Assembly: GCA_039794345.1 (NCBI GenBank)
Contig: JBDIVQ010000002.1
Span: forward strand, 6,558 to 70,557
From: Phycisphaerae bacterium
Lineage (GTDB): Bacteria > Planctomycetota > Phycisphaerae > Phycisphaerales > UBA5793
Length of the DNA stretch: 64,000 nucleotides
Direction of reading: 5' to 3'
Shown here: piece by piece, positions 1 through 64,000 of the stretch
How positions within the stretch are numbered: position 1 is the stretch's first letter
How the letters are laid out: every line of letters starts with the position of its first letter
Made by a program: the position numbers and the translations under genes
Notes under the pieces: generated by a model
The model's database searches: none
The model's input: the letters and a program-made list of their open reading frames with translations, nothing else
What the model was told of the DNA's origin: nothing

Positions 1-9619: not shown

Positions 9620-10786
9620 GTGTATGGCGGGCGAACGTACGGCTGCATTGCTGACCGGGGGGACAACGACATGCTAATCCATTATTCGCTCTCGATCGCA
9701 CTGACGCTCATGCAACCTCCTTCTCAGAATCAAGAACCTGTTCTCTCCAAGCTGACAGTTCAGCCGCTCAAGCAGATAGGCGACATCTGCGACGTTGCCG
9801 TCAAACGTGGAGGCTCTGAAGACGAGCCGATCGTCGTCGTGCTAGGCATGCTTGGCTTCACAACAGGTCAACTCGATCGTTTGCCAGCCATTCATTGCGA
9901 CGAACCGACCGCGTTTGCTGCCGCCATGAACGGGCGAATCGTCGAAGACAACGGACGACTCTGGTTCCTTCGAGGGCACGAACACTGGGCAACTGCGGCT
10001 GAGCTTTACGACGAGAGCGGACAACTCGTGTGGCGGGTCCCGCCTGATCCGAAATCCCCGGACTGGAAGGACGCGTCGGGTGTCGAGTTTGTGATACCGC
10101 TTCGGACTCCCGATGGCCTCGTCTTCGCGATCGGGTTCAACGGCACCGACACCATTGCGATGATCCTGCCGGGAAACGCCGAACCCCTTCGATACCGTTG
10201 GAAGCGCACAGGAAGTCAGGCCTTTGCGTGGGATATCGATGGCGACGGCGCCGATGAAATCGCTTACCCCACAGGCGAGGGCCTGGTCGTTCGTCGAGTT
10301 GACAGCACCGTCGTGACCACGATCGCACCGACGAAATCTGGATACCTCAATGATGTCTTCCCGACTCGCTTTCCTGGTCGAGACGGGGGCCCGGCCGTCT
10401 GCATCGGCTATTTCGACAAGAAGGCCGACCGGCAAAGATACGAGATATTCAGTCCCAAGGGAGAGCTGTTAGACTCGGTCGATCGTCCGGCGCCGTATCG
10501 ACCGGCGACGGAATTGGGTGTGAGCGGATACTACATTCGTACTGAGGAAATCGCCACGCAAGGCAATCAGGTCGTCGGTATCGAGACCAACCGCCTGCAT
10601 CTCTCGATGTATCACGACCGCGAACTGATCTCGTCAATATGGATCGATGCCGGTGGAAATGGTCGGACCCGTGTCTCCGGCGGCATGGCGCTATTTGAGC
10701 ATGATGGCGAACGGGGCGCCATCATCGGATTTGGTGCCAGGCTGTTCGTATACCGCATCGCCCTTCCGCCGCAGGCTGATCCGTGA
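9620..10786 (+). CDS. hypothetical protein with an FG-GAP/beta-propeller-like segment; candidate cognate immunity protein
   Basis: It lies directly downstream of the toxin tip in the same lower-GC patch. It contains WDIDGDGADEIAYPTGEGLVV (FG-GAP-like Ca-binding motif). Alternative start ATG 9671 (MLIHYSLSIALTLMQ). Confidence 0.5.
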   Translation: MYGGRTYGCIADRGDNDMLIHYSLSIALTLMQPPSQNQEPVLSKLTVQPLKQIGDICDVAVKRGGSEDEPIVVVLGMLGFTTGQLDRLPAIHCDEPTAFAAAMNGRIVEDNGRLWFLRGHEHWATAAELYDESGQLVWRVPPDPKSPDWKDASGVEFVIPLRTPDGLVFAIGFNGTDTIAMILPGNAEPLRYRWKRTGSQAFAWDIDGDGADEIAYPTGEGLVVRRVDSTVVTTIAPTKSGYLNDVFPTRFPGRDGGPAVCIGYFDKKADRQRYEIFSPKGELLDSVDRPAPYRPATELGVSGYYIRTEEIATQGNQVVGIETNRLHLSMYHDRELISSIWIDAGGNGRTRVSGGMALFEHDGERGAIIGFGARLFVYRIALPPQADP

Positions 10787-11139
10787 CCGGACTGAAGCGA
10801 TCCCATCTGCGGAAGGTCTCGGGCGTGTCGGGATTTACGGCACTGTTGAGCATGTCGGGCTCGGGCGGGTTGACATCCAGCGGTAGCGTCCGCCAAGTTG
10901 CGCACATCCGGGAAGGGTGACCTGCCCCCCCGTTTTATGTGCCAGATGTTGTGAGCGTCGGGATTGCGCGTTCTCTTGCCGTTGGGCGAAACGGGGGGCG
11001 GGGCGCAGCCCCGACGAGAGGCACGCCAAGCGTCGTGAAGCGGGAACGCCCCACCTCGCTCGTTCGCTGCTTCTTGCCCGTCGCCGCAGCCGTGCCGCCG
11101 CCAGCGTCCGTGCCGAGCGCCGCCTTCTCGCCCTCTCCG

Positions 11140-11181
11140 CGCGCAGTTCTCCCCATACTTTGCGTAGTTAACCAGTAGCGG
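11140..11181 (+). promoter_or_regulatory. copy 1 of a 42-bp bipartite conserved element (candidate element-specific promoter)
   Basis: cgcgcagttc-N7-acTTTGCGTAGTTAA-NN-agta-N-cgg. It matches 17070..17111 at 35 of 42 positions, and 4 of the 7 mismatches fall in the spacer between the two conserved blocks. It lies about 60 bp upstream of ORF 11243. Confidence 0.5.
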
Positions 11182-11242
11182 GCCGCGCGGCCTGCCGAGC
11201 CGAGCGTCTCGGACGCTGCCGCCCATTCTCCATCTTCGGAGC

Positions 11243-11488
11243 GTGCCGATGTACCTGCGCGAAGATGATCCCGATGAACTGACGGCAGGCGAGCGGCTCG
11301 ACGAGATTGGCGGCATTCTGGCCGGCGTCGTGCTCGCGATGCGTCGCCCCGGCGCCACAATGGCCACCGACAGCGAGGCCGCAGAATCCGCTGCGACATG
11401 CCTTGACCCTCGCCCATGCTCCGACACTCATCGTCCCACTGGTTTACGCGGCCGAGAGCCGCGGGAAGGAGATGACGCATGGGATTGA
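11243..11488 (+). CDS. small hypothetical protein at the head of the recombinase cassette
   Basis: MYLREDDPDELTAGERLDEIGGILAGVVLAMRR... has a plausible composition and overlaps the DUF2924 gene start by 10 nt. Confidence 0.4.
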   Translation: MPMYLREDDPDELTAGERLDEIGGILAGVVLAMRRPGATMATDSEAAESAATCLDPRPCSDTHRPTGLRGREPREGDDAWD

Positions 11489-12006
11489 ACGTGGGCAGAC
11501 TGCTCGCCGAACTGGACCGCATGACCGGCACGGAACTGCGCCGACGGTACGCCGAGGTCTTCGGCGAGGAATCGCGGTCGGGCAACCGGCAGTGGCTCAT
11601 CCGCCGAATCGCGTGGCGGATGCAGGCAATCGAGGAAGGCGACCTGCCCGAGCGGGCACGCCAACGGGCGATGGAGATCGCCAACGACGCTGACCTGCGG
11701 ATTCACGCGCCGCCACGCGGCGGCATCGCCGGCTCGATTGCCCCCGGCGCGGCGGGCCGCACCGTTACCGCTTCGGCACCCCCCGGAGGTGACGGCCTGC
11801 CGATGCCCGGCGCGTGGCTGACGCGGGAATACAAAGGCCGCTTGATCCGCGTCCGAGTGCTGCTGCGGGGCTTCGAGTACGAGGGCGAGACTTACCGCTC
11901 ACTTTCGGCGATCGCCAAAGTCGTCACCGGCGCCCACTGGAACGGCAACCTCTTCTTCGGCGTCGGGTCGGCGGCGAAGATGCGCAGCAAGGCGGTGCGG
12001 TCATGA
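11479..12006 (+). CDS. DUF2924-family protein (recombinase-associated)
   Basis: LAELDRMTGTELRRRYAEVFGEESRSGNRQWLIRRIAWRMQAIEEGDL...YRSLSAIAKVVTGAHWNGNLFFG matches the DUF2924 pattern. It has an ATGA overlap with the recombinase gene. Confidence 0.75.
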   Translation: MGLNVGRLLAELDRMTGTELRRRYAEVFGEESRSGNRQWLIRRIAWRMQAIEEGDLPERARQRAMEIANDADLRIHAPPRGGIAGSIAPGAAGRTVTASAPPGGDGLPMPGAWLTREYKGRLIRVRVLLRGFEYEGETYRSLSAIAKVVTGAHWNGNLFFGVGSAAKMRSKAVRS

Positions 12007-13565
12007 ACCAACGCGCCAAGTCCAAGCCGCTCAACCGCTGCGCCATCTACACCCGCAAGAGCAGTGAGGAAGGACTCGACCAGGAGTTCAATAGCCTCGA
12101 CGCCCAGCGCGAGTCGGGCGAACTGTATGTCAAGAGTCAGGCGTCCGAGGGCTGGACCTGCCTGCCCGACCGCTACGACGACGGCGGGTTCACCGGCGGC
12201 AACATGGAACGGCCGGCGCTCAAGCGGCTCATGAAGGACATTGAGGCAGGCCGCGTGGACACGGTGGTGGTCTACAAGGTCGATCGCCTCAGCCGCTCAC
12301 TGCTCGACTTCGCACGGATGATGCAGGTATTCGAACAGCAAAGCGTCGCGTTCGTGAGCGTCACACAGTCGTTCAATACCAGCGACTCGATGGGCCGGCT
12401 CATGCTCAACGTGCTGCTCTCGTTTGCCCAGTTCGAACGCGAGATCATCAGCGAGCGCACCCGCGACAAGATGGCCGCAGCCCGCCGCAAGGGCAAATGG
12501 GTGGGAGGACGGCCGATCCTCGGCTACGACATCGAGCCCAACGGCTTCCGACTCATGGTCAACAAGCAGGAGGCCCAGCGGGTCCGTGAGATCTTCGCCC
12601 TCTACCTCAAGCACGAGTCGCTCATCCCCACGGTGCGCGTGCTCAACGAACGCGGCTGGCTGACCAAGCAGTGGACATCGCGCAAGGGCAAGTCGCTCGG
12701 CGGCCGCCCATTCGAGAAGGGCAGCCTCTACGCGCTGCTCACCAATGTGGCCTACACCGGCAAGGTCAAGTTCAAGGACGACATCTACGAGGGCGAGCAC
12801 GAGGGCATCATCGATGCCGAGGTCTGGCAGAAGGCGCAGCACCTGCTCACGCGTAACGGCCGCACCGGCGGCTCGATCGTGCGCAACAAGTATGGGGCGA
12901 TTCTGAAGGGTCTGGTCCACTGCACCGCGTGTCAGCGCACCATGGGCCACACTTATTCGAGCACGAAGGGCCGCGTTGCCTACCGCTACTACGTGTGCAA
13001 CGGCGCGGCCAAGCGCGGCTGGGATTCCTGCCCGTCCAAGTCGATCCCTGCCGGCGAGATCGAGCGCATCGTCGTCGAGCAGGTGCGGGCGATCGGCAAA
13101 GACCCAAGGCTCGTCGAGGCCACGCTCAAGCAGATGCGACGGCAGAGCGACGAGTCCGCCCAGGAACTGCTCAAGGAGCGGACAACCGTGGAACGCCTAC
13201 TTCGGCGACATCACGCCGAGGTGGGCCAACTCGCGGCCGACGCGGCCAACCGCAACGGCGGCACGGCGGCGCGCCTCGGCGACCTGCACGAACGCATCCG
13301 CACGGGCGAGGAGCGCCTGGCCGAGATCAAGTCGCAGTTGGCCACTCTGGAATCCAGCCGGATCGACGAGATTGCAGTGGCGCAGGCGCTCGCCGAGTTT
13401 GACGGCGTGTGGGAGAACCTCGCGCCCAAGGAGCAGGCCCGCGTTCTGCACCTGCTCATCGAGCGCGTTGACTACGACGGCGCCAAGGGCAAGGTGGCGA
13501 TCACGTTTCGGCCCAGCGGCCTGCGAGCGCTGCCGGGTTCGACTGGACGAGGGGAGGCGGCATGA
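12003..13565 (+). CDS. large serine recombinase (integrase)
   Basis: N-terminal resolvase motif CAIYTRKSSEEGLDQEFNSLDAQRE (catalytic Ser). This is followed by a recombinase domain, a zinc ribbon (CTACQRTMGH...YYVCNGAAKRGWDSCPSKSI) and a C-terminal coiled coil. Start is ATG 12003, inside track ORF 11814..13565. Confidence 0.9.
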   Translation: MNQRAKSKPLNRCAIYTRKSSEEGLDQEFNSLDAQRESGELYVKSQASEGWTCLPDRYDDGGFTGGNMERPALKRLMKDIEAGRVDTVVVYKVDRLSRSLLDFARMMQVFEQQSVAFVSVTQSFNTSDSMGRLMLNVLLSFAQFEREIISERTRDKMAAARRKGKWVGGRPILGYDIEPNGFRLMVNKQEAQRVREIFALYLKHESLIPTVRVLNERGWLTKQWTSRKGKSLGGRPFEKGSLYALLTNVAYTGKVKFKDDIYEGEHEGIIDAEVWQKAQHLLTRNGRTGGSIVRNKYGAILKGLVHCTACQRTMGHTYSSTKGRVAYRYYVCNGAAKRGWDSCPSKSIPAGEIERIVVEQVRAIGKDPRLVEATLKQMRRQSDESAQELLKERTTVERLLRRHHAEVGQLAADAANRNGGTAARLGDLHERIRTGEERLAEIKSQLATLESSRIDEIAVAQALAEFDGVWENLAPKEQARVLHLLIERVDYDGAKGKVAITFRPSGLRALPGSTGRGEAA

Positions 13566-13972
13566 TGAGCGGTGGCTCGATGAAGGTCGAAATCGATGTG
13601 CAGTTTGATCGCGGGCGGCGTGGGCGCAAGCGGGCGACCACGGGAAGCCCACCGGATGTCCACCAGGCATCCACCGGCAGACTCCCTCGTGTGACCCGCT
13701 TGATGGCGCTGGCGATCCGCTTCGAGCGGCTGGTCCAGACCGGCGAAGTCGCCAGTTATGCCGAACTGGCCCGGCTCGGACGTGTCACCCGCGCCAGGCT
13801 GAGCCAGATCATGGCGTTTCTCCACCTGGCCCCTGACATTCAGGACGAGCTGCTGAATTTGCCGCCAGTCGCGAAGGGGCGGGATCCGATCACGGAGCGC
13901 GATGTTCGGCCCATTCTGGCAGAGGTGGTGTGGGAGCGGCAGCGGGGAATGTGGCGGGCCCACAGAGCCTGA
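13562..13972 (+). CDS. HTH DNA-binding protein of the recombinase cassette
   Basis: YAELARLGRVTRARLSQIMAFLHLAPDIQDELLNLP is an HTH motif seen next to such recombinases. ATGA overlap with the recombinase stop. Confidence 0.6.
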   Translation: MMSGGSMKVEIDVQFDRGRRGRKRATTGSPPDVHQASTGRLPRVTRLMALAIRFERLVQTGEVASYAELARLGRVTRARLSQIMAFLHLAPDIQDELLNLPPVAKGRDPITERDVRPILAEVVWERQRGMWRAHRA

Positions 13973-14057
13973 TGAAGTTCGACCAGAGACTCGGCAGCGG
14001 CGGCTCTCACTGGTATCCTTGCGTTGTCAGGACATCAGGATAGGAGTTCCCCGACCG

Positions 14058-16250
14058 ATGCAGGGATGCTTTGTGTTCGCGGCTCTTGAAGAGTGTCTCC
14101 ACTCCGGCAATGCCTTGGCAGAGTTGAAGTTCGTTGACACGATTGTCCGTCGCGCTGTGATCGCGGTGCACGATGAGCGAACAGCCACCTTCATCGAGCG
14201 GATGCTCAGCCGAGAATTCGGTGGTGTAGACCCCGAGATTCGCTTTGAGGCCAAGCTGGCAAACGATCTCGATGCCGAGGATTTGGAACTCCTGATTGAT
14301 CTCCCTGACCCGGCCAATCTCAGCGCAGGCTCGCACCCTGCGTGGCTGCGGCCAATCGCCGTCAGGGCGCACGAACTCCGAGACAAGGCGATAAACGCGG
14401 TGGAGTCGGCCCTTCGACCGATTGCCCCGCCCAGCGTTGTTCCGCCCGAGCCATCGCGCGGGTGGGTTGTTTGCAGCGATCCTGAGATGCACTTTGGAGA
14501 TACCCTGCGTGCGATTGAATCAAAGGGTGCCGTGGTTTTCGGCGAAGACGAACTGAGTTTCCTGCACAACCTTCTGGATCTGTACCAGCACACCCGGGGG
14601 AGCGAAGCACTGGCACTGAGCACCGTGCCGACAGCTTTGCTCACGACGACACAGGTCGTCCTTGCAAAACGTGATCTCTACCGGGCTGAAGTGCTGGCCA
14701 TGAACCTGGACGGTGGAGAATACACAACCAAGGATCCAACTTTCCTCGAAATCGCATGCTGCAATCGCATCCTCAGCGATCTTGCGGGGGAATTGAGCGC
14801 CCTCGGCCGTGCCGATGCTCGTAGCCCAGCCACAGTAGCAGCGAGCGTAATCGTGTCAGATCCGCTCGAGACGGCCATCGACTTCCTGGTTCATTGCATC
14901 AAACGGCATCGGCTCCTGTTTCTGTTCTCGGCAGAATGCGCCCGACGCAATCCGCTCGCAATACACAGCAAGACCGGTATCAGAGAGCGTGTGTGCAAGG
15001 AGGATGTGCTGGGATGGAAGCAGATGCTGGAGCATGTGGACTCCGAGGGTCAGTTCCTGTTCGATTACAGCTGGGCGATTGAGAACTTCGCGCAGGAGGC
15101 GATCGCCGCATTCGGCCCGGGAAAAGGGTCGCCGCCAACGACGGCTTCAAATGACGGATCGATTGTGGAGGTCGAGGGAGGTGGACTGCCGTATTGGGTA
15201 GTTGATGAATTCACGACGCATGAACTGGAGCGATCGAGTGACCTGATCTTCGATGCCTGCCGAGCCGTCACAGCGGCCGATTCGCGGAATCGGTTCGCCT
15301 CGCTTGTCGAAATGGCCATCGCGAGGGCTCACCCGGAGGGACACCCTCGCTGGTATAGCAGTGTGGTAGTGTGCTGGGAGTACCTGGAACTGCTTGATAC
15401 GCTGCTCGCGGCTGCGCAGCGGGCGTGCGTTGAGGTGCGCCGACCGCCCCAGCCAAACACCAGTGCCGGAGAATCCGCCACATCGCTCCATCCCAATCCC
15501 GAGATGGCTGAAGCAGAGCAGAAACTGGCGTCGCTCTACCTGCTGATGCTGTTAGCGCAGGCGTACTACAAGATACTCGAGTGCACCGTCTCGATGGCAG
15601 ACTGGTGTACCGCGCTCGATCTCGAACTCAACCAATCGTACCTTTGGGTCACAAAGAACCTCGCGAACCTGTTGAAGAACGACTCTGGCCTGAAGAAGGA
15701 CTTTCCCGAGCCGTTCGAGCCCTTGTTCCCCGACCTCTATCCGTCGACCATCCGCGATCATGAATGGGAGGACATGGTCGGGCCGGAGGCGGACCGGTTC
15801 CTGAGCACCGTGCAGCGTTACACGCTTGAACATGGAATCCGTGATCCAGACAAGGGATCAGCGGCGTGGGCATTCGTCGAGTGGTTTCGTCCGTCAATTG
15901 ACAACGCGATAAAGCAGGCCGAAGCCTACAACGCGCGGATGAAGCGTCACATGAAGGCAGCTCTCAAGCCATCAACGGAGGCAGCACCGGCGACGGGAGA
16001 TTCGCAAGCGACGGTCGGTGCACAACATGGGTGGCTGAAGGTGAGTCAGGTTGCGACGATCACTGGCTTGAATACCGGAGAGGTGAGCCGACTGTGCGAC
16101 CAGTGGGTCGATAGTGCTGGGCGGACGGGCTTAGCTAATAATGGAAAGACCAAGCGCGAGCGACGAATTGACCCATCTGCAATACCGGCGCTGGAATTGG
16201 AAATTCAGCGCACTCGGCAAGTCAAAATCGTGAAGAAGGCGAAGTACTGA
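14058..16250 (+). CDS. 730-aa hypothetical protein with no recognisable domain; possible C-terminal HTH
   Basis: ATG 14058 is preceded by aggataggag. GC is lower than in its neighbours. C-terminal GWLKVSQVATITGLNTGEVSRLCDQ looks HTH-like. A CGGGGC/GCCCCG hairpin follows the stop. Confidence 0.65.
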   Translation: MQGCFVFAALEECLHSGNALAELKFVDTIVRRAVIAVHDERTATFIERMLSREFGGVDPEIRFEAKLANDLDAEDLELLIDLPDPANLSAGSHPAWLRPIAVRAHELRDKAINAVESALRPIAPPSVVPPEPSRGWVVCSDPEMHFGDTLRAIESKGAVVFGEDELSFLHNLLDLYQHTRGSEALALSTVPTALLTTTQVVLAKRDLYRAEVLAMNLDGGEYTTKDPTFLEIACCNRILSDLAGELSALGRADARSPATVAASVIVSDPLETAIDFLVHCIKRHRLLFLFSAECARRNPLAIHSKTGIRERVCKEDVLGWKQMLEHVDSEGQFLFDYSWAIENFAQEAIAAFGPGKGSPPTTASNDGSIVEVEGGGLPYWVVDEFTTHELERSSDLIFDACRAVTAADSRNRFASLVEMAIARAHPEGHPRWYSSVVVCWEYLELLDTLLAAAQRACVEVRRPPQPNTSAGESATSLHPNPEMAEAEQKLASLYLLMLLAQAYYKILECTVSMADWCTALDLELNQSYLWVTKNLANLLKNDSGLKKDFPEPFEPLFPDLYPSTIRDHEWEDMVGPEADRFLSTVQRYTLEHGIRDPDKGSAAWAFVEWFRPSIDNAIKQAEAYNARMKRHMKAALKPSTEAAPATGDSQATVGAQHGWLKVSQVATITGLNTGEVSRLCDQWVDSAGRTGLANNGKTKRERRIDPSAIPALELEIQRTRQVKIVKKAKY

Positions 16251-16509
16251 AGCCGCACGGGGCTCGCTCGCCCCGATCAGGCATCGTGGCCGATCGCTGC
16301 GCGTCTGCTGCGCGAATGCTGCGCACGGCAGAAAGTTGTGTCGAGGGTTGCCTCGCAAGTGTTTATGATTGTGCGACTTGCGTTCAGTGTCTCTTTGCTG
16401 CGCATGCTGTTGAAATGTTGTAATTACGCGATGTTCTGTCGTCGTGCTTTCGCTTGCCCCAAACCGCGCATCGTGCGCGGCGATCCGTGCTGGATTTGGG
16501 GCGACAACC

Positions 16510-17067
16510 ATGCACTTCAACGGCCTCTTCGATTCCGCTACAACCGCGATCATCCTCGCTGCAGCCAGGTGGCTCTCCCGGCGACCCACGTTCACAGCGG
16601 CAGATGCTCCCGAACTCGCTCAGATCCTGGCGTGCCATCTCTGGCTGAAACGGGCACGGTTCGACCCACATCGCGGCGATTGGCCCACTTTCGCTCAGGT
16701 CGTCGTCGATCGGAGGGCCAAGTCCCTGCTTCGAGAGGCAAGGGCTGGGAAGCGACTGCCAAACCAACGTGTGCAATCTTTGCACCGCGAAGCGGCAGAT
16801 GAGAACGGTCGGCCGGTCGACCTGACTCAGAGCCTTCCTCACCCAACCAGCCGCGACGAAGTGAGACGTCGTGACCTGCAAATCGACATGCGCGAGTTGT
16901 CGCGGCTGGACCCGGCCGTCCGGCGCATGCTGGAGGAAGCCTGTCTCACCGGTCGGAAACCCACCCTGGCCCAGTTCAGACAGGCATCACGTCGCCTTGG
17001 CGACCGCGAGATTGCCCGTCTCCGCCAGCTCTTTGAGGACCAGGGACTTCGCGACTATCTCGCATGA
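16510..17067 (+). CDS. ECF-like sigma-70 family factor (divergent)
   Basis: Region-2-like ELAQILACHLWLKRARFDPHRGDWPTFAQVVVDRRAKSLLRE and region-4-like LSRLDPAVRRMLEEACLTGRKPTLAQF...IARLRQLFEDQGL. Start is ATG 16510. Confidence 0.5.
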   Translation: MHFNGLFDSATTAIILAAARWLSRRPTFTAADAPELAQILACHLWLKRARFDPHRGDWPTFAQVVVDRRAKSLLREARAGKRLPNQRVQSLHREAADENGRPVDLTQSLPHPTSRDEVRRRDLQIDMRELSRLDPAVRRMLEEACLTGRKPTLAQFRQASRRLGDREIARLRQLFEDQGLRDYLA

Positions 17068-17069
17068 GG

Positions 17070-17111
17070 CGCGCAGTTCGCCGCGCACTTTGCGTAGTTA
17101 AAGAGTAACGG
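17070..17111 (+). promoter_or_regulatory. copy 2 of the 42-bp bipartite conserved element
   Basis: Starts 3 nt after the sigma gene stop and ends 14 nt before the GGAGGA Shine-Dalgarno of ORF 17137. See copy 1. Confidence 0.5.
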
Positions 17112-17136
17112 CACAGTGATGCCCGGAGGACGCGCC

Positions 17137-17481
17137 ATGGCGGTCCAAGCGTATCGGTACACATTCAACGAGTCAGTCTCATTCTTCGATGTCCTCGCCC
17201 TTCTCGACGAGGCGATCGTCAACACTGAGAGCATCCACGGAACCGATCTGGTGCGTCTCGATGCCCGATTCGCCGAGGACTCCGCTCGCGGCGCTCTGGT
17301 GATCGACGCCACATCACCTGTGGGGCGGACGCTGAACCAGTTGCTCGTCGGCCTGGCTCGGCGCGAGTTCGGCGAGACGGGGTTTGCCGTGTCGCGGTGT
17401 CGGTCCGACATGCCTCGTCACCAAGGCAAACGATCAGGGCGGCGCAGACTGCCACGCCACCTGACCGCGCGGAAGGGATGA
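17137..17481 (+). CDS. hypothetical early protein
   Basis: ATG 17137 has GGAGGA 6 nt upstream. MAVQAYRYTFNESVSFFDVLALLDEAIVNTESIHGTDLVRLDARF... is protein-like. Confidence 0.5.
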   Translation: MAVQAYRYTFNESVSFFDVLALLDEAIVNTESIHGTDLVRLDARFAEDSARGALVIDATSPVGRTLNQLLVGLARREFGETGFAVSRCRSDMPRHQGKRSGRRRLPRHLTARKG

Positions 17482-17482
17482 G

Positions 17483-17806
17483 ATGACGCGAGGCCGCTCC
17501 GCCAAAGCGAGTCGCCGATCAGGACGGGGAGTGCCCAGCGAAGCTCTCGCGAGCATCCGCAGTGCGCCGGCCGTGCCGCGCGATGATGACCACGACGCCG
17601 ATCTGCCGGGCTGCCTCGTCGAGCAGGTGCAGTTCGAGTCCGACGAGTTCTGGCGCGAGTGGAAGCGGGTGCAGCGGGCATCGGGACATCTCGTGCCAGT
17701 CCTGCTGACTCGGCGCAGACGCTCGAAGTGGCTCATCGTGTTTGCCGCCGAAGATTTTTTCGCTCTGCTCGCGGCGATCCGAGCTGCGGAGGACAAGCCG
17801 CAGTGA
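17483..17806 (+). CDS. hypothetical early protein
   Basis: Abuts the previous gene and has a GTGA overlap with the primase gene. C-terminal FESDEFWREWKRVQRASGHLVPVLLTRRRRSKWLIVFAAEDFFALL. Confidence 0.45.
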   Translation: MTRGRSAKASRRSGRGVPSEALASIRSAPAVPRDDDHDADLPGCLVEQVQFESDEFWREWKRVQRASGHLVPVLLTRRRRSKWLIVFAAEDFFALLAAIRAAEDKPQ

Positions 17807-19923
17807 GCGCGAAGCACACGACTCCGAACGGCGTTATCCACGCGGCAGCCTTGGCGGCAAGCGAGGCAGAATTGTGCGTGCTGCCGGCAGAGCGCGACGG
17901 CGATGAGAAGCGGGTTGCACTGCGAACATGGAAGGCATATCAGACGCAACGGCCTTCTGAGGACGACGTCGATCGCTGGTTCCGCAACCACGACGGGGCA
18001 ATGTGCATCGTCTGCGGTGGCATATCGGGCAACCTGGAGATCATTGACTTCGACGGCGGCGGCGAAGCGATGGCGCCGTGGAGTAGCGCTGTCGAAGCTA
18101 TCGCACCGGATCTTCTCAACCGTCTGGTGATCGAGTCCACGCCGTCAGGCGGTTGCCACATCGTCTACCGCTGTGCCGAACCGGTCGCCGGAAACACCAA
18201 ACTCGCGCAGCGGCGGATCGAAGTCGAATCAGGCGATCCCGTCGTCATCGGCGGCAAAGAGTTCGTTCCGCGTCAGGAGCCCTCAGGCGCGTGGGTCGTC
18301 ACGCCGGTCCTGATCGAAACCCGCGGCGAGGGCGGCCTGTTCCTGTGCGCACCCTCCGACGGCTACCGGCTCATCGTGGGTGACTTGTGCAACCCGCCGG
18401 TGATCACTGCTGAAGAGCGCGAGATTCTCCTCGACTGCGCCCGGGCGCTCGACGAGATGCCCAAGCCCATCGTCGGTGCGTCGCCCGTCAGACCGCGAGA
18501 CGCCGCCGGCCCACTGCGGCCTGGTGACGACTTCAATCAGCGCGGCGATCCGCGGCCCATTCTGATCAAACACGGCTGGACGCTCGTCGTACCCGGCGAG
18601 AACGAGCATTGGTGCCGGCCCGGCAAGTCCCGCGGCACGAGCGCGACACTCAAGAATGGGGTCTTCTACGTCTTCTCCACCAACGCCGCACCGTTTGAGG
18701 CCGAGAAGGGCTACTCCCCGTTCGCGGTCTACGCCATGCTCGAGCACAACGGAGATTTCACCCAGGCGGCAGCAGCCCTGCGCGCCGAGGGATACGGCAC
18801 TCCTCCATCAAGCGCGCCGCAGCAGAAGAGCCGCCCGCCCGGCGCTGAAACGCAGGGGCAAACAACGACGCTGGTCCACATCCCGCTCTCAGTTGGCGCC
18901 CTCGTCGATACGCACCCGCGCCTGCGTCTGCCCGTGGTCGAGAACCTGCTGCGTGAAGGCGAGACGCTGAACATCGTCGCCCCTTCGAAGACGGGCAAGT
19001 CCTGGCTCACGCTCGATTTCGCCATCGCGGTCGCCACCGGGAATCCGTGGCTGGACCGCTACGAGACCGTCGCCGGCGATGTCCTCATCATCGACAACGA
19101 GCTGCACCCGGAAACGAGCGCCAACCGCATCCCCAAGGTTGCGCAGGCACGCGGCATCGCGATGGAGCGGATCAGGAACCACATCTTCGTCGAAAACCTG
19201 CGCGGCCGGTTGCAGGACATCTTCGGGCTTGAACCGTACTTCGCGGTCATTCCGCCACGGCGGTACAAGATCATCATCCTCGATGCGTTCTACCGCTTCA
19301 TGCCCGTCGGCGGCGATGAGAACGACAACGGGACGATGGCCAACATCTACAACGTAATCGATCGCTATGCCGCCCTCCTTGGCTGCTGCTTCGTGATGAT
19401 CCACCACTCGACGAAGGGCAACCAGTCCGGCAAGTCGGTCACAGATGTGGGGGCCGGCGCCGGCGCGCAGAGCCGGGCGGCGGATGCCCACCTCGTGTTG
19501 CGACCGCATGAAGAGCCGGGAGTGGTCGTGCTCGATGCGGCCGTGCGATCCTGGGCGCCCATCGAGCCAGTCTGCCTTCGCTGGTCGTTCCCGGTCTGGA
19601 ACGTGGATGAGTCGCTCGACCCGGCGAACCTCCGTAAGGAACGACCCGCGAAGCGCAAAGAGGAGAAGCCGTCTGAACCAATGACGGAGCCGCAGTGGAC
19701 CGTGGAGATGTTTGCAGAGGAGTTCTTCGGGCGCGAGCCCCTGAGCAAGGCGGAGATTCGCGTTGCAACGCAGGGCAGACCTGGCCTGTCCTGGCGCAAG
19801 ACCAATGACCTGCTGGAGATCGCCGAGAAGCGCGGACTCGTGCATCGATGGACCGTTGGGAAGTCGCACAAGGTGGTGTATTCGACCCAGTCGCAGCCAC
19901 TCTACGGGGAGGATGGACCATGA
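17803..19923 (+). CDS. bifunctional primase-polymerase (Prim-Pol) fused to a RepA/AAA_25-like helicase ATPase
   Basis: Prim-Pol-like N-terminus (KRVALRTWKAYQTQRPSEDDVDRWF...MCIVCGGISGNLEIIDFD...ESTPSGGCHIVYRC). C-terminal Walker A (NIVAPSKTGKSWLTLD) and Walker B (GDVLIIDNE). The GTG start at 17803 is inferred. Confidence 0.8.
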   Translation: MSAKHTTPNGVIHAAALAASEAELCVLPAERDGDEKRVALRTWKAYQTQRPSEDDVDRWFRNHDGAMCIVCGGISGNLEIIDFDGGGEAMAPWSSAVEAIAPDLLNRLVIESTPSGGCHIVYRCAEPVAGNTKLAQRRIEVESGDPVVIGGKEFVPRQEPSGAWVVTPVLIETRGEGGLFLCAPSDGYRLIVGDLCNPPVITAEEREILLDCARALDEMPKPIVGASPVRPRDAAGPLRPGDDFNQRGDPRPILIKHGWTLVVPGENEHWCRPGKSRGTSATLKNGVFYVFSTNAAPFEAEKGYSPFAVYAMLEHNGDFTQAAAALRAEGYGTPPSSAPQQKSRPPGAETQGQTTTLVHIPLSVGALVDTHPRLRLPVVENLLREGETLNIVAPSKTGKSWLTLDFAIAVATGNPWLDRYETVAGDVLIIDNELHPETSANRIPKVAQARGIAMERIRNHIFVENLRGRLQDIFGLEPYFAVIPPRRYKIIILDAFYRFMPVGGDENDNGTMANIYNVIDRYAALLGCCFVMIHHSTKGNQSGKSVTDVGAGAGAQSRAADAHLVLRPHEEPGVVVLDAAVRSWAPIEPVCLRWSFPVWNVDESLDPANLRKERPAKRKEEKPSEPMTEPQWTVEMFAEEFFGREPLSKAEIRVATQGRPGLSWRKTNDLLEIAEKRGLVHRWTVGKSHKVVYSTQSQPLYGEDGP

Positions 19924-19947
19924 ATGTCTGGTCGCCAGTTCGTCGTT

Positions 19948-20139
19948 TTCGCTCGTGCGCGCGCTCGCTGAAGCGCTTCGGCGAAGCGCTCAAGCGAAGG
20001 AAGCGCTCAAGCGAAGACCGGTTCGAGGGCTTCGCTCGTGCGCGCGCGCACCCCCCCATACCCCCCCGGGGCGTGCGCTCGAGCGACGCCCCGGGGTTTC
20101 GCTCGTGCGCGCGCGCTCCAGCGAAGCGCTCAAGCGAAG
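19948..20139. repeat. GC-rich direct-repeat and palindrome block
   Basis: ttcgctcgtgcgcgcgc occurs 3 times (19948, 20031, 20098). gaagcgctcaagcgaag occurs 3 times (19983, 20000, 20123). A 33-bp inverted repeat, CCCCGGGGCGT...ACGCCCCGGGG, lies at 20064..20096. Confidence 0.85.
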
Positions 20140-20288
20140 AAAGCGATCCCACACACTTGGCCGCCCTCGCGGGTATCGCGACCACGAGTCCGCCGGCGGA
20201 AATGAGCACACAGCCCATGACAGAACTGACAATACCGACGACACCGATCGCAGCCTCTGTGGATCACCGTTGCCGCGCCCGCAGCGCG

Positions 20289-20475
20289 GTTCTGTCAGTT
20301 CTGTCGGAACGGCGGGTTTTGTCAGTTGTGTCAGGAGTCGCGAGCGTGGAGGATTTGTCGGTTCTGTCAGTTCTGTCATCGCGGCACATCGCGGCGGATC
20401 ATCGGTTTCGTCAGTTCTGTCAGTTTCGTCATCGATGTATGTTGGCGCGGAGCGTGGGTTTTGTCAGTTATGTCA
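20289..20475. repeat. iteron array (candidate replication origin)
   Basis: Twelve copies of the 9-mer GTTCTGTCA and variants, in five clusters of 2-3 tandem units (20289, 20316, 20353, 20405, 20458). They lie between the primase/helicase gene and a double winged-helix ORF. Confidence 0.7.
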
Positions 20476-20608
20476 AAGCGATCAATGGTTCCCCCCTGAA
20501 AAGTGCGGCAATTCAGCGACGCGGGAACAGCAGCGAAACCACACTGACACAAGATAACGCGCCCCTGTCCGACTTCTTGGATTGGCGCGCGGCGCGGAGG
20601 GTTGCGAC

Positions 20609-21979
20609 ATGAGCGCAAGTGTTGATGACACCTTGGTTTGCCGCCTGGCCGGCGAGTTGTGGGCGGTGTTCGCCCCATGGCGCGGGCCGTGGAGCGGCGG
20701 TGGCGCGACGATGGCGTATCTGGCTCGGCGGTCGTTTCGGTCCGGCGCGGGTCTGCGATGGCGGCATGCCGGGCGCGATCGGGATGAGCGGGATGAGAAT
20801 GTGGAAGCGCTGGGCCGGCTTGAGCGGCGTGGGCTGCTCACGCGCCGCGTCGAGAAGACGAAGGTGATCGCCACCAGACTGCTCGACGCCGGGATCGAGC
20901 GGGCGTGCTCATTGGCCGGCGCGCCGTGCTGGTCCGAGGGCCGGGCCGTCTGCGAGCGCCTTGCCGCCATCGATGATGACGCGGCCACGATGACGCACCT
21001 TGGCACCCGGTGGACCGCGGAGTGGGCGTTGGCGGGCACGCCGCCGCATTGGGGCCAGTGCGGCAACGACGAGACCGGGCGCGCCAATCGCTCGCTTCTG
21101 TCTGTTCTTGAAGGGCGGGCGGTTCCTGCGCTGGTGCGCGGGTGGCTCATCAGCGGGGCCGATCTGCATGGGCGGGTGTGGTACGCACTCACCGCCGCCG
21201 GTCGCGCGGCGCTGACGGAAGCGCCGGCCGAAGCGCCATCGGAGATCGAAGGCGACAAGGACTGCGCGCTGGCTTGGCGCGAGGGGGCCCACGCCATGCA
21301 AGTCCGCCTCGCCGCGGCGCCACGCTCGGAGCGCGAGATCGGCCTGCTGCCATTGCCGGTCCACGGCGGGCCGAACGTGGGCGGCGACGTTGGCGCACGT
21401 GGCGATGTGCCCACGGTGGGCGGCCGAGGAGGCAACCTCGCCGCACATCTCGCAACAGGGGGCAACGTCGGCGGCGATGAAACCGCGAGTGGCCGCCCGT
21501 CGGCGGAACTAGGTCGCGATGGCCTACGCGCGCTTAGTCGCGGCAATGACCTCGCCCAGGTTCGCGATCTCCGCGCGGAGGTTGGCGACCTCCTCGTGAA
21601 GCGCGGCGAGTTCCGGGAGGACGAGATCGCGGATGGCCCGGCGGGTGTTCAGGCTGGTCGCGACGATGTTTTGGAAGCGGCACCGGGTCTCGTTCCTGCA
21701 GTCGGACAACTCTCGTCCATTGCGAGTGAACTCCGTCGCGACACCGTCCGCGTCGATTCGGAACCCGTCCCGCTTCAGTATCCTCGCGGCTGGCTTGCGG
21801 ATGGGAAAGGCAGCGATCACTGTCCCGTCGTGCAGCGAAGCGGCGTGGTAGTGCATCTTCCGTCGCCGTGGTCGCCTCATCAATCACCTCCATCTGCTTT
21901 CCGGCCGCCGCCTGCGGCCGCGACCGAGGACAGCATGTCCGCTCACCCGGTCTGTCAACATTTGAGGAGTCCACAATGA
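20609..21979 (+). CDS. hypothetical protein with two winged-helix-like segments (candidate iteron-binding initiator); 3' end uncertain
   Basis: ATG 20609 has GGAGGG upstream. ALGRLERRGLLTRRVEKTKVIATRLLDAG and LSVLEGRAVPALVRGWLISGADLHGRVWYALTAAGRAAL look like winged-helix units. The frame stays open to 21979 and ends in an ATGA overlap with the methylase. Third-position GC drops after about 21520, where a convergent ORF is also open. Confidence 0.5.
   Translation: MSASVDDTLVCRLAGELWAVFAPWRGPWSGGGATMAYLARRSFRSGAGLRWRHAGRDRDERDENVEALGRLERRGLLTRRVEKTKVIATRLLDAGIERACSLAGAPCWSEGRAVCERLAAIDDDAATMTHLGTRWTAEWALAGTPPHWGQCGNDETGRANRSLLSVLEGRAVPALVRGWLISGADLHGRVWYALTAAGRAALTEAPAEAPSEIEGDKDCALAWREGAHAMQVRLAAAPRSEREIGLLPLPVHGGPNVGGDVGARGDVPTVGGRGGNLAAHLATGGNVGGDETASGRPSAELGRDGLRALSRGNDLAQVRDLRAEVGDLLVKRGEFREDEIADGPAGVQAGRDDVLEAAPGLVPAVGQLSSIASELRRDTVRVDSEPVPLQYPRGWLADGKGSDHCPVVQRSGVVVHLPSPWSPHQSPPSAFRPPPAAATEDSMSAHPVCQHLRSPQ
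21524..21856 (-). CDS. hypothetical protein with a C-terminal coiled coil (alternative to the 3' end of ORF 20609..21979)
   Basis: MHYHAASLHDGTVIAAFPIRKPAARILKRDGFRIDADGV...LVLPELAALHEEVANLRAEIANLGEVIAATKRA is protein-like. By eye, its third codon positions are more GC-rich than those of the overlapping + frame. Confidence 0.35.
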   Translation of the reverse strand: MHYHAASLHDGTVIAAFPIRKPAARILKRDGFRIDADGVATEFTRNGRELSDCRNETRCRFQNIVATSLNTRRAIRDLVLPELAALHEEVANLRAEIANLGEVIAATKRA

Positions 21980-23385
21980 AAGTCGAACTGCGGCCGGTGG
22001 CTGAGATCAGACCCTACGAGAAGAACCCTCGCCTCAACGACAATGCCGTTGCGGCGGTGGCCAACAGCATCCAGGCGTTCGGCTGGCGGCAGCCGATCGT
22101 GGTCGATGGCGAGGGCGTGATCATCTGCGGGCACACAAGATGGAAAGCGGCGCAGCGCCTCGGGCTGGAGAAGGTGCCGGTCCATGTCGCGACCGATCTC
22201 ACGCCCGAGCAGGTGCGGGCGTATCGCATCGCCGACAACAAGAGCGGCGAACTGGCGGAGTGGAACATGGAACTGCTGCCGCTGGAGATGGCCGAACTCC
22301 AGGGCGCCGGCATCGACTGGTCGAGCCTTGGCTTCAGCGCCGACGATCTGGCGAAGATCTTCGATCCCGGCGTGCAGGATGGTCTGACCGATCCGGATGC
22401 GATTCCCGAACCGCCCGATGAGCCGATCACGAAACGCGGCGACCTGTGGATTCTCGGCGAGCACCGTCTGCTCTGCGGCGACAGCGCGAGCGCGCAGGAT
22501 GTCGATCGATTGCTTGACGGCCAGCCGATCCATCTGGTCAACACGGATCCGCCATACAACGTGAAGGTCGAGCCGCGCAGCAACAACGCGATCGCGGCGG
22601 GTGTGACTTCGTTCGCGCGGCGGGCCGATCTCCAGTGCGAGCGCTCGACCACAGAGCGCGGCAAGAAGGACCGTGAACGCAAGGCCAAGCGCACGCATCA
22701 CCAGAGTTTCGACGTCGCCCGCCAGGGGGAGAAGAAGCGCACGACGAAGAAGATGCGCGCCAAGGACCGGCCGCTGGAGAATGACTTCGTCAGCGAGGAG
22801 GCGTTCGAGGAGATGCTCGATGCGTGGTTCGGCAACATGGCGCGCGTCCTCATCCCCGGCGGCGGCTTCTACATCTGGGGCGGCTACGCGAACCTCGGCA
22901 ACTACCCGGGTCCGTTGAAGCGTGCTGGTCTGTACTTCAGCCAGGGGATCATCTGGGACAAACAGCATCCGGTGCTCACCCGCAAGGACTACATGGGCGC
23001 GTTCGAGATCGCGTACTACGGCTGGAAGTTGGGCGCAGCGCACCGGTTCTTCGGACCCAACAACGTGTCCGACCTCTGGCATGTGAAGAAGGTGAACCCG
23101 GCGTCAATGTGTCATTTGACTGAGAAGCCGGTCGAGTTGGCCGTGCGGGCCATGCAGTACTCATCGCGCGTCGGCGAGAATGTGCTTGATCTCTTTGGGG
23201 GATCGGGTTCGACTCTGATCGCCGCCGAGCAGACCGGGCGCCGTGCGTACCTGATGGAGATCGATCCGGCCTACTGCGATGTCATCGTCGATCGATACCA
23301 GCGATTCTCAGGCAAGCCCGCCGTGCTTGAAGGCACGGGCGAGTCGCCGATCCCGATGAAGCCGCGCGAGGAGAAGATGCGGTGA
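21976..23385 (+). CDS. ParB-like nuclease domain fused to a DNA methyltransferase (N6-A/N4-C type)
   Basis: N-terminal ParB-N (IRPYEKNPRLNDNAVAAVANSIQAFGWRQPIVVDGEGVIICGHTRWKAA). Catalytic DPPY (LVNTDPPYNVKV). AdoMet site (VLDLFGGSGSTLIAAEQTGRRAYLMEID). Confidence 0.88.
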   Translation: MKVELRPVAEIRPYEKNPRLNDNAVAAVANSIQAFGWRQPIVVDGEGVIICGHTRWKAAQRLGLEKVPVHVATDLTPEQVRAYRIADNKSGELAEWNMELLPLEMAELQGAGIDWSSLGFSADDLAKIFDPGVQDGLTDPDAIPEPPDEPITKRGDLWILGEHRLLCGDSASAQDVDRLLDGQPIHLVNTDPPYNVKVEPRSNNAIAAGVTSFARRADLQCERSTTERGKKDRERKAKRTHHQSFDVARQGEKKRTTKKMRAKDRPLENDFVSEEAFEEMLDAWFGNMARVLIPGGGFYIWGGYANLGNYPGPLKRAGLYFSQGIIWDKQHPVLTRKDYMGAFEIAYYGWKLGAAHRFFGPNNVSDLWHVKKVNPASMCHLTEKPVELAVRAMQYSSRVGENVLDLFGGSGSTLIAAEQTGRRAYLMEIDPAYCDVIVDRYQRFSGKPAVLEGTGESPIPMKPREEKMR

Positions 23386-23447
23386 TCGGTTGTGACGTGA
23401 ACTATGTGTCTGGTGGCGGGCCGGGGCGTGCAATGAACCCACCCGGT

Positions 23448-23870
23448 TCACACGAGTTCGCCGAGCGCCAGCACTCGATCGGCGTACGGCCCGCTGCGCA
23501 GCGCGTTGACCAGCCGCTGATCAGCGGTGACCGCCCGGACCTTCTCCCGCGCGGCCAGGCAGATGTAGAGACTGTCGTAGACGGTGCGGTCTGTCTCGAC
23601 GGCGAATCGAACCGCGTCCGGAAGCAGTGGAAGGGACTCGACGATCTCCACCGGATAGGCGGACAAGTCGCTCGCCATCTGCTCAGCTTCCTCGGCGGAA
23701 AGGTCGCCGCGCCGAACGGCCTTCCACGTCACGGCTGCGACCTCGATCCACAGCAGGTCTGGAGCGATGAGCCGGTACGATTCGCTCAGCAGTTCGCGGG
23801 CCTGCGGCGAGCCGGTCTCGGGAATGAGCCACTTCAGCGCCACGCTGGCATCCACGACGAGCGTCTTCAC
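23448..23870 (-). CDS. vapC: PIN-domain toxin VapC
   Basis: VKTLVVDASVALKWLIPE...YRLIAPDLLWIEVAAV...TVYDSLYICLAAR carries the PIN acidic residues. The GTG start has a GTGA overlap with the upstream antitoxin. Confidence 0.8.
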   Translation of the reverse strand: MKTLVVDASVALKWLIPETGSPQARELLSESYRLIAPDLLWIEVAAVTWKAVRRGDLSAEEAEQMASDLSAYPVEIVESLPLLPDAVRFAVETDRTVYDSLYICLAAREKVRAVTADQRLVNALRSGPYADRVLALGELV

Positions 23871-24247
23871 CGCTGTCGTTCCTCGCGGAGCAGTTCGGTC
23901 GAGTCGGGCAGGCGGCGTCCCTTGAGCCGCTCGTGCCACGCGTCGGTGATGGCGCGGGCCTCGTCGAAGTTGCGATGGGCATCGCGCCGCAGCGCCATGT
24001 GCAGTTCCTGCTGGAGCGAACGGCCGGAGCGCCGGGCCCGATCCTTGAGCACCTCCAGAACATCGGGCGCGACGTCGCGGAGCAGGAGGTTGGCGGACTC
24101 AGCCTGCTTTCTCGAAGCAGCCCCGTTGCCTGACATGGCTTTGGGTGCGCCGCCGCTCTTGACCTTCCGGCTGGGAGAACCGGCGGACGTGCGCTTGGTG
24201 GAACGGCCGCTGCGGCCGGTCTTGGCTCGGGTTCGACGGGTGGTCAT
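23867..24247 (-). CDS. vapB: RHH antitoxin (VapB/FitA-like) with a basic N-terminal extension
   Basis: ANLLLRDVAPDVLEVLKDRARRSGRSLQQELHMALRRD is a ribbon-helix-helix motif. An alternative start at ATG 24136 would remove the K/R/S-rich extension. Confidence 0.7.
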   Translation of the reverse strand: MTTRRTRAKTGRSGRSTKRTSAGSPSRKVKSGGAPKAMSGNGAASRKQAESANLLLRDVAPDVLEVLKDRARRSGRSLQQELHMALRRDAHRNFDEARAITDAWHERLKGRRLPDSTELLREERQR

Positions 24248-24386
24248 GCCCGATGATATCGGTCTGATACCGGCTCGGCAATGCCGCCGGCTCTCGTGCT
24301 GCCCGGCGGCGCCTTGGATCGACTGCCGCAGACACAGCCGCGGCGGCTGGCGCTGCGGCCGTGAATGGTGGAGGCGAGTTGGCGGG

Positions 24387-24809
24387 CTACTCGGCGGTTG
24401 GTGGCGCTCCGGGCGCGCTCGGGTCGCCCGCCTCTTCCGGCCCCTTCTCGCGCAGGGCGTGGTACTCGATCATGGCGTCCTCGTAGACGAAGTCGCTCGC
24501 GGCGATGTGCTTGCGGTTGCGCGCGGGCACGATGCACGACCGCTCCTTGAGGAACGCGATGGCCACCGCCACCTGCGACCACGGCGGCATGTTCGCTTCG
24601 TCGCCGTCGCCCACCTTCGCCCGCACGTCCTCCATCGTGAACGACGCGTTGCCGAGTTGTTCGATGGCGTAGGCGACGTCGTCGTAGACCTGCTTGGTGC
24701 AGGCGTGCTCGTAGGGCGTGCCGCGCCTGGGCACGACGCGGCGCAGCAGCGCGCCGCTCGGGCCATCGACGATGAAAGTCTCATCGAGTTGCTGCGGCAT
24801 TGGCATCAC
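24387..24809 (-). CDS. hypothetical protein
   Basis: Protein-like composition (FIVDGPSGALLRRVVPRRGTPYEHACTKQVYDDVAYAIEQLG...). Belongs to a co-directional minus-strand block. Confidence 0.5.
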   Translation of the reverse strand: MMPMPQQLDETFIVDGPSGALLRRVVPRRGTPYEHACTKQVYDDVAYAIEQLGNASFTMEDVRAKVGDGDEANMPPWSQVAVAIAFLKERSCIVPARNRKHIAASDFVYEDAMIEYHALREKGPEEAGDPSAPGAPPTAE

Positions 24810-24975
24810 CTCCTTCCCGCTTCGTGCGCGGCGGCGAGTAGACGTTCAGGCAGGTGGCGCAGCGGACGCGCTGGCCGTCCTCGATCCAGACGAGGCGGTC
24901 AATGCATCGCTCCGCACAGCGCGGGCATGCGTCCTCGATGGCGACGTGGTAGTCGCTGTTGGCGGCGGCCGTCAT
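24781..24975 (-). CDS. small zinc-ribbon protein
   Basis: MTAAANSDYHVAIEDACPRCAERCIDRLVWIEDGQRVRCATCLNVY has two CxxC pairs. Start is the internal ATG at 24975 of track ORF 24781..25203. Confidence 0.5.
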   Translation of the reverse strand: MTAAANSDYHVAIEDACPRCAERCIDRLVWIEDGQRVRCATCLNVYSPPRTKREGGDANAAATR

Positions 24976-25196
24976 GGTTCCATCTCCTCGCGCGGCTCGA
25001 TGAGATCGAAGATCGCCACCACCGCGAGCATGCCCACCAGCAGCGCGGCGCGTTCGTCGAGGCCGGCGAGATCGCCCCGGGCGCAGGTGCGGATGAGCGC
25101 GGCCTTGTCGCTTGCGGGGATGGCGGCCAGCGTGTCGCGCATCGTGGCGCGAGTCTGGTCGGCATGGGCGAGGAGTCGTTGAACTTCCCGGTCCAT
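24972..25196 (-). CDS. small hypothetical protein
   Basis: 74 aa, overlaps the next gene by 4 nt. MDREVQRLLAHADQTRATMRDTLAAIPASDKAALIR... Confidence 0.4.
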   Translation of the reverse strand: MDREVQRLLAHADQTRATMRDTLAAIPASDKAALIRTCARGDLAGLDERAALLVGMLAVVAIFDLIEPREEMEP

Positions 25197-25199
25197 CGA

Positions 25200-26285
25200 T
25201 CACGCTCCTTTCCCGGCCGCCGTGAAGCGGCCCTTGTCGACCTTGGCGAAGCGCGCTTCCTTGCCCTTGGCGGCGATCTCGCGGATCATCGCCGCGTACA
25301 AGGTCGCGTGCGGCGTGGCGCCGTTGGTCTTCCAGCCCGCGGCGATGGCGCGCTCGGCGATCGTCTTGGCGTCGAGGGGTTCCTTGGCTCGGCCCAGCAC
25401 CTGCGCGGCGGCGTCGAGGCCGCTCAAGCCCTCGCGCTTCTTGCGCGGCTTGGCCTCGGCCTTGCCGTCGGTGGTCTTGCTCGTCGCGCCACCGGCGCGA
25501 GCCTTAGGTGCGCCGCGATCGGGCGGCATGGTGATGCCCAGTTGCGCCGGCGTCTTGCCGGTGAGCTGCTTGATCGACTGCTTGATGTGGAAGACGCCGG
25601 TGACATTTCCCGAGGCGTTCACCTCGCGGCAGCCGGTCTTCTCATCGATAGGCGAGTCGGCGGGCACCCGGTAGAGCAGCGGCGTGCGGCCGTCGATGCG
25701 GAAGAAGAGCTCGTAGAGTTTGCCGTTGCGCTTCCAGCACACATGGTTGCGGCTGGTCGGCAGGTTCTCGACCTGCTTGGCGATCTCGGCGTGGTCGCCC
25801 TTGTTGACCAGCGCGATGCGTGGCGGCGTGCGCCGGCCCTTGCGCTTTGGCGTGGTCGAGGTCGCTGGTGCCGGCGTCGTGCCTTGCTGGGCTGCCGCCT
25901 GCTCGGCCTTCTTCACCCAGCGCGAGCGTTCCTTGCCGTTGATGATCTCGGTGTGCATGACCAGACCCTTGGCGGCGGCCTTCGCGTCGCGCTCGGCGAT
26001 GCGCTCAGCATCCCTGTCAACAACGCGGCCCCCGGGTTTCACGCCGGAGGCCGGTCTGGCATCCTTGTTGTCGCTGCCCTTGGGAGGCGGCGGCGTCGCG
26101 GGCTTGGGCGGCCCGACTTCACTGCGGAGGCGTTGAGCGCTCTTGATCCGCACCTTCTTCTTCGTGCCCAGGTTCGTCGCGTCCCAGCCGCCGTGGCGGC
26201 TCTCGGCGTCGATGCGCACCTTGGCGATCTTGCCGCTCACCTTCGCGGTGTAGGTGCTTCCGATCTTGACCTCGTTCTTCTTCAT
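25200..26285 (-). CDS. DNA-binding protein with a C-terminal HARE-HTH-like domain
   Basis: C-terminal [68 protein letters not shown] resembles HARE-HTH. Basic, low-complexity linkers. Confidence 0.6.
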
Positions 26286-26357
26286 CGTGCTGCTCCTTTC
26301 GTGGTTGCAGCGGTTGGTGAATGTGCGACGGTGACCTTCACCGCCGCGCGTCGTTCA

Positions 26358-26594
26358 TCAGTTCGTTCTCGCCACCGGCGTGATCTCGACCGTGCGCCCG
26401 CACGCGGGGCACACCGCCTTGGTCGGCCGCGCTGCCTGCCGCCCGGCCTCGTAGGCCCGCTCCAGCGCGTCTTTGATGCACCAGACGGCGGTGTCGTGGA
26501 AGTCGAGGCTGTCGCGCTTGCGGGTTTCCAAGGTCTCAAGGCCGAGGGCCTCGCGGGCGATCGTGCTCAGTGTGTTGTCTCGCGTCGTGCTCAT
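26358..26594 (-). CDS. hypothetical protein
   Basis: 78 aa. LGLETLETRKRDSLDFHDTAVWCIKDALERAYEAGRQAA...CPACGRTVEI. Confidence 0.45.
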   Translation of the reverse strand: MSTTRDNTLSTIAREALGLETLETRKRDSLDFHDTAVWCIKDALERAYEAGRQAARPTKAVCPACGRTVEITPVARTN

Positions 26595-26621
26595 GGCGTC
26601 TCCGTTTCGCGTGGTGGTCGT

Positions 26622-26876
26622 TCAGCAGCCCGCGATGCGTTCGATCTCGGTTTGCACGGCGTGGATCATCGAGTTGGTGGCGGCCGCGCGGCCCTTACGG
26701 TCGACGCCGTAGATCGCCATCGCCGCCGCCCGCGCTGCGGCCCAGCGCTCCTCGTCGCTGCTATGGCGCGGCAGTTCGATGCACGTCTGCCCGAAGAGAA
26801 TCTGCGCTCCGTAGTCGGCGTCTCGAATCTCGACGTCGCCCTCGACGCCCTTGATGGTCATTCGTGTGATGGTCAT
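26622..26876 (-). CDS. hypothetical protein
   Basis: 84 aa with protein-like composition (MTITRMTIKGVEGDVEIRDADYGAQILFGQTCIELPRHSSDEERW...). Confidence 0.45.
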   Translation of the reverse strand: MTITRMTIKGVEGDVEIRDADYGAQILFGQTCIELPRHSSDEERWAAARAAAMAIYGVDRKGRAAATNSMIHAVQTEIERIAGC

Positions 26877-26918
26877 GGTGGTGGTCCCTTCCCGCGTGGT
26901 CGCGGTTGGTGGTGCGTT

Positions 26919-27389
26919 TCAGATCGTGGTGACATTGGCGACGAGCATGCAGGCGCGAATCACCGCGTCGAGTTCGCCGCGCTGACCCGCGTCGATCTCG
27001 TCGAGGCTCTTCTCGAAGATGCGCTCGGCCAGCGCCCGCCGCGTGTTGTCGATGTCGATGGGCTGGAGGCTGTAGGTCGGTGCGTAGTTGTCGCCGACCG
27101 AGACATTCGCGCTGCCAGTCTTGTAGGCGGTCAGGCCGTTCTCAAAGTCGTGCTCGGCGAAGGCGTGGACCTGCCTGCGAACCGAGTTGATCTCGATGTA
27201 AAGGTTGCTGATCCGCACGCCGGCGTGGATCACCGGCGACTTGCCGTTGGCGTGGTCGCGATCCCAGAAGGCGAGGATCTCCTCGTCGGTGTAGCCTTTG
27301 CGCCGCAGGTGGTCGAGGTCGCTGACCGAGTGCATCGGGTGCTCGCGCAGGCGTGTGCTCAGGTCGTTCTTCTTCGATTGCTTCGTCAT
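26919..27389 (-). CDS. hypothetical protein (first gene of the minus-strand block)
   Basis: Start is the internal ATG at 27389. MTKQSKKNDLSTRLREHPMHSVSDLDHLRRKGYTDEEILAFWDRDHANGKSPVIHAG... Confidence 0.5.
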   Translation of the reverse strand: MTKQSKKNDLSTRLREHPMHSVSDLDHLRRKGYTDEEILAFWDRDHANGKSPVIHAGVRISNLYIEINSVRRQVHAFAEHDFENGLTAYKTGSANVSVGDNYAPTYSLQPIDIDNTRRALAERIFEKSLDEIDAGQRGELDAVIRACMLVANVTTI

Positions 27390-27690
27390 GGTGTTGGCTC
27401 CTTTCGCCGTTGTTCGCGGGCGGCGTACTCCGCCTCGCATTGCACACATGAGGGCATGAACAGCGCGACAATGCAAGGGCAATTGCCGAGGATTCCAGCA
27501 CATTTCGCAGATTGTGGGGAAGTGCCGATCAATGTGGGGAACCTCGCCGCCGACAGCGCGCCATGTGCTAGGAATCTGCTAGGCCGGGCCGAACATCGCG
27601 CCGTGTTGGCCCACGTTGGGCCGCGCTCGCGGGTGGTACAACGCCTCGACTCGCGCGCGCCAGGCGCGACGTGCGCTACGGAGGGCCGCC

Positions 27691-27945
27691 GTGCCTACGC
27701 CGCGTGACGACCAGCCCGATCGCCCGGGCGGCCTCAACCCGGCCGCTCTATCGGTGACCGACACGGCGCGGCTGTTGACGCGCGTCGGCGGTCAGGCGAT
27801 CAGCGAGGCGATGATCGAGCGCGACATCGACGACGGCGCGCCGACCAATGGCGACGGCACGATCAATCTGGTGCATTTCGCCGCGTGGCTCGTGCGCGAC
27901 ATGGCCGAACGCGGCAGCCCCGGTGGAGGCGATCGTGGCGATTGA
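27691..27945 (+). CDS. candidate terminase small subunit (HTH)
   Basis: GTG 27691 has GGAGGG 6 nt upstream. LSVTDTARLLTRVGGQAISEAMIERDID...INLVHFAAWLV. Lies directly upstream of and overlapping the large terminase. Confidence 0.45.
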   Translation: MPTPRDDQPDRPGGLNPAALSVTDTARLLTRVGGQAISEAMIERDIDDGAPTNGDGTINLVHFAAWLVRDMAERGSPGGGDRGD

Positions 27946-30232
27946 CCCGCGCAGCCTCAAGCCCGGCGAACTCTGCCGCCTGCTCAACTCGACTCCGCTG
28001 GGGGAGGTAATCGGCGAGCGGCAACTCCACCGCCACCGCACCCGCGCCGGCTATCGCATCGGCGACGGGAAGACTGTCGATCTGCTCCGCTACACCGCGT
28101 GGCTGGTCATCGAGCGCCACGAACGGCTCAGTGCGGACGAGTCCACCGAGGATGAGTCGTTCGATGAGGTCGTGCGGCGCGACCGCGACCTGCCAGACTC
28201 TTTCACCGGCCGGGACATCGACGCCCTCCCTGAAATCATCAATCCGGCCCGCAAGGAAGCGTGCCGCCGCAACTTCCGCCTCTTCTGCGAGACCTACTTC
28301 CCGCAGACATTCCACCTCGCGTGGTCGCCCGACCACCTCAAGGTCATCGCAAGGATCGAGCAGGCCGTCCTCGAAGGCGGTCTCTTCGCGATGGCCATGC
28401 CGCGCGGCAGCGGCAAAACGTCCATGTGCGAGATCGCCTGCCTCTGGGCTCTGCTCTATGGCCACCGCGAGTTCATCGCCCTCATCGGCTCGGATGAAGA
28501 GCACGCGGGCCAGATGCTCGAATCGATCAAGGCCGAACTGGAGAACAACGAGGCCCTCCTCGAAGACTTCTCCGAGGCGTGCTTTCCGATCCACTGTCTC
28601 GACGGCATCCACCAGCGCGCCGCCGGGCAACTCTTCGAGGGCAACCAGACGCACATTGGATGGACGGCCCACGAGATCGTTCTGCCCTCGGTGCCGCGCT
28701 CACTCGCATCCGGCGGCATCATCCGCGTCGCCGGCATCACCGGCCGTATCCGCGGCATGAAGTACAAACGCCCCGATGGTCGCAGCGTCCGCCCCTCGCT
28801 GGTCCTCATCGATGATCCGCAGACCGACGAATCAGCGCGATCGCCCTCGCAGTGCGCCACCCGCGAACGCATCCTCGCCGGCGCCATCCTCGGTCTGGCC
28901 GGCCCAGGCCGCAAGATCGCCGGCCTCATGACACTCACGGTCGTGCGCCCCGACGACCTGGCGGACCGTCTGCTCGATCGCGATAGGCACCCGCAGTGGC
29001 AGGGGCAGCGCACGAAGATGGTCTACTCCTTCCCGAGCCGCGAGCAGCTGTGGGCGGAGTACGCGCGGCTGCGGGCCGAGGGACTGCGCGCCGACGCCGG
29101 GATCACCCGCGCCACCGAGTTCTACGGCGAGAACCGTGCCGAGATGGATGATGGCGCCGAGGTCGCGTGGCCGGACCGGTTCAACCATGATGAACTCAGC
29201 GCTGTCCAGCATGCGATGAACCTGCGGCTTCAGGATGAGGCCGCATTCTGGGCTGAGTATCAGAACGAGCCATTGCCCGAGAGCACCGCACTCGACGAGG
29301 ATCTGCTCACTGCCGAGCAGATCTGCGCCAAAGTGAACGGCCACGGGCGTGGCGAGGTGCCCATCGGTTCATCATTGCTGACCATGTTCATCGACGTGCA
29401 GGCCAAGGCGCTCTTCTGGCTCGTGGTGGCCTGGGAAGAGGATTTCACCGGCAACGTGATCGACTACGGCACCGAGCCGGACCAGAAGGACCCCCACGCG
29501 TACTTCACACTCCGCGACATCCGCCGCACACTCGCGGCCGCTTCGCCACGCGCGGGTCTCGAAGGTGCGGTCTACGCCGGGCTGGAGCGCCTCACCGATG
29601 CGATGCTCGGCCGAGAATGGAAACGCGATGACGGCGCCATGGTGCGCATCGACCGCTGCCTGATCGACGCCAACTGGGGCCAGTCGTCGGATGTCGTCTA
29701 CCAGTTCTGCCGCCAGAGCAGGCACGCCAACCTCGTCCTGCCCAGCCACGGCCGGTACGTCGGCGCTTCGAGCATTCCCTTCAGCGAGTACAAACGCAAG
29801 CGAGGCGACCGCGTCGGCCTGAACTGGCGCATCCCCGTCATCACTGGCAAGCGTGCCGTGCGCCACGTCGTCTTCGACACCAACTACTGGAAGTCATTCG
29901 TGCACGCTCGGCTGGCGGTGCCGATGGGCGATCCGGGATGTCTCTCGCTGTTCGGGCGCACCGGCGGGCCATCGAATCGCACCGCGACCAACCACCAACT
30001 CCTCGCCGAGCACCTCACGAGCGAGTACCGCGTGAAGACGCAGGGCCGGGGCCGGACCGTCGATGAGTGGAAACTCCGCGTGGACGGCCTCGACAACCAC
30101 TGGCTCGACTGCCTGGTCGGCTGCGCCGTCGCCGCGTCGATGCACGGCGCCGTCCTCTACGGCACCGACACGCGGCCCGCGCCGCGCCGCCGTATCCGCC
30201 TCTCCGAACTCCAGGGAGGGAGGCGGCGATGA
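27935..30232 (+). CDS. terminase large subunit (GpA-like)
   Basis: Walker A (GLFAMAMPRGSGKTSMCEIA) and Walker B (SLVLIDDPQTDESA), with a C-terminal nuclease-like region. The GTG 27935 start (GGAGG upstream) is preferred over ATG 27848 because the first 29 aa of the track ORF look out of frame. Confidence 0.85.
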   Translation: MAIDPRSLKPGELCRLLNSTPLGEVIGERQLHRHRTRAGYRIGDGKTVDLLRYTAWLVIERHERLSADESTEDESFDEVVRRDRDLPDSFTGRDIDALPEIINPARKEACRRNFRLFCETYFPQTFHLAWSPDHLKVIARIEQAVLEGGLFAMAMPRGSGKTSMCEIACLWALLYGHREFIALIGSDEEHAGQMLESIKAELENNEALLEDFSEACFPIHCLDGIHQRAAGQLFEGNQTHIGWTAHEIVLPSVPRSLASGGIIRVAGITGRIRGMKYKRPDGRSVRPSLVLIDDPQTDESARSPSQCATRERILAGAILGLAGPGRKIAGLMTLTVVRPDDLADRLLDRDRHPQWQGQRTKMVYSFPSREQLWAEYARLRAEGLRADAGITRATEFYGENRAEMDDGAEVAWPDRFNHDELSAVQHAMNLRLQDEAAFWAEYQNEPLPESTALDEDLLTAEQICAKVNGHGRGEVPIGSSLLTMFIDVQAKALFWLVVAWEEDFTGNVIDYGTEPDQKDPHAYFTLRDIRRTLAAASPRAGLEGAVYAGLERLTDAMLGREWKRDDGAMVRIDRCLIDANWGQSSDVVYQFCRQSRHANLVLPSHGRYVGASSIPFSEYKRKRGDRVGLNWRIPVITGKRAVRHVVFDTNYWKSFVHARLAVPMGDPGCLSLFGRTGGPSNRTATNHQLLAEHLTSEYRVKTQGRGRTVDEWKLRVDGLDNHWLDCLVGCAVAASMHGAVLYGTDTRPAPRRRIRLSELQGGRRR

Positions 30233-30423
30233 ACGAAACAACCACCAGCCCGAAGCGCGACCCCGAGCCGCGGGGGATTCGCTGCCCAAGGTGCGGGTGC
30301 GGCCACTTCGAGGTCGTCTACACCCGCCGCATTCCCGGCGGGGCGATCCGGAGGCGGCGGGAGTGCCGGTATTGCGGGAGAAGGGTGACGACCACGGAAC
30401 GGATCTCCGGGATGGCCACATAG
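30229..30423 (+). CDS. small zinc-ribbon protein (NrdR-N-terminus-like)
   Basis: IRCPRCGCGHFEVVYTRRIPGGAIRRRRECRYCGRRVTTTE. ATGA overlap with the terminase stop. Confidence 0.55.
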   Translation: MNETTTSPKRDPEPRGIRCPRCGCGHFEVVYTRRIPGGAIRRRRECRYCGRRVTTTERISGMAT

Positions 30424-30511
30424 GGGACTAATCCTCTTGCAATCCCGCACAAAACCCGTTACACTCACCCAGCCTGCTTTTCACTTGCGCTGGCCCGCAA
30501 GGAGAGACGCC

Positions 30512-32275
30512 ATGCCTTCACCCACCCGCCACGCCGATCGTCTTGGGTCGACGCTGCTGATTCTCCTTACCCTCCTCGCGGCCGCCTTTGCCTCCGCGCG
30601 GTCGCTCGCCGGTCCCCCCAGCGAGATCGCCCGCAAGGTCATGCCCTCCGTCGTGCTCATTACGACCGAGGATGACAAGGGGCAAGCCCTCGCGCGCGGC
30701 AGCGGCTTCGTCGTCGCCGAAGGCGTCATCGCCACCAACCTCCACGTCATCCGCAGCGCCTCCAGAGCCTTCGTCAAGGTCGTGAATGGAGAGACGCCAC
30801 TGGAAGTCCTCGGCGTCGTGGCCGAGAACCGGCAGTGGGATCTCGTCCTCCTGGCCGTGAAGGATCTCAACGCCCCGCCTCTGCCGATCGGCGACAGCGC
30901 TGCGCTCCAGGTCGGCGATGATGTCTACGCCGTCGGCAATCCACACGGCCTGGAAGGGACATTCTCCGCCGGCATCGTCAGCAGCATCCGGCGAATCGAG
31001 GCCGACGCCCTCCTCCAGATCACCGCCCCCATCTCCCCCGGCAGCAGCGGCGGACCGATCGTCAACAAAGATGCGGAGGTGGTGGGGGTTGCGACACTGT
31101 CGGTACAGGAGGGACAGAACCTAAACTTTGCCGTCGCGGCTGCGCAACTTGCAGAACTATTGGCAACACGCACTGACCCAATACCTCTGCAGGCAGCAAA
31201 TGGTCCAACAGAAGAGACACTTACGCCAGCGAGTGACTCAGGCCTGCGGGCTCACTATCAAGCCAAAAAGCAAGCAGCTGACGAGGGGGACGTTGAGGCG
31301 ATCTACCACGTTGGTGTGTTCTACTTGACCGGACTCGGGGTTGATCGTGATGTGTTCGAAGCCCTGCGGTACTTCCGACTCGCGGCAAGCATGGGGCACT
31401 CTGGCGCTATGTTCACCCTTGGTGCGATCTACGAACGGGGGAATGACGTAGACCGGGACGCTCGCGAAGCGATCATGTGGTATCGGAAGGCGGCGGATCT
31501 TGGGTGCACGTGGTCAATGTGCAATCTCGCCGTCATGTATGAGGCAGGAGATGGCGTACCGATCGATTCGACGGAAGCAGTTAGGTGGTATCACAGAGCG
31601 GCCGATCTTGGTAACACTTCGGCGATGTTCAACCTCGGCCTGATGTACGACACCGGCGAGGGTGTATCGGAGGATGATTCCGAGGCGATCAAGTGGTATC
31701 GCAAAGCCGCGGGCCTTGGACATACCGGGGCGATATTCAACCTCGGCCTGATGTATGACAATGGCGAGGGGGTGGTGGAGGATGATCGCGAGGCGCTCAA
31801 GTGGTACCGGAAGGCCGCGGACCTGGGACATACCGGGGCGATGACCATCCTCGGCTTAATGTACGCCAAGGGTGAGGGCGTCGCACAGGATGATCGCGAC
31901 GCAGTCGAGTGGCTTCGCAAGGCCGCGGACCTGGGAAATTCCCGGGCGATGTTCAATCTCGGCGTGATGTACGACCAGGACAGGGGCACATATCAGAACG
32001 ACTCCGAGGCGGTGAGATGGTATCGCAACGCGGCTGATCTGGGGCATGTCAAAGCTATGTTCAATCTCGGCACGATGTATGCCGAAGGCGAGGGTGTGAT
32101 CCAAGACGACATTGAGGCGTACGCGTGGTTCTCGGTCGCCTCGGCCCTTGGGCTGGCGGAAGCACGAGAACCGCGAGACCTCGTCGCCACGCGGCTCACG
32201 GCAGAGGCTCGATTGACGGCCCAGGCTCGCGCAAAGGAACGCTTCGAGCGAATCGAGAAGTCCATGAACAGGTGA
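30512..32275 (+). CDS. secreted trypsin-like (S1) serine protease fused to about 9 Sel1 repeats
   Basis: aaggagag RBS and a signal peptide (LLILLTLLAAAFASARSLAG). Catalytic triad contexts ATNLHVI, WDLVLLAV and SPGSSGGPIV. Tandem Sel1 units from about 31260 to 32150 (AMFNLGLMYDTGEGVSEDDSEAIKWYRKAAGLGHTG and similar). Confidence 0.85.
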   Translation: MPSPTRHADRLGSTLLILLTLLAAAFASARSLAGPPSEIARKVMPSVVLITTEDDKGQALARGSGFVVAEGVIATNLHVIRSASRAFVKVVNGETPLEVLGVVAENRQWDLVLLAVKDLNAPPLPIGDSAALQVGDDVYAVGNPHGLEGTFSAGIVSSIRRIEADALLQITAPISPGSSGGPIVNKDAEVVGVATLSVQEGQNLNFAVAAAQLAELLATRTDPIPLQAANGPTEETLTPASDSGLRAHYQAKKQAADEGDVEAIYHVGVFYLTGLGVDRDVFEALRYFRLAASMGHSGAMFTLGAIYERGNDVDRDAREAIMWYRKAADLGCTWSMCNLAVMYEAGDGVPIDSTEAVRWYHRAADLGNTSAMFNLGLMYDTGEGVSEDDSEAIKWYRKAAGLGHTGAIFNLGLMYDNGEGVVEDDREALKWYRKAADLGHTGAMTILGLMYAKGEGVAQDDRDAVEWLRKAADLGNSRAMFNLGVMYDQDRGTYQNDSEAVRWYRNAADLGHVKAMFNLGTMYAEGEGVIQDDIEAYAWFSVASALGLAEAREPRDLVATRLTAEARLTAQARAKERFERIEKSMNR

Positions 32276-32312
32276 GCCCCCACTTCAGTGACGGAACCTT
32301 CGGACGAGCGAC

Positions 32313-33083
32313 GTGACCAGACTCCTTGACTCTGATGACGAGTATCTGATTGCTCGCACTACGGCTGCTGCGAGAGAACTGATTCAGTTTTGGCATGCCC
32401 ACCAGAAAGCGATGACATCGGGGCCGAAAGCGGCCGGCACATTGTTCGTTCACGCCACAAACTGCTGGCTTTGTGTCTGCAAGCTGCTTCGCGGCTGCGC
32501 GAACACCACAGAGGCGGAGTGCTTCGGCAATGGGGCAGCGGCGGTTCTCCGTTGCCTGCACGACGCCTGCCTTCAACTCGAGTACATTCTCAAAGGGGAT
32601 GCAAAGAAGCAACTGACATCTGATCAGCTTGGCACACTCTATCTCAATTATGAACACGTAGAGCGCTTTCGCTGGATGTCGCGAATCGACTCGTTCACGA
32701 GCGATCTGGCTCGGCATGTGTCGGGCTCGGGAAAGCGCGGCGTTGCGGAGCCACTCATCAAAGCGGCCTATGAACGAGTGGAGGGCGACTACCCAAAGAA
32801 GACTCAATGGTATTCGCAGGCATTGGTCGACATAGCCAAGATCCTTGGTCGTGAAGAGGAGCACTTCTGGTTCCTTGCGACGTACAACAGTTCGGTTCAC
32901 GGGGGCCCAATGGCTGCACTCCATGGGCCGGCACCTTCTGGCGCGGACTCGTACATAGTGGCGAAATGCCTTCTCATTCGAGCCGGAAAAGCACTACATG
33001 ACGCGATCGGGGCTTCGCTCTCTGATGAGAGCAAAGAGGTCTTTGAGGCAACGCCAAGCATCCTTGAGCGGCCAACCGAGTGA
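32313..33083 (+). CDS. hypothetical protein (moron partner of the protease-Sel1 gene)
   Basis: GTG start and lower GC. LIARTTAAARELIQFWHAHQKAM...LQLEYILKGDAKKQLTSDQLGTLYLNYEHVERFRWMSRI... is more protein-like than the overlapping minus ORF 32196..32924. Confidence 0.5.
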   Translation: MTRLLDSDDEYLIARTTAAARELIQFWHAHQKAMTSGPKAAGTLFVHATNCWLCVCKLLRGCANTTEAECFGNGAAAVLRCLHDACLQLEYILKGDAKKQLTSDQLGTLYLNYEHVERFRWMSRIDSFTSDLARHVSGSGKRGVAEPLIKAAYERVEGDYPKKTQWYSQALVDIAKILGREEEHFWFLATYNSSVHGGPMAALHGPAPSGADSYIVAKCLLIRAGKALHDAIGASLSDESKEVFEATPSILERPTE

Positions 33084-33525
33084 CGCGATCATGCTCAGCG
33101 GGACTCGGCTGGCAGGCAACAGGGATTGCATCGAGGACTTGCGATGCGCACCTCGGGCTCAGATTCGGTGCAACAAATGAGCTGCGCGCCACCTGTCCAT
33201 CGTGCGCACGAGGCGCTGCTTCTCGTGTTCGTGTCTACCCGTGTAACGACTTCGCGCCCACCCCTCCCCATCCGCAATCCCTGAGCCTTTCATCCGTCCG
33301 TACCTGACGGATGGACCATGCACTTCCACCTCTGGGTGACCCCGGCCGACTCGTGATCGAGTTGCGCTTTGTCCCTGCGCCTGATCTGGATGACGCGGTG
33401 CAGGAGGCGTGGCTGGCGCACTTGGAGGGGCGACCCGTCGCCACGGCGGTGAACACGTACGCCCAGCGGCAACGCCGGTGGCGCAAACGTATGGCGGTAC
33501 TAATCGACTTCTACGAGGATCAGGG

Positions 33526-33726
33526 ATGGCTGAGTCCGACATCGAGCAGGCGATCAAACAGAGCGCCCAAGGCCCCGCCAAAGCGCAAGGCGACTCGGGC
33601 AGCGTCGAGCAGCACGGCCTCGCGGAGCAGATCGAGGCGGACCGCTACCTCGAGAGCAAGAAGGCGAGCCGGGGCAAGGGGCTGAATGTGAAGTTCGTGC
33701 AACTGGAGCCGCCGGGTACGGCGTGA
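33526..33726 (+). CDS. small head-module protein preceding the portal
   Basis: MAESDIEQAIKQSAQGPAKAQGDSGSVEQHGLAEQIEADRYLESKKASRGKGLNVKFVQLEPPGTA. Very high third-position GC. Overlaps the portal start. Confidence 0.55.
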   Translation: MAESDIEQAIKQSAQGPAKAQGDSGSVEQHGLAEQIEADRYLESKKASRGKGLNVKFVQLEPPGTA

Positions 33727-35231
33727 TGATGCTCAAGCGTCTGGTTTCATCGTGGTTCGGCAGCAGTGGCGGCAAGGCGCCGGCGACGGCGTCGCGTCCG
33801 TCGATGCGAATCGTCCGCGCCAAGTTCGACTCGGCCCAGACCACGACCGACAATCGCCGCCACTGGGCGAACGCCGACGGCCTGTCGCCCAATGCGGCAC
33901 TCTCGCCCGAAGTCCGGCGCATTCTGCGCAACCGGGCCCGCTACGAAGTCGCCAACAACTCCTACGCCAAGGGGATTGTCCTCACACTCGCCAATGACAC
34001 CATCGGGACCGGGCCGCGCCTCCAGATGCTCACGGGCGACACGAAGGCTAACGACCGCATCGAACATGCCTTTGAGCAGTGGTCGCGCGCCATCGACCTG
34101 CCCGAGAAGTTGCGCACCATGCGACTGGCGCGTGCCGAGAGTGGCGAGGTCTTCGGCATTCTCACCAGCAACCCGGCAGTCGATGCTCCAGTCCAACTCG
34201 ATCTGCGACTCGTCGAGCCCGACCAGGTCACGAGTCCGCCGGGCCGCCTGCATCGCGTCGGAGAGGCTGACGGCATCACCTTCGACTCGTTCGGCAACCC
34301 CATCGCCTACACCGTCCTGCGCCGCCATCCTGGTGATGGCGGCGTGTTCGCCTCATCGGGCGACTTCGACACCGTGCCGGCCGCTTCGGTCGTTCACTAT
34401 TACCGTGTCGATCGACCCGGCCAGTGGCGCGGCATTCCCGACATCACACCGGCGTTGCCGCTGTTCGCCCAGTTGCGGCGCTACACGCTCGCGGTCATCG
34501 CCGCTGCGGAAACGGCTGCGGACTTCGCGGCAGTCATCTACACCGACGCTCCTCCCAACGGCGAGGCCGAATCCCTCGAACCGATGGACATCGTCGAACT
34601 CGAGAAGCGTCTGGCGACCGTCCTGCCCGGCGGCTGGAAACTCGGCCAGCTCCATGCCGAGCAGCCTGCGACGACGTACGCCGAGTTCAAGCGGGAGATC
34701 CTCAACGAGATCGCGCGTTGCCTGAACATGCCTTTCAACGTCGCGGCCGGGAATTCCAGCGGGTACAACTACGCCAGCGGCCGGCTCGATCACCAGACCT
34801 ACTACAAGTCCATCCGCGTCGAGCAGAACCACCTCCAGACGGCGGTTCTCGATCGGATTCTCCGCGCCTGGCTCGATGAAGCCGTCCTCGTCGAAGGGTT
34901 GCTGCCCCAGTCGATGCGCCTGAGGGATGTCGCCACGCCGCACACCTGGTTCTGGGATGGGATGGAGCACGTCGATCCCGCCAAGGAAGCCACGGCGCAG
35001 GCCACACGGCTGGCCAACCACACGACGACACTTGCGACTGAATTCGCCCGGCAGGGACGCGACTGGGAAGAGGAACTGCGCCAGCGGGCGCGTGAAGTGA
35101 TGCTCATGAAGGAACTGGGACTGACACCCGCGCAGGCGCAGCCGAGCGCGGACAGCCCCGACGAACCAGATAAGGACGAAGAAGATGGCCAGGAGCAAGA
35201 CGCCAACGCGATCAGCCGCATCGCCGCCTGA
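33723..35231 (+). CDS. portal protein, lambda family
   Basis: TTDNRRHWANADGLSPNAALSPEVRRILRNRARYEVANNSYAKGIVLTLANDTIGTGPRLQ plus a conserved C-terminal half. Sits in the expected position after the terminase. Confidence 0.85.
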   Translation: MMMLKRLVSSWFGSSGGKAPATASRPSMRIVRAKFDSAQTTTDNRRHWANADGLSPNAALSPEVRRILRNRARYEVANNSYAKGIVLTLANDTIGTGPRLQMLTGDTKANDRIEHAFEQWSRAIDLPEKLRTMRLARAESGEVFGILTSNPAVDAPVQLDLRLVEPDQVTSPPGRLHRVGEADGITFDSFGNPIAYTVLRRHPGDGGVFASSGDFDTVPAASVVHYYRVDRPGQWRGIPDITPALPLFAQLRRYTLAVIAAAETAADFAAVIYTDAPPNGEAESLEPMDIVELEKRLATVLPGGWKLGQLHAEQPATTYAEFKREILNEIARCLNMPFNVAAGNSSGYNYASGRLDHQTYYKSIRVEQNHLQTAVLDRILRAWLDEAVLVEGLLPQSMRLRDVATPHTWFWDGMEHVDPAKEATAQATRLANHTTTLATEFARQGRDWEEELRQRAREVMLMKELGLTPAQAQPSADSPDEPDKDEEDGQEQDANAISRIAA

Positions 35232-37194
35232 GAACACGCCGCAGTCGATCGAGATCACCGCCGCAGCGCAGATCGATATCGAGGCTGCTGCCGGCGAGGG
35301 TCAGACGGCATTGCCGCGCTTCAAGATGGTGGCGTACTCCGGCAGCGCCATGCGTGTGGCTGCGTGGCGCTATCCCGTCATTCTCGACCTAGCCGGCCTC
35401 AACATCCCCTCGCAGATGCGGCCGATCCGTTTCAGCCATGATCCAGCCTCGGGTGTCGGTCACACCGACACGATCCGCATCGAGCAAGGGCAACTCATCG
35501 CCTCGGGACTCGTATCGCGCGACACACCAACCGCCCGCGAGATCGTCACCTCCTCGAAGAACGGCTTCCCCTGGCAGGCGTCGGTGGGCGCCTCGGTCGA
35601 GGAGTTCGAGTTCATCCGCGAGGGGCAGAAGGTGCTCGTCAACGGCCGGGAGTTCGCCGGGCCGGTCAACGTCGTCCGCAAGGCGACACTCGGCGAGATC
35701 AGTTTCGTGGACCTCGGGGCGGATGGCAAGACCAGTGTAAATGTCGCGGCGATCGCTGCGAATCAGGAGAACATCATGGACGGTGACACGAAGGACAACG
35801 GGGCCAGCAACAACGGCACGGTGACACAGACCAAGCCGGAGACAGCGCACGATGACGCGAGCAAGGTCAACGCCAGCGCCGTCGAGGACATCCGTGCGCA
35901 GGCGCTCGCCGAGACGAGTCGCATCTCAGCCGTGCGCCGCCTTTGCGCCGGCCAGCATCACGAGATCGAGGCCAAAGCAATCAGCGAAGGGTGGGATGCG
36001 ACCCGCACCGAACTGGAGATCCTCCGCGCCAACCGGCCCAAGGCCCCGGCGATCCACGTCCATGACCAGAATGTGAGCACCCAGGTGCTCGAAGCGGCGT
36101 GCCTGCTCACCGCCGGTCTCGATGCGCCCGAGAAGCACTGTGACAACCAGGCGCTCGACTTGGCGGCCAAGCGGTTCCGCGGCGGCATCGGCTTGCAGGA
36201 ACTGCTCCTCGAAGCGGCGTGGGCCAACGGGTACAGCGGTCGCAACTTCCGCGACAGCCGCAATGTGCTCAAGTTTGCCTTCAACCCCGGCATCGAGGCC
36301 GGTCTGAGCACGATCGACATCGGCGGCATTCTGAGCAATGTCGCCAACAAGTTCCTCCTCGAAGGCTTCTTCTCCGTCGAGCGGACCTGGCGGAACATCA
36401 CCGCCGTGCGCAATGTCAGTGACTTCAAGACGGTGACGTCCTATCGACTCGTCGGCAAGGACCAGTACGAGATCGTCGCCCCCGGCGGTGAACTCAAGCA
36501 CGGCACTCTTGGCGAGGAGCAGTACACCAACAAGGCCGACACCTACGGCCTGCTGCTCGCCATCGACCGGCGCGACATCATCAACGATGATCTCGGCGCC
36601 ATCACGACTGTGCCGCGCAAGTTGGGGCGTGGATCAGGCCTGAAGATCAACGATGTCTTCTGGTCGATCTTCATGGTTAACAGCGACTTCTTCAAGACTG
36701 ACAACAAGAACTTCCTCAGTGGGGCTGACACGGTTCTGAGCATCGACGGCCTGACCAAGGCCGAGGTCGCCTTCATGGATCAGGTCGATGGCGATGGCAA
36801 GCCCATCGGCGTGATGCCCGCGATCATGCTCGTGCCCACGGCGCTTTCCGCCATCGGCAGCCAACTCTTCAAGAGCATGGAACTGCGCGACACGACCGCG
36901 AGCACGAAGTACCCCGTGTCCAACCCGCACCAGGGCAAGTTCCGCGTCGAGGTCAGCCGGTACCTGAGCAACGCCCAGTACACCGGCAACTCGAGCAAGG
37001 CGTGGTATCTGCTCGCCGATGCGGCCGACCTGCCGGTGATCGAGGTCGCCTTCCTCAACGGGCAGGAGTCGCCGACGATCGAGACGGCTGAGGCGGACTT
37101 CAACGTGCTGGGCATCCAGATGCGCGGCTATCACGACTTCGGTGTGAACCTTCAGGATCCGCGTGGCGGAGTGAAAGCAAAGGGTGAGGCGTAA
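35185..37194 (+). CDS. fused prohead protease (S78/HK97-type), scaffold-like linker and major capsid protein
   Basis: N-terminal IRFSHDPASGVGHTD...WQASVGASVEE...ATLGEISFVDLGADGKT (protease His/Ser contexts). C-terminal LSTIDIGGILSNVANKFLLEGFFSVERTWRNI...DRRDIINDDLGAI resembles Mu gpT/HK97-fold capsids. Confidence 0.65.
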   Translation: MARSKTPTRSAASPPENTPQSIEITAAAQIDIEAAAGEGQTALPRFKMVAYSGSAMRVAAWRYPVILDLAGLNIPSQMRPIRFSHDPASGVGHTDTIRIEQGQLIASGLVSRDTPTAREIVTSSKNGFPWQASVGASVEEFEFIREGQKVLVNGREFAGPVNVVRKATLGEISFVDLGADGKTSVNVAAIAANQENIMDGDTKDNGASNNGTVTQTKPETAHDDASKVNASAVEDIRAQALAETSRISAVRRLCAGQHHEIEAKAISEGWDATRTELEILRANRPKAPAIHVHDQNVSTQVLEAACLLTAGLDAPEKHCDNQALDLAAKRFRGGIGLQELLLEAAWANGYSGRNFRDSRNVLKFAFNPGIEAGLSTIDIGGILSNVANKFLLEGFFSVERTWRNITAVRNVSDFKTVTSYRLVGKDQYEIVAPGGELKHGTLGEEQYTNKADTYGLLLAIDRRDIINDDLGAITTVPRKLGRGSGLKINDVFWSIFMVNSDFFKTDNKNFLSGADTVLSIDGLTKAEVAFMDQVDGDGKPIGVMPAIMLVPTALSAIGSQLFKSMELRDTTASTKYPVSNPHQGKFRVEVSRYLSNAQYTGNSSKAWYLLADAADLPVIEVAFLNGQESPTIETAEADFNVLGIQMRGYHDFGVNLQDPRGGVKAKGEA

Positions 37195-37239
37195 GCACTC
37201 AACGACTCGCATCGTTGAAACACGATCAGGAGATCAGTC

Positions 37240-37935
37240 ATGACACAGGCAAGGTTCGTCTCACAGGGCAGTGCGATCGACTACACGCCCGGCAGCGCGG
37301 TTGCAGCCGGTCAGGTGGTGGTCCAGAGCACACTGCCGGGATTTGCGCGTACGCCCATCGCCGCCAACGCGCTGGGATCGCTGGGCGTGGCCGGCATCTA
37401 CGACATCGTCAAGGTGACGGGCGCGATCGACGCCGGCACTGCGGTCTACTGGGATGCCAACGGCGATCCCGTGGGCGGCACCGCGGGGACCGGCGCGTTG
37501 ACGACCACCTCGACCGGCAACGCCTATCTCGGCAAGACGGTCAGGGCCGCAGCCGAGTCCGACGCCACCGCCCGCGTGATCGTCGATCACTCCGTCATCG
37601 GCCTGCAAAGCACACTGACCGGCGCCATCCCCGATCCCGGCGATGCCGGTGCGATTCCCGTCGCGCAGTCGGGTTACGTGCCGATCGTGACGGCCGGCTC
37701 GGAGACTCGAACGCTGGCGATCCCGACGTTTGTGGGCCAGGAGCTGCTCCTGTTCATCAAGACCGACGGCGGTACGTGCGTGATCACAGTCGCGTCGGCG
37801 ATCAACCAGACCGGCAACAACACGATCACGATGGCGGAAGTGAACGACTCGATCCGCCTCCATGCGATCGACAACGACGGCACCCTCGCCTGGCGTGTCG
37901 TGTGCAACGATGGCGCTGCGCTCTCGACGGTGTGA
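37240..37935 (+). CDS. DUF2190-like head decoration/cement protein with a C-terminal extension
   Basis: GSAIDYTPGSAVAAGQVVVQSTLPGFARTPIAANALGSLGVAGIYDIVKVTGAIDAGTAVYWDANG fits the DUF2190 pattern. Confidence 0.55.
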   Translation: MTQARFVSQGSAIDYTPGSAVAAGQVVVQSTLPGFARTPIAANALGSLGVAGIYDIVKVTGAIDAGTAVYWDANGDPVGGTAGTGALTTTSTGNAYLGKTVRAAAESDATARVIVDHSVIGLQSTLTGAIPDPGDAGAIPVAQSGYVPIVTAGSETRTLAIPTFVGQELLLFIKTDGGTCVITVASAINQTGNNTITMAEVNDSIRLHAIDNDGTLAWRVVCNDGAALSTV

Positions 37936-37941
37936 TGCATC

Positions 37942-38325
37942 ATGACCGATTTGCTCAGCCAGGGATTGTCATGGCTCGAAGATCAGCGTCACCAGCACCT
38001 GACGCGGACGGTGACGTACCGGCGCGGAGTGGACGAAGTGGAACTGGCGGCGACGATCGGCCGCACCGTCTTCGAACAGGACGACCATGCGGGCGGGCTC
38101 ATGCGCATCGAATCGCGGGACTTTCTCATTCGCGCCGCCGATCTCGTCCTCACCGCTGAAACGACACTGCCCCAGCCCGGCGATCGAATCATCGAGAGCG
38201 ATTCGATCGCCACGTACACATACGAGGTCATGGCTCCGGGCACTGAGCCACCTTGGCGGTACAGCGACGTGAACCGGGCCACCCTGCGCATCCACACCAA
38301 GCAAGTGGCGACGGAGGCATCGTGA
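37942..38325 (+). CDS. head-tail connector candidate
   Basis: 127 aa; assigned from its position between the head and tail genes. Confidence 0.4.
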   Translation: MTDLLSQGLSWLEDQRHQHLTRTVTYRRGVDEVELAATIGRTVFEQDDHAGGLMRIESRDFLIRAADLVLTAETTLPQPGDRIIESDSIATYTYEVMAPGTEPPWRYSDVNRATLRIHTKQVATEAS

Positions 38326-38747
38326 GCAGCACGATCCTGACCATTGCCGATGCGATTATGGCGAGCCTCAACGGAGCCTCGTTCTCGATGCCCTTCACCG
38401 CCGAGCGCCACCTTGTGCCCAGCCTCGGACTCGAAGACCTGGCGAACCTGCACGTCACCGTCGTGCCTCGGACTGTAACGCGCACCGCCTCGGGTCGTCG
38501 CGACTCCTGGCTCGATTGCACGATCGACGTGGGGGTGCAGAAGAAGGTGGCGGGCGATCCGGATGCCGATGCGCTCATCACGCTGGTCGAGGAGATCGCC
38601 GAACACCTGAGTCACCAGCGGCTGGCCGGGGCGCCCGAGGCGGCATGGCTCAACACAGCCACCGATCCCTTGATTGCAGCCGAGCATCTCGACCAGCAGC
38701 GCGCATTCACGAGTGTCGTGTCGGTCACCTACAGGGTGAGGCAGTAG
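38322..38747 (+). CDS. neck/tail-completion candidate
   Basis: GTG 38322 has a GTGA overlap with the previous gene. 141 aa. Confidence 0.4.
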   Translation: MSSTILTIADAIMASLNGASFSMPFTAERHLVPSLGLEDLANLHVTVVPRTVTRTASGRRDSWLDCTIDVGVQKKVAGDPDADALITLVEEIAEHLSHQRLAGAPEAAWLNTATDPLIAAEHLDQQRAFTSVVSVTYRVRQ

Positions 38748-38768
38748 ACGACGAAAGGACGATGACCC

Positions 38769-39200
38769 ATGGGCTTCAAACTCGGCATGGAGGCCGTCCT
38801 CAACTACAAGGTGGACGGCCAGGGCGCTGGCGGAGCGTGGACGGAACTGACCAATGTCCGCGACGTGACGCTCAATCTCGAAGCGGCCGAGGCGGATCTG
38901 ACCACGCGCGGCAACCAGGGCTGGCGCGCCAACGTCGCCACGCTCAAGTCCGCCACCATCGAGTTCGAGATGGTGTGGGATACGGCTGACGCCGGCTTCA
39001 CCGCGATCAGGAACGCGTATCTCAATAACGGAATCATCGGATTCCAGGTCCTCGATAACACCGGCGGCGAGGGGTTACAGGCCGACTTCATGATCAGTTC
39101 CTTCAGTCGCAGCGAGCCGCTCGAGGAAGGCATCACCGTCTCGGTGACGGCCAAGGTCGCCTACTCAGCTGCGCCGCCCTCGTGGATCGGAGGTGCATAA
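38769..39200 (+). CDS. major tail protein (TP901-1/GTA-like family)
   Basis: MGFKLGMEAVLNYKVDG...WTELTNVRDVTLNLEAAEADLTTRGNQGWRANVATLKSATIEFEMVWD has the pattern and size typical of this family. Confidence 0.7.
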   Translation: MGFKLGMEAVLNYKVDGQGAGGAWTELTNVRDVTLNLEAAEADLTTRGNQGWRANVATLKSATIEFEMVWDTADAGFTAIRNAYLNNGIIGFQVLDNTGGEGLQADFMISSFSRSEPLEEGITVSVTAKVAYSAAPPSWIGGA

Positions 39201-39802
39201 TGCCCAGCAGTACCCTGTCACTTTCCGGCGAGATCGGCGGCGCGCCGCTGGGGGCAACCCTTCAGCGCACCGCGGACGGCTCCATCCGCCAGGGCCCGAT
39301 CACGCTCCCCGCCGCCGAGGCTGGCACGCTCTCGACGCGCAGCACCGACACCACCGGAGTGCTCACCATCGCGGGCACCACCCTTCAGATCGGCGATGTG
39401 ATCGACATCTACTGGGATGGCGGCCGGCGCTACGACGTGGATGTGAGCAATGTGGTGGCCGATGCCGTCACATTCTCTGGCGGAGCCGGCGATGTGCTGC
39501 CCGCTCAGGACACCGCGGTGACGGCCGCCGAGCAGGTTGCGATCGCCCTGGCGTTCAGCGGCGATGAACTCGTCGCCATCGGCGCCAAACTCGGAGAACG
39601 CGGGCATTTGAGCGTGCGTGACACCGGTGTGACCGCGCTGTCGATCGACCTCGTGAAGAACGAAACATGGTTCTGGCTCGACGGCCAGCAGATCGCCAAT
39701 CCGCTCGCAGGCGACTCGGTCGATGGCCTCATGGCGAGCAACGCATCGTCCGCGGCGTCGGCTGTCCTGAACCTCGGCGTGCTCTACGACTCGACGCCGT
39801 GA
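39200..39802 (+). CDS. hypothetical tail-module protein
   Basis: TAATG overlap with the major tail gene. 200 aa. Confidence 0.45.
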   Translation: MPSSTLSLSGEIGGAPLGATLQRTADGSIRQGPITLPAAEAGTLSTRSTDTTGVLTIAGTTLQIGDVIDIYWDGGRRYDVDVSNVVADAVTFSGGAGDVLPAQDTAVTAAEQVAIALAFSGDELVAIGAKLGERGHLSVRDTGVTALSIDLVKNETWFWLDGQQIANPLAGDSVDGLMASNASSAASAVLNLGVLYDSTP

Positions 39803-39849
39803 GCGATCAGAATGGATGGATGCGAACTCTTCAACGATTGGAGCAGGAC

Positions 39850-40035
39850 ATGGCATACATCGGCCTCGGCATGTACGGACTGTTCTTCCTCTGGCTGATC
39901 TGGCTCCTCCACAGGGAGACCAGGGACCAGCAGATCAAGGCCGTGCGAACCTTCCCGGACGGCAAGCCGGGCGACGGAACAGAGACTCCATCGGAGGAGG
40001 CTGCCAGTGAAGACCTTCAGGGACAACGCGGGTAA
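39850..40035 (+). CDS. small single-pass membrane protein
   Basis: MAYIGLGMYGLFFLWLIWLLHRE contains a TM helix. GGAGCAGG lies upstream. Alternative start ATG 39820. Confidence 0.4.
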   Translation: MAYIGLGMYGLFFLWLIWLLHRETRDQQIKAVRTFPDGKPGDGTETPSEEAASEDLQGQRG

Positions 40036-40501
40036 CGAGTGGTCCGTCGAGATCAACGTCGCCGCCCTCAAACGCATTCGCTCACTCACCGGAACGGACC
40101 TGCTCGAAGTGATCAGCGGCGGCGATCTGCTCGAACGCCTCATGCGCGACCCGGTGCTCCTGTGCGACATCCTCTTCGCACTCGTCAAGCCGCAGGCGGA
40201 TCAGAAGCAGATCAGCGATGAAACCTTCGGCGCGGCGATGGCCGGCGACGCGATCGACTCCGCCACGGCCGCCCTGCTCGATGAACTGGTGGCTTTCTGC
40301 CCCAGCCCGAGGGACCGGGCCAACCTCGGGCGGGTGCTGCTGGTGGTCCGGCAGGCGATGGACAAGGCCCGCGATGTCGTCGAGGCGCGACTGGAAGGCG
40401 GCGAGATCGAAAGGATCGTGGAGGAAGCCCTGACTCAACCGACCTCTGGCAACTCATCTGGCGCTGCGCCGGCATCCTCGGCCTCGACCCCGGCAACCTG
40501 A
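40007..40501 (+). CDS. tail assembly chaperone (G-like)
   Basis: GTG 40007 has GGAGGAGG upstream. Assigned from its position just before the tape measure gene. Confidence 0.5.
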   Translation: MKTFRDNAGNEWSVEINVAALKRIRSLTGTDLLEVISGGDLLERLMRDPVLLCDILFALVKPQADQKQISDETFGAAMAGDAIDSATAALLDELVAFCPSPRDRANLGRVLLVVRQAMDKARDVVEARLEGGEIERIVEEALTQPTSGNSSGAAPASSASTPAT

Positions 40502-40521
40502 CACTGCGTGACCTGCTCGCA

Positions 40522-40734
40522 ATGGCGGAGCAACGCCAGCGCGACGAGTGGGCGAGGACTTCATCGATCATGGCACTCATCGCCAACACGCAGCGGAATC
40601 CAAAGCGGCAGCGGGCCGCCAGGCCGAGCGATTTCGATCCGTTCTCACACAAGCGCGCCGTGATGAAGGCGGACGTGTCGGTACTCAAGGAAGTGTTCAT
40701 CGAGGGGCGCGTGCCCAGCCGGCCCCGGGAGTAG
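40522..40734 (+). CDS. chaperone extension (T-like) in the -1 frame
   Basis: This frame is open from 40222. The upstream in-frame peptide LWQLIWRCAGILGLDPGNLTLRDLLAMAEQRQRDEW looks coding but has no ATG or GTG before 40522. Confidence 0.45.
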   Translation: MAEQRQRDEWARTSSIMALIANTQRNPKRQRAARPSDFDPFSHKRAVMKADVSVLKEVFIEGRVPSRPRE

Positions 40735-40736
40735 CG

Positions 40737-41174
40737 ATGCTCGACCTGCGTATCAAGCAGATGTTCTTCGACCGGCCCAAAGTCATGCGGGCCGTCGATC
40801 GTGCGCGTCGGACGGTGCTCTCCAGGGCCGGCGCCTTCATCCGCCAGACCGCCCGCACCAGCATCCGCAAGCGCAAGGGCACGAGCACCCCGGGTAACCC
40901 GCCATACTCGCACGTCGGCCTGTTGCGGAAGTTCATCCTGTTCGGTTACGACCGACAGAGCGAGTCCGTCGTGGTTGGTCCGGTGGGATTCAGGGGCTCG
41001 ACTGCGCCGCGCGTGCTCGAACAGGGCGGCACGACGACGGTCACGCGGAGGCGGCGCGGCAAGCGCGCTGAGCGCCGCGTTCGCATCGCGGCCCGTCCCT
41101 ACATGAACCCGGCGCTGGAGAAGGAGCGGCCGAAGTTGCCGGAACTCTGGCGCAACAGTGTGAGGGGGACGTGA
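40737..41174 (+). CDS. HK97 gp10-like neck/tail component (tentative)
   Basis: MLDLRIKQMFFDRPKVMRAVDRARRTVLSRAGAFIRQTARTSI...GNPPYSHVGLLRKFILFGYD. Confidence 0.35.
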   Translation: MLDLRIKQMFFDRPKVMRAVDRARRTVLSRAGAFIRQTARTSIRKRKGTSTPGNPPYSHVGLLRKFILFGYDRQSESVVVGPVGFRGSTAPRVLEQGGTTTVTRRRRGKRAERRVRIAARPYMNPALEKERPKLPELWRNSVRGT

Positions 41175-41191
41175 TGTCAAACTCGACGACC

Positions 41192-41605
41192 TCACTCAGG
41201 AGCGAACATCGACGGCGGTGGCTGACGCGATGCAGTAAAGTGGTCCGCGAGTTCGTCGATGATCATCGCGCCGTACGCATCGAGCGATTCTCGCACCCGG
41301 TCGTCAACGGGCATGCCGTAGATGTGCAGTACGCCCCAAGGCGGATCAGCCTCGAAGACGCCGTGATGGTCGTCAATAGTTCCCAGGATGCCGTCGAAGA
41401 GTCCGTACGCATCGGTGTAGCCGGACTGATCGAATACCGTCACACCCGATTCGATCGAGTATTCCGGACTACGCACCCAGATTTCATCGGCGATGCGCTT
41501 GTTTGCCGGAGTGTCGGCGATCCAGACGTGCATCCGTCGCGAGAGCGTGCGGAGCGCATCGCCAAAGTTAGGATCGAAGACGATGGCGACGCGGTGAGCC
41601 GTCAT
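41192..41605 (-). CDS. opposite-strand hypothetical protein (moron) inside the tail module
   Basis: MTAHRVAIVFDPNFGDALRTLSRRMHVWIADTPANKRIADEIWVRSPEYSIESGVTVFDQSGYTDAYGLFDGILG... is more protein-like than the overlapping + ORF 41171..41641. GC is lower. Confidence 0.55.
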   Translation of the reverse strand: MTAHRVAIVFDPNFGDALRTLSRRMHVWIADTPANKRIADEIWVRSPEYSIESGVTVFDQSGYTDAYGLFDGILGTIDDHHGVFEADPPWGVLHIYGMPVDDRVRESLDAYGAMIIDELADHFTASRQPPPSMFAPE

Positions 41606-43607
41606 GCGCGCATTGTACTACCGGGGGTGCAAGGTGGCTAACACTCAGGGCATCCGCGCCGGGCGGGCATTCGTCGAGATCGGCGGCGACGATTCGCGTC
41701 TGCTACGCGCCCTGAAACGCGCGCAGGCAAGGCTGAAAGCTTTCGGCGCCGGTGTGCGCCAACTCGGACTGCGCGCCGTCGCCGCGTCGGCCGCCATCCT
41801 CGCGCCACTCGCCGGCGCCACGAAGATCTTCGCGTCCGCAGGCGATCAACTCGACAAGATGGCCGCCCGTACGGGCGTGAGTGTCGAGGCTCTCTCCGAA
41901 CTTGGATTCGCGGCCGAGCAGTCCGGAGCGGACATCGAGACACTCGAAAACGGCATCCGCGTGATGCAACGCACCATCAACGACGCCCGGCGTGGGCTCT
42001 CGACCGCCACGGACGCTTTTGCCGACCTCGGCCTGAGTGTCGAGCATCTGGCTGCACTCTCGCCTGAAGATCAGTTCCAGGCCATTGCCGACGCGATCAG
42101 TCGAGTCGAAGACCCGTCCAAACGCGCGGCTCTGGCGATGCAGGTGCTCGGCAGATCGGGCACCAAACTCCTGCCGTTGCTGGGCAACATCCGTCAGTTG
42201 CGCGGTCAGGCCAGCGGCCTGGGCCTGACGATCTCGACGAAGGACGCTTCCAGTGCGGCCCTCCTCACCGACACGCTCAACATCCTCTGGCGCACAGTGC
42301 GTGTCGGCGCCTTCGTCATCGGTTCCGCGTTGGCGCCGACGATCATCGACCTGAGCAATCGCATCACCCGCATCATCATCGCCACCAACGAGTGGATCAA
42401 GGCGAACCGTGAGTCGGTCGTCTGGGTCGCCAGGGTTGGTGTCGCGATCGGTGGCGTGGGCGCGATCCTCATCGCCACTGGACTGGCGTTCACTCTGCTC
42501 AGTATTGCCGTGGGTGGACTTGGCGGCGCACTGGGCATCGCGGCGGCCATAATCGCCAAGGTCGGCGTGGTCCTGGCCGCGATCCTCTCGCCAATTGGTC
42601 TGCTCATCACCGCCGCCGCATTGCTCGGCGGGACTGTGGTCGCGTGGTCCGGCGCGGGAGGCGCTGCCCTTCAGTGGCTGCGCGATCGGTTCGGTGAACT
42701 CGGCACATTCGTCGGCACCGTCATCGGTGGCATCCGCGATGCACTTGCCGGCGGCGACATCGCACTGGCCGCGCGCGTCCTCTGGGCCGGTCTTCGGGTT
42801 GGGTGGGAACAGGGCATCCAGCCATTGCGTCAGGCCTGGATCGGATTCAGCGCCGGCTTCCAGCGCGCGGCCATCATCGCCTTCTCGGGAACTCGCAAGG
42901 CATGGATCGAGGTGCGCGACTGGTTCGAGCGAAACTTCCCGAACTTCACCGCCGGCATCGCCAAGGGTTGGGCGAATCTCGCCTCGGGTGTGCAACGCAT
43001 CTGGGCCCGCGTCACCAACTGGCTCGCCGATCGATTCACCGAGGTCATGGGGATTCTCGATGAGGCGCTCGATGTCGATGCCGCCAAGGCGCTGAACCGC
43101 CAGGAATTCGACGCCGACCTTGGCCGGATCGAGTCGCAGCGCAAGGACGCGATCGCAGAGGCCGAGCGCCGTCGCAACCGCACCGATGCCGAGCGTGAGC
43201 AGGAGAGGGAAGCGGCCCTCAATGCCGTCGATGCCCAGCGCGATGAAGCCCTGGCGCAACTTGACGAGCAGACCGCTCAGCGTGTCCGCCAGGCCGAAGA
43301 AGCCCTCGCCCGCACCAAGCAGGAACTCGATGAAGCGCTCGCGGCCGCGCGTGAGCGGCGCGAGCAGGCGCTCACCGACGGGCAGGACCCTGCGTCACTC
43401 GCACTCCAGCGCCTGGCCGACTTTGGCGATCAACTCGATGCCCTCGCCAGCCGCGTCAGTGTGCGCGGCACCTTCGACGCCTCGGCCGTCCGTGGTCTCG
43501 CCGCCGGTGATGACAGCGCTGAGCGCACCGCCCGCGCCACCGAGCAGACCGCACGCCACACCAAGCGCCTCGTCGAGGCGTCCAGCAAGGGACTGGCCTT
43601 CGGATGA
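41604..43607 (+). CDS. tail tape measure protein
   Basis: AGDQLDKMAARTGVSVEALSELGFAAEQSGADIETLENGIRVMQRTINDA (TP901-type core), hydrophobic glycine-rich TM-like segments, and a long C-terminal coiled coil. Alternative start GTG 41634. Confidence 0.85.
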   Translation: MRALYYRGCKVANTQGIRAGRAFVEIGGDDSRLLRALKRAQARLKAFGAGVRQLGLRAVAASAAILAPLAGATKIFASAGDQLDKMAARTGVSVEALSELGFAAEQSGADIETLENGIRVMQRTINDARRGLSTATDAFADLGLSVEHLAALSPEDQFQAIADAISRVEDPSKRAALAMQVLGRSGTKLLPLLGNIRQLRGQASGLGLTISTKDASSAALLTDTLNILWRTVRVGAFVIGSALAPTIIDLSNRITRIIIATNEWIKANRESVVWVARVGVAIGGVGAILIATGLAFTLLSIAVGGLGGALGIAAAIIAKVGVVLAAILSPIGLLITAAALLGGTVVAWSGAGGAALQWLRDRFGELGTFVGTVIGGIRDALAGGDIALAARVLWAGLRVGWEQGIQPLRQAWIGFSAGFQRAAIIAFSGTRKAWIEVRDWFERNFPNFTAGIAKGWANLASGVQRIWARVTNWLADRFTEVMGILDEALDVDAAKALNRQEFDADLGRIESQRKDAIAEAERRRNRTDAEREQEREAALNAVDAQRDEALAQLDEQTAQRVRQAEEALARTKQELDEALAAARERREQALTDGQDPASLALQRLADFGDQLDALASRVSVRGTFDASAVRGLAAGDDSAERTARATEQTARHTKRLVEASSKGLAFG

Positions 43608-44404
43608 CCACGGAAGTTCAAGAACGCGGGATCAGCAGGACCTCCAGCAGCGGCCGCAGTCCATCGACCGAGCGCCTCTACTGGGTGCGCGGCACAAGCG
43701 ATGACCTCGAAGCCCTCAACGCGCTCGAAGCCGAGGCGCCATCCTTCCACGGCGGCTTGCCGCTCTACCAGGTCCGTGTCGAAGAGGCTGGCCCCGATCT
43801 CTACGACGGCACCGTCATCTACCAGGTCGATTCCTCCACCGACCCGCCCGGCACCGGCGAGAGCAATTTCACCTTCGAGACCGGCGGCGGCAGTGAGCAC
43901 ATCACCCAGTCGCTCGCCACGATCGCTTCGTACGCCCCGCCCGGCAAGACCGCGCCGGATTTCAAGGGCGCCATCGGCGTCACCGCCGACAGTGTCGAGG
44001 GTGTGGATATCGTCGTGCCCGTCTACCAGTTCACCGAGACGCACTACCTCGACGACAGTCTGGTGACGCCCACATATAAAGGTACGCTCTTCGCCCTCAC
44101 CGGCCGGGTCAACGATGCCCCTTTCAAGGGCTTCAACGCGGGTGAGTGCCTGTTCCTGGGCGTGAGCGGCTCCAAACGCGGCCAGGGCGACTGGGAACTG
44201 ACATTCCGATTCGCCTCGCGACCCAACCGCACCGGACTGAGCATCGGCGACATCACCGGCATCGACAAGAAGGGCTGGGAATACCTCTGGGTCAGGTATG
44301 CCGAGGCGGAGGACGCGACGGCCGGCGCGATCGTGAAGCGCCCTGTCGCGGTGTATGTCGAGCGGGTCTATGAGTCCGGTGATTTCACGGCGCTGGGGAT
44401 CTGA
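43604..44404 (+). CDS. distal tail protein candidate
   Basis: ATGA overlap with the tape measure gene. 266 aa. Assigned by position. Confidence 0.45.
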   Translation: MTTEVQERGISRTSSSGRSPSTERLYWVRGTSDDLEALNALEAEAPSFHGGLPLYQVRVEEAGPDLYDGTVIYQVDSSTDPPGTGESNFTFETGGGSEHITQSLATIASYAPPGKTAPDFKGAIGVTADSVEGVDIVVPVYQFTETHYLDDSLVTPTYKGTLFALTGRVNDAPFKGFNAGECLFLGVSGSKRGQGDWELTFRFASRPNRTGLSIGDITGIDKKGWEYLWVRYAEAEDATAGAIVKRPVAVYVERVYESGDFTALGI

Positions 44405-44406
44405 CA

Positions 44407-45204
44407 ATGAGTGGCGATGCACTCCGCAAGGTGAAATCCGGCGACCCGCTGCGCATCCCCGCGCCGGCCTACAACGCCTTTGTCGATGCGGCAATCGACC
44501 TGCGCCGTCGCCAGCATGAGGAATCGCGCGAGCCGCAGCGCCTGCGCCGCGATAGCGACATCATCCTCGTGCGCAACGACAGCGGATCGACGGTGCCGCG
44601 CTTCGGCATCCTCGGCCTCGACGCGCCGATTGTCGCCCCCGGCAACGCGCTGGAGATCGAACGCGTCGCCTTCATCGGCGTCACGCCGACATCGGGGCAC
44701 GCGGGCCGCTTCGCCGTCCTGCTCGAGACAGCGGCCGCCGGCGCGATCGTCCGCGCTGCGGTCGGCGGCGTGGTTCCCGTCACGATCAACGTCAACGACG
44801 CCAATCACCAGTACGTCGATGTCATTCCCGGATCGACGGTCCGTCTCCAGACGGCGCACAGCGGCGCGGCTCACATTCTGTGGCGCGAGCCGAGCGTCGC
44901 GCTGGGGATCGCAGCGGTCGTGCGTCTGCCGTCCATCGCCGGCGTCAGTTGCCTCGGGTCGTGCCTCATCTTCGACAGCAACGGCTGCCCGGCATTCGAT
45001 CTCCAGACCGCCAGCCAGGTGAACGCCACGGTCGTCACCGGCGGCTCGCTCTCCATCGTCGCCGGCACGCCTAAGAAGCTCCGCCTCACACTCACCCGCG
45101 CCACGGTGACTTTCAACCGCAACGCCTGCGGCGCAGTGATCGGCGTCTCGTCAAGCGGCGCTTCGTCGGTCACTTCCGATCTCAACCTTGACCAGTGCGA
45201 ATGA
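44407..45204 (+). CDS. tail tip/baseplate candidate
   Basis: 265 aa. Assigned by position. Confidence 0.4.
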   Translation: MSGDALRKVKSGDPLRIPAPAYNAFVDAAIDLRRRQHEESREPQRLRRDSDIILVRNDSGSTVPRFGILGLDAPIVAPGNALEIERVAFIGVTPTSGHAGRFAVLLETAAAGAIVRAAVGGVVPVTINVNDANHQYVDVIPGSTVRLQTAHSGAAHILWREPSVALGIAAVVRLPSIAGVSCLGSCLIFDSNGCPAFDLQTASQVNATVVTGGSLSIVAGTPKKLRLTLTRATVTFNRNACGAVIGVSSSGASSVTSDLNLDQCE

Positions 45205-46208
45205 TGGCGCTGGTCCTCGGTCCATCCGGCAATCTCCTCCTCGCCCCCAGCGGCAACCTGTCGTACTCGCTCAACTGCTGCTGCGACCTGTGCGACTGCT
45301 GCGAGCAGATCGTCTGCGGACAGGACACCGTCCATCTGCCCGAGTGCGGCGAGTTCCCACTTCGATACATCGGCTTCACCGCCGACATCGACATCACGCC
45401 CTGCCAGCAGGTCTGCATCATGTGCGGCAGCCCGCACAAGGCGATCGGTCTGGGCAACAACGCCAACATCTCGCGCACCGGCAAGAAACTTGCCTGTGCC
45501 TCGACCGACCCCAATGCCGTCATCATCCCCTCGCCGGAGGACTTCTGCGAAAGCGCGAGCCGCTGCCGCGTCTGGCAGAGTTGCGCCCTGCCCAATGACA
45601 CCATCACCGGCCTCCAGATCGCGCGGTACACCGACATCGGCGTCTTCAACTGCACCGGCAACTTCGACCTCTACACGACAGCGCAGATGACAATCAACCT
45701 CGCCTACGACCACGCCAACCTGCGCTTCATCCTCGCCGTCTGGCTCTCACCCATCGGCGCCGGCGGCCAGGCGACCGGCCTGCTCTTCCTCGCCACCCAC
45801 CCCTTCGACGCCCGCAACCTGTCAGCCTACAGCGCCTTCCCGCTGACCTTCACAAATGCGCTCGGCGCGTGCGAGTGCCTGTGCCCCGACCCGGTCTACA
45901 CGGGCATCCCCGCGCGCTCGTACGCCACGAGCGGGACGGTGGTGCTGCATCTGTACGAGACCTGCGTGGAGGAATGCCCGAGCTCAGACGGCGACGGTGA
46001 GCCTGAGTCATCCGAGGAGCAACCGGACGCCGTGTCCGCAATCGGAGCAGGGACGACGCGGCCCGTCAGCCAGCACGCATCGGCCGCCGATTCAGGCCCG
46101 CCAATCGCCCCGCACCGGCAGATGGACGCAGTAGCGATCGACCAGGCGGATGCTCGCGAGGAACGACGGCACGCGTGCCGGCACTGTCACAAGCGTGCAA
46201 TTGCTTAA
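45195..46208 (+). CDS. Cys-rich distal tail / receptor-binding candidate
   Basis: Last tail gene. N-terminal LNCCCDLCDCCEQIVCG cluster, with many further Cys residues. Confidence 0.4.
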   Translation: MRMMALVLGPSGNLLLAPSGNLSYSLNCCCDLCDCCEQIVCGQDTVHLPECGEFPLRYIGFTADIDITPCQQVCIMCGSPHKAIGLGNNANISRTGKKLACASTDPNAVIIPSPEDFCESASRCRVWQSCALPNDTITGLQIARYTDIGVFNCTGNFDLYTTAQMTINLAYDHANLRFILAVWLSPIGAGGQATGLLFLATHPFDARNLSAYSAFPLTFTNALGACECLCPDPVYTGIPARSYATSGTVVLHLYETCVEECPSSDGDGEPESSEEQPDAVSAIGAGTTRPVSQHASAADSGPPIAPHRQMDAVAIDQADAREERRHACRHCHKRAIA

Positions 46209-46360
46209 GGCAGCCCATCGATGCCGACCGGGTGCTTAGAGTTGCTGGCACGCTCGCGGGCTCACGCGACGACAAGTTGTTCGACGAATCGATGGCGCGA
46301 TGGAGCAGCGACTCCACTCAGTTGAGTGTCGCGACTTGGATGTGTCACGTTGGCTGCGAA

Positions 46361-47158
46361 TCAGGCTCGAGCAAGCACTCCGCTCTCGCGCAAACCCTCA
46401 AAGTAGGAAACGAGCCGCTCCACATGTGGCCGATAACTGACGAGAATACCCGCTTCGATGTTGCGGTGCTGTGCCGCGTCCGTGAAGTTCGCTGACGTGA
46501 TGAGCGCGACTGTTCGATCGACCACGATGCACTTTGCATGGAGGCTCGCCCTAACATGCGAGGCGGGCAGGAGCGAACGAACGTCGTAGTGAAGGGCCGG
46601 GCGTGGAGTCCAGGGCCATTGCCGGGCAAAGAAGTCTTCCGTGAATCGCTGGACAATCTGCTCCGGGAGTGAAGTGTCCGTTGGCCGCCGCGGAATGTCA
46701 AGGCAGAACCAGACCCGAAGGCTTGGATGCTCTGCAACCCGTTCTGCGAGGCGTTTGAAGAGTTCACCGCCTCCGTGCACTGCGTATCCGACGAGAAGCA
46801 CCTCTGTGTGAGCACCGACAAAGAGTTCATTCATCACCGCAAACGTATCGCGCGTTGCGACTCCGTCAACGTGAGGTCCGGATAGCACGAGCTCAAACAG
46901 TGAATCGGGAGCGTCGGTCGCTTCTCGTGTGGTCGCCACATGCTCGAACAGCGTGGCGATCTGTTCAAGTGACCAGCCAGATCTCGATAGCCCTTGGATA
47001 AAGTCCTCTGCGTGCTTCTGCCCAGAGGTGCCGAGCACCTGTCTCAGGGTGTGCGCAGGGACTGCGCCCGACGGCAATGATTGACGGCACAGCGCCGCCA
47101 GCTGCCTGAGGCTCGCAGGTGTGGTGGCTTTGATGAGAGAGATGCCATCGGGGGTCAC
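46361..47158 (-). CDS. drmC: DISARM DrmC, PLD-family nuclease
   Basis: HAKCIVVDRTVALITSANFTDAA is the HxK(x)4D PLD motif. The GTG start has a GTGA overlap with drmB. Confidence 0.85.
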   Translation of the reverse strand: MTPDGISLIKATTPASLRQLAALCRQSLPSGAVPAHTLRQVLGTSGQKHAEDFIQGLSRSGWSLEQIATLFEHVATTREATDAPDSLFELVLSGPHVDGVATRDTFAVMNELFVGAHTEVLLVGYAVHGGGELFKRLAERVAEHPSLRVWFCLDIPRRPTDTSLPEQIVQRFTEDFFARQWPWTPRPALHYDVRSLLPASHVRASLHAKCIVVDRTVALITSANFTDAAQHRNIEAGILVSYRPHVERLVSYFEGLRESGVLARA

Positions 47159-48945
47159 GTGAAGAACTCCGCGTTCAGCAACTCGACCGTAGGTACCACC
47201 AGAGCTCTGTCGAGAAAGTCATTGTGCTGCTCACAGCACGTCTCGGCGATCAGTACGCACCCATGACAGGCGCTTCCCTGCAAGGGCTGGTGGTCGTGTC
47301 GATCAGGCACATGGAACGCGCACACAGGATCGTTAGAGCACAGGCGTGCTTGATCGAGCGCTCGCTTCATGTGGTGCTTGATGCGACGGCCAGCGGCCAC
47401 AAGTCCACCGAGTGTTCCCTCTGCATCGCTCGATCCAGTGTACAGGAGGATACCGTACTGGCCGGCGCTAGGGCGGCAATAGATGCGCTCGCGCAACGAA
47501 GACGACGGATACCCGCATTCTAGTGAGATGGCGGTGATTAGGAGGTGGGCCAAAGTGTGGAGCATGAAGTAAGTGGTGCCCGGAAACACCCGTGTACTCC
47601 CCTCGTGTTCGTCGAGCCACACCTTGAACCCGACCTGGAGCGCGCGGTCCCTCTGCTGAACAGGATCTCGATAAGTCCATTCGGCTATCGCGGCGGGGTT
47701 GAACTGGAGAAAGATACCCTCGCCACGATTTTCGATCGCGGGCAGCCATGAAGTGTCAATGGCAAGGGGCGCTCGTTGGACATCGATCGACAGCTCGCCG
47801 TCGATGTCTGGACCGGCGGCCTCGAATCTCGTGAAGCCCACCTGTGCGACGACCTCGCGCAGCCGGTGCACGAGCACAACCCGATCAATGCCTTGCATCT
47901 GCGGGGAGTGCCACGCAGCCACTGGGAGCGTGCGTGCGTAGAAATCGCCTTCTGGTTGATCAGACCCGAGTTCATCGCGAGTAGTGCTCAGGGCCTCGAA
48001 CTCCGCCTCCTTGACTGGTCGGGTGTCGGAAGCCTGCCCCTCACGGATCCGTCGTATCGCCGCCATGATGTCGTCTTCAGCAAACTCCTTCAGTTGCGCG
48101 GAAACGAGCGGCTTCCTGAGCTCGTATCTCAGCTCCTCGATGGACTCGACGGCGGCTAGGTGAGCATCCCACAGTGTCCGCACCGCCTCGTCCACCGTCG
48201 CGTGTGCCTCAGGAATGGAGATGACGGCCAACAACTGAGGAAAGTAGGCGTTGCTCGCGCTCCTGATGAGCAAGCGGCTTGGAACCCCGCAGCGCTCCTT
48301 CGTGAGCGGACCAAGCCAGGGGCGTGACCCGTCGCAGCTACCAAGAGCCTTCAGGTCGCGTTGAGCGGCTTGAGCCATCCGACGTTCCGCGCCGCATCCA
48401 CACCGCACCCAGACAGAATCGAGGTCGCCGGTCGTGCCTCGCTCTTCGAGATACATCTCGCGTGCACAGGCATCCCCTTCGCCATGAACGAAGGCGCGCC
48501 AGTCGATGTCTCCAACATGGCCTCGCTCGCAAGCGCGGACGAAGCGCACCGGGACGACGGACTGCTTCTTGCCGTCACTGTCCGTACAGCGCCCCTTTTC
48601 AAGATCATTCCACTTGACGAGTCGCCGCGCACGATGGCCCCGGGGTGTCATCTCCGCCTTCTGTACAATGAACCACTCAGGAAAGCGGTAAGTGGTAATG
48701 TCGGGCGTAAACCCTTTGTCCTCTATCGCGGGAGGCGGCTTACGAAGCGTCAATCCCTGTACCTGCAGCAACTCCTCGAGCTTGTGGACCAGTCGTGGCT
48801 CTGAGATCGTGGGCAGAGCTGTGTTCCTGCTGTATCGCCATCCTTCGAGGCCGCCGATAATGACGGCGTGGTCCGGTAAGTCCACCATGGCCCCCGGACC
48901 GAATGTGGTGATGAGCTGGCTGGAGCGGATTTGGGGCTTCGCCAT
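47155..48945 (-). CDS. drmB: DISARM DrmB, DUF1998 protein
   Basis: 596 aa. C-terminal Cys cluster ...QGSACHGCVLIAETCCEQHNDFLDRALVV typical of DUF1998/MrfA zinc-binding domains. TAATG overlap with drmA. Confidence 0.8.
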   Translation of the reverse strand: MAKPQIRSSQLITTFGPGAMVDLPDHAVIIGGLEGWRYSRNTALPTISEPRLVHKLEELLQVQGLTLRKPPPAIEDKGFTPDITTYRFPEWFIVQKAEMTPRGHRARRLVKWNDLEKGRCTDSDGKKQSVVPVRFVRACERGHVGDIDWRAFVHGEGDACAREMYLEERGTTGDLDSVWVRCGCGAERRMAQAAQRDLKALGSCDGSRPWLGPLTKERCGVPSRLLIRSASNAYFPQLLAVISIPEAHATVDEAVRTLWDAHLAAVESIEELRYELRKPLVSAQLKEFAEDDIMAAIRRIREGQASDTRPVKEAEFEALSTTRDELGSDQPEGDFYARTLPVAAWHSPQMQGIDRVVLVHRLREVVAQVGFTRFEAAGPDIDGELSIDVQRAPLAIDTSWLPAIENRGEGIFLQFNPAAIAEWTYRDPVQQRDRALQVGFKVWLDEHEGSTRVFPGTTYFMLHTLAHLLITAISLECGYPSSSLRERIYCRPSAGQYGILLYTGSSDAEGTLGGLVAAGRRIKHHMKRALDQARLCSNDPVCAFHVPDRHDHQPLQGSACHGCVLIAETCCEQHNDFLDRALVVPTVELLNAEFFT

Positions 48946-51900
48946 TACTCATCCCCCCAATCCCTCAAGCCCTTAACGATCAGGTCTACATTGGCCTCGA
49001 CATCTCGCATTGAGCGATTGGCGCGAAATCGCTGGTGGATTGGGGGCAAGCTATCCAGGTCTGGGTCAAGGAAGTCGTAGATGAGGCGCCGGAATGACCC
49101 GGCCTGCTCCTTCTGGTATTGCATTCGTGCACCCTCATACTGAGCGCGATCGGCGAGCCGCACCCAGTCGTCGAGAAGCTGCTGGCAGCGGTCGAGCACC
49201 TTGGTGGCGAGTTGGTTCGCGTCCGCGGGGGAGAGCTCACCGTCATGCGCTCTGGCTCGTTCTGCGATCCGAATCGCGAATGCATCGAGCTGAGAGCGTA
49301 CCGCCAGCACGGCCTGTGCGCCCGCAGCGGGAGTCAGCGTAGCGTTGCCCTGCCTGCAAAGGCCGATCAGGGCAGCGGCAAGGGCTCGATCCAACGCTCG
49401 CGGGGAGAACGGCGTGACACTCGTCGCCTCCACGCTCCGGTAGAATGTCTCATGGAACGCTGTGAATCGCTCGTAGTGCGATCGATCGCGGGGCTTGTGG
49501 ATGTTGAGAAGAGCGGCCACGAGTCCGGGCCTCTCCGGATCACGACCCACTCGGCTGGTGGCTTGGATGTACTCGGCACTGGTCTTGGGCTGGCCGAGCA
49601 CGACCATGAGGCCGAGGCGAATGATGTCTAGGCCGACCGAGATCATGTTGGTCGCCAGAGCGACATCGACATGCTCGTCGCTCCTGAATGGCAGCGCGAG
49701 GCGGCGTTTGGCCTCGGCAACCTTGTCGGTGGATACACGGGAGGTCAGCTCCACAACCTCGTAGTCAATGGTCCTGTCGGCGAAGAGCCGATCCTCCGGT
49801 TCGCGACGGCGTCGGCGACCGTACTCAATGAGCCGAGTACGAACCTCGTCCTCAATGATGCGACGGCTTCCACCCAACTCGCGGAGGGAGTTAAAGTACC
49901 CTAGCACGGTCATGTATGGGTCGGCCGGATTGGCCGGGTTCTGATTCCCGCCTGCTCGCATCCACGCATCCTGTGCTGCGCTCAAGAGCGCGAGCACCGC
50001 ACGGAGCATGACGACCTTGAGGCTGCGGCCCTGGGCAGCGATGCCGATGTATTCACGCGCGGGACTCTCTGTGGCGGGCAATGTTTCGGCGAAGAACGAG
50101 TCCTTTCGATCGGGCCCTGGGCAGGGGAAGACCTTTGTCCGCAAGTAGCCGAAGAGCGCTCGGATCTGGCTGTCCGCACGGCGCACGGTGGCCGTGCTGG
50201 CGATGATCTTGGGCGGCAGAGTAAGGCCGTCGACCTCTAGGCTCGCGAGCGCACCGATCGCGCTTTCGTAGAGGCCCGCGATGGTCCCGAGCGGGCCCGA
50301 GATCAGGTGCAATTCGTCCTGGATGATGAGGTCGGGCGGGAGGAGTGCTCCACTCGGCAAGGGCGTTCCCTTGCCGGGGTCACAGGGTCCGTAGAAGCCA
50401 TTCGCGTCGTATCGGTTCACCTTGCCAAACAGCGTGCCGGTGTGTCCGGTCCACGGTAATGCCGCGAACTTGTCGACGGTCGCGATGATGAAACACGGGA
50501 GGCGACGGTACAACGGCTCGTCGATCGCGACGATCGGAAGGTATCGGTCACCAGTAAACGGGCATCGGTGGTTCGCGCAGTGCACAAGGAGATCTGTTGG
50601 TGCCCTCAGGTTGGGTGACAATCGGAAGGAGTTGCGCGTGAACTTCGTACCGCACCATGGGCACTCTTCGAGTGGAATCGGGGAAGGCTGCCGGTCATCC
50701 TTGAGGAACCGCGTGGTCTTGGTGTAGGCCGTGTACTCTCGATGAGAGCTTTTGTCGCCCTGGTGGCCCATTCGGTTCGGTGTTGCCGCCTGGCCAACCC
50801 AAAGCCCGATCTCGAATGGCCACTCTCCCAGCGCTGGCTTGTTCGCCTCGCGCTCGAATTCCAGTGCGCAGATCAGTGCCGCAGCGCGACCGAGCTGGTC
50901 GAGCGTGAGCAGCCGCAGCGTGTACCGCATCAGCACACTTACACCCGCGCCTTGGATTCCGGGGTTGCGCAATCGACGAAGCACGAGCGTGAATGCGGCC
51001 AGACCCAGATATGCCTCGGTCTTGCCACCGCCGGTGGGAAAGAACAGGAGGTCCACAACCGCCCGGTCGTCATGCCGCGGGTCAACGATGCCGGGAAGCG
51101 TCATCAGGATGAACGCGATCTGAAACGGGTGCCACTTCGGGGCCGTCACCTTGTCCGGCGTTGAACTCTGCTGGATGGCGAAGCGTTGTCTCGCGGCCCG
51201 TGCCATGGCACGGTTGGCAGTAGCGAACGCCTGCAGGACCTGAGGATCCTTAAGTAGTGCGATTCCTGCCTCGATGCGATCCGATGCGATGCGCGCTTCC
51301 GCGAGCATGTCCTGTGCCGTCTGTCGATGGGCGCGTGACAGTGAGGTCAAGACCGTTTGCTGCTGCGCGATCCACGCCCTGTAGTGAGTCACCAGCGGGC
51401 TCAGTTTGGAGGCGGCGTCGGCTGCGTTCGTCAGGCTGCCGAGCGATTCCATGCCAAGCTCGACATCGAGAATCGCCGCCGGAGCGACACGTTCAACCTG
51501 CGCCGTGGGGATCCATGTCGTCCGAACCGTCCGGCAAGTCTGCTCTGTCTTGACTTCCTCTGCTGAGACGCCGTGCCCAACGGCGTACTCATACGCATCG
51601 CGATACTGGAGATCCGCGATGCGGTGGTCCCATTCGTCGGCGACATCGCTGCCGCGAGGGTCCGGCCGTGGCACAAATCCGGGGCTGCAGTGGAGCGTCA
51701 ATCGCACCTGGAACACGAACGCCTTGTACGCCGGTTCGGTCTGACTGCGGAAGTTGACGACAAAGATCGATACTGCCCTCGTCGCGGCGGGCAAGCCGGC
51801 GACACCCGCATCTCTGCTTGTCACGATGAGCCGGATTCCTCCGCTGCCCGGAACATCTACGTCTGCGGGCCTCGAACCCGGCGGCGGAATGGGCACAGCA

Positions 51901-52460
51901 ATGGTGTGCGACTGCGGCGTCCGACGCCAGCCCTTCTTCGCCGGCTTGCCTGCCTCTTCCGCATCGACGGCCGACTCGCCCGCGAGTTCGCCGGCCCCTG
52001 GGCCGAGGCTCCGTTGCGCCGCGGCATCATCGCCTTCGCCGGCCGCGGGCTCGCCTTTCCCCTCCGGATCCTCGAAGGCGTAGTCGCCCCAGTCGATATC
52101 CGCCTTGATCGAATCGACCCTGCCGGGGACGAGCACACTGAGCCCCATGGAACTGGGCAGGAGACTGCGGCGGGCCGCTGACTTCTCGGGATCGGCGCCA
52201 TCATCCAGACCGCCTGGCTCTGCGGGTGAGTCAATCTCCTCCGTCGAGGTCGCGTCGAATCGCTGGACGACATCCGCGGACGCGGGCGTGAGGAAACCAG
52301 TGAGATACCACCGCGTGGGCGGTTCCGGCAGCAACTCGTTGGCGAACGCGTGGTCGTTCGTCGGTCCGACGAGATCAAGGCGAAGTGCCTCGACCAGCGT
52401 CGATCGCACCTCGACACTCGTTGCAGGCAGTTGCGTCTCACTCGGCTGTAGATTCCCCAT
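48945..52460 (-). CDS. drmA: DISARM DrmA, DEAD/DEAH-type helicase
   Basis: Motif I (LLFFPTGGGKTEAYLGLAAF) and motif II (LIIQDELHLISGPLG). C-terminal helicase motifs (ATNMISVGLDIIRLGLMVV, QATSRVGR). 1171 aa. Confidence 0.85.
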   Translation of the reverse strand: MGNLQPSETQLPATSVEVRSTLVEALRLDLVGPTNDHAFANELLPEPPTRWYLTGFLTPASADVVQRFDATSTEEIDSPAEPGGLDDGADPEKSAARRSLLPSSMGLSVLVPGRVDSIKADIDWGDYAFEDPEGKGEPAAGEGDDAAAQRSLGPGAGELAGESAVDAEEAGKPAKKGWRRTPQSHTIAVPIPPPGSRPADVDVPGSGGIRLIVTSRDAGVAGLPAATRAVSIFVVNFRSQTEPAYKAFVFQVRLTLHCSPGFVPRPDPRGSDVADEWDHRIADLQYRDAYEYAVGHGVSAEEVKTEQTCRTVRTTWIPTAQVERVAPAAILDVELGMESLGSLTNAADAASKLSPLVTHYRAWIAQQQTVLTSLSRAHRQTAQDMLAEARIASDRIEAGIALLKDPQVLQAFATANRAMARAARQRFAIQQSSTPDKVTAPKWHPFQIAFILMTLPGIVDPRHDDRAVVDLLFFPTGGGKTEAYLGLAAFTLVLRRLRNPGIQGAGVSVLMRYTLRLLTLDQLGRAAALICALEFEREANKPALGEWPFEIGLWVGQAATPNRMGHQGDKSSHREYTAYTKTTRFLKDDRQPSPIPLEECPWCGTKFTRNSFRLSPNLRAPTDLLVHCANHRCPFTGDRYLPIVAIDEPLYRRLPCFIIATVDKFAALPWTGHTGTLFGKVNRYDANGFYGPCDPGKGTPLPSGALLPPDLIIQDELHLISGPLGTIAGLYESAIGALASLEVDGLTLPPKIIASTATVRRADSQIRALFGYLRTKVFPCPGPDRKDSFFAETLPATESPAREYIGIAAQGRSLKVVMLRAVLALLSAAQDAWMRAGGNQNPANPADPYMTVLGYFNSLRELGGSRRIIEDEVRTRLIEYGRRRRREPEDRLFADRTIDYEVVELTSRVSTDKVAEAKRRLALPFRSDEHVDVALATNMISVGLDIIRLGLMVVLGQPKTSAEYIQATSRVGRDPERPGLVAALLNIHKPRDRSHYERFTAFHETFYRSVEATSVTPFSPRALDRALAAALIGLCRQGNATLTPAAGAQAVLAVRSQLDAFAIRIAERARAHDGELSPADANQLATKVLDRCQQLLDDWVRLADRAQYEGARMQYQKEQAGSFRRLIYDFLDPDLDSLPPIHQRFRANRSMRDVEANVDLIVKGLRDWGDE

Positions 52461-52475
52461 CGCACCCCACGTCGC

Positions 52476-52655
52476 TCAGTCCTTCTTGACCACAACCGCT
52501 TTGCCACCGAGAAGCTTCTGCTTCCACACAGGCCACTGCTCAACCTGTGCGCTTGCCTTCTTCAAGTGCGTCACAAGGGCTGCCCGGGATTGCTGCACTT
52601 TGACAGCCTGCTGGCATTTACCCTTGGGGTCACTGGTCTGAATCCGTGTGGTCAT
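52476..52655 (-). CDS. 59-aa lysine-rich protein overlapping the deaminase 3' end
   Basis: ATG 52655 is preceded by AGGAGG embedded in the deaminase coding sequence. MTTRIQTSDPKGKCQQAVKVQQSRAALVTHLKKASAQVEQWPVWKQKLLGGKAVVVKKD. The stop lies 15 nt before the drmA start. Confidence 0.5.
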   Translation of the reverse strand: MTTRIQTSDPKGKCQQAVKVQQSRAALVTHLKKASAQVEQWPVWKQKLLGGKAVVVKKD

Positions 52656-54147
52656 TGTGCTCCTCCTGACGGGCTTTATCAAACATGTTACTGGCGATCA
52701 GCTCGAGGTCCAAGTACGATGCAGGCAGCATTTGGAGCCTCAAAGTGCCGTTCTCTGGCCTCCACTTCAGAGCTGCCCCATCCAGATTCTTTCGGTTGAG
52801 ACGCCTCCCAGAGCCCAATCTGAGCGAGAACAGGTCGAAGAACCGACGCGGGCCGACGCCGACGAACGGCTCAAAGTGTACGCGCTCGACATCGCCCTCG
52901 GATGCTTCAGCTGACAGCCCGATACAGATCGAGTCCTGGTGAAACTCGCCTGCCTTCGACTTCACATACGGCTCGATGAAGACCACTCGTTCAATACCAG
53001 CTGCCACAATGTGCTTTGCACAGTTGTGACATGGAAAGGTGGTCGAGTACAGCGTCCCGCCCGAAACGGGGATGCCTGCTCGTGCGCATGCGAGCAGCGC
53101 ATCCATCTCAGCATGAACGACTCGGCCGTACTCAGTCAGATCGCGAATCCGACTTTCCTCCAGTACGGTTCGCACCTTCTCGGCTTCGAGACCATGCTCC
53201 GCACTTCGGGAGACGATGTCATCGATGATCCGGTTCTGCTCGACCTTGTTCGAATCACTCCCCCTCGCGAAGTCCCGGCCGTCGCTCGGAAAGCCAACGT
53301 CTTCAGGCATCTTGTCCGTCGCCGGCCAGTACTGACCGCCGAGAGCCTTCGGGCAGTCATTCGCGCCCGTTGCCACAACCTGCTCACCCACATTGATCAC
53401 TGCACCAACCTGCGGCGACAAATCCGCTGATCGCAACGACGCAGCGAACGCCAGGAACATGCAGAATTCATCTAGCGTCGGCGTCACGTACGGATGGCCA
53501 AACAGCAGCGCCAGCAGTCGCCAGATACTTCGCTTCAGCCGATCTTCGTCACCATCAATACGAAGGAAGAAATCAGATAGGTGAAATGTATCCGTCACAC
53601 GCTGACCATGGTCAAGATGCTCATCAGCATCACGTTCGATCAGTTTCTTCGCATTCTCTTCTGAAAGCCGCTTGTCGCTCTTCAGGTATTCCAGTCGCCG
53701 CTGTTCATTGGCGTGAACGCCCACCAGGTAGAACCCCTGCGGGTAGATAGCCCGAAGCCGCTCCACCTCCTCTGGGTGCTTGAGTGAACTCACGATGTAA
53801 GCGCGCTTGGGGCGAGGCTCCGCCTTGCCATCCTCGCCTTCCGCTCGGCCCTTACTGATGACGCTCGCAACTCCCAATGCCAGAATGGAGTTGTCCCCTG
53901 AGTTGAGCCTCGCTTCATTGCCTGCATCCATCAACGAGGAGATGCGTTGGAATTCATCGTTCTCGTCCCACTTCTCGGGCTCGACAAGAAGTGGGATGAT
54001 GTGTTCCGTGACTCGAATGAGTTCGACGTCGTAGCCGATGATTTTCAGGCGATTCTCAAGCGCATCGCGCACCTTGCCAAGTTCTGTCCCCACAGCACCG
54101 ATCAATCCAATGACCAGTTCCGACTCTGCATAGGCGTCTTCAAGCAT
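52630..54147 (-). CDS. AvcD-like antiphage deoxycytidylate deaminase (N-terminal kinase-like domain plus a dCMP/dCTP deaminase domain)
   Basis: Zinc deaminase motifs HAEMDALLACARAG and PCHNCAKHIVAAGIERVVF, plus SPQVGAVI. N-terminal LVIGLIGAVGTELGKV is a P-loop-like start. 505 aa. Confidence 0.8.
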   Translation of the reverse strand: MLEDAYAESELVIGLIGAVGTELGKVRDALENRLKIIGYDVELIRVTEHIIPLLVEPEKWDENDEFQRISSLMDAGNEARLNSGDNSILALGVASVISKGRAEGEDGKAEPRPKRAYIVSSLKHPEEVERLRAIYPQGFYLVGVHANEQRRLEYLKSDKRLSEENAKKLIERDADEHLDHGQRVTDTFHLSDFFLRIDGDEDRLKRSIWRLLALLFGHPYVTPTLDEFCMFLAFAASLRSADLSPQVGAVINVGEQVVATGANDCPKALGGQYWPATDKMPEDVGFPSDGRDFARGSDSNKVEQNRIIDDIVSRSAEHGLEAEKVRTVLEESRIRDLTEYGRVVHAEMDALLACARAGIPVSGGTLYSTTFPCHNCAKHIVAAGIERVVFIEPYVKSKAGEFHQDSICIGLSAEASEGDVERVHFEPFVGVGPRRFFDLFSLRLGSGRRLNRKNLDGAALKWRPENGTLRLQMLPASYLDLELIASNMFDKARQEEHNDHTDSDQ

Positions 54148-54216
54148 CGTCCTGCTCCGATTGCGCAGCGATCCCCAGTTGTATACGATACGGCAAGAGC
54201 CCGTGGTGGCTGGGCT

Positions 54217-56127
54217 TCACAGTTCAACCCCCAGCAGCAAGTCGTCTGACGGAACGCGAGCAAGCTCCACCCGGATCAAGTCTGGCGGAATGTCCGTCTC
54301 TTGCGGCCTTGTTGTCGTGCTCACGATCAGCTGGAACACCGGCGACGAAGTCTGATGCCAGGCAGCGAGCCGGCGCATCAGCCGGTTGAAGATCCCAATC
54401 TCCATGTCGGCCTCGCGAGGGCTGTCGAGGATCATCATTCGGGGGTGATGCCCATATCCATCCATGGCCGATTGAAGCGCCGCAAGGTCAAGGCTCAGAA
54501 CGAGCGCCGACGTGGAGGTCGCTTCCCCAGGGGCACCTGTCCGGCCCACGATGTTGAGGCGGATGGCCTTTGACTCCATCGACAACTCGAAGCGACGGCT
54601 CGCGCCGACAAGCTCTTCGCATAGTGCGGCAAACCGCTTTGGCAGCCAAGCCCGCGTGGTGGCCAGCGACTCGCGAAGCTGACTCTGCTTCTCGCGCGAC
54701 TGATTGATCTGGGTGGTCAGTTCATCGTGCTCGCTCATGGCCCGCGGCAGGCGCGACGTTCGCTGAATATGCCGCTCAACTCGCTGATCCATCGCGCGAT
54801 GAAGAGCAATCCGTCCATCGATGCCGGCCGTGAGGGTGGAGAGGCCCACCTCAGCCTGCCGCAGTTCGGATCGCCGCGCCGTCAGATCGGCGCTGAGTTT
54901 CGGCGTTGTCGCTCGCAACTCCTGTTGCCGCGCCTTGATCTGCTCAAGCTCCCCCTCCAGGTCGGCCACGCCGTCCAAGTCCGGGCTGGGTACCTGCTGT
55001 CGAGCGATCTTCAACTTCGCGGGGCAGTCGTCTGTCTGCAGGTCGCAGAGTGCCGCGAACTGCTCGTACACGGTCCGAGGTCGCTCTCGCCGCCTATTGA
55101 TATGTACAGTCACTGCGTGGGCCCGAGCGGCAAGTGACCTCTCCTCAGCGGTAGCGTCCGCCAGTGACTGGAATGCACGCTCGTAGCTCGCGCGAATGGT
55201 GGCGAGGCCCAGCTTCTTGACTTCCTCCTCGCGAAGAGCGAGCAGTCTCTGCGTCCGTTGCCGTATCAACTCCTGCTCAAGTTGCGAGATGCCGACCGCG
55301 TTCGATTCAAGCAGGGCCTGAAGATCGTTCGTAACCGCTGACTCCTCCGCGCCAATCTGCCGTTCCAGGCTCTTCACCTCGTCGGCCAGGGTCTGCCGCC
55401 GCTGGAGTAAGTCGTCATGCTCCTCGAAGAGCACCTTCTCGCGGTTGTCCATCAACCCGCACACAGAGCGCAGGACGATTGATGCGTCCTCCTTGTCCAG
55501 CACGTGCGTCCCTGAATCGGTCTCCACATGCCGCCACACGAGCGGATGCGCATAACGACACTTCTGATCCCTCGCGATCCAGGCGAGCACATCGAGCCAC
55601 TCGATTGGCCGGCGGGCGTGTGTCAGCAGCGGTGAGGTGACGGGCTCCAGCACTGCGTCACCCAAGCGCCGAAGGAATTCGGCGTAGGCGTCTTCCGGCT
55701 GTTCAGCATCCAGGAGCTCTCGCCACTCGCTCACTCGCGCGGCTCGGGCAACGAGCGTGGAGGGAGCGCCCAGAGGCCGGAGCACTGCCCAACCCTCTCC
55801 GCCTACACGAAACTCGCCGACGACAACACTGTCCGGCAATGCCCGACGGATGGCGACTCGGGTTTGGCTGTCCGCGTATCGAGCTTCGCCGAGAAGGTAG
55901 CGAATCAAACGGGTCAGAAGCGTCTTGCCGACATCATGGCCGAGCGCCTCAACCGCATCGGGTGCTGGTTGCCGCGTGACGATGAGGTTCAGGCCCAGCT
56001 CGAACGGGATCTCGCGGATGATGTCAACAGGCTCGACTTGCCGGAGCAGCACGAGCCGCCGGATCCACACCGGGGGCTCGGACGTGACCGCCGCTGGCGG
56101 AGGATCAGGGAACAATGTATTGGACAT
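54217..56127 (-). CDS. coiled-coil ABC/SMC-like ATPase (DUF3732/ABC-3C-like)
   Basis: N-terminal FELGLNLIVT...LGHDVGKTLLTRLIRYLLG (degenerate Walker A). About 300 aa of central heptad-rich coiled coil. C-terminal TSTSALVLSLDLAALQ...HPRMMILDSPREADME (signature-like, Walker B, D-loop). A strong GGAGG precedes the start, which overlaps the drmMI end by 23 nt. Confidence 0.65.
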   Translation of the reverse strand: MSNTLFPDPPPAAVTSEPPVWIRRLVLLRQVEPVDIIREIPFELGLNLIVTRQPAPDAVEALGHDVGKTLLTRLIRYLLGEARYADSQTRVAIRRALPDSVVVGEFRVGGEGWAVLRPLGAPSTLVARAARVSEWRELLDAEQPEDAYAEFLRRLGDAVLEPVTSPLLTHARRPIEWLDVLAWIARDQKCRYAHPLVWRHVETDSGTHVLDKEDASIVLRSVCGLMDNREKVLFEEHDDLLQRRQTLADEVKSLERQIGAEESAVTNDLQALLESNAVGISQLEQELIRQRTQRLLALREEEVKKLGLATIRASYERAFQSLADATAEERSLAARAHAVTVHINRRRERPRTVYEQFAALCDLQTDDCPAKLKIARQQVPSPDLDGVADLEGELEQIKARQQELRATTPKLSADLTARRSELRQAEVGLSTLTAGIDGRIALHRAMDQRVERHIQRTSRLPRAMSEHDELTTQINQSREKQSQLRESLATTRAWLPKRFAALCEELVGASRRFELSMESKAIRLNIVGRTGAPGEATSTSALVLSLDLAALQSAMDGYGHHPRMMILDSPREADMEIGIFNRLMRRLAAWHQTSSPVFQLIVSTTTRPQETDIPPDLIRVELARVPSDDLLLGVEL

Positions 56128-59100
56128 CGTCCACCTCCACCGGCCAGGCGCGCTTCAGTGCTTCGCCTTCCCTGAACAGCGCTGCCGCCTCCTTCGCCAT
56201 GTCCGCGTGCTCTGGTTTCGTGAGCGTGATGCGTTGATCGGTTCGGGTCACGACTCCGCCGTCCGAAAGCGTCGCGTAGCCCATTGCCGTGAGCGACTGC
56301 CAGAGCTGTTTGAGCGACCCCAGGGGATCCTGCGTGCTGTTGGCTGCCGTGGCGCTGCCATCCGCGTACAACTCGCGAGCTCGCTGGTTTACCGCCAGAA
56401 TGAACATCCGCTCGGCTGCGACCTGCCGGACTCGCGCGGGCGCGAGTTCGTCAAGGATCGCCACCATCAGCTCGACGGCCTCCAGCATCGGAACCGGCTC
56501 GACTTCGAACCCGCCTGCTGGCGCCTTGAACAGGTCTGGGACGGACGCCGCGACTTTCTTACGACCCCGCTTCGCTGCCTTCGGTTTCTTCTCCGCCGCC
56601 TCCGCGGCCAGGCCTGTTCGGCGTTCCTCCTCGGCGCGCTGCTTGTTCAGTTCCAGCAGGCGGGCGAGGACCTCGTCGCGGGTCTCCTCGGGCCAGCGGC
56701 AGCGCCAGGCGAGGCGCTTGCGGGACGGTGGCAGCTTGGCGGCGAACGCCAGGGCCTCGGCCGCGGTGGGCCACCAGAGTTGCTCGGGGACTTCGAGGTC
56801 CGGCGGCAGGTCGTCATCCTCGATGTCGAGGTAGTCGAGGCCGAAGCCGCAGACGGGGTGGATGTCGGTCCAGTCGTAGGCGTCGAGCACGGCGCGGTCC
56901 ATGGCATCGTGCAACTCGCGCAGCTTGAGGATGTCCGCGTCGCCCTCGGCCGGGTCGTGGAAGCGGTTGTAGGTCGCGGTGAGCCCCTCGTTGTTGCGGA
57001 CCATCAGATCGGCACGAAACTCGTAGTACGCCTGGCCCGCCGCCTCCATCCGCGGATTCGTCTCGAAGCCCGCGGGGAGTGGGTAGGTCTCAAAGCAGTC
57101 TGTCGGGGTGTAGCGGAGATCGTCTTTCATGGACGAGGCAAAGAACCGTGCCCACGCTTCGTGAGGCTGGCACTGCAACGTGCAAAACGCCCCCCATGCG
57201 TCAAACGCCAGAACCACGAGCGTATTGGCGAACACCATGGCAGGCGGAAGCATCGCAAAACTCATGTGCGGCGTCGCGCCGCAGTTGATGACGAGCACTC
57301 GAGGGAGGCCGACGATGGCGGCGTAGAGTTCGCCACGAGGACGCAGGTAGAGCCACCAGTTCTCCTTACCCCACTTGTCTTTCTGGGCCAGCCTTTCGGG
57401 CTTGACCCGTTCCTCTACAAGAGCCAACAACTCAGGCCAGCGACGATGAACCTCTGCCTTGCTCAACAAGCCAAAGTTGATCGCATAGCGGCTGTGCGCC
57501 AGTGATGGATCGTTGTTGACTTCCTCTCCGCCGATGTATGGATAGATCGCGTGCTGGTTGTCAGGACGTGCCCTAATCAGAGCTTCCATCTCCGTCAGAG
57601 AAGAAGCAGCACCGCGGCCGCCCAGGCCGTCGAAGGTGAAGCCCATGCCCAAGATAATGACGCCTTGAAAACTCTTCCCCGCGTTTGCTTGCAGGACTTC
57701 GGGGTTGTCGTGAGTGCCGGCGTGGAAAAGATACGCAGAGATCATCGGCACGGGCCGTCCATCGAGTTCGAACGGGCCGGGTAGCTCACCCTTGTGTATG
57801 TGGACGACGCTGACCACGACGGCGGCCTGCCCGGGCCACTTGTAGCGGCGCCGGGCGGCGTAAATCGTGCCACCATGCGTGCAGATCCAACGCAGCCCGG
57901 TAGTGCGGGTATCGCCCTGACCGATGGTGTTGGTCGCGATGAGCCCGAAGCACCCGCACGGGCGGAGCAGGTTGAACCCGCGCCGGAAGAAGTGGGCTAC
58001 GAGATCGGCGTTTCCATGTGCTTCTTCATGCAGTGCCTGCAACCAGTCCAGGTAGTGCTCGCGGTTGCTATTGATCAGCGTGTTCTTGCCTGCAAAGGGT
58101 GGATTGCCGACGATCGCATCGAACCCCGAATCATCGCGGCCGAACACTTCGGGGAACTCGATTTCCCAGTGAAACGGCGCCACCGGTTGCTGACCACCGC
58201 GCAAGTGGCTAAGGGTTGCCTGAATGTTGGTGAAAGCCTTCGCATCGGTCCGCTGCTTCCAAGCCGCGAGCAGGCCGAGGTACTCGTCGCGCGTCTCCTT
58301 CCGCTCCCTGGGCTTGGACCCGTCGAAGAACGACGCGACGCACAGGTCGCCCGCGAGCCGCGCCGGCTCCAGCGCCTCATCCGCGACGGCCAACTTCTGC
58401 GCCTTGTTCGCAGGCGGCATGTCATCGCCCGCGGCGAGGATCTGGCGGCGTTCTCGCAACGCCCTGTCCATCTGCTCCGCGAGCTTGCCCTGCACAAAAG
58501 TCGGCTCGCCCGTGCCCTCCAGGTTGAAGTGGGCGATCTGCTTGCGCGTCAGGCCCACGAGCGAATCGCCCGTGCGAAGCGAGTGGTCGAGGAAGGTGAA
58601 CGGGTGGTCCTTGGCGAGCGTGGCCAGCCAGAGGGAGAGTTTGGCGAGGTCGGTCGCCATCGGGTTCTTATCGACGCCGTAGAGGCAGCGCTGGGCGATG
58701 AGGCGGCGGGCGTAGAGCAGTTCATCCTCATCGGCGGGGATGCGCGGCTTGTAGCCGTGGTGCGCCCACGAGGCGACGAGCTGATCCGCGAGTTGGCGGC
58801 AGGCCTCGACGAGGAACGCGCCCGAGCCCATGGCCGGGTCGCAGACCTTCAGGTCGAGGATCTGGTCGGGCTCGGGGTGCTCGCCGAGTTGCTTGAGGAT
58901 CGGCTCCAAGGCCTTGCGGACGATCGGCTCGGTGAGCGAGCGCGGTGTGTAGTGCGAGCCGGTCTTGCGGCGCTCGTCGGTCGGGACCAGCACCATCGTG
59001 CCAGCAGATACCGGCTGCGGCGTGGCGTTGCGGGCGATGCGGCGTTCGAGCGCGGCGAGCAAATCATCGATGGCGGCGGCATCCTTCACGGCCGCGGTCA

Positions 59101-60556
59101 TGGTGCTGGTGAGCTTGTAGTCGGTTTGGTCCTGGATGGCCTTGGCGCGGTCGGCGGGCTTGGTCTTGAGGAGTTCATCGAGGTCGACCGGCACGGGGGC
59201 ACCGTGAGCCTTGGCGGCCTTGAGGGCGATGGTGGCGCCGGTGGCCCGCTCCAGGCGGAAGCCCATCATGGTCTCGTAGACCGAGCCGATCTGCTCGACA
59301 TCGAGCGTGCGGTAGGAGAGCCGCTGGCCGTCGAGCAGGAGGAGCTTGCGGAGGACGCGCTCGATGGTGCCGTCGGGCACGAGGGGGAGCTTCTTGTCGG
59401 GGAGCGTCTGCCCTTCGAGGAACGGGTAGCGGTCGGGGTCGAAGAGGTGCCCCTCGCGGGCTGGCATTGCAAGGAGCGGGTGCTGGCACCCGAAGAAGAC
59501 GGCGCGGCAGAGGGCGATGATCTGCGGCCACGCGCCGTAGCGGTGGTCCATCGTGTCGGGGTTCTGCTCCGCATCGGTGCGGAGCCGCTCGAAGAGGCCG
59601 TGGATGGAGTAGTTGCGGACGTAGAGGTCGGAGGTGGGCATCAGGCCGCGGTCTTCGGCGTAGAGCAGGAAGACGAGGCGCATGAGGACGGTGAGCAGGC
59701 CCTGGTAGATGGAGTCCGGCTGGTCTTTGAGGACGGACATGAGCAGCTCGGCGTGGGCGCGCTCATCGGCGGCCTGAAAGCCGCGGAGGAGTTCGTAGAG
59801 GGCGTCGAGGACCTGTTGGGCGAGGGTGTTGGAGACGCGGGCCTGGTAGTCCCGGCTGCGCTTGAGGAGCGCGGGGAGGCGCGCTTCGGTGGGTGCCGAG
59901 AGCAGGCGCTCGCGGCTAAGGAGCATCTCGAAGGCCGCGACGATGGGGCGACCCGCGGTCTCGACCATGGCCGCGACGGGGAAGGTGACTGTGCCAGTGT
60001 TCTCGCCGCGGGGCGCGTAGACGAGGCGGAAGTGCGTCGGTGTGGTGAGCAGACCGATGGACACCTCGGCCTCGCGGAGGAGACGCTCGAAGCGGCGGGT
60101 GTGGGAAGCGGTCCAGCCGGAGAGTTCGGAGTCGCGCTGGGCGTCGAGGTCCGTGCCGAGCGGGAGTTCCTGGATGAGAAGCATCCACGGGCGTTCGGGG
60201 TCGGCGGGCTTGGGCGGGACGAAGGCGTAGGTGGGTTCGAGGGTTTCGCCGAACTCCTTGAGCGGGATCTTCAGGGCCTCGGGGATGGGGTGCTCAGGCG
60301 TGGCGCCGATGATGCAGTCGTCGGGCCACTCAAGGAACTCTCGGAGGATGCCGAGTGTCGAGCGGATGATGGGGTAGGGCTTCTCGCGGTCGCCGGCTTC
60401 GGTGACCCGTTCAAGAAAGCGTTGCTGCAAAGGGGCGGCGTTGCGATTGGTCGCCACCTGTGCATCGGCGAGCGCAGCCGGCGACACGACCAGGCCATCG
60501 GGCTGGAGGTACCCGATCCACGTCTGGTGGTCGCGGATGATGGGGTCAACCGCCAT
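56105..60556 (-). CDS. drmMI: DISARM DrmMI, large N6-adenine DNA methyltransferase
   Basis: HYTPRSLTEPIV, motif I (VCDPAMGSGAFLVEA) and motif IV (AIVGNPPFAG). 1483 aa. TGATG overlap with drmD. Confidence 0.85.
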   Translation of the reverse strand: MAVDPIIRDHQTWIGYLQPDGLVVSPAALADAQVATNRNAAPLQQRFLERVTEAGDREKPYPIIRSTLGILREFLEWPDDCIIGATPEHPIPEALKIPLKEFGETLEPTYAFVPPKPADPERPWMLLIQELPLGTDLDAQRDSELSGWTASHTRRFERLLREAEVSIGLLTTPTHFRLVYAPRGENTGTVTFPVAAMVETAGRPIVAAFEMLLSRERLLSAPTEARLPALLKRSRDYQARVSNTLAQQVLDALYELLRGFQAADERAHAELLMSVLKDQPDSIYQGLLTVLMRLVFLLYAEDRGLMPTSDLYVRNYSIHGLFERLRTDAEQNPDTMDHRYGAWPQIIALCRAVFFGCQHPLLAMPAREGHLFDPDRYPFLEGQTLPDKKLPLVPDGTIERVLRKLLLLDGQRLSYRTLDVEQIGSVYETMMGFRLERATGATIALKAAKAHGAPVPVDLDELLKTKPADRAKAIQDQTDYKLTSTMTAAVKDAAAIDDLLAALERRIARNATPQPVSAGTMVLVPTDERRKTGSHYTPRSLTEPIVRKALEPILKQLGEHPEPDQILDLKVCDPAMGSGAFLVEACRQLADQLVASWAHHGYKPRIPADEDELLYARRLIAQRCLYGVDKNPMATDLAKLSLWLATLAKDHPFTFLDHSLRTGDSLVGLTRKQIAHFNLEGTGEPTFVQGKLAEQMDRALRERRQILAAGDDMPPANKAQKLAVADEALEPARLAGDLCVASFFDGSKPRERKETRDEYLGLLAAWKQRTDAKAFTNIQATLSHLRGGQQPVAPFHWEIEFPEVFGRDDSGFDAIVGNPPFAGKNTLINSNREHYLDWLQALHEEAHGNADLVAHFFRRGFNLLRPCGCFGLIATNTIGQGDTRTTGLRWICTHGGTIYAARRRYKWPGQAAVVVSVVHIHKGELPGPFELDGRPVPMISAYLFHAGTHDNPEVLQANAGKSFQGVIILGMGFTFDGLGGRGAASSLTEMEALIRARPDNQHAIYPYIGGEEVNNDPSLAHSRYAINFGLLSKAEVHRRWPELLALVEERVKPERLAQKDKWGKENWWLYLRPRGELYAAIVGLPRVLVINCGATPHMSFAMLPPAMVFANTLVVLAFDAWGAFCTLQCQPHEAWARFFASSMKDDLRYTPTDCFETYPLPAGFETNPRMEAAGQAYYEFRADLMVRNNEGLTATYNRFHDPAEGDADILKLRELHDAMDRAVLDAYDWTDIHPVCGFGLDYLDIEDDDLPPDLEVPEQLWWPTAAEALAFAAKLPPSRKRLAWRCRWPEETRDEVLARLLELNKQRAEEERRTGLAAEAAEKKPKAAKRGRKKVAASVPDLFKAPAGGFEVEPVPMLEAVELMVAILDELAPARVRQVAAERMFILAVNQRARELYADGSATAANSTQDPLGSLKQLWQSLTAMGYATLSDGGVVTRTDQRITLTKPEHADMAKEAAALFREGEALKRAWPVEVDDVQYIVP

Positions 60557-63500
60557 CAGGCGCCCTCCGGGATGAGGTAGACGATGCCCAGGGGCTCGAT
60601 GCGGGCTGACGCAACGGTGTAGAAGCTCACGATGCGTGCGGGCTCTCGCTCCAGGTCGTCCTCCACGTTGTCAATCCATCGCTGCCAGTAGCGGCGATTG
60701 GACTCGTAGGTGCGCTTCTCATCGTCTGTCGTGAAGAGTTTGAGCTGGGAGTCGGCTGACTTGCCAAGTTCGGACTCGATGCGCTTCTTCTGGTCTTCGA
60801 GGATCCGGCGCATCTCCTTGGACTCGGCCTCGCCGCGTTCCTGGAGTTTCGCCTCGGCTTCGGCGCGGGCGGCGTCGCCGCGGCCCTGGATGAAGGGGAG
60901 GAGTTCGTCGAGGTCGCGGGGGAGGGAGGCGAGGTATCTCGCCGCGGCGACTTCGGGCAGGCCGCGTTGCGCACCGGGCTTCAACGCGGTGGTGAGCAGC
61001 TCGACCGTGCGGGCTTCGGCTTCGCGGGCGTACGGCTTGAGAGGTTCGTGCCGGGCTGAAGGGTCTTGCCAACGGGCGGTGACGGTGAGCACTTCTTCGT
61101 GAAGGCGGCTGGCGCCTGGGCCATAGAGCGAGAGCCGTCCGAGGAGCACGACTCGGGGCACATTGTCAGAACTCTGCGCGATGCACGCGCGCGAAAGGTC
61201 GTGGTGCACGAACCCTTGGGCAAGGAAGCGGCCGAGGAGCCGCTGCGCGATGCGATGTTGCAGGTGGACCTGGACGATGCTGTCGTCGATGCCCTTGGGC
61301 GGCTCGAAGACGATCGGCCTGATCGGGGCTTCGCGACGCCAGGAGAAGTCGCGCTTGCCGTTCTCGGGAAGGCTTCTGAGCGTGTCGAGCGTGGGCGCCC
61401 AGGTCGGGTCGCCGCCCTTCTTCGCGTCGAGCCGGGGGAAGATGTAGCGGCCGGAGCCCGGGGGGTCCTCGACGAGCGGCTCGGCCTTGTTGATCTCCAG
61501 CGCGCACGAGAGGGCGTCGCGGAAGGATTCTTCGTCGAACGCGATCCACTTGCGAGCGTCATCGACTCGTCGGTCGAGGCCCGCGATCTGCTCGCGAAGG
61601 TCATCCTGTCGGAGCCGTGCTGCTTCGAGTTCCTCTTCCGTTGTCGCCTGCTTCTCCGGGTCGAGACTGGCGCTGTCGATCGCCCCGGCCATTCGGGCGG
61701 CGTCGGCATGGCGGATGCCGTGCTTGAGCGTGTCAGCGAGCCGCGATTCGAGCACCTGCGAGAGACTCCCGAGTTCCTCGCGGATGGTCTTCGTCTTCCG
61801 CACGAGGGCCTGGAGGACGCGGTCCTCCGGTCGCTGGAGGTAGACGAAGTAGTGGCAGTACACATTGTCAGAGGGCTGTAGCTTCCGGTCGATGCGGCCG
61901 TTGCGCTGCTCAAGGCGGCTGGGGTTCCACGGTACGTCAATGTGGAACAGGTTGTGGCAGTGGGCCTGGAGGTTGAGACCCTCGCGAGCGGCATCGGTGG
62001 CGATCAGAATCCGCACGGGGTGCTCGTCGGGCGGGGCGTTGAAGGCACGCTTGATCTGCTCGCGCTTGTTCGGCGGGGTAGGGCCGTGAAACACTTCAAT
62101 GCGCTCATCTGCTCGGTCGGTGCCGGCGACCGCCGCGCGCAGACAATTGAGGACGTACCGCTTCGTATCCTCGTACTCGGTGAAGAGGATGACGCGGAGG
62201 TCCGTCCACCCTGCACCTCGCGACGGCTCACGCTCGCCGGGCAGGCGGAGCCCGGCACACATCTTCTCTCGCATCCACTGGATCAGGTGCCGGATGCGTG
62301 CATCCGGCAGGCCGCGTTGCTGCTCGGCGATCTGCTCCATGCGTTCGAGAAGTTGCTTCTCGCGATTACGGTCCGCACGGGTCTGGTCGCCGGTCGTGGC
62401 TTCGGTGGCGGCCTCGAACTGGTTGTCTTCCAGGGCTGAGAACTCTTCCTCGGTCAGTGCGGCCCGGTCGTCGTCGCTGTCGATGCCGCTACCAAGAAGG
62501 TCGGCGTCCTCGGCTGCAGCACTGCGGTCGGAAGCGGCGGGGAGTGAAGCCTGTTCTCGCTCCCAGATACGCTCCATCGTCTTGCGGTGGACCCGGAGCG
62601 TCTTCGCGAACGCCTCGACCGAGGAAAGCAGCCGCTGCTGAAGCCCGGAGATCAGAAGCCCTGCGGCGGCCTGCTTGCGCTTGCTCTCTCCCTCAACCCG
62701 TCGTGCGCGAACCTCGCGGTATTCGTTGAGAAAGCGGGAGAGTTCGAGTTCGGGTGCATCCTCGGGCAAGCCCTTGATGTCAACCTGCACGACATGCCGT
62801 TCGGGAAAGCCCCCGGCGACGGTGCGCAGGTCATCCTTGAGGCGGCGGACCATCACGTCGTCGAGGTTGCTCTTGAGCACTTTGACGCCGCGGCAGAATC
62901 GTTGCGAGTCGAGGATCTCCAGCAGGGCGCTGAAGCTGTTCGAGTGGCCATTGTGAGGCGTCGCCGAGAGGAATAGTCGATGTTCGAAGCGTGGGGCAAG
63001 GTCTCGAATGGCACGAGTGATTCGTGAATCGATGGCGTACTTCGCACCGCTGGATGGCGCGGCATGGTGGGCTTCGTCGAGAATCAGCATCGATCCCGGA
63101 CGCAGATTGTCGAGCCAGTCGCGTAGCGGGGCGGCGTACGTTTCGTCGATCAGCAGGCGGTGGGACACGAGAAACCGTGGAAAAGTCGTCCACGGGTTGA
63201 CCCCGAATCCTCGCTCCTCGCGCACACGCTCGACATACTCACGGTCGAGGATCTCGAACACCAGTCCGAAACGAGCCTCCAGCTCATCCTTCCACTGCGG
63301 CAGCATGGAGGGCGGGCAGGCGACAACGATGTCCCGGATGCGCTTGCGGAGCAGCAACTCCATCGCGATGAGGCCCGCCTCAATGGTCTTCCCCAGGCCA
63401 ACGTCGTCGGCGATGAATATGTTGACGCGAGGAAGCCGGAGGGCCTTCCGCAGCGGTTCGAGCTGGTACGCGTCGATTCGGATTCCTGCACGGAAGGGAG

Positions 63501-63924
63501 ATTGAAAGAGCAGCCGGTCTGTCGCGGTTACGCAGTTCCAGCGGATCGAGTTGACGTACGCGGCGAAGAGGCGCGGGGTGTCGAAGCCGCGCTCGCCGAT
63601 CGACTTCCAAGTGTCGTCGCCGACCACTTCACGGTCGATTTCGAGCTCCCAGAGCGCATCGAGTACTTGCCCTTGCGCGTCGTCGTCTAGACACGCGAGT
63701 TGCAGGTGTGCCCCACCAATGCCCGCCTTAGCGCGCTCCACGAGATATGTCCGAGTCCTGACGCGAACCACATCGCCCACTCGCGGTGTATCCGACTTGA
63801 CTTCACGCGTTTGCGGACTCACATGTCCCTCCGCCGGCCCCCAGTCAGAGAACTCGCGCGAACCCTCACAAGTCGAGTGCCCATACGGGTCAGACTGGCC
63901 AGTCTCGGTGTCCGACCCTGCCAC
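60556..63924 (-). CDS. drmD: DISARM DrmD, SNF2-family helicase
   Basis: IADDVGLGKTIEAG (motif I), MLILDEAHHAAP (motif II), LSATPHNGHSNSF, ILIATDAAREGLNLQ and HIDVPWNPSRLEQRNGRIDRKLQ. 1122 aa. Confidence 0.85.
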   Translation of the reverse strand: MAGSDTETGQSDPYGHSTCEGSREFSDWGPAEGHVSPQTREVKSDTPRVGDVVRVRTRTYLVERAKAGIGGAHLQLACLDDDAQGQVLDALWELEIDREVVGDDTWKSIGERGFDTPRLFAAYVNSIRWNCVTATDRLLFQSPFRAGIRIDAYQLEPLRKALRLPRVNIFIADDVGLGKTIEAGLIAMELLLRKRIRDIVVACPPSMLPQWKDELEARFGLVFEILDREYVERVREERGFGVNPWTTFPRFLVSHRLLIDETYAAPLRDWLDNLRPGSMLILDEAHHAAPSSGAKYAIDSRITRAIRDLAPRFEHRLFLSATPHNGHSNSFSALLEILDSQRFCRGVKVLKSNLDDVMVRRLKDDLRTVAGGFPERHVVQVDIKGLPEDAPELELSRFLNEYREVRARRVEGESKRKQAAAGLLISGLQQRLLSSVEAFAKTLRVHRKTMERIWEREQASLPAASDRSAAAEDADLLGSGIDSDDDRAALTEEEFSALEDNQFEAATEATTGDQTRADRNREKQLLERMEQIAEQQRGLPDARIRHLIQWMREKMCAGLRLPGEREPSRGAGWTDLRVILFTEYEDTKRYVLNCLRAAVAGTDRADERIEVFHGPTPPNKREQIKRAFNAPPDEHPVRILIATDAAREGLNLQAHCHNLFHIDVPWNPSRLEQRNGRIDRKLQPSDNVYCHYFVYLQRPEDRVLQALVRKTKTIREELGSLSQVLESRLADTLKHGIRHADAARMAGAIDSASLDPEKQATTEEELEAARLRQDDLREQIAGLDRRVDDARKWIAFDEESFRDALSCALEINKAEPLVEDPPGSGRYIFPRLDAKKGGDPTWAPTLDTLRSLPENGKRDFSWRREAPIRPIVFEPPKGIDDSIVQVHLQHRIAQRLLGRFLAQGFVHHDLSRACIAQSSDNVPRVVLLGRLSLYGPGASRLHEEVLTVTARWQDPSARHEPLKPYAREAEARTVELLTTALKPGAQRGLPEVAAARYLASLPRDLDELLPFIQGRGDAARAEAEAKLQERGEAESKEMRRILEDQKKRIESELGKSADSQLKLFTTDDEKRTYESNRRYWQRWIDNVEDDLEREPARIVSFYTVASARIEPLGIVYLIPEGA

Positions 63925-64000
63925 ATCGCTTTTCAGTTTAGGCGGAAGGAGCGTGGGGTTTGGGAGGAGTAGCCCGCATCGGCCGAACTAGGCTCTCACT

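Follow-up and report, generated by a model that had tools for sequence, protein, structure and literature searches.

The window, by which we mean the whole 64-kb stretch of DNA analysed here, belongs to a Planctomycetota genome of Phycisphaerales type and contains a prophage extending from ~11.14 kb to ~46.2 kb, the right end being presumed. Its genes include a DUF2924/large serine recombinase module, a primase-helicase, a ParB-methylase, a terminase, a portal and a capsid protein. Two copies of a short bipartite repeat lie upstream of + strand operons in this prophage, and one of them directly follows the gene for a small sigma-like protein, which we designate SigL. What are these two copies, and which protein reads them? 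The answer that we favour, and consider moderately likely from the comparative sequence analysis below, is that they are one type of promoter read by the prophage's own SigL, as a cognate sigma/promoter pair.

A bipartite repeat upstream of two operons

The two copies (11140-11181 and 17070-17111) consist of CGCGCAGTTC, a 7-nt spacer, ACTTTGCGTAGTTAA and 10 further bases, and their identity reaches one base more in the 5' direction, giving GCGCGCAGTTC (repeat family D16; copies 11139-11181 and 17069-17111). They differ at 7 of 42 aligned positions, four of these in the spacer (TCCCCAT in copy 1, GCCGCGC in copy 2) and three past TTAA (CCAGTAGCGG versus AGAGTAACGG). The blocks thus read as given in the initial annotation, and a recount returned its 7 mismatches in the same places, four in the spacer and three after the TAGTTAA block. 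The gene layout likewise agrees with its account, in which the copies precede the recombinase cassette and the early/replication genes, the sigma gene stops 3 nt before copy 2, and an SD sequence follows that copy 14 nt downstream (Table 1).

A search with GCGCGCAGTTC-N7-ACTTTGCGTAGTTAA, allowing up to 3 mismatches, returned exactly two matches in the 64-kb window and none in 100 dinucleotide-preserving shuffles, with 0 expected by chance; the 15-mer by itself was matched twice, against 0.12 expected. Scanning both strands of the window with a position weight matrix made from 10 instances added no further copy. A dispersed genomic repeat (REP/MITE-like), which would have many copies per genome unconnected with gene starts, does not fit: the window has two copies, and in the genome scan described below every occurrence lies at these element positions or in remnants.

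Table 1 Repeat copies and neighbouring genes in the left part of the prophage. P_A and P_B denote the two copies as putative promoters.
Feature	Position	Strand	Remarks
P_A (copy 1)	11139..11178	+	extreme left end of prophage
P_A, -35-like block GCGCGCAGTT	11139-11148	+	
P_A, -10-like block ACTTTGCGTAGTTAA	11157-11171	+	CGTA at 11163-11166
P_A, conserved CCAGTAG	11172-11178	+	predicted transcription start
g79 (79 aa)	11249..11488	+	first gene past copy 1; kept in all relatives
DUF2924 protein	11479..12006	+	PF11149, E=8.7e-40
Large serine recombinase (integrase)	12003..13565	+	Resolvase, Recombinase and Zn_ribbon_recom
p136, conserved small protein	13562..13972	+	past integrase; PHROG 14161, labelled 'recombinase'
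Variable cargo slot	14058..16250	+	here a 730-aa protein without family match
Putative sigL control region	16291..16502	+	operator-like repeats and inverted repeat
sigL (185 aa)	16510..17067	+	ECF-like (group IV type) sigma, divergent in sequence
P_B (copy 2)	17069..17108	+	starts 1 nt after sigL TGA
P_B, -35-like block	17069-17078	+	
P_B, -10-like block	17087-17101	+	CGTA at 17093-17096
P_B, AGAGTAA	17102-17108	+	predicted start region
SD sequence GGAGG	17125-17129	+	14 nt past 17111; ATG at 17137
p114	17137..17481	+	ferredoxin-like fold; first gene past copy 2
Early/replication genes	17483..19923	+	weakly RusA-like small protein; primase-polymerase/AAA_25 helicase (start ~17803)

In the operon past copy 1, g79 had no match in Pfam and PHROG searches, the start codon of the integrase and the stop codon of the DUF2924 gene overlap in ATGA, and p136 is a candidate directionality factor. 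The gene content of the cargo slot differs among relatives. Upstream of sigL lie operator-like repeats, CGAxxGCTGCGC (16291, 16313) and GCGCATGCTG (16400), followed by an inverted repeat (16456-16502) just before the start codon; these repeat sets also differ among relatives. The p114 gene is homologous to the gene directly past the sigma gene in all lineages.

SigL resembles a divergent ECF sigma factor

SigL combines a sigma-2 three-helix domain with a putative C-terminal sigma-4-like HTH, whose predicted recognition helix is SRRLGDREIARLR. Its score against Pfam Sigma70_r2 is 24.0 bits, equal to the cutoff of 24 (23.7 bits for the longer ORF), and the sigma-4 (r4) domain was not directly matched in the Pfam search. 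A PDB profile search matched it to RpoE/SigE (R. sphaeroides SigE region 2) with E=0.039. In an AF2 model the N-terminal three-helix domain has a pLDDT of ~90 and the C-terminal half is of low confidence (pLDDT ~60-67); Foldseek ranked sigma region 2 structures first, as weak matches with TM 0.5-0.66 and E-values all above 1. SigL had no match in PHROGs.

The SigL family comprises at least 1164 cluster representatives, 52 of which were sampled for Pfam; Sigma70_r2 was matched by 47 of the 52 and Sigma70_r4_2 by 6, and many match generic HTH models. Against the curated NCBIfam model TIGR02937 (sigma70-ECF), SigL scores 25.4 bits for a cutoff of 42.9, so we file it as a divergent homologue and not as a threshold-passing member. 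The cutoff is passed by its relatives P0166, P0165, P0167 and P0169 (67.2, 60.2, 53.3 and 44.7 bits), which align to TIGR02937 over positions 11-160 of 165, and hhalign aligned SigL with these relatives over the full length (99.5% probability, E=2.5e-23), which indirectly supports a sigma-4 domain. Distant relatives also match PHROG 1740/351, 'RNA polymerase sigma factor'. Judged by these homologies, SigL is a member of a very divergent ECF-like sigma family.

The motif is paired in related elements and has ECF-type geometry

Related Planctomycetota elements yielded 15 distinct instances of the motif from both positions, and every related element keeps it at both. GCGCGCAGT, GCGTA, TTAA and GTA are the same in all 15 instances, but spacer and downstream leader differ. 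A start codon with an SD sequence follows the motif in the sense orientation, 25-85 nt further on. It directly follows the sigma stop codon in L001, L003, L006, L010, L019, L022, L023, L030, L031, L024, L026 and L027, and lies directly upstream of the sigma gene or operon in L026 and L028. The initial annotation had pointed to the rest of the genome and to related prophages as the place to look for it. Among 185,579 species genomes scanned, the pattern proved to be confined to the window's own element family: nine stretches in four Planctomycetota MAGs, 2-3 per MAG, all of them in that family or its remnants.

Four lineages carry, in the available DNA, exactly two copies apiece of a bipartite version of their own: GCGCGCA-N17-CGTA in the window lineage, CTCCGACA-N16-CGTATGTATG in L024, GTGTGACA-N15-CGATATACATACAG in L026 and TGCGACA-N16-CGTGAGTA in L027. 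Sigma identity among the four falls to ~26%, and their GC content spans 44-65%. One copy per lineage is always directly past the sigma stop codon, and the second heads either a small-gene/recombinase operon or the sigma operon. Every copy is oriented into its downstream genes, so that the two copies of L024 and L027 lie inverted on opposite strands, and those of the window lineage and L026 form a direct pair. Within the window lineage the motif is nearly constant (in L019, where SigL is down to 38% identity, it is almost unchanged), so that sigma and promoter can be seen to co-vary only when distant lineages are compared. The -35 core is alike across hosts of 44-68% GC, which fits a specificity factor borne by the element and not by the host.

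Promoters of ECF sigmas have two parts, a -35 specific to the group and a CGT-type -10, set 16+/-1 nt apart (PMC3426412); that of group ECF41 is TGTCACA-n16-CGTC (PMC3426412). In the window lineage 17 nt separate the -35-like GCGCGCA(GTT) from the -10-like CGTA(GTTAA), and a conserved putative start region of CCAGTA type follows. The same geometry is found with N17 in L030, N16 in L024 and L027 and N15 in L026; the -10 deviates from the CGT type in L031 (GTAA) and L026 (CGAT). The placement also corresponds to that of ECF promoters, as the copies lie upstream of operons and are oriented with them, including the sigma's own operon in L026 and L028. A search of 10500-18000 for sigma-70-type promoters gave no match, in agreement with the remark in the initial annotation that neither block is sigma-70-like. 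Transcription is predicted to start at ~11172-11178 and ~17102-17108. The earlier proposal of a phage-encoded sigma with its own cognate promoters thus gains partial support from the ECF-like family, the motif pairs in four lineages and the ECF geometry; what falls away is the divergent orientation ascribed to the sigma gene, which lies on the + strand and is co-directional with its neighbours.

Other explanations of the repeat pair

A second claim of the initial annotation, that the repeats are promoter-like and not att sites, is supported in its first half by the conserved blocks and variable spacer of the 15 instances, and it dismissed the att link too soon. The left boundary of the element coincides with copy 1, beside the serine integrase operon: related elements become similar within ~3-5 nt 5' of GCGCAGT, and further left each is flanked by unrelated host DNA. 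The P' half-site of the serine integrase must lie here, and copy 1 may overlap this half-site and have a dual role. Serine-integrase half-sites in large serine recombinase att sites are themselves bipartite, a form that the repeats share, and L018 has a 55-bp copy-1-type remnant 1178 bp upstream of the full element. It is nevertheless very unlikely that both copies are recombinase sites, with copy 1 as the attL/P' half-site and copy 2 as a second binding or pseudo-att site, or with the pair serving to delete or invert the 5.9-kb recombinase-sigma segment. Copy 1 abuts the left junction, but copy 2 is internal and has sigma coding sequence upstream of it where a partner half-site would lie. Dyad symmetry around a central dinucleotide was lacking, the window lineage having a weak partial dyad (CGCAGT / ACTTTGCG) and the versions in L024, L026 and L027 none. 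The window holds no direct or inverted copy elsewhere, including at the presumed right end at ~46.2 kb. The repeats do not bound the variable cargo, their orientation tracks gene direction, and in L026 and L028 a copy precedes the sigma gene instead of a recombinase gene. Still less credible is an RNA-level element or neutral relic, such as a shared 5' leader, a terminator for sigma transcription or a duplication whose copies gene conversion keeps alike. The -35 block does pair with the spacer in some versions of copy 2 (GCGCGCAG-TT-CTGCGCGC in L003, -13.5 kcal/mol), and copy 2 of L023 bears the copy-1 spacer, a hint of exchange between copies. However, most copies fold no better than shuffled sequence, copy 1 has no hairpin, and an Rfam search gave no match. 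Conserved blocks around a variable spacer, in lineages whose proteins are down to 26% identical, argue instead for selection at the DNA level.

The copies could also be cis-regulatory sites with a reader other than RNA polymerase carrying SigL. In this explanation, which we judge unlikely though a good deal less so than the two above, host polymerase would act together with an element-encoded repressor or activator, much as at lambda PL/PR, or the sigma-like protein could bind through its HTH as an ordinary DNA-binding regulator. As in lambda-type immunity regions, each of the two early operons is headed by one of two similar sites, which in L024 and L027 stand divergently on either side of the regulator gene. 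The blocks of the window lineage contain a direct repeat, GCGYAGTT, with copies 21 bp apart, beside the weak dyad, and the assignment of SigL as a sigma is weak on its own sequence alone. The direct repeat and dyad are, however, not kept in other lineages; each promoter has a single site, where repressor control typically has arrays of operators, and operator-like arrays are found instead upstream of sigL, where they vary among relatives. Unlike PL/PR, the motif overlies no sigma-70-like -35/-10, its spacing and CGT element match ECF promoters, and the gene between the sites encodes a sigma homologue and not a CI-type repressor. Lookalike early promoters around a regulator gene are also a sign of shared repressor operators of the PL/PR type, and as such count against reading by SigL.

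Proposed control circuit

We infer from the arrangement above that the repeats function as promoters, that SigL is their reader, that a feedback loop may exist and that sigL is repressed. P_A and P_B would most likely be read by RNA polymerase carrying the divergent ECF-like SigL. P_B would drive p114, followed by the primase-helicase and the long train of + strand genes, and P_A would drive g79, the DUF2924 protein, the serine integrase and p136. If transcripts from P_A continued over the cargo slot into sigL, positive feedback could result, which is uncertain because sigL lies 5.3 kb past P_A, beyond the cargo slot and a 260-nt gap. The sigL gene is probably the repressed node of the circuit, because operator-like repeats that differ between lineages lie upstream of it, with a hairpin adjacent to the start codon. 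Once made, SigL would switch on the recombination and replication modules together.

A wider generalisation, which we put forward tentatively and regard as doubtful at its full breadth, is that a sigma gene, a promoter after its stop codon and a p114-like gene form a master switch in undescribed serine-integrase temperate phages of varied GC content. By firing exactly two promoters, the sigma would couple excision/integration to replication, and in the Planctomycetota lineage P_A would be built into the P' half-site, where integrase bound at attL/attP would gate this sigma-dependent promoter. For this generalisation, the likeness of the -35 block across lineages of 44-68% GC would point to a switch independent of the host.

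To our knowledge, there is almost no characterised phage biology in Planctomycetota. If correct, the SigL reading would explain how prophages of this phylum are controlled, with one phage-made sigma turning on the integrase and replication operons through two matched promoters. The SigL-family members examined stand at the head of a mobile element's early operon, with their own putative promoter immediately after. This suggests an annotation rule, to seek the motif right past the sigma stop codon and then its twin, and the family could yield compact, orthogonal sigma/promoter pairs for synthetic biology. No concept is overturned, since element-encoded sigma-like activators such as Xpf of PBSX are already known.

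Comparison with known systems

Like ECF (group IV) sigmas, SigL would be a small two-domain protein with sigma-2 and a putative sigma-4-like HTH, and its regulon would be very small and adjoin the sigma gene; in some lineages a copy precedes the operon of the sigma itself, which implies autoregulation, a further likeness. Unlike them, it is prophage-encoded and without a recognisable anti-sigma factor, one of its putative promoters begins right after the sigma stop codon, and its putative targets are integration and replication modules in place of envelope-stress genes.

The positive control factor Xpf of the Bacillus subtilis prophage PBSX activates the late (structural/lysis) operon. It too is a prophage-encoded ECF-like sigma acting as a positive switch, presumably held off by a repressor, and it is listed with the sigma-2/sigma-4 proteins of group IV (PMC10141391). 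The motif described here differs in preceding the recombinase and early/replication operons, with none before the terminase or structural genes. In Tn916, Orf7/Orf8 activate their own promoter Porf7, downstream of the repressor Orf9 in the cascade, and read-through turns on xis and int at the element end (PMC5812530). Element-encoded activation of terminal recombination genes would be common to both; Tn916, however, is a conjugative transposon whose integrase is of the tyrosine type and whose Porf7 is single, whereas the element here, a tailed prophage, has a serine integrase and two separate copies of the putative promoter.

Sigma factors of lytic phages, such as T4 gp55, SPO1 gp28 and phiEco32 gp36, serve mostly middle and late genes of virulent phages. 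As with SigL, the virus brings its own promoter-specificity subunit; SigL differs in belonging to a temperate phage and in being tied to integrase and replication operons.

A bipartite repeat precedes two operons of the prophage

The window contains a prophage whose plus-strand genes run from copy 1 of a bipartite repeat to about 46.2 kb. Copy 1, the predicted promoter P_A of the integrase operon, starts at 11139 and reads GCGCGCAGTTC TCCCCAT ACTTTGCGTAGTTAA CCAGTAGCGG, and copy 2, the predicted promoter P_B of the replication operon, starts at 17069 and reads GCGCGCAGTTC GCCGCGC ACTTTGCGTAGTTAA AGAGTAACGG. As described in the initial annotation, the copies differ at 7 of 42 positions, 4 in the spacer and 3 after TTAA. 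When as many as three mismatches were allowed, the window gave two matches to the bipartite pattern and 100 shuffles gave none; the 15-mer alone matched twice against 0.12 expected. Both strands were scanned with a weight matrix built from 10 instances and by mismatch searches, revealing no third copy on either strand, including ahead of the terminase and structural genes.

The Shine-Dalgarno sequence (17125-17129) and ATG (17137) downstream of copy 2, and the TGA of the sigma-like gene sigL (17065-17067), lie where the initial annotation had placed them. The same annotation called sigL divergent; the gene is in fact on the plus strand, co-directional with its neighbours, so that copy 2 stands directly behind its stop codon and not between divergent genes. 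No sigma-70-type promoter match was found in 10.5-18 kb, in agreement with the earlier remark that the repeat lacks a sigma-70 consensus.

Features of the prophage and its flanks in the window
Feature	Position	Strand	Remark
tRNA-Asn	2960-3034		left of prophage
RHS-repeat protein	3452-8941		1829 aa
Small protein	8987-9562		weak phospholipase-A2 match
Leader palindrome	11203-11217		AGCGTC-TCG-GACGCT
Leader hairpin	11228-11241		CTCC...GGAG
g79	11249-11488	+	79-aa protein
DUF2924 protein	11479-12006	+
Large serine recombinase	12003-13565	+
136-aa protein	13562-13972	+	PHROG 'recombinase'
730-aa cargo protein	14058-16250	+	no family match
sigL	16510-17067	+	sigma-like gene
Copy 2	17069-17108	+
p114	17137-17481	+	114-aa protein
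Small protein	17483-17806	+	weakly RusA-like
Primase-polymerase/AAA_25 helicase	~17803-19923	+
Iteron-like repeats	19935-20148		three copies
ParB-methylase	21868-23385	+
1441-aa ORF	23382-27707		no Pfam match
Large terminase	27848-30232	+	gpA-type
Protease-Sel1 fusion	30437-32275		eight Sel1 repeats
Portal	33723-35231	+	lambda-type
Capsid protein	35185-37194	+
DISARM-like cluster	46361-63924	-	directly beyond last phage + strand gene

SigL is a divergent homologue of the ECF-like sigma family

From the sequence of SigL itself, the evidence for a sigma factor is thin. The protein scores 24.0 bits against Pfam Sigma70_r2, exactly the cutoff, and 25.4 bits against TIGR02937, below the cutoff of 42.9; a PDB profile search matched region 2 of SigE (E=0.039). 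Its AlphaFold model is confident for the N-terminal three-helix domain only, and the best Foldseek matches of the model are sigma region 2 structures, though with E>1. The question is settled at the level of sequence by homology to its relatives, which identifies SigL as a sigma-family homologue. A close-family profile search retrieved at least 1164 cluster representatives of about 185-200 aa; among 52 sampled members, 47 match Sigma70_r2, 10 Sigma70_ECF and 6 Sigma70_r4_2. Several relatives pass TIGR02937 over both domains and match PHROG 'RNA polymerase sigma factor' families. Profile-profile comparison aligned the window family with these relatives end to end (99.5% probability, E=2.5e-23), and the most conserved part of SigL is the C-terminal HTH (…SRRLGDREIARLR…FEDxGLRDYL). 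The original designation 'ECF-like sigma' thus holds in the sense of a divergent homologue of that family, not of a protein passing the family threshold.

The gene following sigL encodes p114, whose family (about 90-114 aa) occurs after the sigma gene in every lineage examined. Its structural model is confident (pLDDT 85) and ferredoxin-like. An anti-sigma role was considered for p114, and its model, a ferredoxin-like fold of generic type, had no informative match. A member of the family is also found with no sigma gene, in a Myxococcales phage-like region (L029), behind an array of GGGACAG repeats. The similarity of g79, the small protein encoded after copy 1, to the products of small genes after the second copy in other lineages did not reach significance (E about 0.6). 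Between copy 1 and g79, the leader has a palindrome that is perfectly conserved, as well as a hairpin that would pair with the Shine-Dalgarno sequence; the hairpin stem is kept among relatives and its loop varies.

Both copies are conserved in related elements

Only 15 close homologues of SigL were found. The only one with a source annotation is labelled Phycisphaerales, and those that could be placed in NCBI assemblies belong to Planctomycetota/Phycisphaerales MAGs. Gene order on their contigs is the same as in the window, and every related element has both copies, each in its usual place. Across 15 distinct versions of the motif (8 of copy-1 type, 7 of copy-2 type), GCGCGCAGT, GCGTA, TTAA and GTA are invariant, and the spacer and downstream leader are variable. 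The motif is kept, with one change in the first block, in L019, a locus whose sigma is 38% identical to SigL. Two other candidates for what is conserved were rejected, an internal direct repeat (GCGYAGTT, 21 bp apart) and a weak dyad, since neither is kept in other lineages.

An exact-pattern scan of 185,579 species, one genome each, returned 9 stretches from 4 Planctomycetota MAGs; each of them either occupies one of the above places in an element or belongs to one of two decayed remnants. A metagenome scan gave only 3 short loci; IMG/VR scans with the motif and with the sigma alignment had no hits, and megablast of window 11-20 kb against 50,697 phage records found no match. The motif is therefore not a dispersed genomic repeat, an outcome that the initial annotation had named as refuting its reading.

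The DNA left of copy 1 differs from genome to genome (ABC/RND transporter in L001, Pirin/HxlR in L003, RND pump in L010), and similarity between elements starts 3-5 nt before GCGCAGT, placing copy 1 at the extreme left edge of the integrated element. The cargo between the 136-aa gene and sigL differs in each relative, so the repeats do not bound a mobile cassette.

Distant lineages carry their own two-copy motifs

More distant sigma relatives share 22-28% identity with SigL and hold the corresponding place in other elements, of 32-48% GC. Their genes adjoin a serine recombinase and are followed by a small gene, in all cases a p114 homologue (E=1e-10 to 1e-14). Next come primase or helicase genes or, in other cases, genes for ParB-methylase, terminase and portal. 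Three of these loci each have two copies of a bipartite repeat of their own. In L024, CTCCGACA-N16-CGTATGTATG lies on the plus strand right after the sigma stop and on the minus strand reading into a small gene and the recombinase; in L027, TGCGACA-N16-CGTGAGTA lies on the plus strand after the sigma gene and on the minus strand reading into a 71-aa gene and the recombinase; in L026, GTGTGACA-N15-CGATATACATACAG lies after the sigma gene and ahead of a 71-aa gene that precedes it. A copy is found just 5' of the sigma gene in L028, and the post-sigma copy is present in L030 (GCGCGCA-N17-CGTAGGTATCCAGTAG) and L031. All copies, on either strand, point into the following operon, 25-85 nt ahead of the start codon. 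This orientation rule, the fixed post-sigma position and the sequence differences among lineages are as predicted for a promoter that is recognised by a factor of the element itself. In the published description (PMC3426412), ECF promoters combine a -35 specific to each group with a CGT-type -10 across a spacer of 16+/-1; the geometry of the motif matches.

Alternative explanations for the repeat

Taken together, we consider it probable that SigL and the two copies form a cognate sigma/promoter pair. A shared repressor or activator site of two early promoters, as in lambda PL/PR, is the less likely reading, perhaps a one-in-four prospect in our judgement: each promoter has a single site, no symmetry is conserved among lineages, and no sigma-70 promoter lies underneath. 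Very improbable is a recombinase site formed by the pair, since copy 2 is internal to the prophage, the copies are oriented to each other in a way that depends on gene direction, and no partner was found elsewhere in the window, the best direct or inverted match to copy 1 near the right end (22/38) being noise. The initial annotation's exclusion of an att site needs qualifying for copy 1: as the first element sequence at the left junction, copy 1 may overlap the P' half-site of the integrase, and such an overlap could affect how the integrase operon is controlled.

An RNA hairpin or terminator was rejected, since most copies fold no better than shuffled sequences and copy 1 has no hairpin. No Rfam family was detected over 9-21 kb at E<=1.

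Proposed mechanism and control of sigL

In the cognate pair that we favour, SigL with core RNA polymerase would initiate transcription from P_B, a few nucleotides past the end of sigL, and also from P_A, where the prophage begins on its left side. Firing of both promoters would turn on the replication and recombination genes together. Feedback through P_A would be direct in L026 and L028, and would need 5.3 kb of read-through in the window lineage.

Short operator-like repeats lie 5' of the sigma gene, and elements that are otherwise alike have different sets of them: CGAxxGCTGCGC in the window (16291-16502) and L001 (9782-9816), TGTACACC three times in L006 (9880-9934), and the palindrome GTGTCAGCnGCTGACAC in L003 and L010 (about 9888-9981). 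An inverted repeat (16456-16502) adjoins the sigL start codon. A different conserved element, GTGAGCCCTCSGTGAT, takes this place in L024, L026 and L027, and an inverted repeat that occludes the Shine-Dalgarno sequence, GAGACGCCTC...GAGGTGTCTC, is visible upstream of the sigma gene in L024 and L026. No common conserved promoter was found upstream of sigL among relatives, the repeats being lineage-specific. Judged by sequence, these repeat sets look like a variable immunity region, and with the inverted repeat they suggest that sigL is a repressed gene.

Element-encoded ECF-like sigma activators such as PBSX Xpf are already known, and lytic-phage sigmas are a further example of element-encoded sigma activators. 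Xpf is a positive control factor listed as a group IV sigma-2/sigma-4 protein (PMC10141391), and in Tn916, Orf7 and Orf8 activate Porf7, with read-through into xis-int (PMC5812530). New here are the host group, Planctomycetota prophages; the predicted two-promoter regulon pairing an integrase operon with a replication operon; the placement of a predicted promoter directly on the 3' end of the sigma gene; and the recurrence of the module in diverged lineages.

Other features of the elements and flanks

In L023, copy 2 (~204) carries the copy-1-typical spacer CTCCCCAC, which suggests that the two putative promoter copies have exchanged sequence (gene conversion). L018 has an extra 55-bp copy-1-type left-end fragment (5798-5853), 1178 bp upstream of copy 1 of the full element (6976), and L012 (1208-1238) and L015 (5659-5689) represent a locus in which copy 1 and g79 are kept and the DUF2924 gene is cut down to its first 38 codons. 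Both cases look like traces of previous insertions or like elements in decay.

A cargo hotspot lies between the 136-aa gene and the sigma gene. In L003 this slot contains PIN+HTH_17 plus proteins of 404 and 387 aa; in L006, proteins of 287 and 590 aa (the latter with a faint QueC match); and in L010, an HI_0787_N protein. L001 has an equivalent slot. The 660-nt gap after the primase-helicase gene contains three copies of ...TTCGCTCGTGCGCGCGC, spaced by 83 and 67 nt, together with a 36-mer that occurs twice and an inverted repeat of 27 nt; these repeats look like iterons, marking a candidate replication origin. Two further ORFs inside the prophage encode a 1441-aa protein and a fusion of a trypsin-like protease with Sel1 repeats; the second of these ORFs separates the terminase gene from the portal gene.

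The minus-strand cluster after the last phage plus-strand gene, which may be host DNA or prophage cargo, looks like a class-1 DISARM-type defence system, encoding a PLD-domain protein, a DUF1998/MZB protein, a large helicase, a cytidine-deaminase-domain protein, a 636-aa unknown, an Eco57I/MmeI-type methyltransferase and an SNF2 helicase. The region at 2960-9562, immediately to the left of the prophage, may be a polymorphic-toxin island.

Follow-up and report, generated by a model that had tools for sequence, protein, structure and literature searches.

We suggest with moderate confidence that the array of twelve direct 9-mers at positions 20289-20475 constitutes the distal block, specific to one lineage, of the replication-origin region in an integrated Phycisphaerales prophage, and that this origin belongs to the gene upstream of the array and not to the gene downstream of it. 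The window, i.e. the whole 64,000-nucleotide stretch of DNA analysed here, was compared with approximately 45 related loci, and this comparison suggests that its origin region has two parts: a palindromic module X that co-varies with the predicted winged helix of the upstream primase-helicase, and the 9-mer array (module Y), which is restricted to one helicase subclade. This corrects a tempting misreading, namely that iterons beside a gene for two winged helices make a plasmid replicon. The features concerned are the following:

17803-19923, plus strand: replication gene, with a pRN1-type Prim-Pol, an RSF1010 RepA-like hexameric helicase (AAA_25) and a predicted C-terminal winged helix, in this order
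19935-20148, no strand assigned: module X, the likely origin core, with at least nine copies of the 14-mer GCGCTCAAGCGAAG (complement CTTCGCTCGTGCGC) in both orientations
20218-20244, minus strand: three inverted 9-mer units, TGACAGAAC TGACAATAC CGACGACAC (inverted repeats I1, I4, I5 and I7)
20289-20475, plus strand: module Y, the array under study, made up of twelve direct 9-mers (consensus GTTnYGTCR) in clusters of 2, 2, 3, 3 and 2
20480-20608, plus strand: conserved, promoter-like leader of the next gene module, with the near-invariant GCGGGAACAGC at 20521-20531
20609-21979, plus strand: ORF 20609, an uncharacterised tandem winged-helix protein, with a core of aa 1-250 (20609-21358) followed by a low-complexity tail
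21524-21883, minus strand: window-specific 119-aa ORF with a GC3 of 0.82, outside the origin

Anatomy and conservation of the 9-mer array

The 9-mer array is genuine and lies far above chance. In our own unit table, compiled from the sequence, the register of the twelve units is contiguous within each cluster:

Cluster 1, from 20289: GTTCTGTCA GTTCTGTCG
Cluster 2, from 20316: GTTTTGTCA GTTGTGTCA
Cluster 3, from 20352: GATTTGTCG GTTCTGTCA GTTCTGTCA
Cluster 4, from 20405: GTTTCGTCA GTTCTGTCA GTTTCGTCA
Cluster 5, from 20458: GTTTTGTCA GTTATGTCA

The preliminary description of this DNA had counted twelve 9-mers in five clusters of two to three within about 190 bp, and this anatomy was borne out: the degenerate unit has 12 matches within 200 bp compared with a maximum of 3 in 200 block shuffles, and GTTYTGTCR has 9 matches in the window where 1.8 are expected, with none of the shuffles reaching 9. 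The position of the array has to be amended at both ends. It had been placed directly after the helicase gene and directly before ORF 20609; it starts 366 bp past the helicase stop at 19923, with module X in between, and the conserved leader of about 130 bp separates it from the ATG at 20609. The gaps between clusters (9, 18, 26 and 26 nt) are all approximately multiples of 9, and a spacing of 53 bp, corresponding to five helical turns, is kept among the last three clusters. The three inverted units, 44 bp upstream of the direct array, are part of the array too. A search for DnaA boxes gave a single 8/9 match (20258-20266) that is neither above chance nor conserved, and an exact search of IMG/VR for the array gave no match.

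Four further variants, all from Phycisphaerales prophages, keep module Y at the DNA level. There are 10 direct units in L014, 14 in L038 and 10 in L025/L042, and L036 also carries the array; L014, L036 and L038 are identical over the first 24 nt of the inverted block, and L025/L042 have three inverted units too. In every variant the two gaps among the last three clusters measure 26-27 nt, and the sequence of the first of these gaps differs among the variants. Because the units are more conserved than the spacers (89% versus 65% identity between the window and L014), unit number changes solely by indels of approximately multiples of 9, the units fall in all three phases of any reading frame with an unchanged consensus, and the frame of the long ORF across the array is not conserved (upstream of the array, the window and L014/L036 have different frames), we conclude that the array is non-coding and that selection acts on it at the level of DNA. 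In total, these data support the view that the 9-mers are selected, iteron-like sites, predicted to be bound by protein, within a replication-origin region.

Helicase-origin cassettes and a two-part origin region

The replication gene starts in the database at the ATG at 17803 and encodes 706 aa (P0040, 706 aa); a longer ORF from the GTG at 17659 overlaps a separate 107-aa gene (17483-17806), and GC3 favors the 107-aa gene in the overlap. The product matches PF09250 and PF13481 in Pfam, RepA (1G8Y, E 6e-11) and pRN1 ORF904 among PDB sequences, and primase/helicase families in PHROGs. Approximately its last 72 aa (roughly 19705-19920) are confidently predicted to form a winged helix: the AlphaFold model has three helices followed by a beta hairpin with a pLDDT above 90, and Foldseek matched it to the winged helices of BlaI, Fur and MarR with a probability of approximately 1.0. 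More than 2,000 homologues of the helicase were found. Identity to IncQ-type RepA genes is 26-28%, the relatives in PLSDB plasmids and INPHARED phages are solely single-domain matches with at most 34% identity, and the two relatives in IMG/VR are both distant. No DNA similarity to sequenced phages was detected, and nothing relevant was found in the literature on Phycisphaerae prophages.

Among the related loci, the space 3' of the Prim-Pol/RepA-like helicase gene always bears iterons, has an origin-like appearance and seems to be swapped together with that gene. In 24 of 24 genome loci, and in the metagenome loci with upstream sequence, a primase/helicase gene of 700-1000 aa ends 270-1260 bp upstream of an ORF 20609 homologue or of the methyltransferase (MTase) gene, and each of these intergenic spaces has an iteron family of its own, often around an AT-rich stretch and a GCGCGC stretch. 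At least eight iteron classes are represented, and the class tracks the C-terminal 150 aa of the helicase, with an identity of at least 68% within a class and a median of 23% between classes; high identities between classes are limited to visibly related iteron motifs. Within the host genomes there are three to five related prophages, and these are distinguished mainly by their swapped helicase-origin cassettes.

Module X, which we consider likely to be the origin core of the window's cassette, starts 12 bp past the helicase stop. Its 14-mers (repeat families D2-D6, inverted pairs I2, I3 and I8) flank a conserved GC-rich core, GCGCGCAC-C7-ATA-C7-GGGGCGTGCGCTCGAGCGACGCCCCGGGG, at about 20040-20096, and its single-strand DNA fold has a z-score of -5.5. 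The core is kept 3' of related helicase genes in L014, L021, L025, L026, L036, L038, L040, L043, L044 and L045, and within the window's helicase clade the arms of module X shift with the recognition helix or the wing and the core stays constant. The center of module X is 80% GC, with just ATA between the two C7 runs and no AT-rich unwinding stretch; AT-rich centers are present in the sister cassettes L004, L006, L012, L013 and L020.

Module Y is distributed differently from the winged helix. It is found only, and always, 3' of helicases 77-82% identical to that of the window, where the sequence reaches far enough (L014, L025/L042, L036/37 and L038/39). It occurs with two winged-helix types, that of the window and that of L025, and it is absent from L043 and L044 despite their window-type winged helix, which argues that module Y is probably not read by the helicase winged helix. 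When all window ORFs between 13.5 and 27.8 kb were compared with all loci by tblastn, no protein within approximately 10 kb was exclusive to the loci with module Y, bar the helicase subclade itself; the 107-aa, 121-aa and sigma-like proteins and those of the minus-strand cluster are found in loci without the array as well. Plain physical linkage could therefore account for the tie between module Y and the helicase subclade. Taken with the data on ORF 20609 described below, the distribution suggests that the reader of module Y is neither the helicase winged helix nor, specifically, ORF 20609, and module Y might serve transcription control of the adjacent leader or another function.

The layout matches the published SaPI model (PMC9371898), and we favor a reading in which the polypeptide that combines Prim-Pol, RepA-like helicase and winged helix would act as its own initiator, as do SaPI Rep and P4 alpha. 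In this scheme, (i) the winged helix of the helicase would bind the 14-mers of module X in their two opposite orientations, (ii) the helicase would subsequently melt the GC-rich core beside them, or assemble on it, and would prime synthesis, and (iii) gene and origin would be exchanged as a single cassette among related prophages. For module Y, with its three inverted and 10-14 direct units, 9-bp register and 53-bp phasing, we infer a role as a cooperative protein-binding array that may assist or regulate initiation. The array is clearly selected, has a phasing of five helical turns and does not depend on the winged helix, and the identity of its reader would show if a second licensing or regulatory layer exists.

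These comparisons define a multi-copy prophage family in the little-studied Planctomycetota (Phycisphaerales), in which helicase-plus-origin cassettes with at least eight iteron specificities appear to be exchanged. The cassette family constitutes a natural data set for how the recognition helices and wings of winged-helix proteins read DNA. In practical terms, it suggests that origins in metagenomic prophages of this kind should be looked for just 3' of the primase-helicase gene.

The leader, ORF 20609 and other readings of the array

We hold it possible, if rather unlikely, that the 9-mer array is a device for transcriptional control (an operator, an upstream activating array or a roadblock) acting on the leader and the operon behind it, with the primase-helicase, ORF 20609 or another regulator as its reader. 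About 10 bp lie between the end of the array and the conserved part of the leader, which runs from an ATGG at 20485 and includes GCGGGAACAGC, a motif identical in all but one of approximately 30 leader copies across the loci. The array is also an add-on in the sense that relatives with the same winged helix and module X manage without it, and the prophage encodes an ECF-like sigma factor. Contiguous short repeats, moreover, are typical of cooperative repressor binding, as in the case of omega of pSM19035. Nevertheless, no regulator co-occurs with the array, most loci have the leader without the array, and a search for sigma-70 promoters or terminators between 19.7 and 20.8 kb found nothing useful; nor did Rfam return a match in this interval (E ≤1).

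The leader copies precede a homologue of ORF 20609 or, directly, the ParB_N-MTase gene, and it is the leader, not the iterons, that is conserved together with ORF 20609. The ORF is the first, optional gene of a conserved module that continues with the ParB_N-MTase gene and, further downstream, the terminase. In the window the usual stop has been lost, so that the ORF comprises 456 aa and runs to 21979 instead of ending at 21520 as had been described; homologues have approximately 313 aa with a conserved core of approximately 250 aa. In the other loci, the ORF is directly followed by the MTase gene. Here, an insertion of approximately 420 bp parts the core of the ORF from the ParB_N-MTase gene; it holds the 119-aa ORF, for which no homologue was found in any related locus.

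ORF 20609 had been proposed to be the initiator of a plasmid-style origin, and at first sight several observations favor a RepE/pi-like protein that binds the 9-mers, drives theta replication and lets the prophage persist as a phage-plasmid. The two winged-helix segments read from its sequence are confirmed by the AlphaFold model (pLDDT 84, pTM 0.83; wH1 H58-73/E77-91, wH2 H155-177/E180-194), so that the protein has the tandem arrangement of two winged helices found in plasmid Rep initiators, and its weak top fold matches are multi-winged-helix proteins. It starts 133 bp downstream of the array, and all loci with the 9-mers also have a homologue. The 39 close homologues, as far as their source is named, all come from Phycisphaerales or Phycisphaeraceae genomes; a further 470 remote clusters of approximately 250 aa were found, and remote homologues also sit just past primase-helicase genes.

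The comparative data nonetheless make this initiator function very improbable. ORFs that are 83-89% identical to that of the window adjoin unrelated iterons, whereas the ORF of L014, which shares the 9-mers, is just 74% identical, and no residues specific to the 9-mer loci were found. Five loci (L026, L027, L043, L044 and L045) have a related helicase and no ORF homologue, and module X is present in L026 and L043-L045. The ORF thus appears dispensable to the replicon, and it does not co-vary with the iterons. It has no match in Pfam, PHROGs or NCBIfam, so it belongs to no Rep initiator family (e.g. Rep_3) there; a profile of the 39 homologues found nothing among PDB sequences even at E=10, and 56 remote relatives gave just weak PadR or DUF6293 winged-helix matches. 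Foldseek searches of PDB and BFVD returned no match at E ≤0.001 (for PDB, none below E 0.1), the solved plasmid initiators RepE, pi and RepA are absent from both top-50 lists, and among BFVD matches with a replication-initiator annotation the best has an E of 0.24 and a TM of 0.24. Because the iteron class follows the helicase C-terminus, relatives without the ORF exist, and neither a Rep family nor a Rep fold is matched, we suggest that ORF 20609 is not a plasmid-Rep-like reader of iterons. Of the plasmid-style origin put forward in the preliminary description, the placement of the repeats in an origin-like region is upheld by the comparative evidence and the assignment of ORF 20609 as a plasmid-Rep-like initiator is not. 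Persistence as a phage-plasmid likewise lacks support: the window yielded no gene of the ParA, ParM or ParR type, and those copies whose flanking sequence is long enough are integrated, sitting between host genes next to genes for DUF2924 and a serine recombinase.

Other proposals for the array fare no better. It is highly doubtful that it serves as an iteron sponge, or as an incompatibility or handcuffing array, that is not read by the prophage's own initiator. With 13-17 sites, such an array could titrate the initiator of a rival cassette or throttle the prophage's own replication, and a CTGTC core, and no more, is common to the 9-mer and the iterons of a different class of cassettes (CTGTCAC or CTGTCGCGACAG in L007, L015 and L024). 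If true, the engineered origins of dairy phages termed 'phage-encoded resistance' would have a natural counterpart here. We give hardly any weight to a partition site that would resemble a ParR- or omega-type centromere and be bound by a ribbon-helix-helix (RHH) protein: contiguous 9-bp units in phased clusters would fit, and there is an RHH-domain ORF at 23867-24247, but this ORF is window-specific, with no homologue in other array loci, and the missing ParA or ParM gene and the chromosomal integration speak against partition as well. Finally, translation of the repeats in a real protein, either the 254-aa ORF at 19848-20612 or a 131-aa ORF from the ATG at 20217, has next to no probability left and we reject it: that frame does stay open across the array region in all variants, genes are called at this place by some pipelines (L037 12117-12815, L038 12118-12903, L042 6457-7131) and an AGGAG-like motif precedes the ATG in L014, L036 and L038, but two or three plus-strand frames are open together over the same approximately 250 codons, GC1/GC2/GC3 are about 0.48/0.57/0.63, unlike real genes here, over the 72 nt that follow the ATG, the window and L014 differ by 4, 3 and 5 substitutions at codon positions 1, 2 and 3, a family search gave no match, and the consensus is independent of phase and the frame not conserved, also in those homologues in which ORFs are called.

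Comparison with known systems

The closest analogues of the window's origin region appear to be the rep-ori cassettes of SaPIs and of satellite phage P4, and it is against these that we interpret module X and module Y. In SaPIs, the winged-helix domain of Rep binds iterons that lie directly downstream of rep and whose direction is reversed from one side to the other, with every Rep specific to its cognate iterons (PMC9371898). The SaPI/PICI pri-rep-ori of Staphylococcus aureus and the cassette described here have in common a helicase with a C-terminal winged helix as initiator (here predicted), a primase that is fused or adjacent, and an origin directly 3' of the rep frame with short iterons in both orientations on the two sides of a central region (here module X, 12 bp past the stop). 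This downstream, two-orientation layout of the SaPI/P4 class is found in module X and in every sister cassette. Iterons specific for the winged helix are a further likeness, which here would hold for the arms of module X and for the cassette family, but not for the 9-mer array. The differences are that SaPI Rep is an SF3/AAA+ helicase whereas the helicase here is RSF1010 RepA-like (AAA_25), that the cassette here has a Prim-Pol (AEP) primase, that the center of module X is GC-rich (C7-ATA-C7) and not AT-rich, and that the twelve direct 9-mers add a second, unrelated array whose occurrence is not tied to the winged helix.

P4 alpha combines primase, helicase and a C-terminal winged-helix origin binder in one polypeptide, and short (8-bp) iterons adjoin its gene. 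The single primase-helicase-winged-helix polypeptide and the short iterons beside its gene are paralleled here. In contrast, ori and crr of P4 carry the same iteron and are read by one domain, whereas modules X and Y differ in sequence, and P4 has a DnaG-like/TOPRIM primase and an SF3 helicase, families that differ from those here.

The oriV of RSF1010 (IncQ) is similar in that its RepA is homologous to the helicase domain and the origin is iteron-based. It differs in having a separate iteron-binding RepC, a separate primase and 20-bp iterons; here, these activities appear to be fused, and no RepC-like protein was found. With the Rep proteins of iteron plasmids and P1 (RepE, pi, RepA of pPS10 or P1) the likeness is limited to a neighboring ORF with two winged helices, as ORF 20609 has neither a sequence nor a fold relationship to them, does not co-vary with the iterons and would be dispensable. 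Clustered auxiliary iterons do recall P1 incA. For the ParR/omega centromeres, the repeats fit and the ParA/ParM motor was not found in the window, where the sole RHH ORF is window-specific. By combining these comparisons, we suggest that the window's helicase gene works like the SaPI Rep/P4 alpha class, yet is probably not a homologous member of it, because its helicase domain matches RSF1010 RepA (AAA_25) and not SF3.

The replication gene and its prophage setting

The host of the prophage is a member of the Phycisphaerales (Planctomycetota), and the gene order of the element runs from a serine recombinase through the replication gene and the repeat region to packaging and capsid genes; neither ParA nor ParM was found among the genes of the window.

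Gene order of the prophage and position of the repeat region, in window coordinates
11476-13565: DUF2924 protein and serine recombinase, first in the gene order
16444-17067: ECF-like sigma factor
Before the replication gene: small genes, including one of 107 aa (17483-17806)
17803-19923: replication (helicase) gene
19935-20148, both orientations: module X, repeats directly 3' of the helicase stop codon (19923)
20218-20244, inverted, and 20289-20475, direct: 9-mer array Y
20480-20608: conserved leader (130 bp) between Y and the ATG at 20609
From 20609: ORF 20609
About 21970-23385: ParB_N-N6/N4 methyltransferase (MTase)
25200-26285, minus strand: HARE-HTH protein, part of a minus-strand cluster
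27848-30232: gpA-type terminase, then lambda-type portal, capsid and cement proteins

In the replication protein, a pRN1-ORF904-like Prim-Pol domain and an RSF1010 RepA-like helicase (PDB 1G8Y, E 6e-11) are joined to a C-terminal segment that is modeled by AlphaFold as a canonical winged helix (pLDDT above 90) and that matches the winged helices of BlaI, Fur and MarR in Foldseek. Its ORF as read from GTG 17659 is too long by the stretch 17659-17803, the database start being ATG 17803. This start is overlapped by the 107-aa gene (GC3 0.76), homologues of which are present in nearly all related loci. Helicase homologues of about 1020 aa also exist (6638-9703 in locus L021, 2125-5187 in L018; proteins P0097, P0099, P0145 and P0148), and several carry LAGLIDADG or Hint (intein) domains within the helicase, indicating that inteins invade this replication gene family. 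Further downstream, a 1441-aa ORF (23382-27707, plus strand) is antisense to well-supported minus-strand genes (GC3 0.8-0.9), the HARE-HTH gene among them, and is almost certainly spurious, and a Trypsin_2 protease fused with eight Sel1 repeats (30437-32275), whose gene lies between those for the terminase and the portal, looks like a moron (accessory gene).

Two repeat modules 3' of the helicase gene

Module X comprises at least nine 14-mers, GCGCTCAAGCGAAG or the complement, which occur in both orientations and are unrelated in sequence to Y. The 14-mers flank a GC-rich core, GCGCGCAC-C7-ATA-C7-GGGGCGTGCGC..., and the module contains a strong palindrome; as single-stranded DNA, X has a fold z-score of -5.5, and its centre in the window is GC-rich, not AT-rich. 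X is kept among relatives of the helicase that are as little as about 56% identical; within the helicase clade of the window, the core is constant while the arms vary with the recognition helix and wing of the winged helix.

X arms and the helicases that they accompany
GCGCTCAAGCGAAG-type: window-type winged helix (window, L014, L036, L038, L040, L043, L044)
GAACTCGAAGCGC: wing variant of L021 and L045
GAGAG/CTCTC: L025 and L042
AAACGAAAC: L010

This co-variation is the pattern expected if the winged helix reads X, and X is probably the true origin core.

The twelve clustered 9-mers reported in the preliminary description are present as described and far exceed shuffled sequence. The direct units (consensus GTTnYGTCR) form five clusters of 2, 2, 3, 3 and 2; the degenerate unit matches 12 times in 200 bp as against at most three times in 200 block shuffles, and GTTYTGTCR has nine matches in the window, where 1.8 are expected and no shuffle reached nine. 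Three inverted units at 20218-20244 had been overlooked, as had module X and the conserved leader. With gaps of 9, 18, 26 and 26 nt between clusters, the entire array stays in register at about 9 bp; successive starts of the last three clusters are spaced by 53 bp. The two gaps among these three clusters keep a length of 26-27 nt in all variants, although the first of them varies in sequence. Comparison of the window with L014 gives an identity of 89% for units and 65% for spacers. The higher identity of units than of spacers, together with the constant gaps, indicates that selection acts on the Y sites as DNA and on their spacing, and we are confident that Y is a non-coding binding array. A single DnaA-box-like match (8/9, TGATCCACA; 20258-20266, minus strand) between the inverted and direct 9-mers is within chance level in the window and is not kept in L014 or L025.

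A long ORF (19848-20612, plus strand) crosses X, the 9-mers and the leader, and its counterparts are annotated in some public gene calls (L037, L038, L042). We reject it as a gene: two to three plus-strand frames are open across the same approximately 250 codons in every variant, the frame 5' of the array is not the same in the window as in L014/L036, and GC content by codon position is unlike that of genes. Moreover, the 12 units occur in all three phases with one consensus, variable sites always fall at unit positions 4 and 5, and substitutions 3' of the putative ATG are even across codon positions.

Iteron classes, ORF 20609 and the leader across related loci

The comparison covered 24 genome loci with an ORF 20609 homologue, together with loci reached via the helicase and via remote relatives of the ORF. 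Members of the prophage family occur in several copies, three to six per Phycisphaerales genome (among L001-L024, five in KLAP200, six in PLA1 and four in PE_seawater30; the source genome PLA1 bears the label Vicinamibacteraceae, probably through a mistake in binning or labelling). Co-resident prophages have the ORF/MTase/terminase module in common and differ in the helicase-origin cassette, a setting for incompatibility or competition. The variety of such cassettes in planctomycete prophages makes a useful resource.

Wherever upstream sequence exists, a primase/helicase gene of 700-1000 aa ends 270-1260 bp 5' of the ORF, and the intergenic space holds an iteron family of its own in each locus, usually in both orientations around AT-rich and GCGCGC stretches. 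The classes are TCCGTCAC, CTTCTTTC, GGTGAAAC, GTGAAGGA, CTGTCGCGACAG/CGTCACGACGG, AAACGAAAC, GCGCAACAGG and the X type. The C-terminal 150 aa of the helicase predict which iteron class a locus has (at least 68% identity within a class, median 23% between classes). The ORF does not: that of the window is 83-89% identical to ORFs adjoining six other classes and only 74% identical to that of L014, the one locus among the 24 genome loci that shares GTTCTGTCA with the window.

The preliminary description had taken ORF 20609 for a plasmid-type initiator reading the 9-mers as iterons. Its two winged helices are supported by an AlphaFold model (pLDDT 84); its proposed role is not. Iteron class is independent of the ORF, no ORF residue is specific to 9-mer loci, and tblastn found no homologue in L043, L044, L045, L026 or L027; in L043-L045 (helicase about 64% identical) the order is helicase, X, leader and then directly the ParB_N-MTase gene. 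Thus, the ORF is not the partner that gives the iterons their specificity, nor does the replicon require it, and it is highly improbable that it is the initiator for Y. It had no match in Pfam, PHROGs, NCBIfam or PDB sequences, and a fold search gave nothing significant, the best weak matches being generic multi-winged-helix proteins (AlkZ, MukE, ScpB, RPC62). A profile search yielded 470 clusters of remote relatives of about 250 aa, likewise without family assignment. Two remote relatives occupy a comparable position: the one in L047 follows a Prim-Pol/D5_N helicase with no intergenic array before it, and the one in L050 follows a ACCGTCCGA iteron origin and a GGGAACAGC leader as in the window family. 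The best description of ORF 20609 is that of an optional gene at the head of the conserved module that follows the leader; it may reasonably be guessed to encode a DNA-binding regulator. In the window it reads on to 456 aa instead of the usual approximately 313 aa because an insertion of about 420 bp (21550-21970), specific to the window and lying between the ORF core and the MTase start, removed the usual stop codon; the insertion carries a 119-aa ORF (21524-21883, minus strand, GC3 0.82) with a homologue in no related locus.

The 110-130 bp just 5' of the ORF are kept in nearly all loci (at 11049 in L021, about 370 in L050) and precede ORF 20609 or, in ORF-less loci, the ParB_N-MTase gene. 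GCGGGAACAGC (20521-20531) is near-invariant across about 30 loci, with a complementary GGTTCCC or GGTACTTCCC about 33 nt 5' of it and conserved GACA, ATAACGCG and TGTCCG 3' of it. The spacing GGAAC-N17-GAC resembles that of ECF-sigma promoters, and an ECF-like sigma factor is among the gene products of the element. The leader could equally be an RNA element; it has no Rfam match.

Y is present in the window, L014, L036/37, L038/39 and L025/L042, that is, with all helicases 77-82% identical to that of the window where the contig reaches far enough. These loci have two different winged-helix types, and Y is absent from L043 and L044 despite their window-type winged helix. No other protein exclusive to Y-bearing loci was found within about 10 kb. 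Y is thus an insertion of about 340 bp, confined to one subclade and placed between X and the leader; it is clearly under selection. Physical linkage alone may account for its association with the helicase subclade.

A candidate origin cassette and its known parallels

Combining these data, we regard the 19.9-20.5 kb region as the likely origin for the helicase cassette. In this model, the Prim-Pol/helicase/winged-helix protein would be a self-loading initiator, and its winged helices would contact the oppositely oriented 14-mers of X, just 3' of the gene that encodes it; hexamers would assemble on, or melt, the X core, the Prim-Pol domain would prime synthesis, and helicase gene and origin would move jointly as one cassette. 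Y, with its inverted and direct units, 9-bp register and phasing of five turns, most likely serves to nucleate a cooperative nucleoprotein complex, which would either help or restrain initiation, or else regulate the adjacent leader. Whether Y itself functions in replication, and not in transcription control, is close to an even call, if anything leaning slightly against.

The P4 alpha protein follows the same self-loading initiator logic as SaPI Rep. In SaPI Rep, a winged-helix domain binds 6-12 iterons immediately 3' of rep, oriented in opposite directions on each side (PMC9371898), and the initiator proposed here would follow the same logic. Rep-ori cassettes with iterons on the 3' side of a helicase-initiator gene are a known kind in phages or satellites. 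That of the window, with a RepA-like and not an SF3 helicase, a GC-rich origin core and an extra array independent of the winged helix, is better classed as a variant than as an ordinary member of the rep-ori cassettes.

Follow-up and report, generated by a model that had tools for sequence, protein, structure and literature searches.

Class 1 DISARM, for which Ofir et al. 2018 is reportedly the reference, restricts unmethylated incoming DNA. The anti-phage dCTP deaminases, AvcID among them, are said to have been described by Hsueh et al. 2022 and Tal et al. 2022. A Serratia class 1 DISARM system is the subject of bioRxiv 10.1101/2021.12.28.474362, and dCTP deaminases act by deamination of dCTP/dCMP, triggered by transcription shut-off (PMC10511110). 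In their study of 'guilt by embedding', Payne et al. found defence genes embedded in DISARM, BREX, Hma and type I R-M (bioRxiv 10.1101/2024.01.29.577857), with ABC-ATPase-based systems and GmrSD as frequent embedded cargo. The same paper covers PrrC-EcoprrI, an ABC-ATPase anticodon nuclease embedded in type I R-M and held latent by the R-M system; it mentions no dCTP deaminase, and no embedded ATPase whose partner domain forms an in-frame fusion with the methylase or HsdS of the host system. In Lamassu, which is ordered LmuA-LmuC-LmuB with a short LmuB of ~600 aa, LmuC directly precedes LmuB and is reported to resemble HTH proteins (10.1101/2025.04.02.646746).

Architecture of the locus

The window, a stretch of 64,000 nucleotides from a Phycisphaerae bacterium, carries an operon in which such elements are combined (Table 1). 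The earlier note had placed five drm genes on the minus strand in canonical class 1 order, and PADLOC and Pfam bear this out; all eight minus-strand ORFs are present, and PADLOC returned matches to DrmD, DrmMI, DrmA, DrmB, DrmC, dCTPase and LmuB. The junctions, read from the sequence, are also as that note described them: stop and start overlap as TGATG at drmD/drmMI, TAATG at drmA/drmB and GTGA at drmB/drmC, the reading frames of drmMI and the ATPase share 23 nt, and a gap of 15 nt separates the small ORF from drmA. A GGAGG lies upstream of the ATPase start. With the five signature genes on a single strand, in the usual order and overlapping at their junctions, the locus is like class 1 DISARM. 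The window differs in that 3.6 kb with three co-directional extra genes separate drmMI from drmA, and in that its DrmMI carries a C-terminal linker and domain of ~150 aa, absent from the PADLOC profile (1347 positions, matched by residues 8-1332 with E = 0) and from the DISARM loci L049 and L053. The Pfam domains of DrmMI are Eco57I, MmeI_Mtase and MmeI_TRD.

Table 1. Features of the operon, listed in the direction of transcription
Feature	Description	Position	Strand	Basis
drmD	SNF2-type helicase, 1122 aa	60556..63924	-	PADLOC DrmD E = 0; Pfam SNF2-rel_dom + Helicase_C
drmMI	Whole ORF	56105-60556	-	PADLOC DrmMI E = 0
drmMI core	N6-adenine methyltransferase with MmeI/Eco57I-like target recognition domain, residues ~1-1330	56567..60556	-	PADLOC, Pfam
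DrmMI extension	Lys/Ala-rich linker and ~125-130-aa 'adaptor' domain	56108..56566	-	Past the end of the PADLOC DrmMI profile
ATPase	LmuB/YydD-like coiled-coil ABC (SMC/Rad50-type) ATPase, 636 aa	54217..56127	-	AF2, Foldseek, PADLOC
Spacer	ATPase/deaminase, 69 nt	54148..54216	-	Read from sequence
Deaminase	AvcD-type anti-phage dCTP deaminase, 505 aa	52630..54147	-	NCBIfam, PADLOC, Pfam
Microprotein	59 aa	52476..52655 (ATG at 52655, stop at 52476)	-	AGGAGG 7 nt upstream
drmA	YprA-family helicase, 1171 aa	48945..52460	-	PADLOC DrmA 3e-283; Pfam Helicase_C
drmB	DUF1998/MZB protein, 596 aa	47155..48945	-	PADLOC DrmB 3e-85; Pfam MZB
drmC	PLD-family nuclease, 265 aa	46361..47158	-	PADLOC DrmC 1e-57; Pfam PLDc_2

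Judged by the gene overlaps, all genes of the locus are likely to be co-transcribed as one operon. Its only non-overlapping junction of more than 15 nt is the spacer between the ATPase and deaminase genes, where a scan, itself uninformative, gave no promoter or terminator signal above background. We read the locus, with a probability of roughly 0.7, as one co-directional operon of three evolutionarily separable layers: the DISARM core, a methylase-docked ATPase module and an autonomous deaminase cassette. The likeness to Hma is superficial, as both hold a triad of SNF2 helicase, methylase and ATPase together with embedded cargo, but the ATPase of Hma, HmaC, is of the DUF499 (BrxC-like) type, its methylase, HmaB, is an m5C enzyme, and the window ATPase matched none of the PADLOC Hma models.

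An LmuB-like ATPase and its adaptor on DrmMI

The coiled-coil, ABC-like character that the earlier note gave the ATPase is confirmed by structure. In the AlphaFold2 model (mean pLDDT 88.5) two head halves are split by a ~260-residue antiparallel coiled coil, and the best Foldseek match in the PDB is YydD (9a6c, E = 3e-17), followed by LmuB (9uxh_F, 4e-15), 9hqu (8e-14) and 9nyg (2e-11). The protein shares the fold and length of LmuB, and its coiled-coil apex carries an invariant C361/C368 pair at the place of the zinc hook of LmuB variants. In sequence it is only weakly similar to LmuB, with a near full-length PADLOC match at 3e-14 and none to the sequences of solved LmuB; Pfam and NCBIfam gave no match. 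The P-loop residues G67-K68-T69 and Walker B D568 are invariant, but Walker A reads L-G-H-D-V-G-K-T, one residue off the canonical pattern, and a Ser follows the Walker B Asp, so that ATP hydrolysis is only putative.

The DrmMI extension aligns with a domain that precedes every ATPase homologue. In 48 related loci the ATPase gene lies directly behind an ORF ending in this adaptor, with stop/start overlap in most, and the adaptor is carried by DrmMI, by an ARMADA-like (PglX-like) methylase, by type I HsdS or by a free 184-aa protein. An HsdS-fused and a methylase-fused adaptor (L035 and L005) are 62% identical. That the extension of the window clade is homologous to the remaining adaptors is suggested by hhalign (P = 5e-5, probability 67%), by L003 as a bridge and by the equivalent position, while plain HMM searching gave a non-significant E = 2.9. 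No family in Pfam, PADLOC or NCBIfam corresponds to the adaptor or extension, and its AF2 model (pLDDT 43) is unusable. Where ATPases are 60-83% identical to that of the window the extension is 57-75% identical, even with the methylase core at 33-34%, and the two DISARM loci without the ATPase that were examined, L049 (DrmMI of 1336 aa) and L053, have no such extension on DrmMI; extension and ATPase co-vary independently of the DISARM core.

The arrangement resembles Lamassu in further respects: a small protein or domain is encoded just before the ATPase, as LmuC before LmuB, and the free-standing form, a GNAT-adaptor-ATPase operon amid housekeeping genes, has the order effector-like gene, adaptor, ATPase. 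It differs in that there is no LmuA with the conserved C-terminal domain, the LmuA position is held by a DNA methyltransferase or HsdS rather than a toxin, and none of the PADLOC LmuC models detects the adaptor.

These loci also allow a reading in which three independent systems merely share an operon, the adaptor-ATPase pair being a self-contained Lamassu-like or degenerate element for which the methylase 3' end is only a landing site and fusion in frame with DrmMI is functionally irrelevant. Embedding is common and has been given a genomic-sink explanation (10.1101/2024.01.29.577857), the adaptor stands free and away from any methylase in L017, L021, L023 and L024, and degenerate ATPase remnants occur in L038 and L039. 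We nevertheless regard this as improbable, since the in-frame fusion recurs on three unrelated hosts (DrmMI, PglX-like methylases and HsdS) and is kept over ATPase divergence down to 27% identity, and the methylase or HsdS is the sole adaptor carrier in fused loci. L035 has no co-directional gene behind the ATPase, which hence has no other visible partner there. An incidental fusion should, moreover, often split into separate ORFs, and few do (L003, L016 and L018). The Lamassu-like ATPase appears to be docked onto DrmMI through the fused adaptor domain.

The deaminase cassette and the cargo slot

The deaminase passes the NCBIfam equivalog NF041025 'anti-phage dCTP deaminase' (467 bits, cut-off 400), matches PADLOC dCTPase at 7e-164 and Pfam dCMP_cyt_deam_1, and has the HAE and PCxxC zinc motifs. 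As with AvcD, it would be expected to deaminate dCTP/dCMP. The earlier identification of an AvcD-like gene and a 59-aa ORF before drmA is thus upheld, with the addition that the small ORF begins within the 3' end of the deaminase gene, 26 nt being shared, which the earlier note did not mention. The microprotein has the core motif F..HL..AS..V..WP.WKQ..LGG and belongs to no family in PADLOC, Pfam or NCBIfam; of the 80 deaminase loci that extend far enough downstream, 45 have a homologue directly behind the deaminase. While AvcI, the antitoxin already known, is a small RNA, this clade has a conserved, translationally coupled protein of 55-70 aa downstream, and no RNA family was found at the window locus (the 69-nt spacer has no Rfam match).

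The two genes occur together in non-defence settings, beside KaiBC and histidine kinases (L051) or flagellin (L047), and between drmMI and drmA in L049 and L053, DISARM operons with canonical-length DrmMI. Because the pair is thus found without the ATPase, without DISARM, and in ATPase-less DISARM operons, we conclude from its distribution that it is an autonomous two-gene cassette. Its G+C content (56-57%, the deaminase at 56.7%) is the lowest of the operon, against 63-66% for drmD, drmMI, the ATPase gene and drmA. It behaves exactly like the cargo of embedded systems, as co-directional defence genes nested between core genes.

Against this background we weighed the possibility that the three inserted genes act as a single unit built into DISARM. 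The SMC-like ATPase would then be the infection sensor that activates the deaminase, the 59-aa protein would be a third component, and this DISARM variant would have gained an arm for nucleotide depletion. Such a unit would fit the tight junctions and common direction of the genes and the resemblance of the ATPase to LmuB, the controller of swappable effectors in Lamassu. At least one cargo gene precedes drmA in 12 of 12 DISARM-type loci with the ATPase, each with a toxic-type gene downstream; in L018 and L037, relic DrmMI tails behind the first cargo gene hint that the ATPase and the first downstream gene can move together, and a bare CBASS-type 4TM effector behind the ATPase in L002 would need some sensor. 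The distribution of the partners makes this reading unlikely, however. The ATPase had 44 word-index hits, against more than 5400 homologues of the deaminase, none of the 39 ATPase loci of the genome scan has a deaminase beyond the window's own duplicate, and dozens of loci, two DISARM operons among them, have deaminase and microprotein without the ATPase. The deaminase has the length of its stand-alone relatives and no extra domain, and the operon's one long gap falls between it and the ATPase.

What follows the ATPase varies instead. Homologues 60-86% identical to that of the window carry entirely different cargo, much of it complete autonomous systems such as Thoeris, Drt1a or GmrSD. The complete known systems behind ATPase homologues are Thoeris ThsA+ThsB, Drt1a (DRT1), UG5 RT, a retron III-A PRTase, SoFic and GmrSD, with an IS21 as well in one locus; loci with ThsA at 73% identity have ATPases that share 31%. 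No co-directional gene lies downstream in L035, L017, L023, L024 and L009, and the downstream proteins match LmuA in nothing beyond a shared SIR2 domain. The slot behind the ATPase looks like a cargo hotspot rather than an ATPase-specific effector set, and the deaminase is probably independent of the ATPase.

The integrated composite proposed earlier therefore holds, and in a tighter form than the earlier note saw, for the ATPase, whose adaptor travels with it as an extension of unrelated host methylases, and not for the three genes as one unit. The suggestion that the combination was of an undescribed kind is weakened by the published embedding (10.1101/2024.01.29.577857) and by the cassette in the DISARM slot of L049 and L053.

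A model of layered defence

The combined results suggest a model in which a canonical class 1 DISARM core, predicted to restrict unmethylated incoming DNA, carries two additions. The first, grafted on the drmMI 3' end, would be the adaptor, fused through its linker to the DrmMI C-terminus, with the translationally coupled LmuB-like ATPase. In an LmuC-like or LmuA-CTD-like role the adaptor may tether the ATPase dimer to the target-recognising methylation subunit. This would join an SMC-type sensor of DNA or of an inhibitor physically to DISARM's modification/recognition arm, possibly as a guard or regulator of that subunit. That the ATPase is instead a core accessory of the modification machinery (cf. 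DndD and PbeC), needed by DrmMI to methylate efficiently or to find its targets, and not a sensor of infection, seems highly improbable: although it is always tied to a methylation or specificity subunit and never to nuclease or helicase subunits, and SMC-like ABC ATPases are listed as Dnd and Pbe parts (10.1101/2024.01.29.577857, discussion), the closely related DISARM operons L049 and L053 have the same gene set but lack it, the module is swapped between hosts with different methylases, and its free-standing form is paired with a GNAT-like protein, not a methylase.

For the docked module, PrrC-EcoprrI offers a precedent as the guard of an R-M enzyme. In both cases an ABC ATPase lies inside a methylation-based restriction locus, in presumed contact with DNA-recognition subunits. 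PrrC, however, is not a coiled-coil protein and has its own nuclease domain, whereas the window ATPase has no effector domain and its contact would run through the domain fused to the host protein.

The second addition, in the hypervariable cargo slot, would be the AvcD-type deaminase with its 59-aa partner. If it acts in the manner of AvcD and other dCTP deaminases, the enzyme may deplete dCTP/dCMP once infection shuts off host transcription; the microprotein most likely regulates it or serves as its antitoxin. DISARM is a known system and the deaminase a known cassette; a methylase-docked LmuB-like module, as far as we could find, has no description in the literature. The outcome is a layered defence, not a single new machine.

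The DISARM operon and its surroundings

The locus is a class 1 DISARM operon, with the DrmABC core and the class-specific DrmD and DrmMI encoded co-directionally in the order drmD-drmMI-...-drmA-drmB-drmC, and a PADLOC check recovered all five drm genes together with a dCTPase. DISARM restricts unmethylated DNA. The tight packing described in the earlier note was found again in the sequence: the core junctions overlap as TGATG, TAATG and GTGA, the start of the ATPase gene overlaps the drmMI stop by 23 nt, and gaps of 69 and 15 nt precede the deaminase gene and drmA, respectively. No promoter or terminator signal exceeding background was detected when the operon was scanned. The whole operon may form a single transcript, which would provide layered immunity.

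Upstream of the operon lies a run of prophage-type genes encoding a terminase large subunit (GpA_nuclease), a lambda-family portal and a Mu-gpT/Phage_capsid_4 major capsid protein; the gene for a 612-aa protein is flanked by those for the terminase and the portal. Between 37 and 46 kb, the ORFs had no Pfam matches. The DISARM operon may be located at the edge of a prophage or beside one, and the prophage-like element may have integrated at a lone tRNA-Asn(GTT) gene.

Features located in the window and in related loci of other genomes (L numbers)
Feature	Sequence	Coordinates	Strand	Details
Class 1 DISARM operon	window	46361-63924	minus	eight tightly packed ORFs
DrmD	window		minus	PADLOC E = 0; Pfam SNF2/Helicase_C
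DrmMI	window		minus	1483 aa; PADLOC E = 0; Pfam Eco57I/MmeI_Mtase/MmeI_TRD; N6-adenine methylase type
LmuB-like ATPase	window	54217-56127	minus	636 aa
Deaminase	window		minus	505 aa; PADLOC dCTPase 7e-164; Pfam dCMP_cyt_deam_1
Microprotein	window	52476-52655	minus	59 aa; ATG at 52655 behind AGGAGG; 26-nt overlap with deaminase 3' end
DrmA (helicase)	window		minus	PADLOC 3e-283; Pfam Helicase_C
DrmB (DUF1998/MZB)	window		minus	PADLOC 3e-85; Pfam MZB
DrmC (PLD)	window		minus	PADLOC 1e-57; Pfam PLDc_2
Prophage-type genes	window	27848-37194	plus
612-aa protein	window	30437-32275		trypsin-like peptidase domain, eight Sel1 repeats
tRNA-Asn(GTT)	window	2960-3034
4TM effector	L002	11914-12804		CBASS-type; PADLOC 2e-33; abuts ATPase stop
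Three-gene operon	L017	8858-11938		Planctomycetaceae; GNAT-like protein (204 aa), adaptor (184 aa), ATPase
Second DrmMI tail	L018	14493-14897		3' of ATPase and first cargo gene
Second DrmMI tail	L037	13134-13250		3' of ATPase and first cargo gene
Second DrmMI tail	L039	6881-7201		directly 3' of drmMI, upstream of degenerate ATPase remnant
Cargo slot	L041	12093-21423		ten genes before drmA
drmD-drmMI insert	L049	3193-3882		DUF6946; class 1 DISARM
drmD-drmMI insert	L135	2695-3496		PIN-containing pair; class 1 DISARM

An autonomous deaminase and microprotein cassette

The deaminase passes the NCBIfam equivalog NF041025 ('anti-phage dCTP deaminase') with a score of 467 bits (threshold 400), and its zinc motifs H-A-E and P-C-x-x-C (VVHAEMDAL and FPCHNCAKH) are both invariant in the alignment. 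The protein belongs to the dCTP deaminase (AvcD) family, with a predicted activity on this substrate. AvcD-type enzymes deaminate dCTP/dCMP upon transcription shut-off. More than 5400 homologues were found, the closest of equal length, and their genes have varied neighbours. A relative of 68% identity (P0047) adjoins KaiBC and histidine kinases, and its gene overlaps a 66-aa ORF directly behind it. P0048 adjoins flagellin, and in a Planctomycetes DISARM operon that lacks the ATPase a 65% identical protein (P0057) is encoded in the drmMI-drmA interval.

A metagenome scan yielded 80 further deaminase loci. Of the 80 deaminase loci with 200 nt or more of downstream sequence, 45, including all close relatives, had a homologous ORF directly 3' of the deaminase gene according to an HMM built on the microprotein of the window; the conserved core is F..HL..AS..V..WP.WK..LG. 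These small proteins (loci L047-L131) are 55-70 aa long with an invariant WP.WK core, often overlap the deaminase gene and are found in many unrelated neighbourhoods; no PADLOC, Pfam or NCBIfam family covers them. Among the deaminase loci, only L049/L050 and L053 are embedded in DISARM and none contains the ATPase, while the deaminase was absent from all 39 ATPase loci of the genome scan (0/39). The G+C content of the cassette (56-57%) is the minimum of the operon, with drmD, drmMI, the ATPase gene and drmA at 63-66%. Taken together, distribution, partner ORF and G+C mark the deaminase gene and the 59-aa ORF as a cassette that is autonomous in its genomic distribution.

An Rfam scan of 44000-64000 gave no match, including none to an AvcI-type small RNA, although AvcI is possibly not in Rfam; the conserved microprotein is found there instead. 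The microprotein probably regulates the deaminase, and could be an equivalent, in protein form, of the RNA antitoxin AvcI.

The LmuB-like ATPase and its adaptor domain

The ATPase belongs to no family in Pfam or NCBIfam, and its PADLOC matches to LmuB were near full-length and weak (3e-14). A confident AlphaFold2 model built from 20 homologues (mean pLDDT 88.5) predicts a split ABC head and a long antiparallel coiled coil, with head and coiled-coil regions only. In a Foldseek search of the PDB, the best match of the model was B. subtilis YydD (9a6c, E = 3e-17), followed by the LmuB chains 9uxh_F, 9hqu, 9hqx and 9nyg (E = 4e-15 to 2e-11 for 9uxh_F, 9hqu and 9nyg) and then by SMC and Rad50 heads. 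The ATPase profile run against PDB sequences gave spurious repeat and coiled-coil matches only and did not match solved LmuB. Invariant positions of the alignment are G67-K68-T69, D568 and the apex pair C361/C368. The latter is part of a C-x6-C-P motif (residues 361-368) found in 20/20 aligned homologues, which recalls the zinc hook of Rad50 and LmuB but differs in spacing; Lamassu LmuB variants have a zinc hook at this apex position of the coiled coil (10.1101/2025.04.02.646746). An exhaustive profile search returned 684 cluster representatives at E < 1e-30, so the family is real, but small.

Scanning one genome for each species gave 39 ATPase loci, nearly all from Planctomycetota, and nine more came from looking up homologues both closer and more distant (n=48). 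Wherever enough upstream sequence was present, the ATPase gene was located directly 3' of another ORF, mostly with an overlap of 14-26 nt. The upstream partner was class 1 DISARM drmMI, with drmA on the far side, in 10/48 loci, and in 9/48 the ATPase followed a YprA-like helicase, an SNF2 helicase and a PglX-like methylase, a layout recently named ARMADA type I (PMC12458937). A further 14, on shorter contigs, were 3' of an SNF2 helicase and a methylase or of a methylase only, and three were 3' of a type I restriction-modification (R-M) hsdS gene. Four of the 48 were in a three-gene operon amid housekeeping genes, with no methylase or HsdS gene nearby.

Irrespective of the host protein, the final ~130-150 residues of the upstream ORF constitute a conserved adaptor domain. 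The DrmMI profile stops at residue ~1332 of 1483 in the window, and the HsdS proteins of L028 and L035 are 611-621 aa long with specificity profiles ending near residue 470-480. In the three-gene operons (L017, L021, L023 and L024) the adaptor is a free protein of 184-214 aa, and its gene lies 3' of that for a conserved protein of 204 aa with a GNAT-like motif (weak Pfam match) and 5' of the ATPase gene. The HsdS-fused adaptor of L035 and the methylase-fused adaptor of L005 are 62% identical, which indicates that the adaptor has moved between host proteins. The link of the extension in the window clade to the other adaptors is weaker (hhalign P = 5e-5, probability 67%, 106 colinear columns), with L003 as a bridging sequence (E = 1e-9 to one adaptor profile, 15 bits to the other). 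When the window was searched with a plain HMM built from the other adaptors, the best match was at the correct place in DrmMI, with a non-significant E = 2.9. The adaptor matched nothing in PADLOC even at E = 10, only spurious repeat and coiled-coil regions among PDB sequences, and three fragments in a word-index-limited search of 5.8 billion proteins; a structure model of the DrmMI extension was unusable (pLDDT 43).

Comparison with the window separates the module from its hosts. The DISARM locus L002 has a host core of 32-38% identity, an extension of 57% and an ATPase of 60%, and the corresponding values for the methylase, extension and ATPase of the ARMADA-like locus L045 are 34, 60 and 67%. 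The DISARM loci L016, L018, L019 and L037 have cores of 48-59% identity, ATPases of 28-30% and extensions without a BLAST match, while L049 and L053, also DISARM (cores 52-63%), have neither extension nor ATPase and a DrmMI of canonical length. This pattern identifies the extension plus ATPase as the unit of inheritance, grafted onto the methylase gene at its 3' end. The adaptor fusion recurs in frame on three unrelated hosts, namely DrmMI, PglX-like methylases and HsdS, and this recurrence is our main argument, drawn from sequence, that the ATPase may physically work with the methylation or recognition subunit.

In L018, L037 and L039 the C-terminal tail of DrmMI (residues ~1160-1320) is present a second time, in diverged form. 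These copies resemble remnants left by recombination in which the 3' end of drmMI was replaced; a search of the window for such a relic downstream of the cargo found none.

Cargo, mechanism and relation to known systems

The slot behind the ATPase gene is hypervariable, and ATPases of 60-86% identity have different downstream genes. It contains a single 302-aa protein of unknown function in L044, two small unknowns in L043, a 1644-aa SACS-like protein in L045 and Thoeris in L001 (ThsA 1e-171, ThsB 7e-48). The slot of L041 (ATPase 72% identical) encodes an IS21 element (rve and IstB), GmrSD, an AAA_15/AAA_21 pair and a RelE/HTH pair, and exemplifies how large the cargo region can become. Downstream of more distant ATPases we found Drt1a (E = 0), a UG5-nitrilase RT, a retron III-A PRTase, a SoFic-like Fic protein, GmrSD or a class 3 lipase. 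The ThsA proteins of L001 and L006 are 73% identical and their ATPases 31%, and in L035, L017, L023, L024 and L009 no co-directional gene follows the ATPase. No conserved small protein was found right behind the ATPase across the loci. Inserts between drmD and drmMI in L049 and L135 indicate that this junction is a second embedding site.

The nesting of defence genes in DISARM has been published as 'embedding' (bioRxiv 10.1101/2024.01.29.577857), and the slot contents fit a cargo hotspot of this type better than a suite of ATPase-specific effectors. In the sense of Payne et al., embedded cargo lies co-directionally among the core genes of its host and also occurs non-embedded elsewhere. The deaminase cassette is found in both situations, whereas the ATPase is non-embedded only in a weak sense, in four loci without methylase or HsdS and with the adaptor as a separate protein.

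In the main reading, the DrmMI extension would tether an ATPase dimer to the methylase and so provide DISARM with an SMC-type sensor or guard. A more far-reaching reading, with a probability of about 0.2, is that the adaptor and LmuB-like ATPase are a mobile docking module or guard on methylation-based immunity that licenses the downstream slot gene. An SMC-type sensor would have been grafted onto the target-recognition or methylation subunit of at least three classes of system (class 1 DISARM, ARMADA-like and type I R-M). If the methylase or specificity subunit were blocked by phage anti-restriction proteins, or met DNA ends, the ATPase would fire and license the defence gene in the slot, here the dCTP deaminase. 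On this reading the module would be a general plug-in, turning R-M-like systems into sensors of two tiers whose outputs can be exchanged. In an alternative that we consider improbable, the ATPase senses and the slot genes are its own dedicated effectors. This would be in keeping with the presence of at least one cargo gene in 12/12 DISARM-type ATPase loci, with the relic DrmMI tails that L018 and L037 have behind their first cargo gene and with the bare 4TM effector of L002, but the slot variability fits it less well than a cargo hotspot. No cyclase is encoded among the co-directional genes of L002, where the next four genes are on the opposite strand. That the downstream genes are LmuA-like effectors with a common adaptor was rejected, as all-against-all BLAST found no shared domain and many are complete autonomous systems by PADLOC.

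Among known systems, Lamassu resembles the proposed docking module in part. The ATPase shares by fold the LmuB type, an SMC/Rad50-like ABC protein with a coiled coil, and the position of LmuC directly upstream of lmuB is here taken by the ~130-aa conserved domain. The Lamassu order LmuA-LmuC-LmuB, in which LmuB-LmuC hold the effector and sense DNA ends (10.1101/2025.04.02.646746), is mirrored by GNAT-like protein, adaptor and ATPase in the L017-type operons, yet no Lamassu model matched there; these operons could be a stand-alone ancestor or a derivative of the methylase-docked module. PADLOC found no LmuA model match among the neighbours in the window, and the deaminase has the length of its stand-alone homologues. 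By analogy, the ATPase may work like its Lamassu counterpart but cannot be filed there, as LmuA is lacking and the LmuC equivalence is putative. Membership in Hma was rejected, since HmaC is a DUF499 protein (PMC12839542), the ATPase has no PADLOC Hma match and HmaB is an m5C methylase, unlike the N6-adenine, Eco57I/MmeI-type enzyme of the window. A PrrC-like R-M guard was likewise dismissed because the ATPase has no nuclease effector of its own, with only head and coiled coil in the model and no Pfam domains.

Neither the DISARM core nor the dCTP deaminase is new, and the composite DISARM put forward in the earlier note is by itself ordinary. In full-text searches on LmuB or SMC-like ATPases linked to DISARM, ARMADA or methylases, no account of the present arrangement turned up. 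Absent from the searchable literature is the recurrent in-frame adaptor fusion, in each case with a translationally coupled LmuB-like ATPase behind it. The main interest lies in this methylase-docked module, with the deaminase microprotein as a second, small lead. Should the docking prove real, a methylation-based system and an SMC-type sensor would be linked in a concrete, physical way, and both the crosstalk between embedded system and host and the possible guarding of R-M-like enzymes would become directly testable.

Follow-up and report, generated by a model that had tools for sequence, protein, structure and literature searches.

A conserved small-protein gene overlaps the antiphage dCTP deaminase gene and may encode a regulator of the enzyme

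The window analyzed here, a 64,000-nucleotide stretch of DNA from a Phycisphaerae bacterium, carries a complete class 1 DISARM gene set, with all five genes on the reverse strand and in the canonical order. The operon starts with drmD, encoding an SNF2 helicase (60556..63924; PADLOC DrmD, 1041 bits; Pfam SNF2-rel_dom and Helicase_C), and continues with drmMI, encoding an N6-adenine methyltransferase (56105..60556; PADLOC DrmMI, 1313 bits; Pfam Eco57I, MmeI_Mtase and N6_Mtase), the helicase gene drmA (48945..52460; PADLOC DrmA, E 3e-283), drmB, whose product has an MZB/DUF1998 zinc-binding domain (47155..48945; PADLOC DrmB, E 3e-85; Pfam MZB), and drmC, coding for a PLD-family nuclease (46361..47158; PADLOC DrmC, E 1.3e-57; Pfam PLDc_2). 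Gene content and order are those of the system described by Ofir et al. 2018 (drmD-drmMI-drmA-drmB-drmC), but unlike the canonical operon this one has three extra genes between drmMI and drmA. Nearest to drmMI, and overlapping its end, is the start of a gene for a 636-aa SMC/LmuB-like protein (54217..56127, reverse strand; PADLOC LmuB, E 2.9e-14). Only 69 nt separate it from the start of a deaminase gene, which is followed by a small open reading frame (ORF) whose stop lies 15 nt 5' of drmA. The deaminase and the small gene are a cargo cassette inside the DISARM operon. Assignment of the LmuB-like gene to a Lamassu (LmuA-LmuB) system was considered and rejected: the LmuB match of the 636-aa protein is only moderate, and PADLOC finds neither LmuA nor LmuC in the operon. 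Homologues of the LmuB-like gene occupy the same slot in other DISARM operons (L094 and L095), and the cargo varies; one locus (L001) holds only a deaminase and a small ORF there, and L094 holds the LmuB-like gene together with a 631-aa protein of unknown function. The deaminase/small-ORF pair also adjoins a prophage. This setting, behind an SMC-like gene and inside DISARM, had been missed in the original prediction.

Judged by its sequence, the gene at 52630..54147 (reverse strand) encodes an ordinary 505-aa antiphage deaminase of the dCTP/dCMP family, whose enzymes deplete the deoxycytidine nucleotides that phages need for DNA synthesis. The protein scores 467.1 bits against the NCBIfam equivalog NF041025 (anti-phage dCTP deaminase), which is above the curated family cut-off of 400, and it matches the PADLOC dCTPase model with an E-value of 6.9e-164, so the AvcD-like label first given to it holds. 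A Pfam search matched dCMP_cyt_deam_1 (PF00383). The zinc motifs were likewise read correctly as intact: H345-A346-E347 (53107..53115, reverse strand), comprising a zinc ligand and the catalytic glutamate, and the PCxxC motif P372-C373-H374-N375-C376 (53020..53034, reverse strand) fall in columns that are invariant in an alignment of 37 sequences (36 of them homologues). In Foldseek searches with a predicted model, the C-terminal half of the protein matched the dCMP deaminases 2w4l, 5c2o and 7fh4. The N-terminal half matched the adenylate-kinase-related protein 3h0k/3lw7 and dephospho-CoA kinases, in agreement with the kinase-like domain that had been proposed for it. Within the conserved stretch G17-A18-V19-G20-T21, G20 is invariant and the other residues are present in at least 90% of the same aligned sequences. 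These analyses confirm that the enzyme is built from a P-loop kinase-like N-terminal domain and a zinc-dependent cytidine/dCMP deaminase C-terminal domain. A sequence search among solved structures returned no full-length AvcD-like protein.

The small ORF (52476..52655, reverse strand) begins with an ATG at 52655, has a stop codon ending at 52476 and encodes 59 amino acids, 10 of which are lysines. Its first 26 nt (52655..52630) overlap the end of the deaminase gene in a different frame, and a perfect AGGAGG ribosome-binding site (52662..52667, reverse strand) sits within the deaminase coding sequence, 6 nt 5' of the ATG. Every sequence feature that had been predicted for this ORF was found as described. 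The identical 59-aa protein is encoded on three other contigs, where gene callers annotate the small ORF as well. The protein matches the phage family phrog_38465, of unknown function, weakly. Its conserved core spans residues 27-49 (52509..52577, reverse strand; LVTHLKKASAQVEQWPVWKQKLL), and in this core W41 and W44 are invariant, with P42 and K45 present in at least 90% of the sequences. In the AlphaFold2 model, a helix leads into a kink at W-P and then a short helix, with block-mean pLDDT values of 82-90 over residues 21-50. What defines the family, which we refer to as WPxWK, is an amphipathic helix with W-P-x-W-K after it; the tails vary and are probably disordered. A sequence search of solved structures gave no match for the small protein. 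Homology to the villin headpiece (Pfam VHP) was considered and rejected. Weak hits were obtained for just 4 of 37 members, the best with an E-value of 0.006, and the family profile gave only 5 bits for the villin headpiece and 1.6 bits for that of dematin. Foldseek returned no match for the small protein either, and the likeness to LPxWKQxxLKK is a motif-level resemblance.

The small ORF is a genuine, widespread and conserved protein gene under purifying selection, and it is unnamed in the sources checked. Using tblastn and ORF scans, we found an ORF of 50-75 aa directly at the deaminase stop codon, on the same strand and in another frame, at 53 of 80 homologous loci; a degenerate version of the motif was present at 6 more. 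Such recurrence directly after the deaminase is far beyond chance. The ORFs share the motif F-x-x-H-L-x-x-A-x-x-x-V-x-x-W-P-x-W-K, and the loci come from Planctomycetota, Myxococcota, Gamma- and Betaproteobacteria, Bacillota, Lentisphaeria and other groups; only L001 among them shares the DISARM setting. Substitutions follow a coding pattern, with mean pairwise nucleotide identities of 0.50, 0.615 and 0.35 at codon positions 1, 2 and 3, and dN/dS lies between 0.09 and 0.54 in close pairs. The G+C content of the core varies from 0.30 to 0.58 while its residues are retained. No unusual RNA fold signal was detected in the small-ORF region (z = +0.57), and an Rfam search at the locus gave no match. 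An exhaustive search of 1.84 billion proteins yielded 810 cluster representatives at E <= 1e-3, mostly 46-75 aa long. The family matched nothing significantly in Pfam, NCBIfam or PADLOC, and in every source checked its members are called only "hypothetical" or "uncharacterised". One of them, the E. coli "hypothetical protein" WP_000021256.1 (locus L084, with the deaminase WP_044686932.1), is found on 743 contigs; in the E. coli members the surroundings resemble a P4 satellite, with psu on one side and the integrase gene on the other. A literature search covering a minority of subscription journals found no description of a protein partner for dCTP deaminase or AvcD.

Translational coupling to the deaminase is also conserved, and the sequence data support this strongly. 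The start of the small ORF overlaps the deaminase end at 44 of the 53 loci, and 47 of the 53 have a Shine-Dalgarno core (GGAG/GAGG/AGGA) 5' of that start, compared with 13% of control ATGs. The original prediction of a real, coupled partner at this locus is thus strongly supported and even understated the case, since both the family and its coupling are conserved. Bacterial members of the family travel with this deaminase. Nineteen loci are without the small ORF, and 16 of these form one deaminase clade, in which all 16 carry an additional N-terminal domain of about 65 aa. The pattern is consistent with the two being alternative accessory modules. Strict mutual exclusion was rejected, however, because 11 loci carry both. 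No natural fusion of the deaminase with the small protein was found among the 80 loci.

Searching GenBank phages with tblastn, we also found the small-protein module in lytic phages that lack a kinase-deaminase. The best matches are in the jumbo phages Kaldavass of Erwinia (XPP60433.1; 45 bits, E 8e-7) and XbC2 of Xanthomonas (UYE98502.1; 42 bits, E 6.5e-6), with both E-values holding even at Z = 1.8e9. Scores of 32-35 bits were obtained for the Pectobacterium phages Peat1 (AKN21161.1) and phiTE (phiTE_068), for gp111 of the T5-like Pantoea phage AAS21, and for Pseudomonas phage 15b and Vibrio phage P018-4. Relatives of the kinase-deaminase occur in only 4 phage records, none of which is a phage carrying the small module. 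In Burkholderia phage phiE094, the small gene gp46, which lies 3' of a distant deaminase, shows no relationship to the family. The module has several other architectures. In one phage-like contig it is naturally fused to a stand-alone dCMP deaminase domain (P0217), it occurs as tandem repeats (P0209 and P0190), and elsewhere it is translationally coupled to an adjoining NUDIX hydrolase gene or fused to unrelated domains. The P0217 fusion suggests that the small protein may contact the deaminase, and, taken with the phage copies, this sequence evidence favors a direct functional link between the two.

A close point of comparison is AvcID (DcdV-DifV), a type III toxin-antitoxin system from Vibrio cholerae that has a homologous deaminase (Hsueh et al. 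2021/2022; PLoS Pathog 2023, PMC10511110). There the partner is the non-coding RNA AvcI, whose gene of about 170-220 nt lies immediately 5' of avcD, and stop-codon mutants of AvcI retain function (PMC10511110). AvcD homologues that are unrestrained are toxic, and AvcI restrains them post-translationally (PMC10511110); when transcription is shut off, AvcI decays and the deaminase is triggered (AvcID literature). As we propose it, the likeness would lie in a labile partner from the same operon that restrains the enzyme post-translationally and is lost when a phage stops host expression. The partner in AvcID is a 5' RNA, whereas here it is a 3' protein-coding gene with amino acids under selection. 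The locus shows no sign of an AvcI-type partner 5' of the deaminase (the gap is only 69 nt and there is no Rfam match), with an RNA overlapping the upstream gene still conceivable. The suggestion that the small ORF acts instead of AvcI is reasonable here, where the gap compares with the 170-220 nt of an AvcI gene, but it cannot be proven from sequence, as AvcI shows no sequence conservation (PMC10511110). Many loci with the small ORF have long 5' spacers with room for an AvcI-like RNA, a point against a protein brake. An ORF in the AvcI position on an E. coli plasmid (L086) has no similarity to the small-protein family (-1.2 bits).

Two other known systems resemble this one in part. The dCTP deaminase of Tal et al. 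2021/2022 (E. coli AW1.7, U09) belongs to the same enzyme family and has the same architecture, it is likewise found among defense genes, as at this locus, and it corresponds to a single-gene "dCTPase" model in PADLOC. The description is of a lone deaminase gene that was cloned together with the promoter region, and the text of the founding preprint makes no mention of a downstream gene (Tal et al.). In contrast to that description, this locus and about three quarters of its close relatives have a conserved second small gene. Toxin-first type II modules such as higBA and mqsRA also consist of two overlapping, co-translated genes and have a small partner with disordered-looking tails. The pair described here shares with them the adjacent genes and the small protein partner, with a 26-nt overlap, a Shine-Dalgarno sequence and the same layout at 44 of 53 loci. 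It differs in that the "toxin" is a nucleotide-pool enzyme and the putative antitoxin has no detected DNA-binding domain; Pfam and NCBIfam searches found none, no DNA-binding family was among the weak hits, and the AlphaFold2 model consists solely of the two helices and the kink between them.

We favor a reading in which the small protein is a co-translated regulator of the deaminase, most likely a labile inhibitor, that phages have copied as a counter-defense; taken as a whole, we give this proposal an even chance of being correct. The small protein is predicted to come from the deaminase mRNA, through coupled translation or re-initiation at the AGGAGG inside the last deaminase codons. It would then bind the deaminase as an antitoxin-like brake that needs continuous resupply, acting as a protein counterpart of the Vibrio AvcI RNA. 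Shutdown of host gene expression by a phage would deplete the brake, and the deaminase would fire. Lytic phages that have the module, either by itself or joined to other domains, would supply a brake of their own. Phage mimics of antitoxins are a known form of counter-defense, as in T4 Dmd and the pseudo-ToxI of phage phiTE. That the small protein binds the deaminase, inhibits it instead of activating it, is labile and serves phages as a counter-defense is inferred. The regulator reading draws support from the toxicity of AvcD homologues that are not restrained and from the very short 5' gap at this locus. As a point against it, an AlphaFold2 pseudo-fusion of the deaminase and the small protein, computed with the alignment of 36 deaminase homologues, gave a well-folded enzyme (pTM 0.74), a small part with pLDDT values of 38-65 and no confident docking of one on the other.

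Several observations speak against a brake. A toxin-first gene order is less common for protein antitoxins, coupled translation implies a roughly 1:1 output instead of an excess of antitoxin, and coexistence of the small ORF with the ~65-aa N-terminal domain at 11 loci means that these are not strict alternatives. Moreover, a general docking or adaptor module fits the tandem copies, NUDIX adjacency and unrelated fusions as well as a specific inhibitor does, and the phage copies are equally explicable as decoys for an activator or sensor. The small protein might instead be a positive factor (sensor, activator or adaptor) that recognizes or tethers a phage or host component and switches the deaminase on, with the phage copies soaking up the trigger or the enzyme. 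The many architectures are typical of such a portable module, and the location of the small gene 3' of the enzyme gene and its coexistence with the accessory domain point the same way. We nevertheless consider a positive factor unlikely: the AvcD homologues that have been tested are active and toxic alone and need an inhibitor, not an activator (PMC10511110), and mimicry of a host brake is the simplest reading of the phage copies.

A purely structural role, as a subunit or assembly factor for folding, oligomerization or stability of short-form deaminases with no signaling, would suit the near 1:1 coupled translation, the strict adjacency and the concentration of purifying selection on the short helix-and-turn core. 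It would leave unexplained the orphan copies in lytic phages without a kinase-deaminase, and one entire deaminase clade manages without the small protein, making this account distinctly improbable in our view. The small ORF could finally be untied to the deaminase, as a leader or accessory gene of DISARM 5' of drmA, an AvcI-like RNA or a chance ORF. It does lie just 5' of drmA, and small ORFs that proved irrelevant are also present in AvcI regions (PMC10511110). But more than 50 loci without DISARM have the small ORF after the deaminase, and in DISARM loci with other cargo the interval from the 631-aa cargo gene to drmA lacks an ORF of roughly 59 aa. The codon-position pattern and a dN/dS below 1 indicate selection on the protein, and an AvcI-like RNA was rejected as the identity of the small ORF given that AvcI lies upstream of avcD, not downstream, and that neither an Rfam match nor a fold signal was obtained. 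We regard an untied ORF as largely refuted and scarcely credible.

Defense by dCTP deaminase has so far been treated as a single-gene system or, in Vibrio, as a protein-RNA pair. A conserved, co-translated small protein is a concrete candidate for how most of these deaminases are silenced and triggered, and this candidate control reaches about three quarters of close relatives, including the members in E. coli P4-like satellites. A bolder version, to which we give somewhat less than an even chance, is that the WPxWK protein is the missing second component of most antiphage dCTP deaminase systems, a brake that replaces AvcI, and that the phage orphans constitute a new anti-defense family whose members hold the deaminase off while the phage infects. 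The presence of the module in lytic phages makes these copies candidate anti-defense genes. Catalogues of defense genes have missed such small partners, and inside DISARM operons there is a slot that takes other defense cargo.

The gene at 54147..52630 on the reverse strand encodes a 505-aa protein, a new member of an already known family. It scores 467 bits against NF041025, the NCBI curated equivalog for 'anti-phage dCTP deaminase' (cutoff 400), matches the PADLOC dCTPase model (E 6.9e-164) and contains the Pfam domain dCMP_cyt_deam_1. When its AlphaFold2 model was used as a query against the PDB, the N-terminal half matched P-loop kinases and the C-terminal half resembled dCMP deaminases, including the PBCV-1 bifunctional dCMP/dCTP deaminase; no solved structure of a full-length relative was found in the PDB copy searched. 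The original prediction of an AvcD-like kinase-deaminase with intact zinc motifs was thus borne out, with HAE read at residues 345-347 and PCHNC at 372-376, both invariant among aligned homologues.

The same strand carries a 59-aa ORF with 10 lysines (ATG at 52655, stop ending at 52476), which overlaps the deaminase by 26 nt in a different frame. A perfect AGGAGG (52667..52662) lies 6 nt 5' of its ATG, and all of the sequence facts originally given for the locus proved correct. An identical protein occurs in three further contigs, and gene callers predict the ORF in each. Its Ka/Ks and synteny were evaluated using 80 genomic loci with deaminase relatives at 48-65% identity. A tblastn search with the small protein as query placed a match directly 3' of the deaminase, on the same strand, in most of these loci, among them ones from Vibrio, Pseudomonas, Photorhabdus, Enterobacter, Acinetobacter, Paenibacillaceae and Cohnella. 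ORF extraction identified an ORF of ~50-75 aa in a frame separate from the deaminase in 53/80 loci, all with the core F-x-x-H-L-x-x-A-x-x-x-V-x-x-W-P-x-W-K-(Q/K)-x-x-L; the core was degenerate in 6 loci, the ORF was absent from 19, and 2 were too short for a call. Mean pairwise nucleotide identity in the core was 0.50, 0.615 and 0.35 at codon positions 1, 2 and 3, its G+C content spanned 0.30 to 0.58 across loci, and close pairs gave dN/dS values of 0.09-0.54. The start codon lies inside the deaminase end in 44 of the 53 loci, and 47 of them have a Shine-Dalgarno core ahead of it, versus 13% of control ATGs. The small-ORF region gave no RNA fold signal (z = +0.57) and no Rfam match. These data show the small ORF to be a genuine and conserved gene, whose product is co-translated, is under selection and travels with the deaminase.

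When 1.84 billion cluster representatives were searched with a profile of this family, which we call WPxWK after its core, 810 proteins matched at E <= 1e-3; most of the best 150 of these matches were 46-75 aa long. Pfam, NCBIfam and PADLOC gave no significant match for the family. The E. coli member, WP_000021256.1 (MSIENGFIKHVVATKKIINEWPEWKKNMLGG...), is present on 743 contigs as a 'hypothetical protein', and its gene comes directly 3' of that for a 506-aa deaminase, in a P4-like element between psu and the integrase gene. Modeled alone with AlphaFold2, the small protein of the window is predicted to form a helix (12-39), a W-P kink and a short helix (41-48), with a mean pLDDT of 71.

The small ORF is not the same element as AvcI, the RNA partner of Vibrio AvcD. 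In the founding preprint, AvcI (then DifV) directly adjoins the deaminase on its 5' side and is co-oriented with it, and because its stop-codon mutants keep inhibiting, it acts as an RNA. The small ORF of the window, in contrast, is a protein-coding gene on the 3' side, and just 69 nt lie 5' of the deaminase, in agreement with the original suggestion that it stands in place of the AvcI RNA. Many small-ORF loci likewise have <120 nt upstream of the deaminase, too little for a gene the size of AvcI. Tal et al., in their preprint, handle the dCTP deaminase as a one-gene system, with no mention of a gene downstream of it, and the literature searched, which excluded most subscription journals, yielded no published protein partner for dCTP deaminase/AvcD.

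The deaminase pair is located inside a class 1 DISARM operon with the gene order drmD, drmMI, an LmuB-like SMC gene, deaminase, small ORF, drmA, drmB and drmC. Spacers are short or missing, and no terminator-like site was detected in the scanned part (52000-56500). In a diverged Planctomycetota genome (L001), the pair occupies the same drmMI-drmA slot, and the SMC gene is missing. Between the two operons (window 46361-63924; L001 1769-17762), DISARM proteins are 40-60% identical, indicating that the embedded pair was kept through considerable divergence. In the class 1 DISARM operons L094 and L095, both metagenomic, different cargo comes after the SMC gene, in L094 a 631-aa protein without a Pfam or PADLOC match. 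Given these differing contents, the drmMI-drmA slot behaves as a cargo site. The 636-aa SMC/LmuB-like gene (54217-56127, reverse strand) overlaps the drmMI end and has counterparts at the equivalent position in L094 (8001-9917) and L095 (5024-7009); by eye its ATPase motifs look degenerate (GHDVGKT instead of a canonical Walker A, ILDSP instead of hhhhDE). Adjoining the operon is a prophage-like block (~13900-46200, forward strand) encoding a primase-polymerase/AAA_25 protein (17659-19923), a ParB-methylase (21868-23385), a terminase large subunit (27848-30232), a trypsin-Sel1 repeat protein (30437-32275), a lambda-type portal (33723-35231) and a capsid protein (35185-37194). The window's single tRNA gene, tRNA-Asn (2960-3034), could be where the whole island integrated; very large ORFs without a Pfam match follow it at 3452-8941 (1829 aa) and 23382-27707 (1441 aa).

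Of the 19 loci lacking the small ORF, 16 cluster with E. coli L085 in a single clade, and each of these 16 deaminases has a conserved N-terminal domain of ~65 aa (F.G...EL..KL....G.W....NQK.FR...GGVLNWY.STGTI.FQG) followed by a linker. Because another 11 loci combine this domain with the small ORF, the two modules do not strictly exclude each other; the window deaminase is without the domain. Domain-bearing N-termini were seen in L003, L005, L007, L008, L012, L023, L040, L058, L062 and L078, in clade L039-L079 and in L085, and precomputed Pfam annotation of these proteins gave nothing beyond deaminase domains. In antiphage dCTP deaminases, the domain with its disordered linker is thus an optional addition. 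In E. coli, two further deaminase types have no WPxWK protein: the 589-aa enzyme of L085, with its N-terminal extension, and a plasmid form (L086) with a small ORF upstream at the AvcI position. The latter plasmid, pWL7562-2 (4.6 kb), has little besides a replication gene, the 527-aa deaminase and this ORF. Distant relatives in Burkholderia phage phiE094 (L109, 1-3301), L104 and L105 have AAA ATPase genes (PF13476/PF13175) upstream, and in phiE094 the small protein encoded after the deaminase, gp46 (73 aa), is a different one with no WPxWK motif, which hints at further accessory-gene variants.

Longer WPxWK family members do not adjoin a kinase-deaminase. The 230-aa P0217 (L087 5001-5693) is a natural fusion with the module N-terminal to a stand-alone dCMP deaminase; it is encoded near ribonucleotide reductase and a PhoH-like protein on a phage-like contig that also has a protease, all three PHROG-matched. 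The module was absent from dCMP deaminases of the GenBank phage records checked. P0209 and P0190 each have two tandem modules, and the overlap of P0190 (99 aa; L097 1781-2471) with a NUDIX hydrolase gene end is another link to a nucleotide-pool enzyme. The P0223 gene is one of a series of small genes in the same direction, some of them PHROG-matched. Among cultured lytic phages, the best profile scores were 45 bits for Erwinia jumbo phage Kaldavass (XPP60433.1, 38 aa; L106 2992-3108; E 8e-7 at Z = 1.8e9) and 42 bits for Xanthomonas jumbo phage XbC2 (UYE98502.1, 37 aa; L107 2992-3105; E 6.5e-6). Scores of 32-35 bits were obtained for Pectobacterium phages Peat1 (AKN21161.1, 108 aa; L111 1066-1392, 1.07-1.39 kb from the record start) and phiTE (phiTE_068, 92 aa; L112 1336-1614), Pantoea phage AAS21 of T5's family, the Demerecviridae (gp111, 158 aa; L113 1303-1779), Vibrio phage P018-4 (XDG30861.1, 178 aa; L108 2492-3028) and an unannotated ORF of Pseudomonas phage 15b. 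Apart from the 15b ORF, these are labelled 'hypothetical proteins'. The phages named here have no kinase-deaminase: relatives of that enzyme occur in only 4 phage records, none of them from a phage of this set. Weak matches to phrog_38465 and phrog_29728 (function unknown) are common to the window protein and the phage proteins. Phages thus use the same module as the deaminase-linked small protein.

We infer that the small protein binds and regulates the deaminase. An activator or adaptor, or an assembly subunit, would be a less likely but plausible alternative: the module has varied architectures, the small gene is positioned downstream of the enzyme gene, and AlphaFold2 did not confidently dock the small protein on the deaminase. 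We favor a labile inhibitor, because the AvcD homologues tested are toxic alone and require a brake, and because deaminase activation follows host shut-off: when transcription stops, AvcI decays and AvcD becomes active. The window locus has no space for AvcI, and copies carried by lytic phages would most simply be explained if they keep the brake on the deaminase. Neither the small partner nor its phage relatives appear to have been described so far; with them, the regulation of deaminase defence becomes directly testable.
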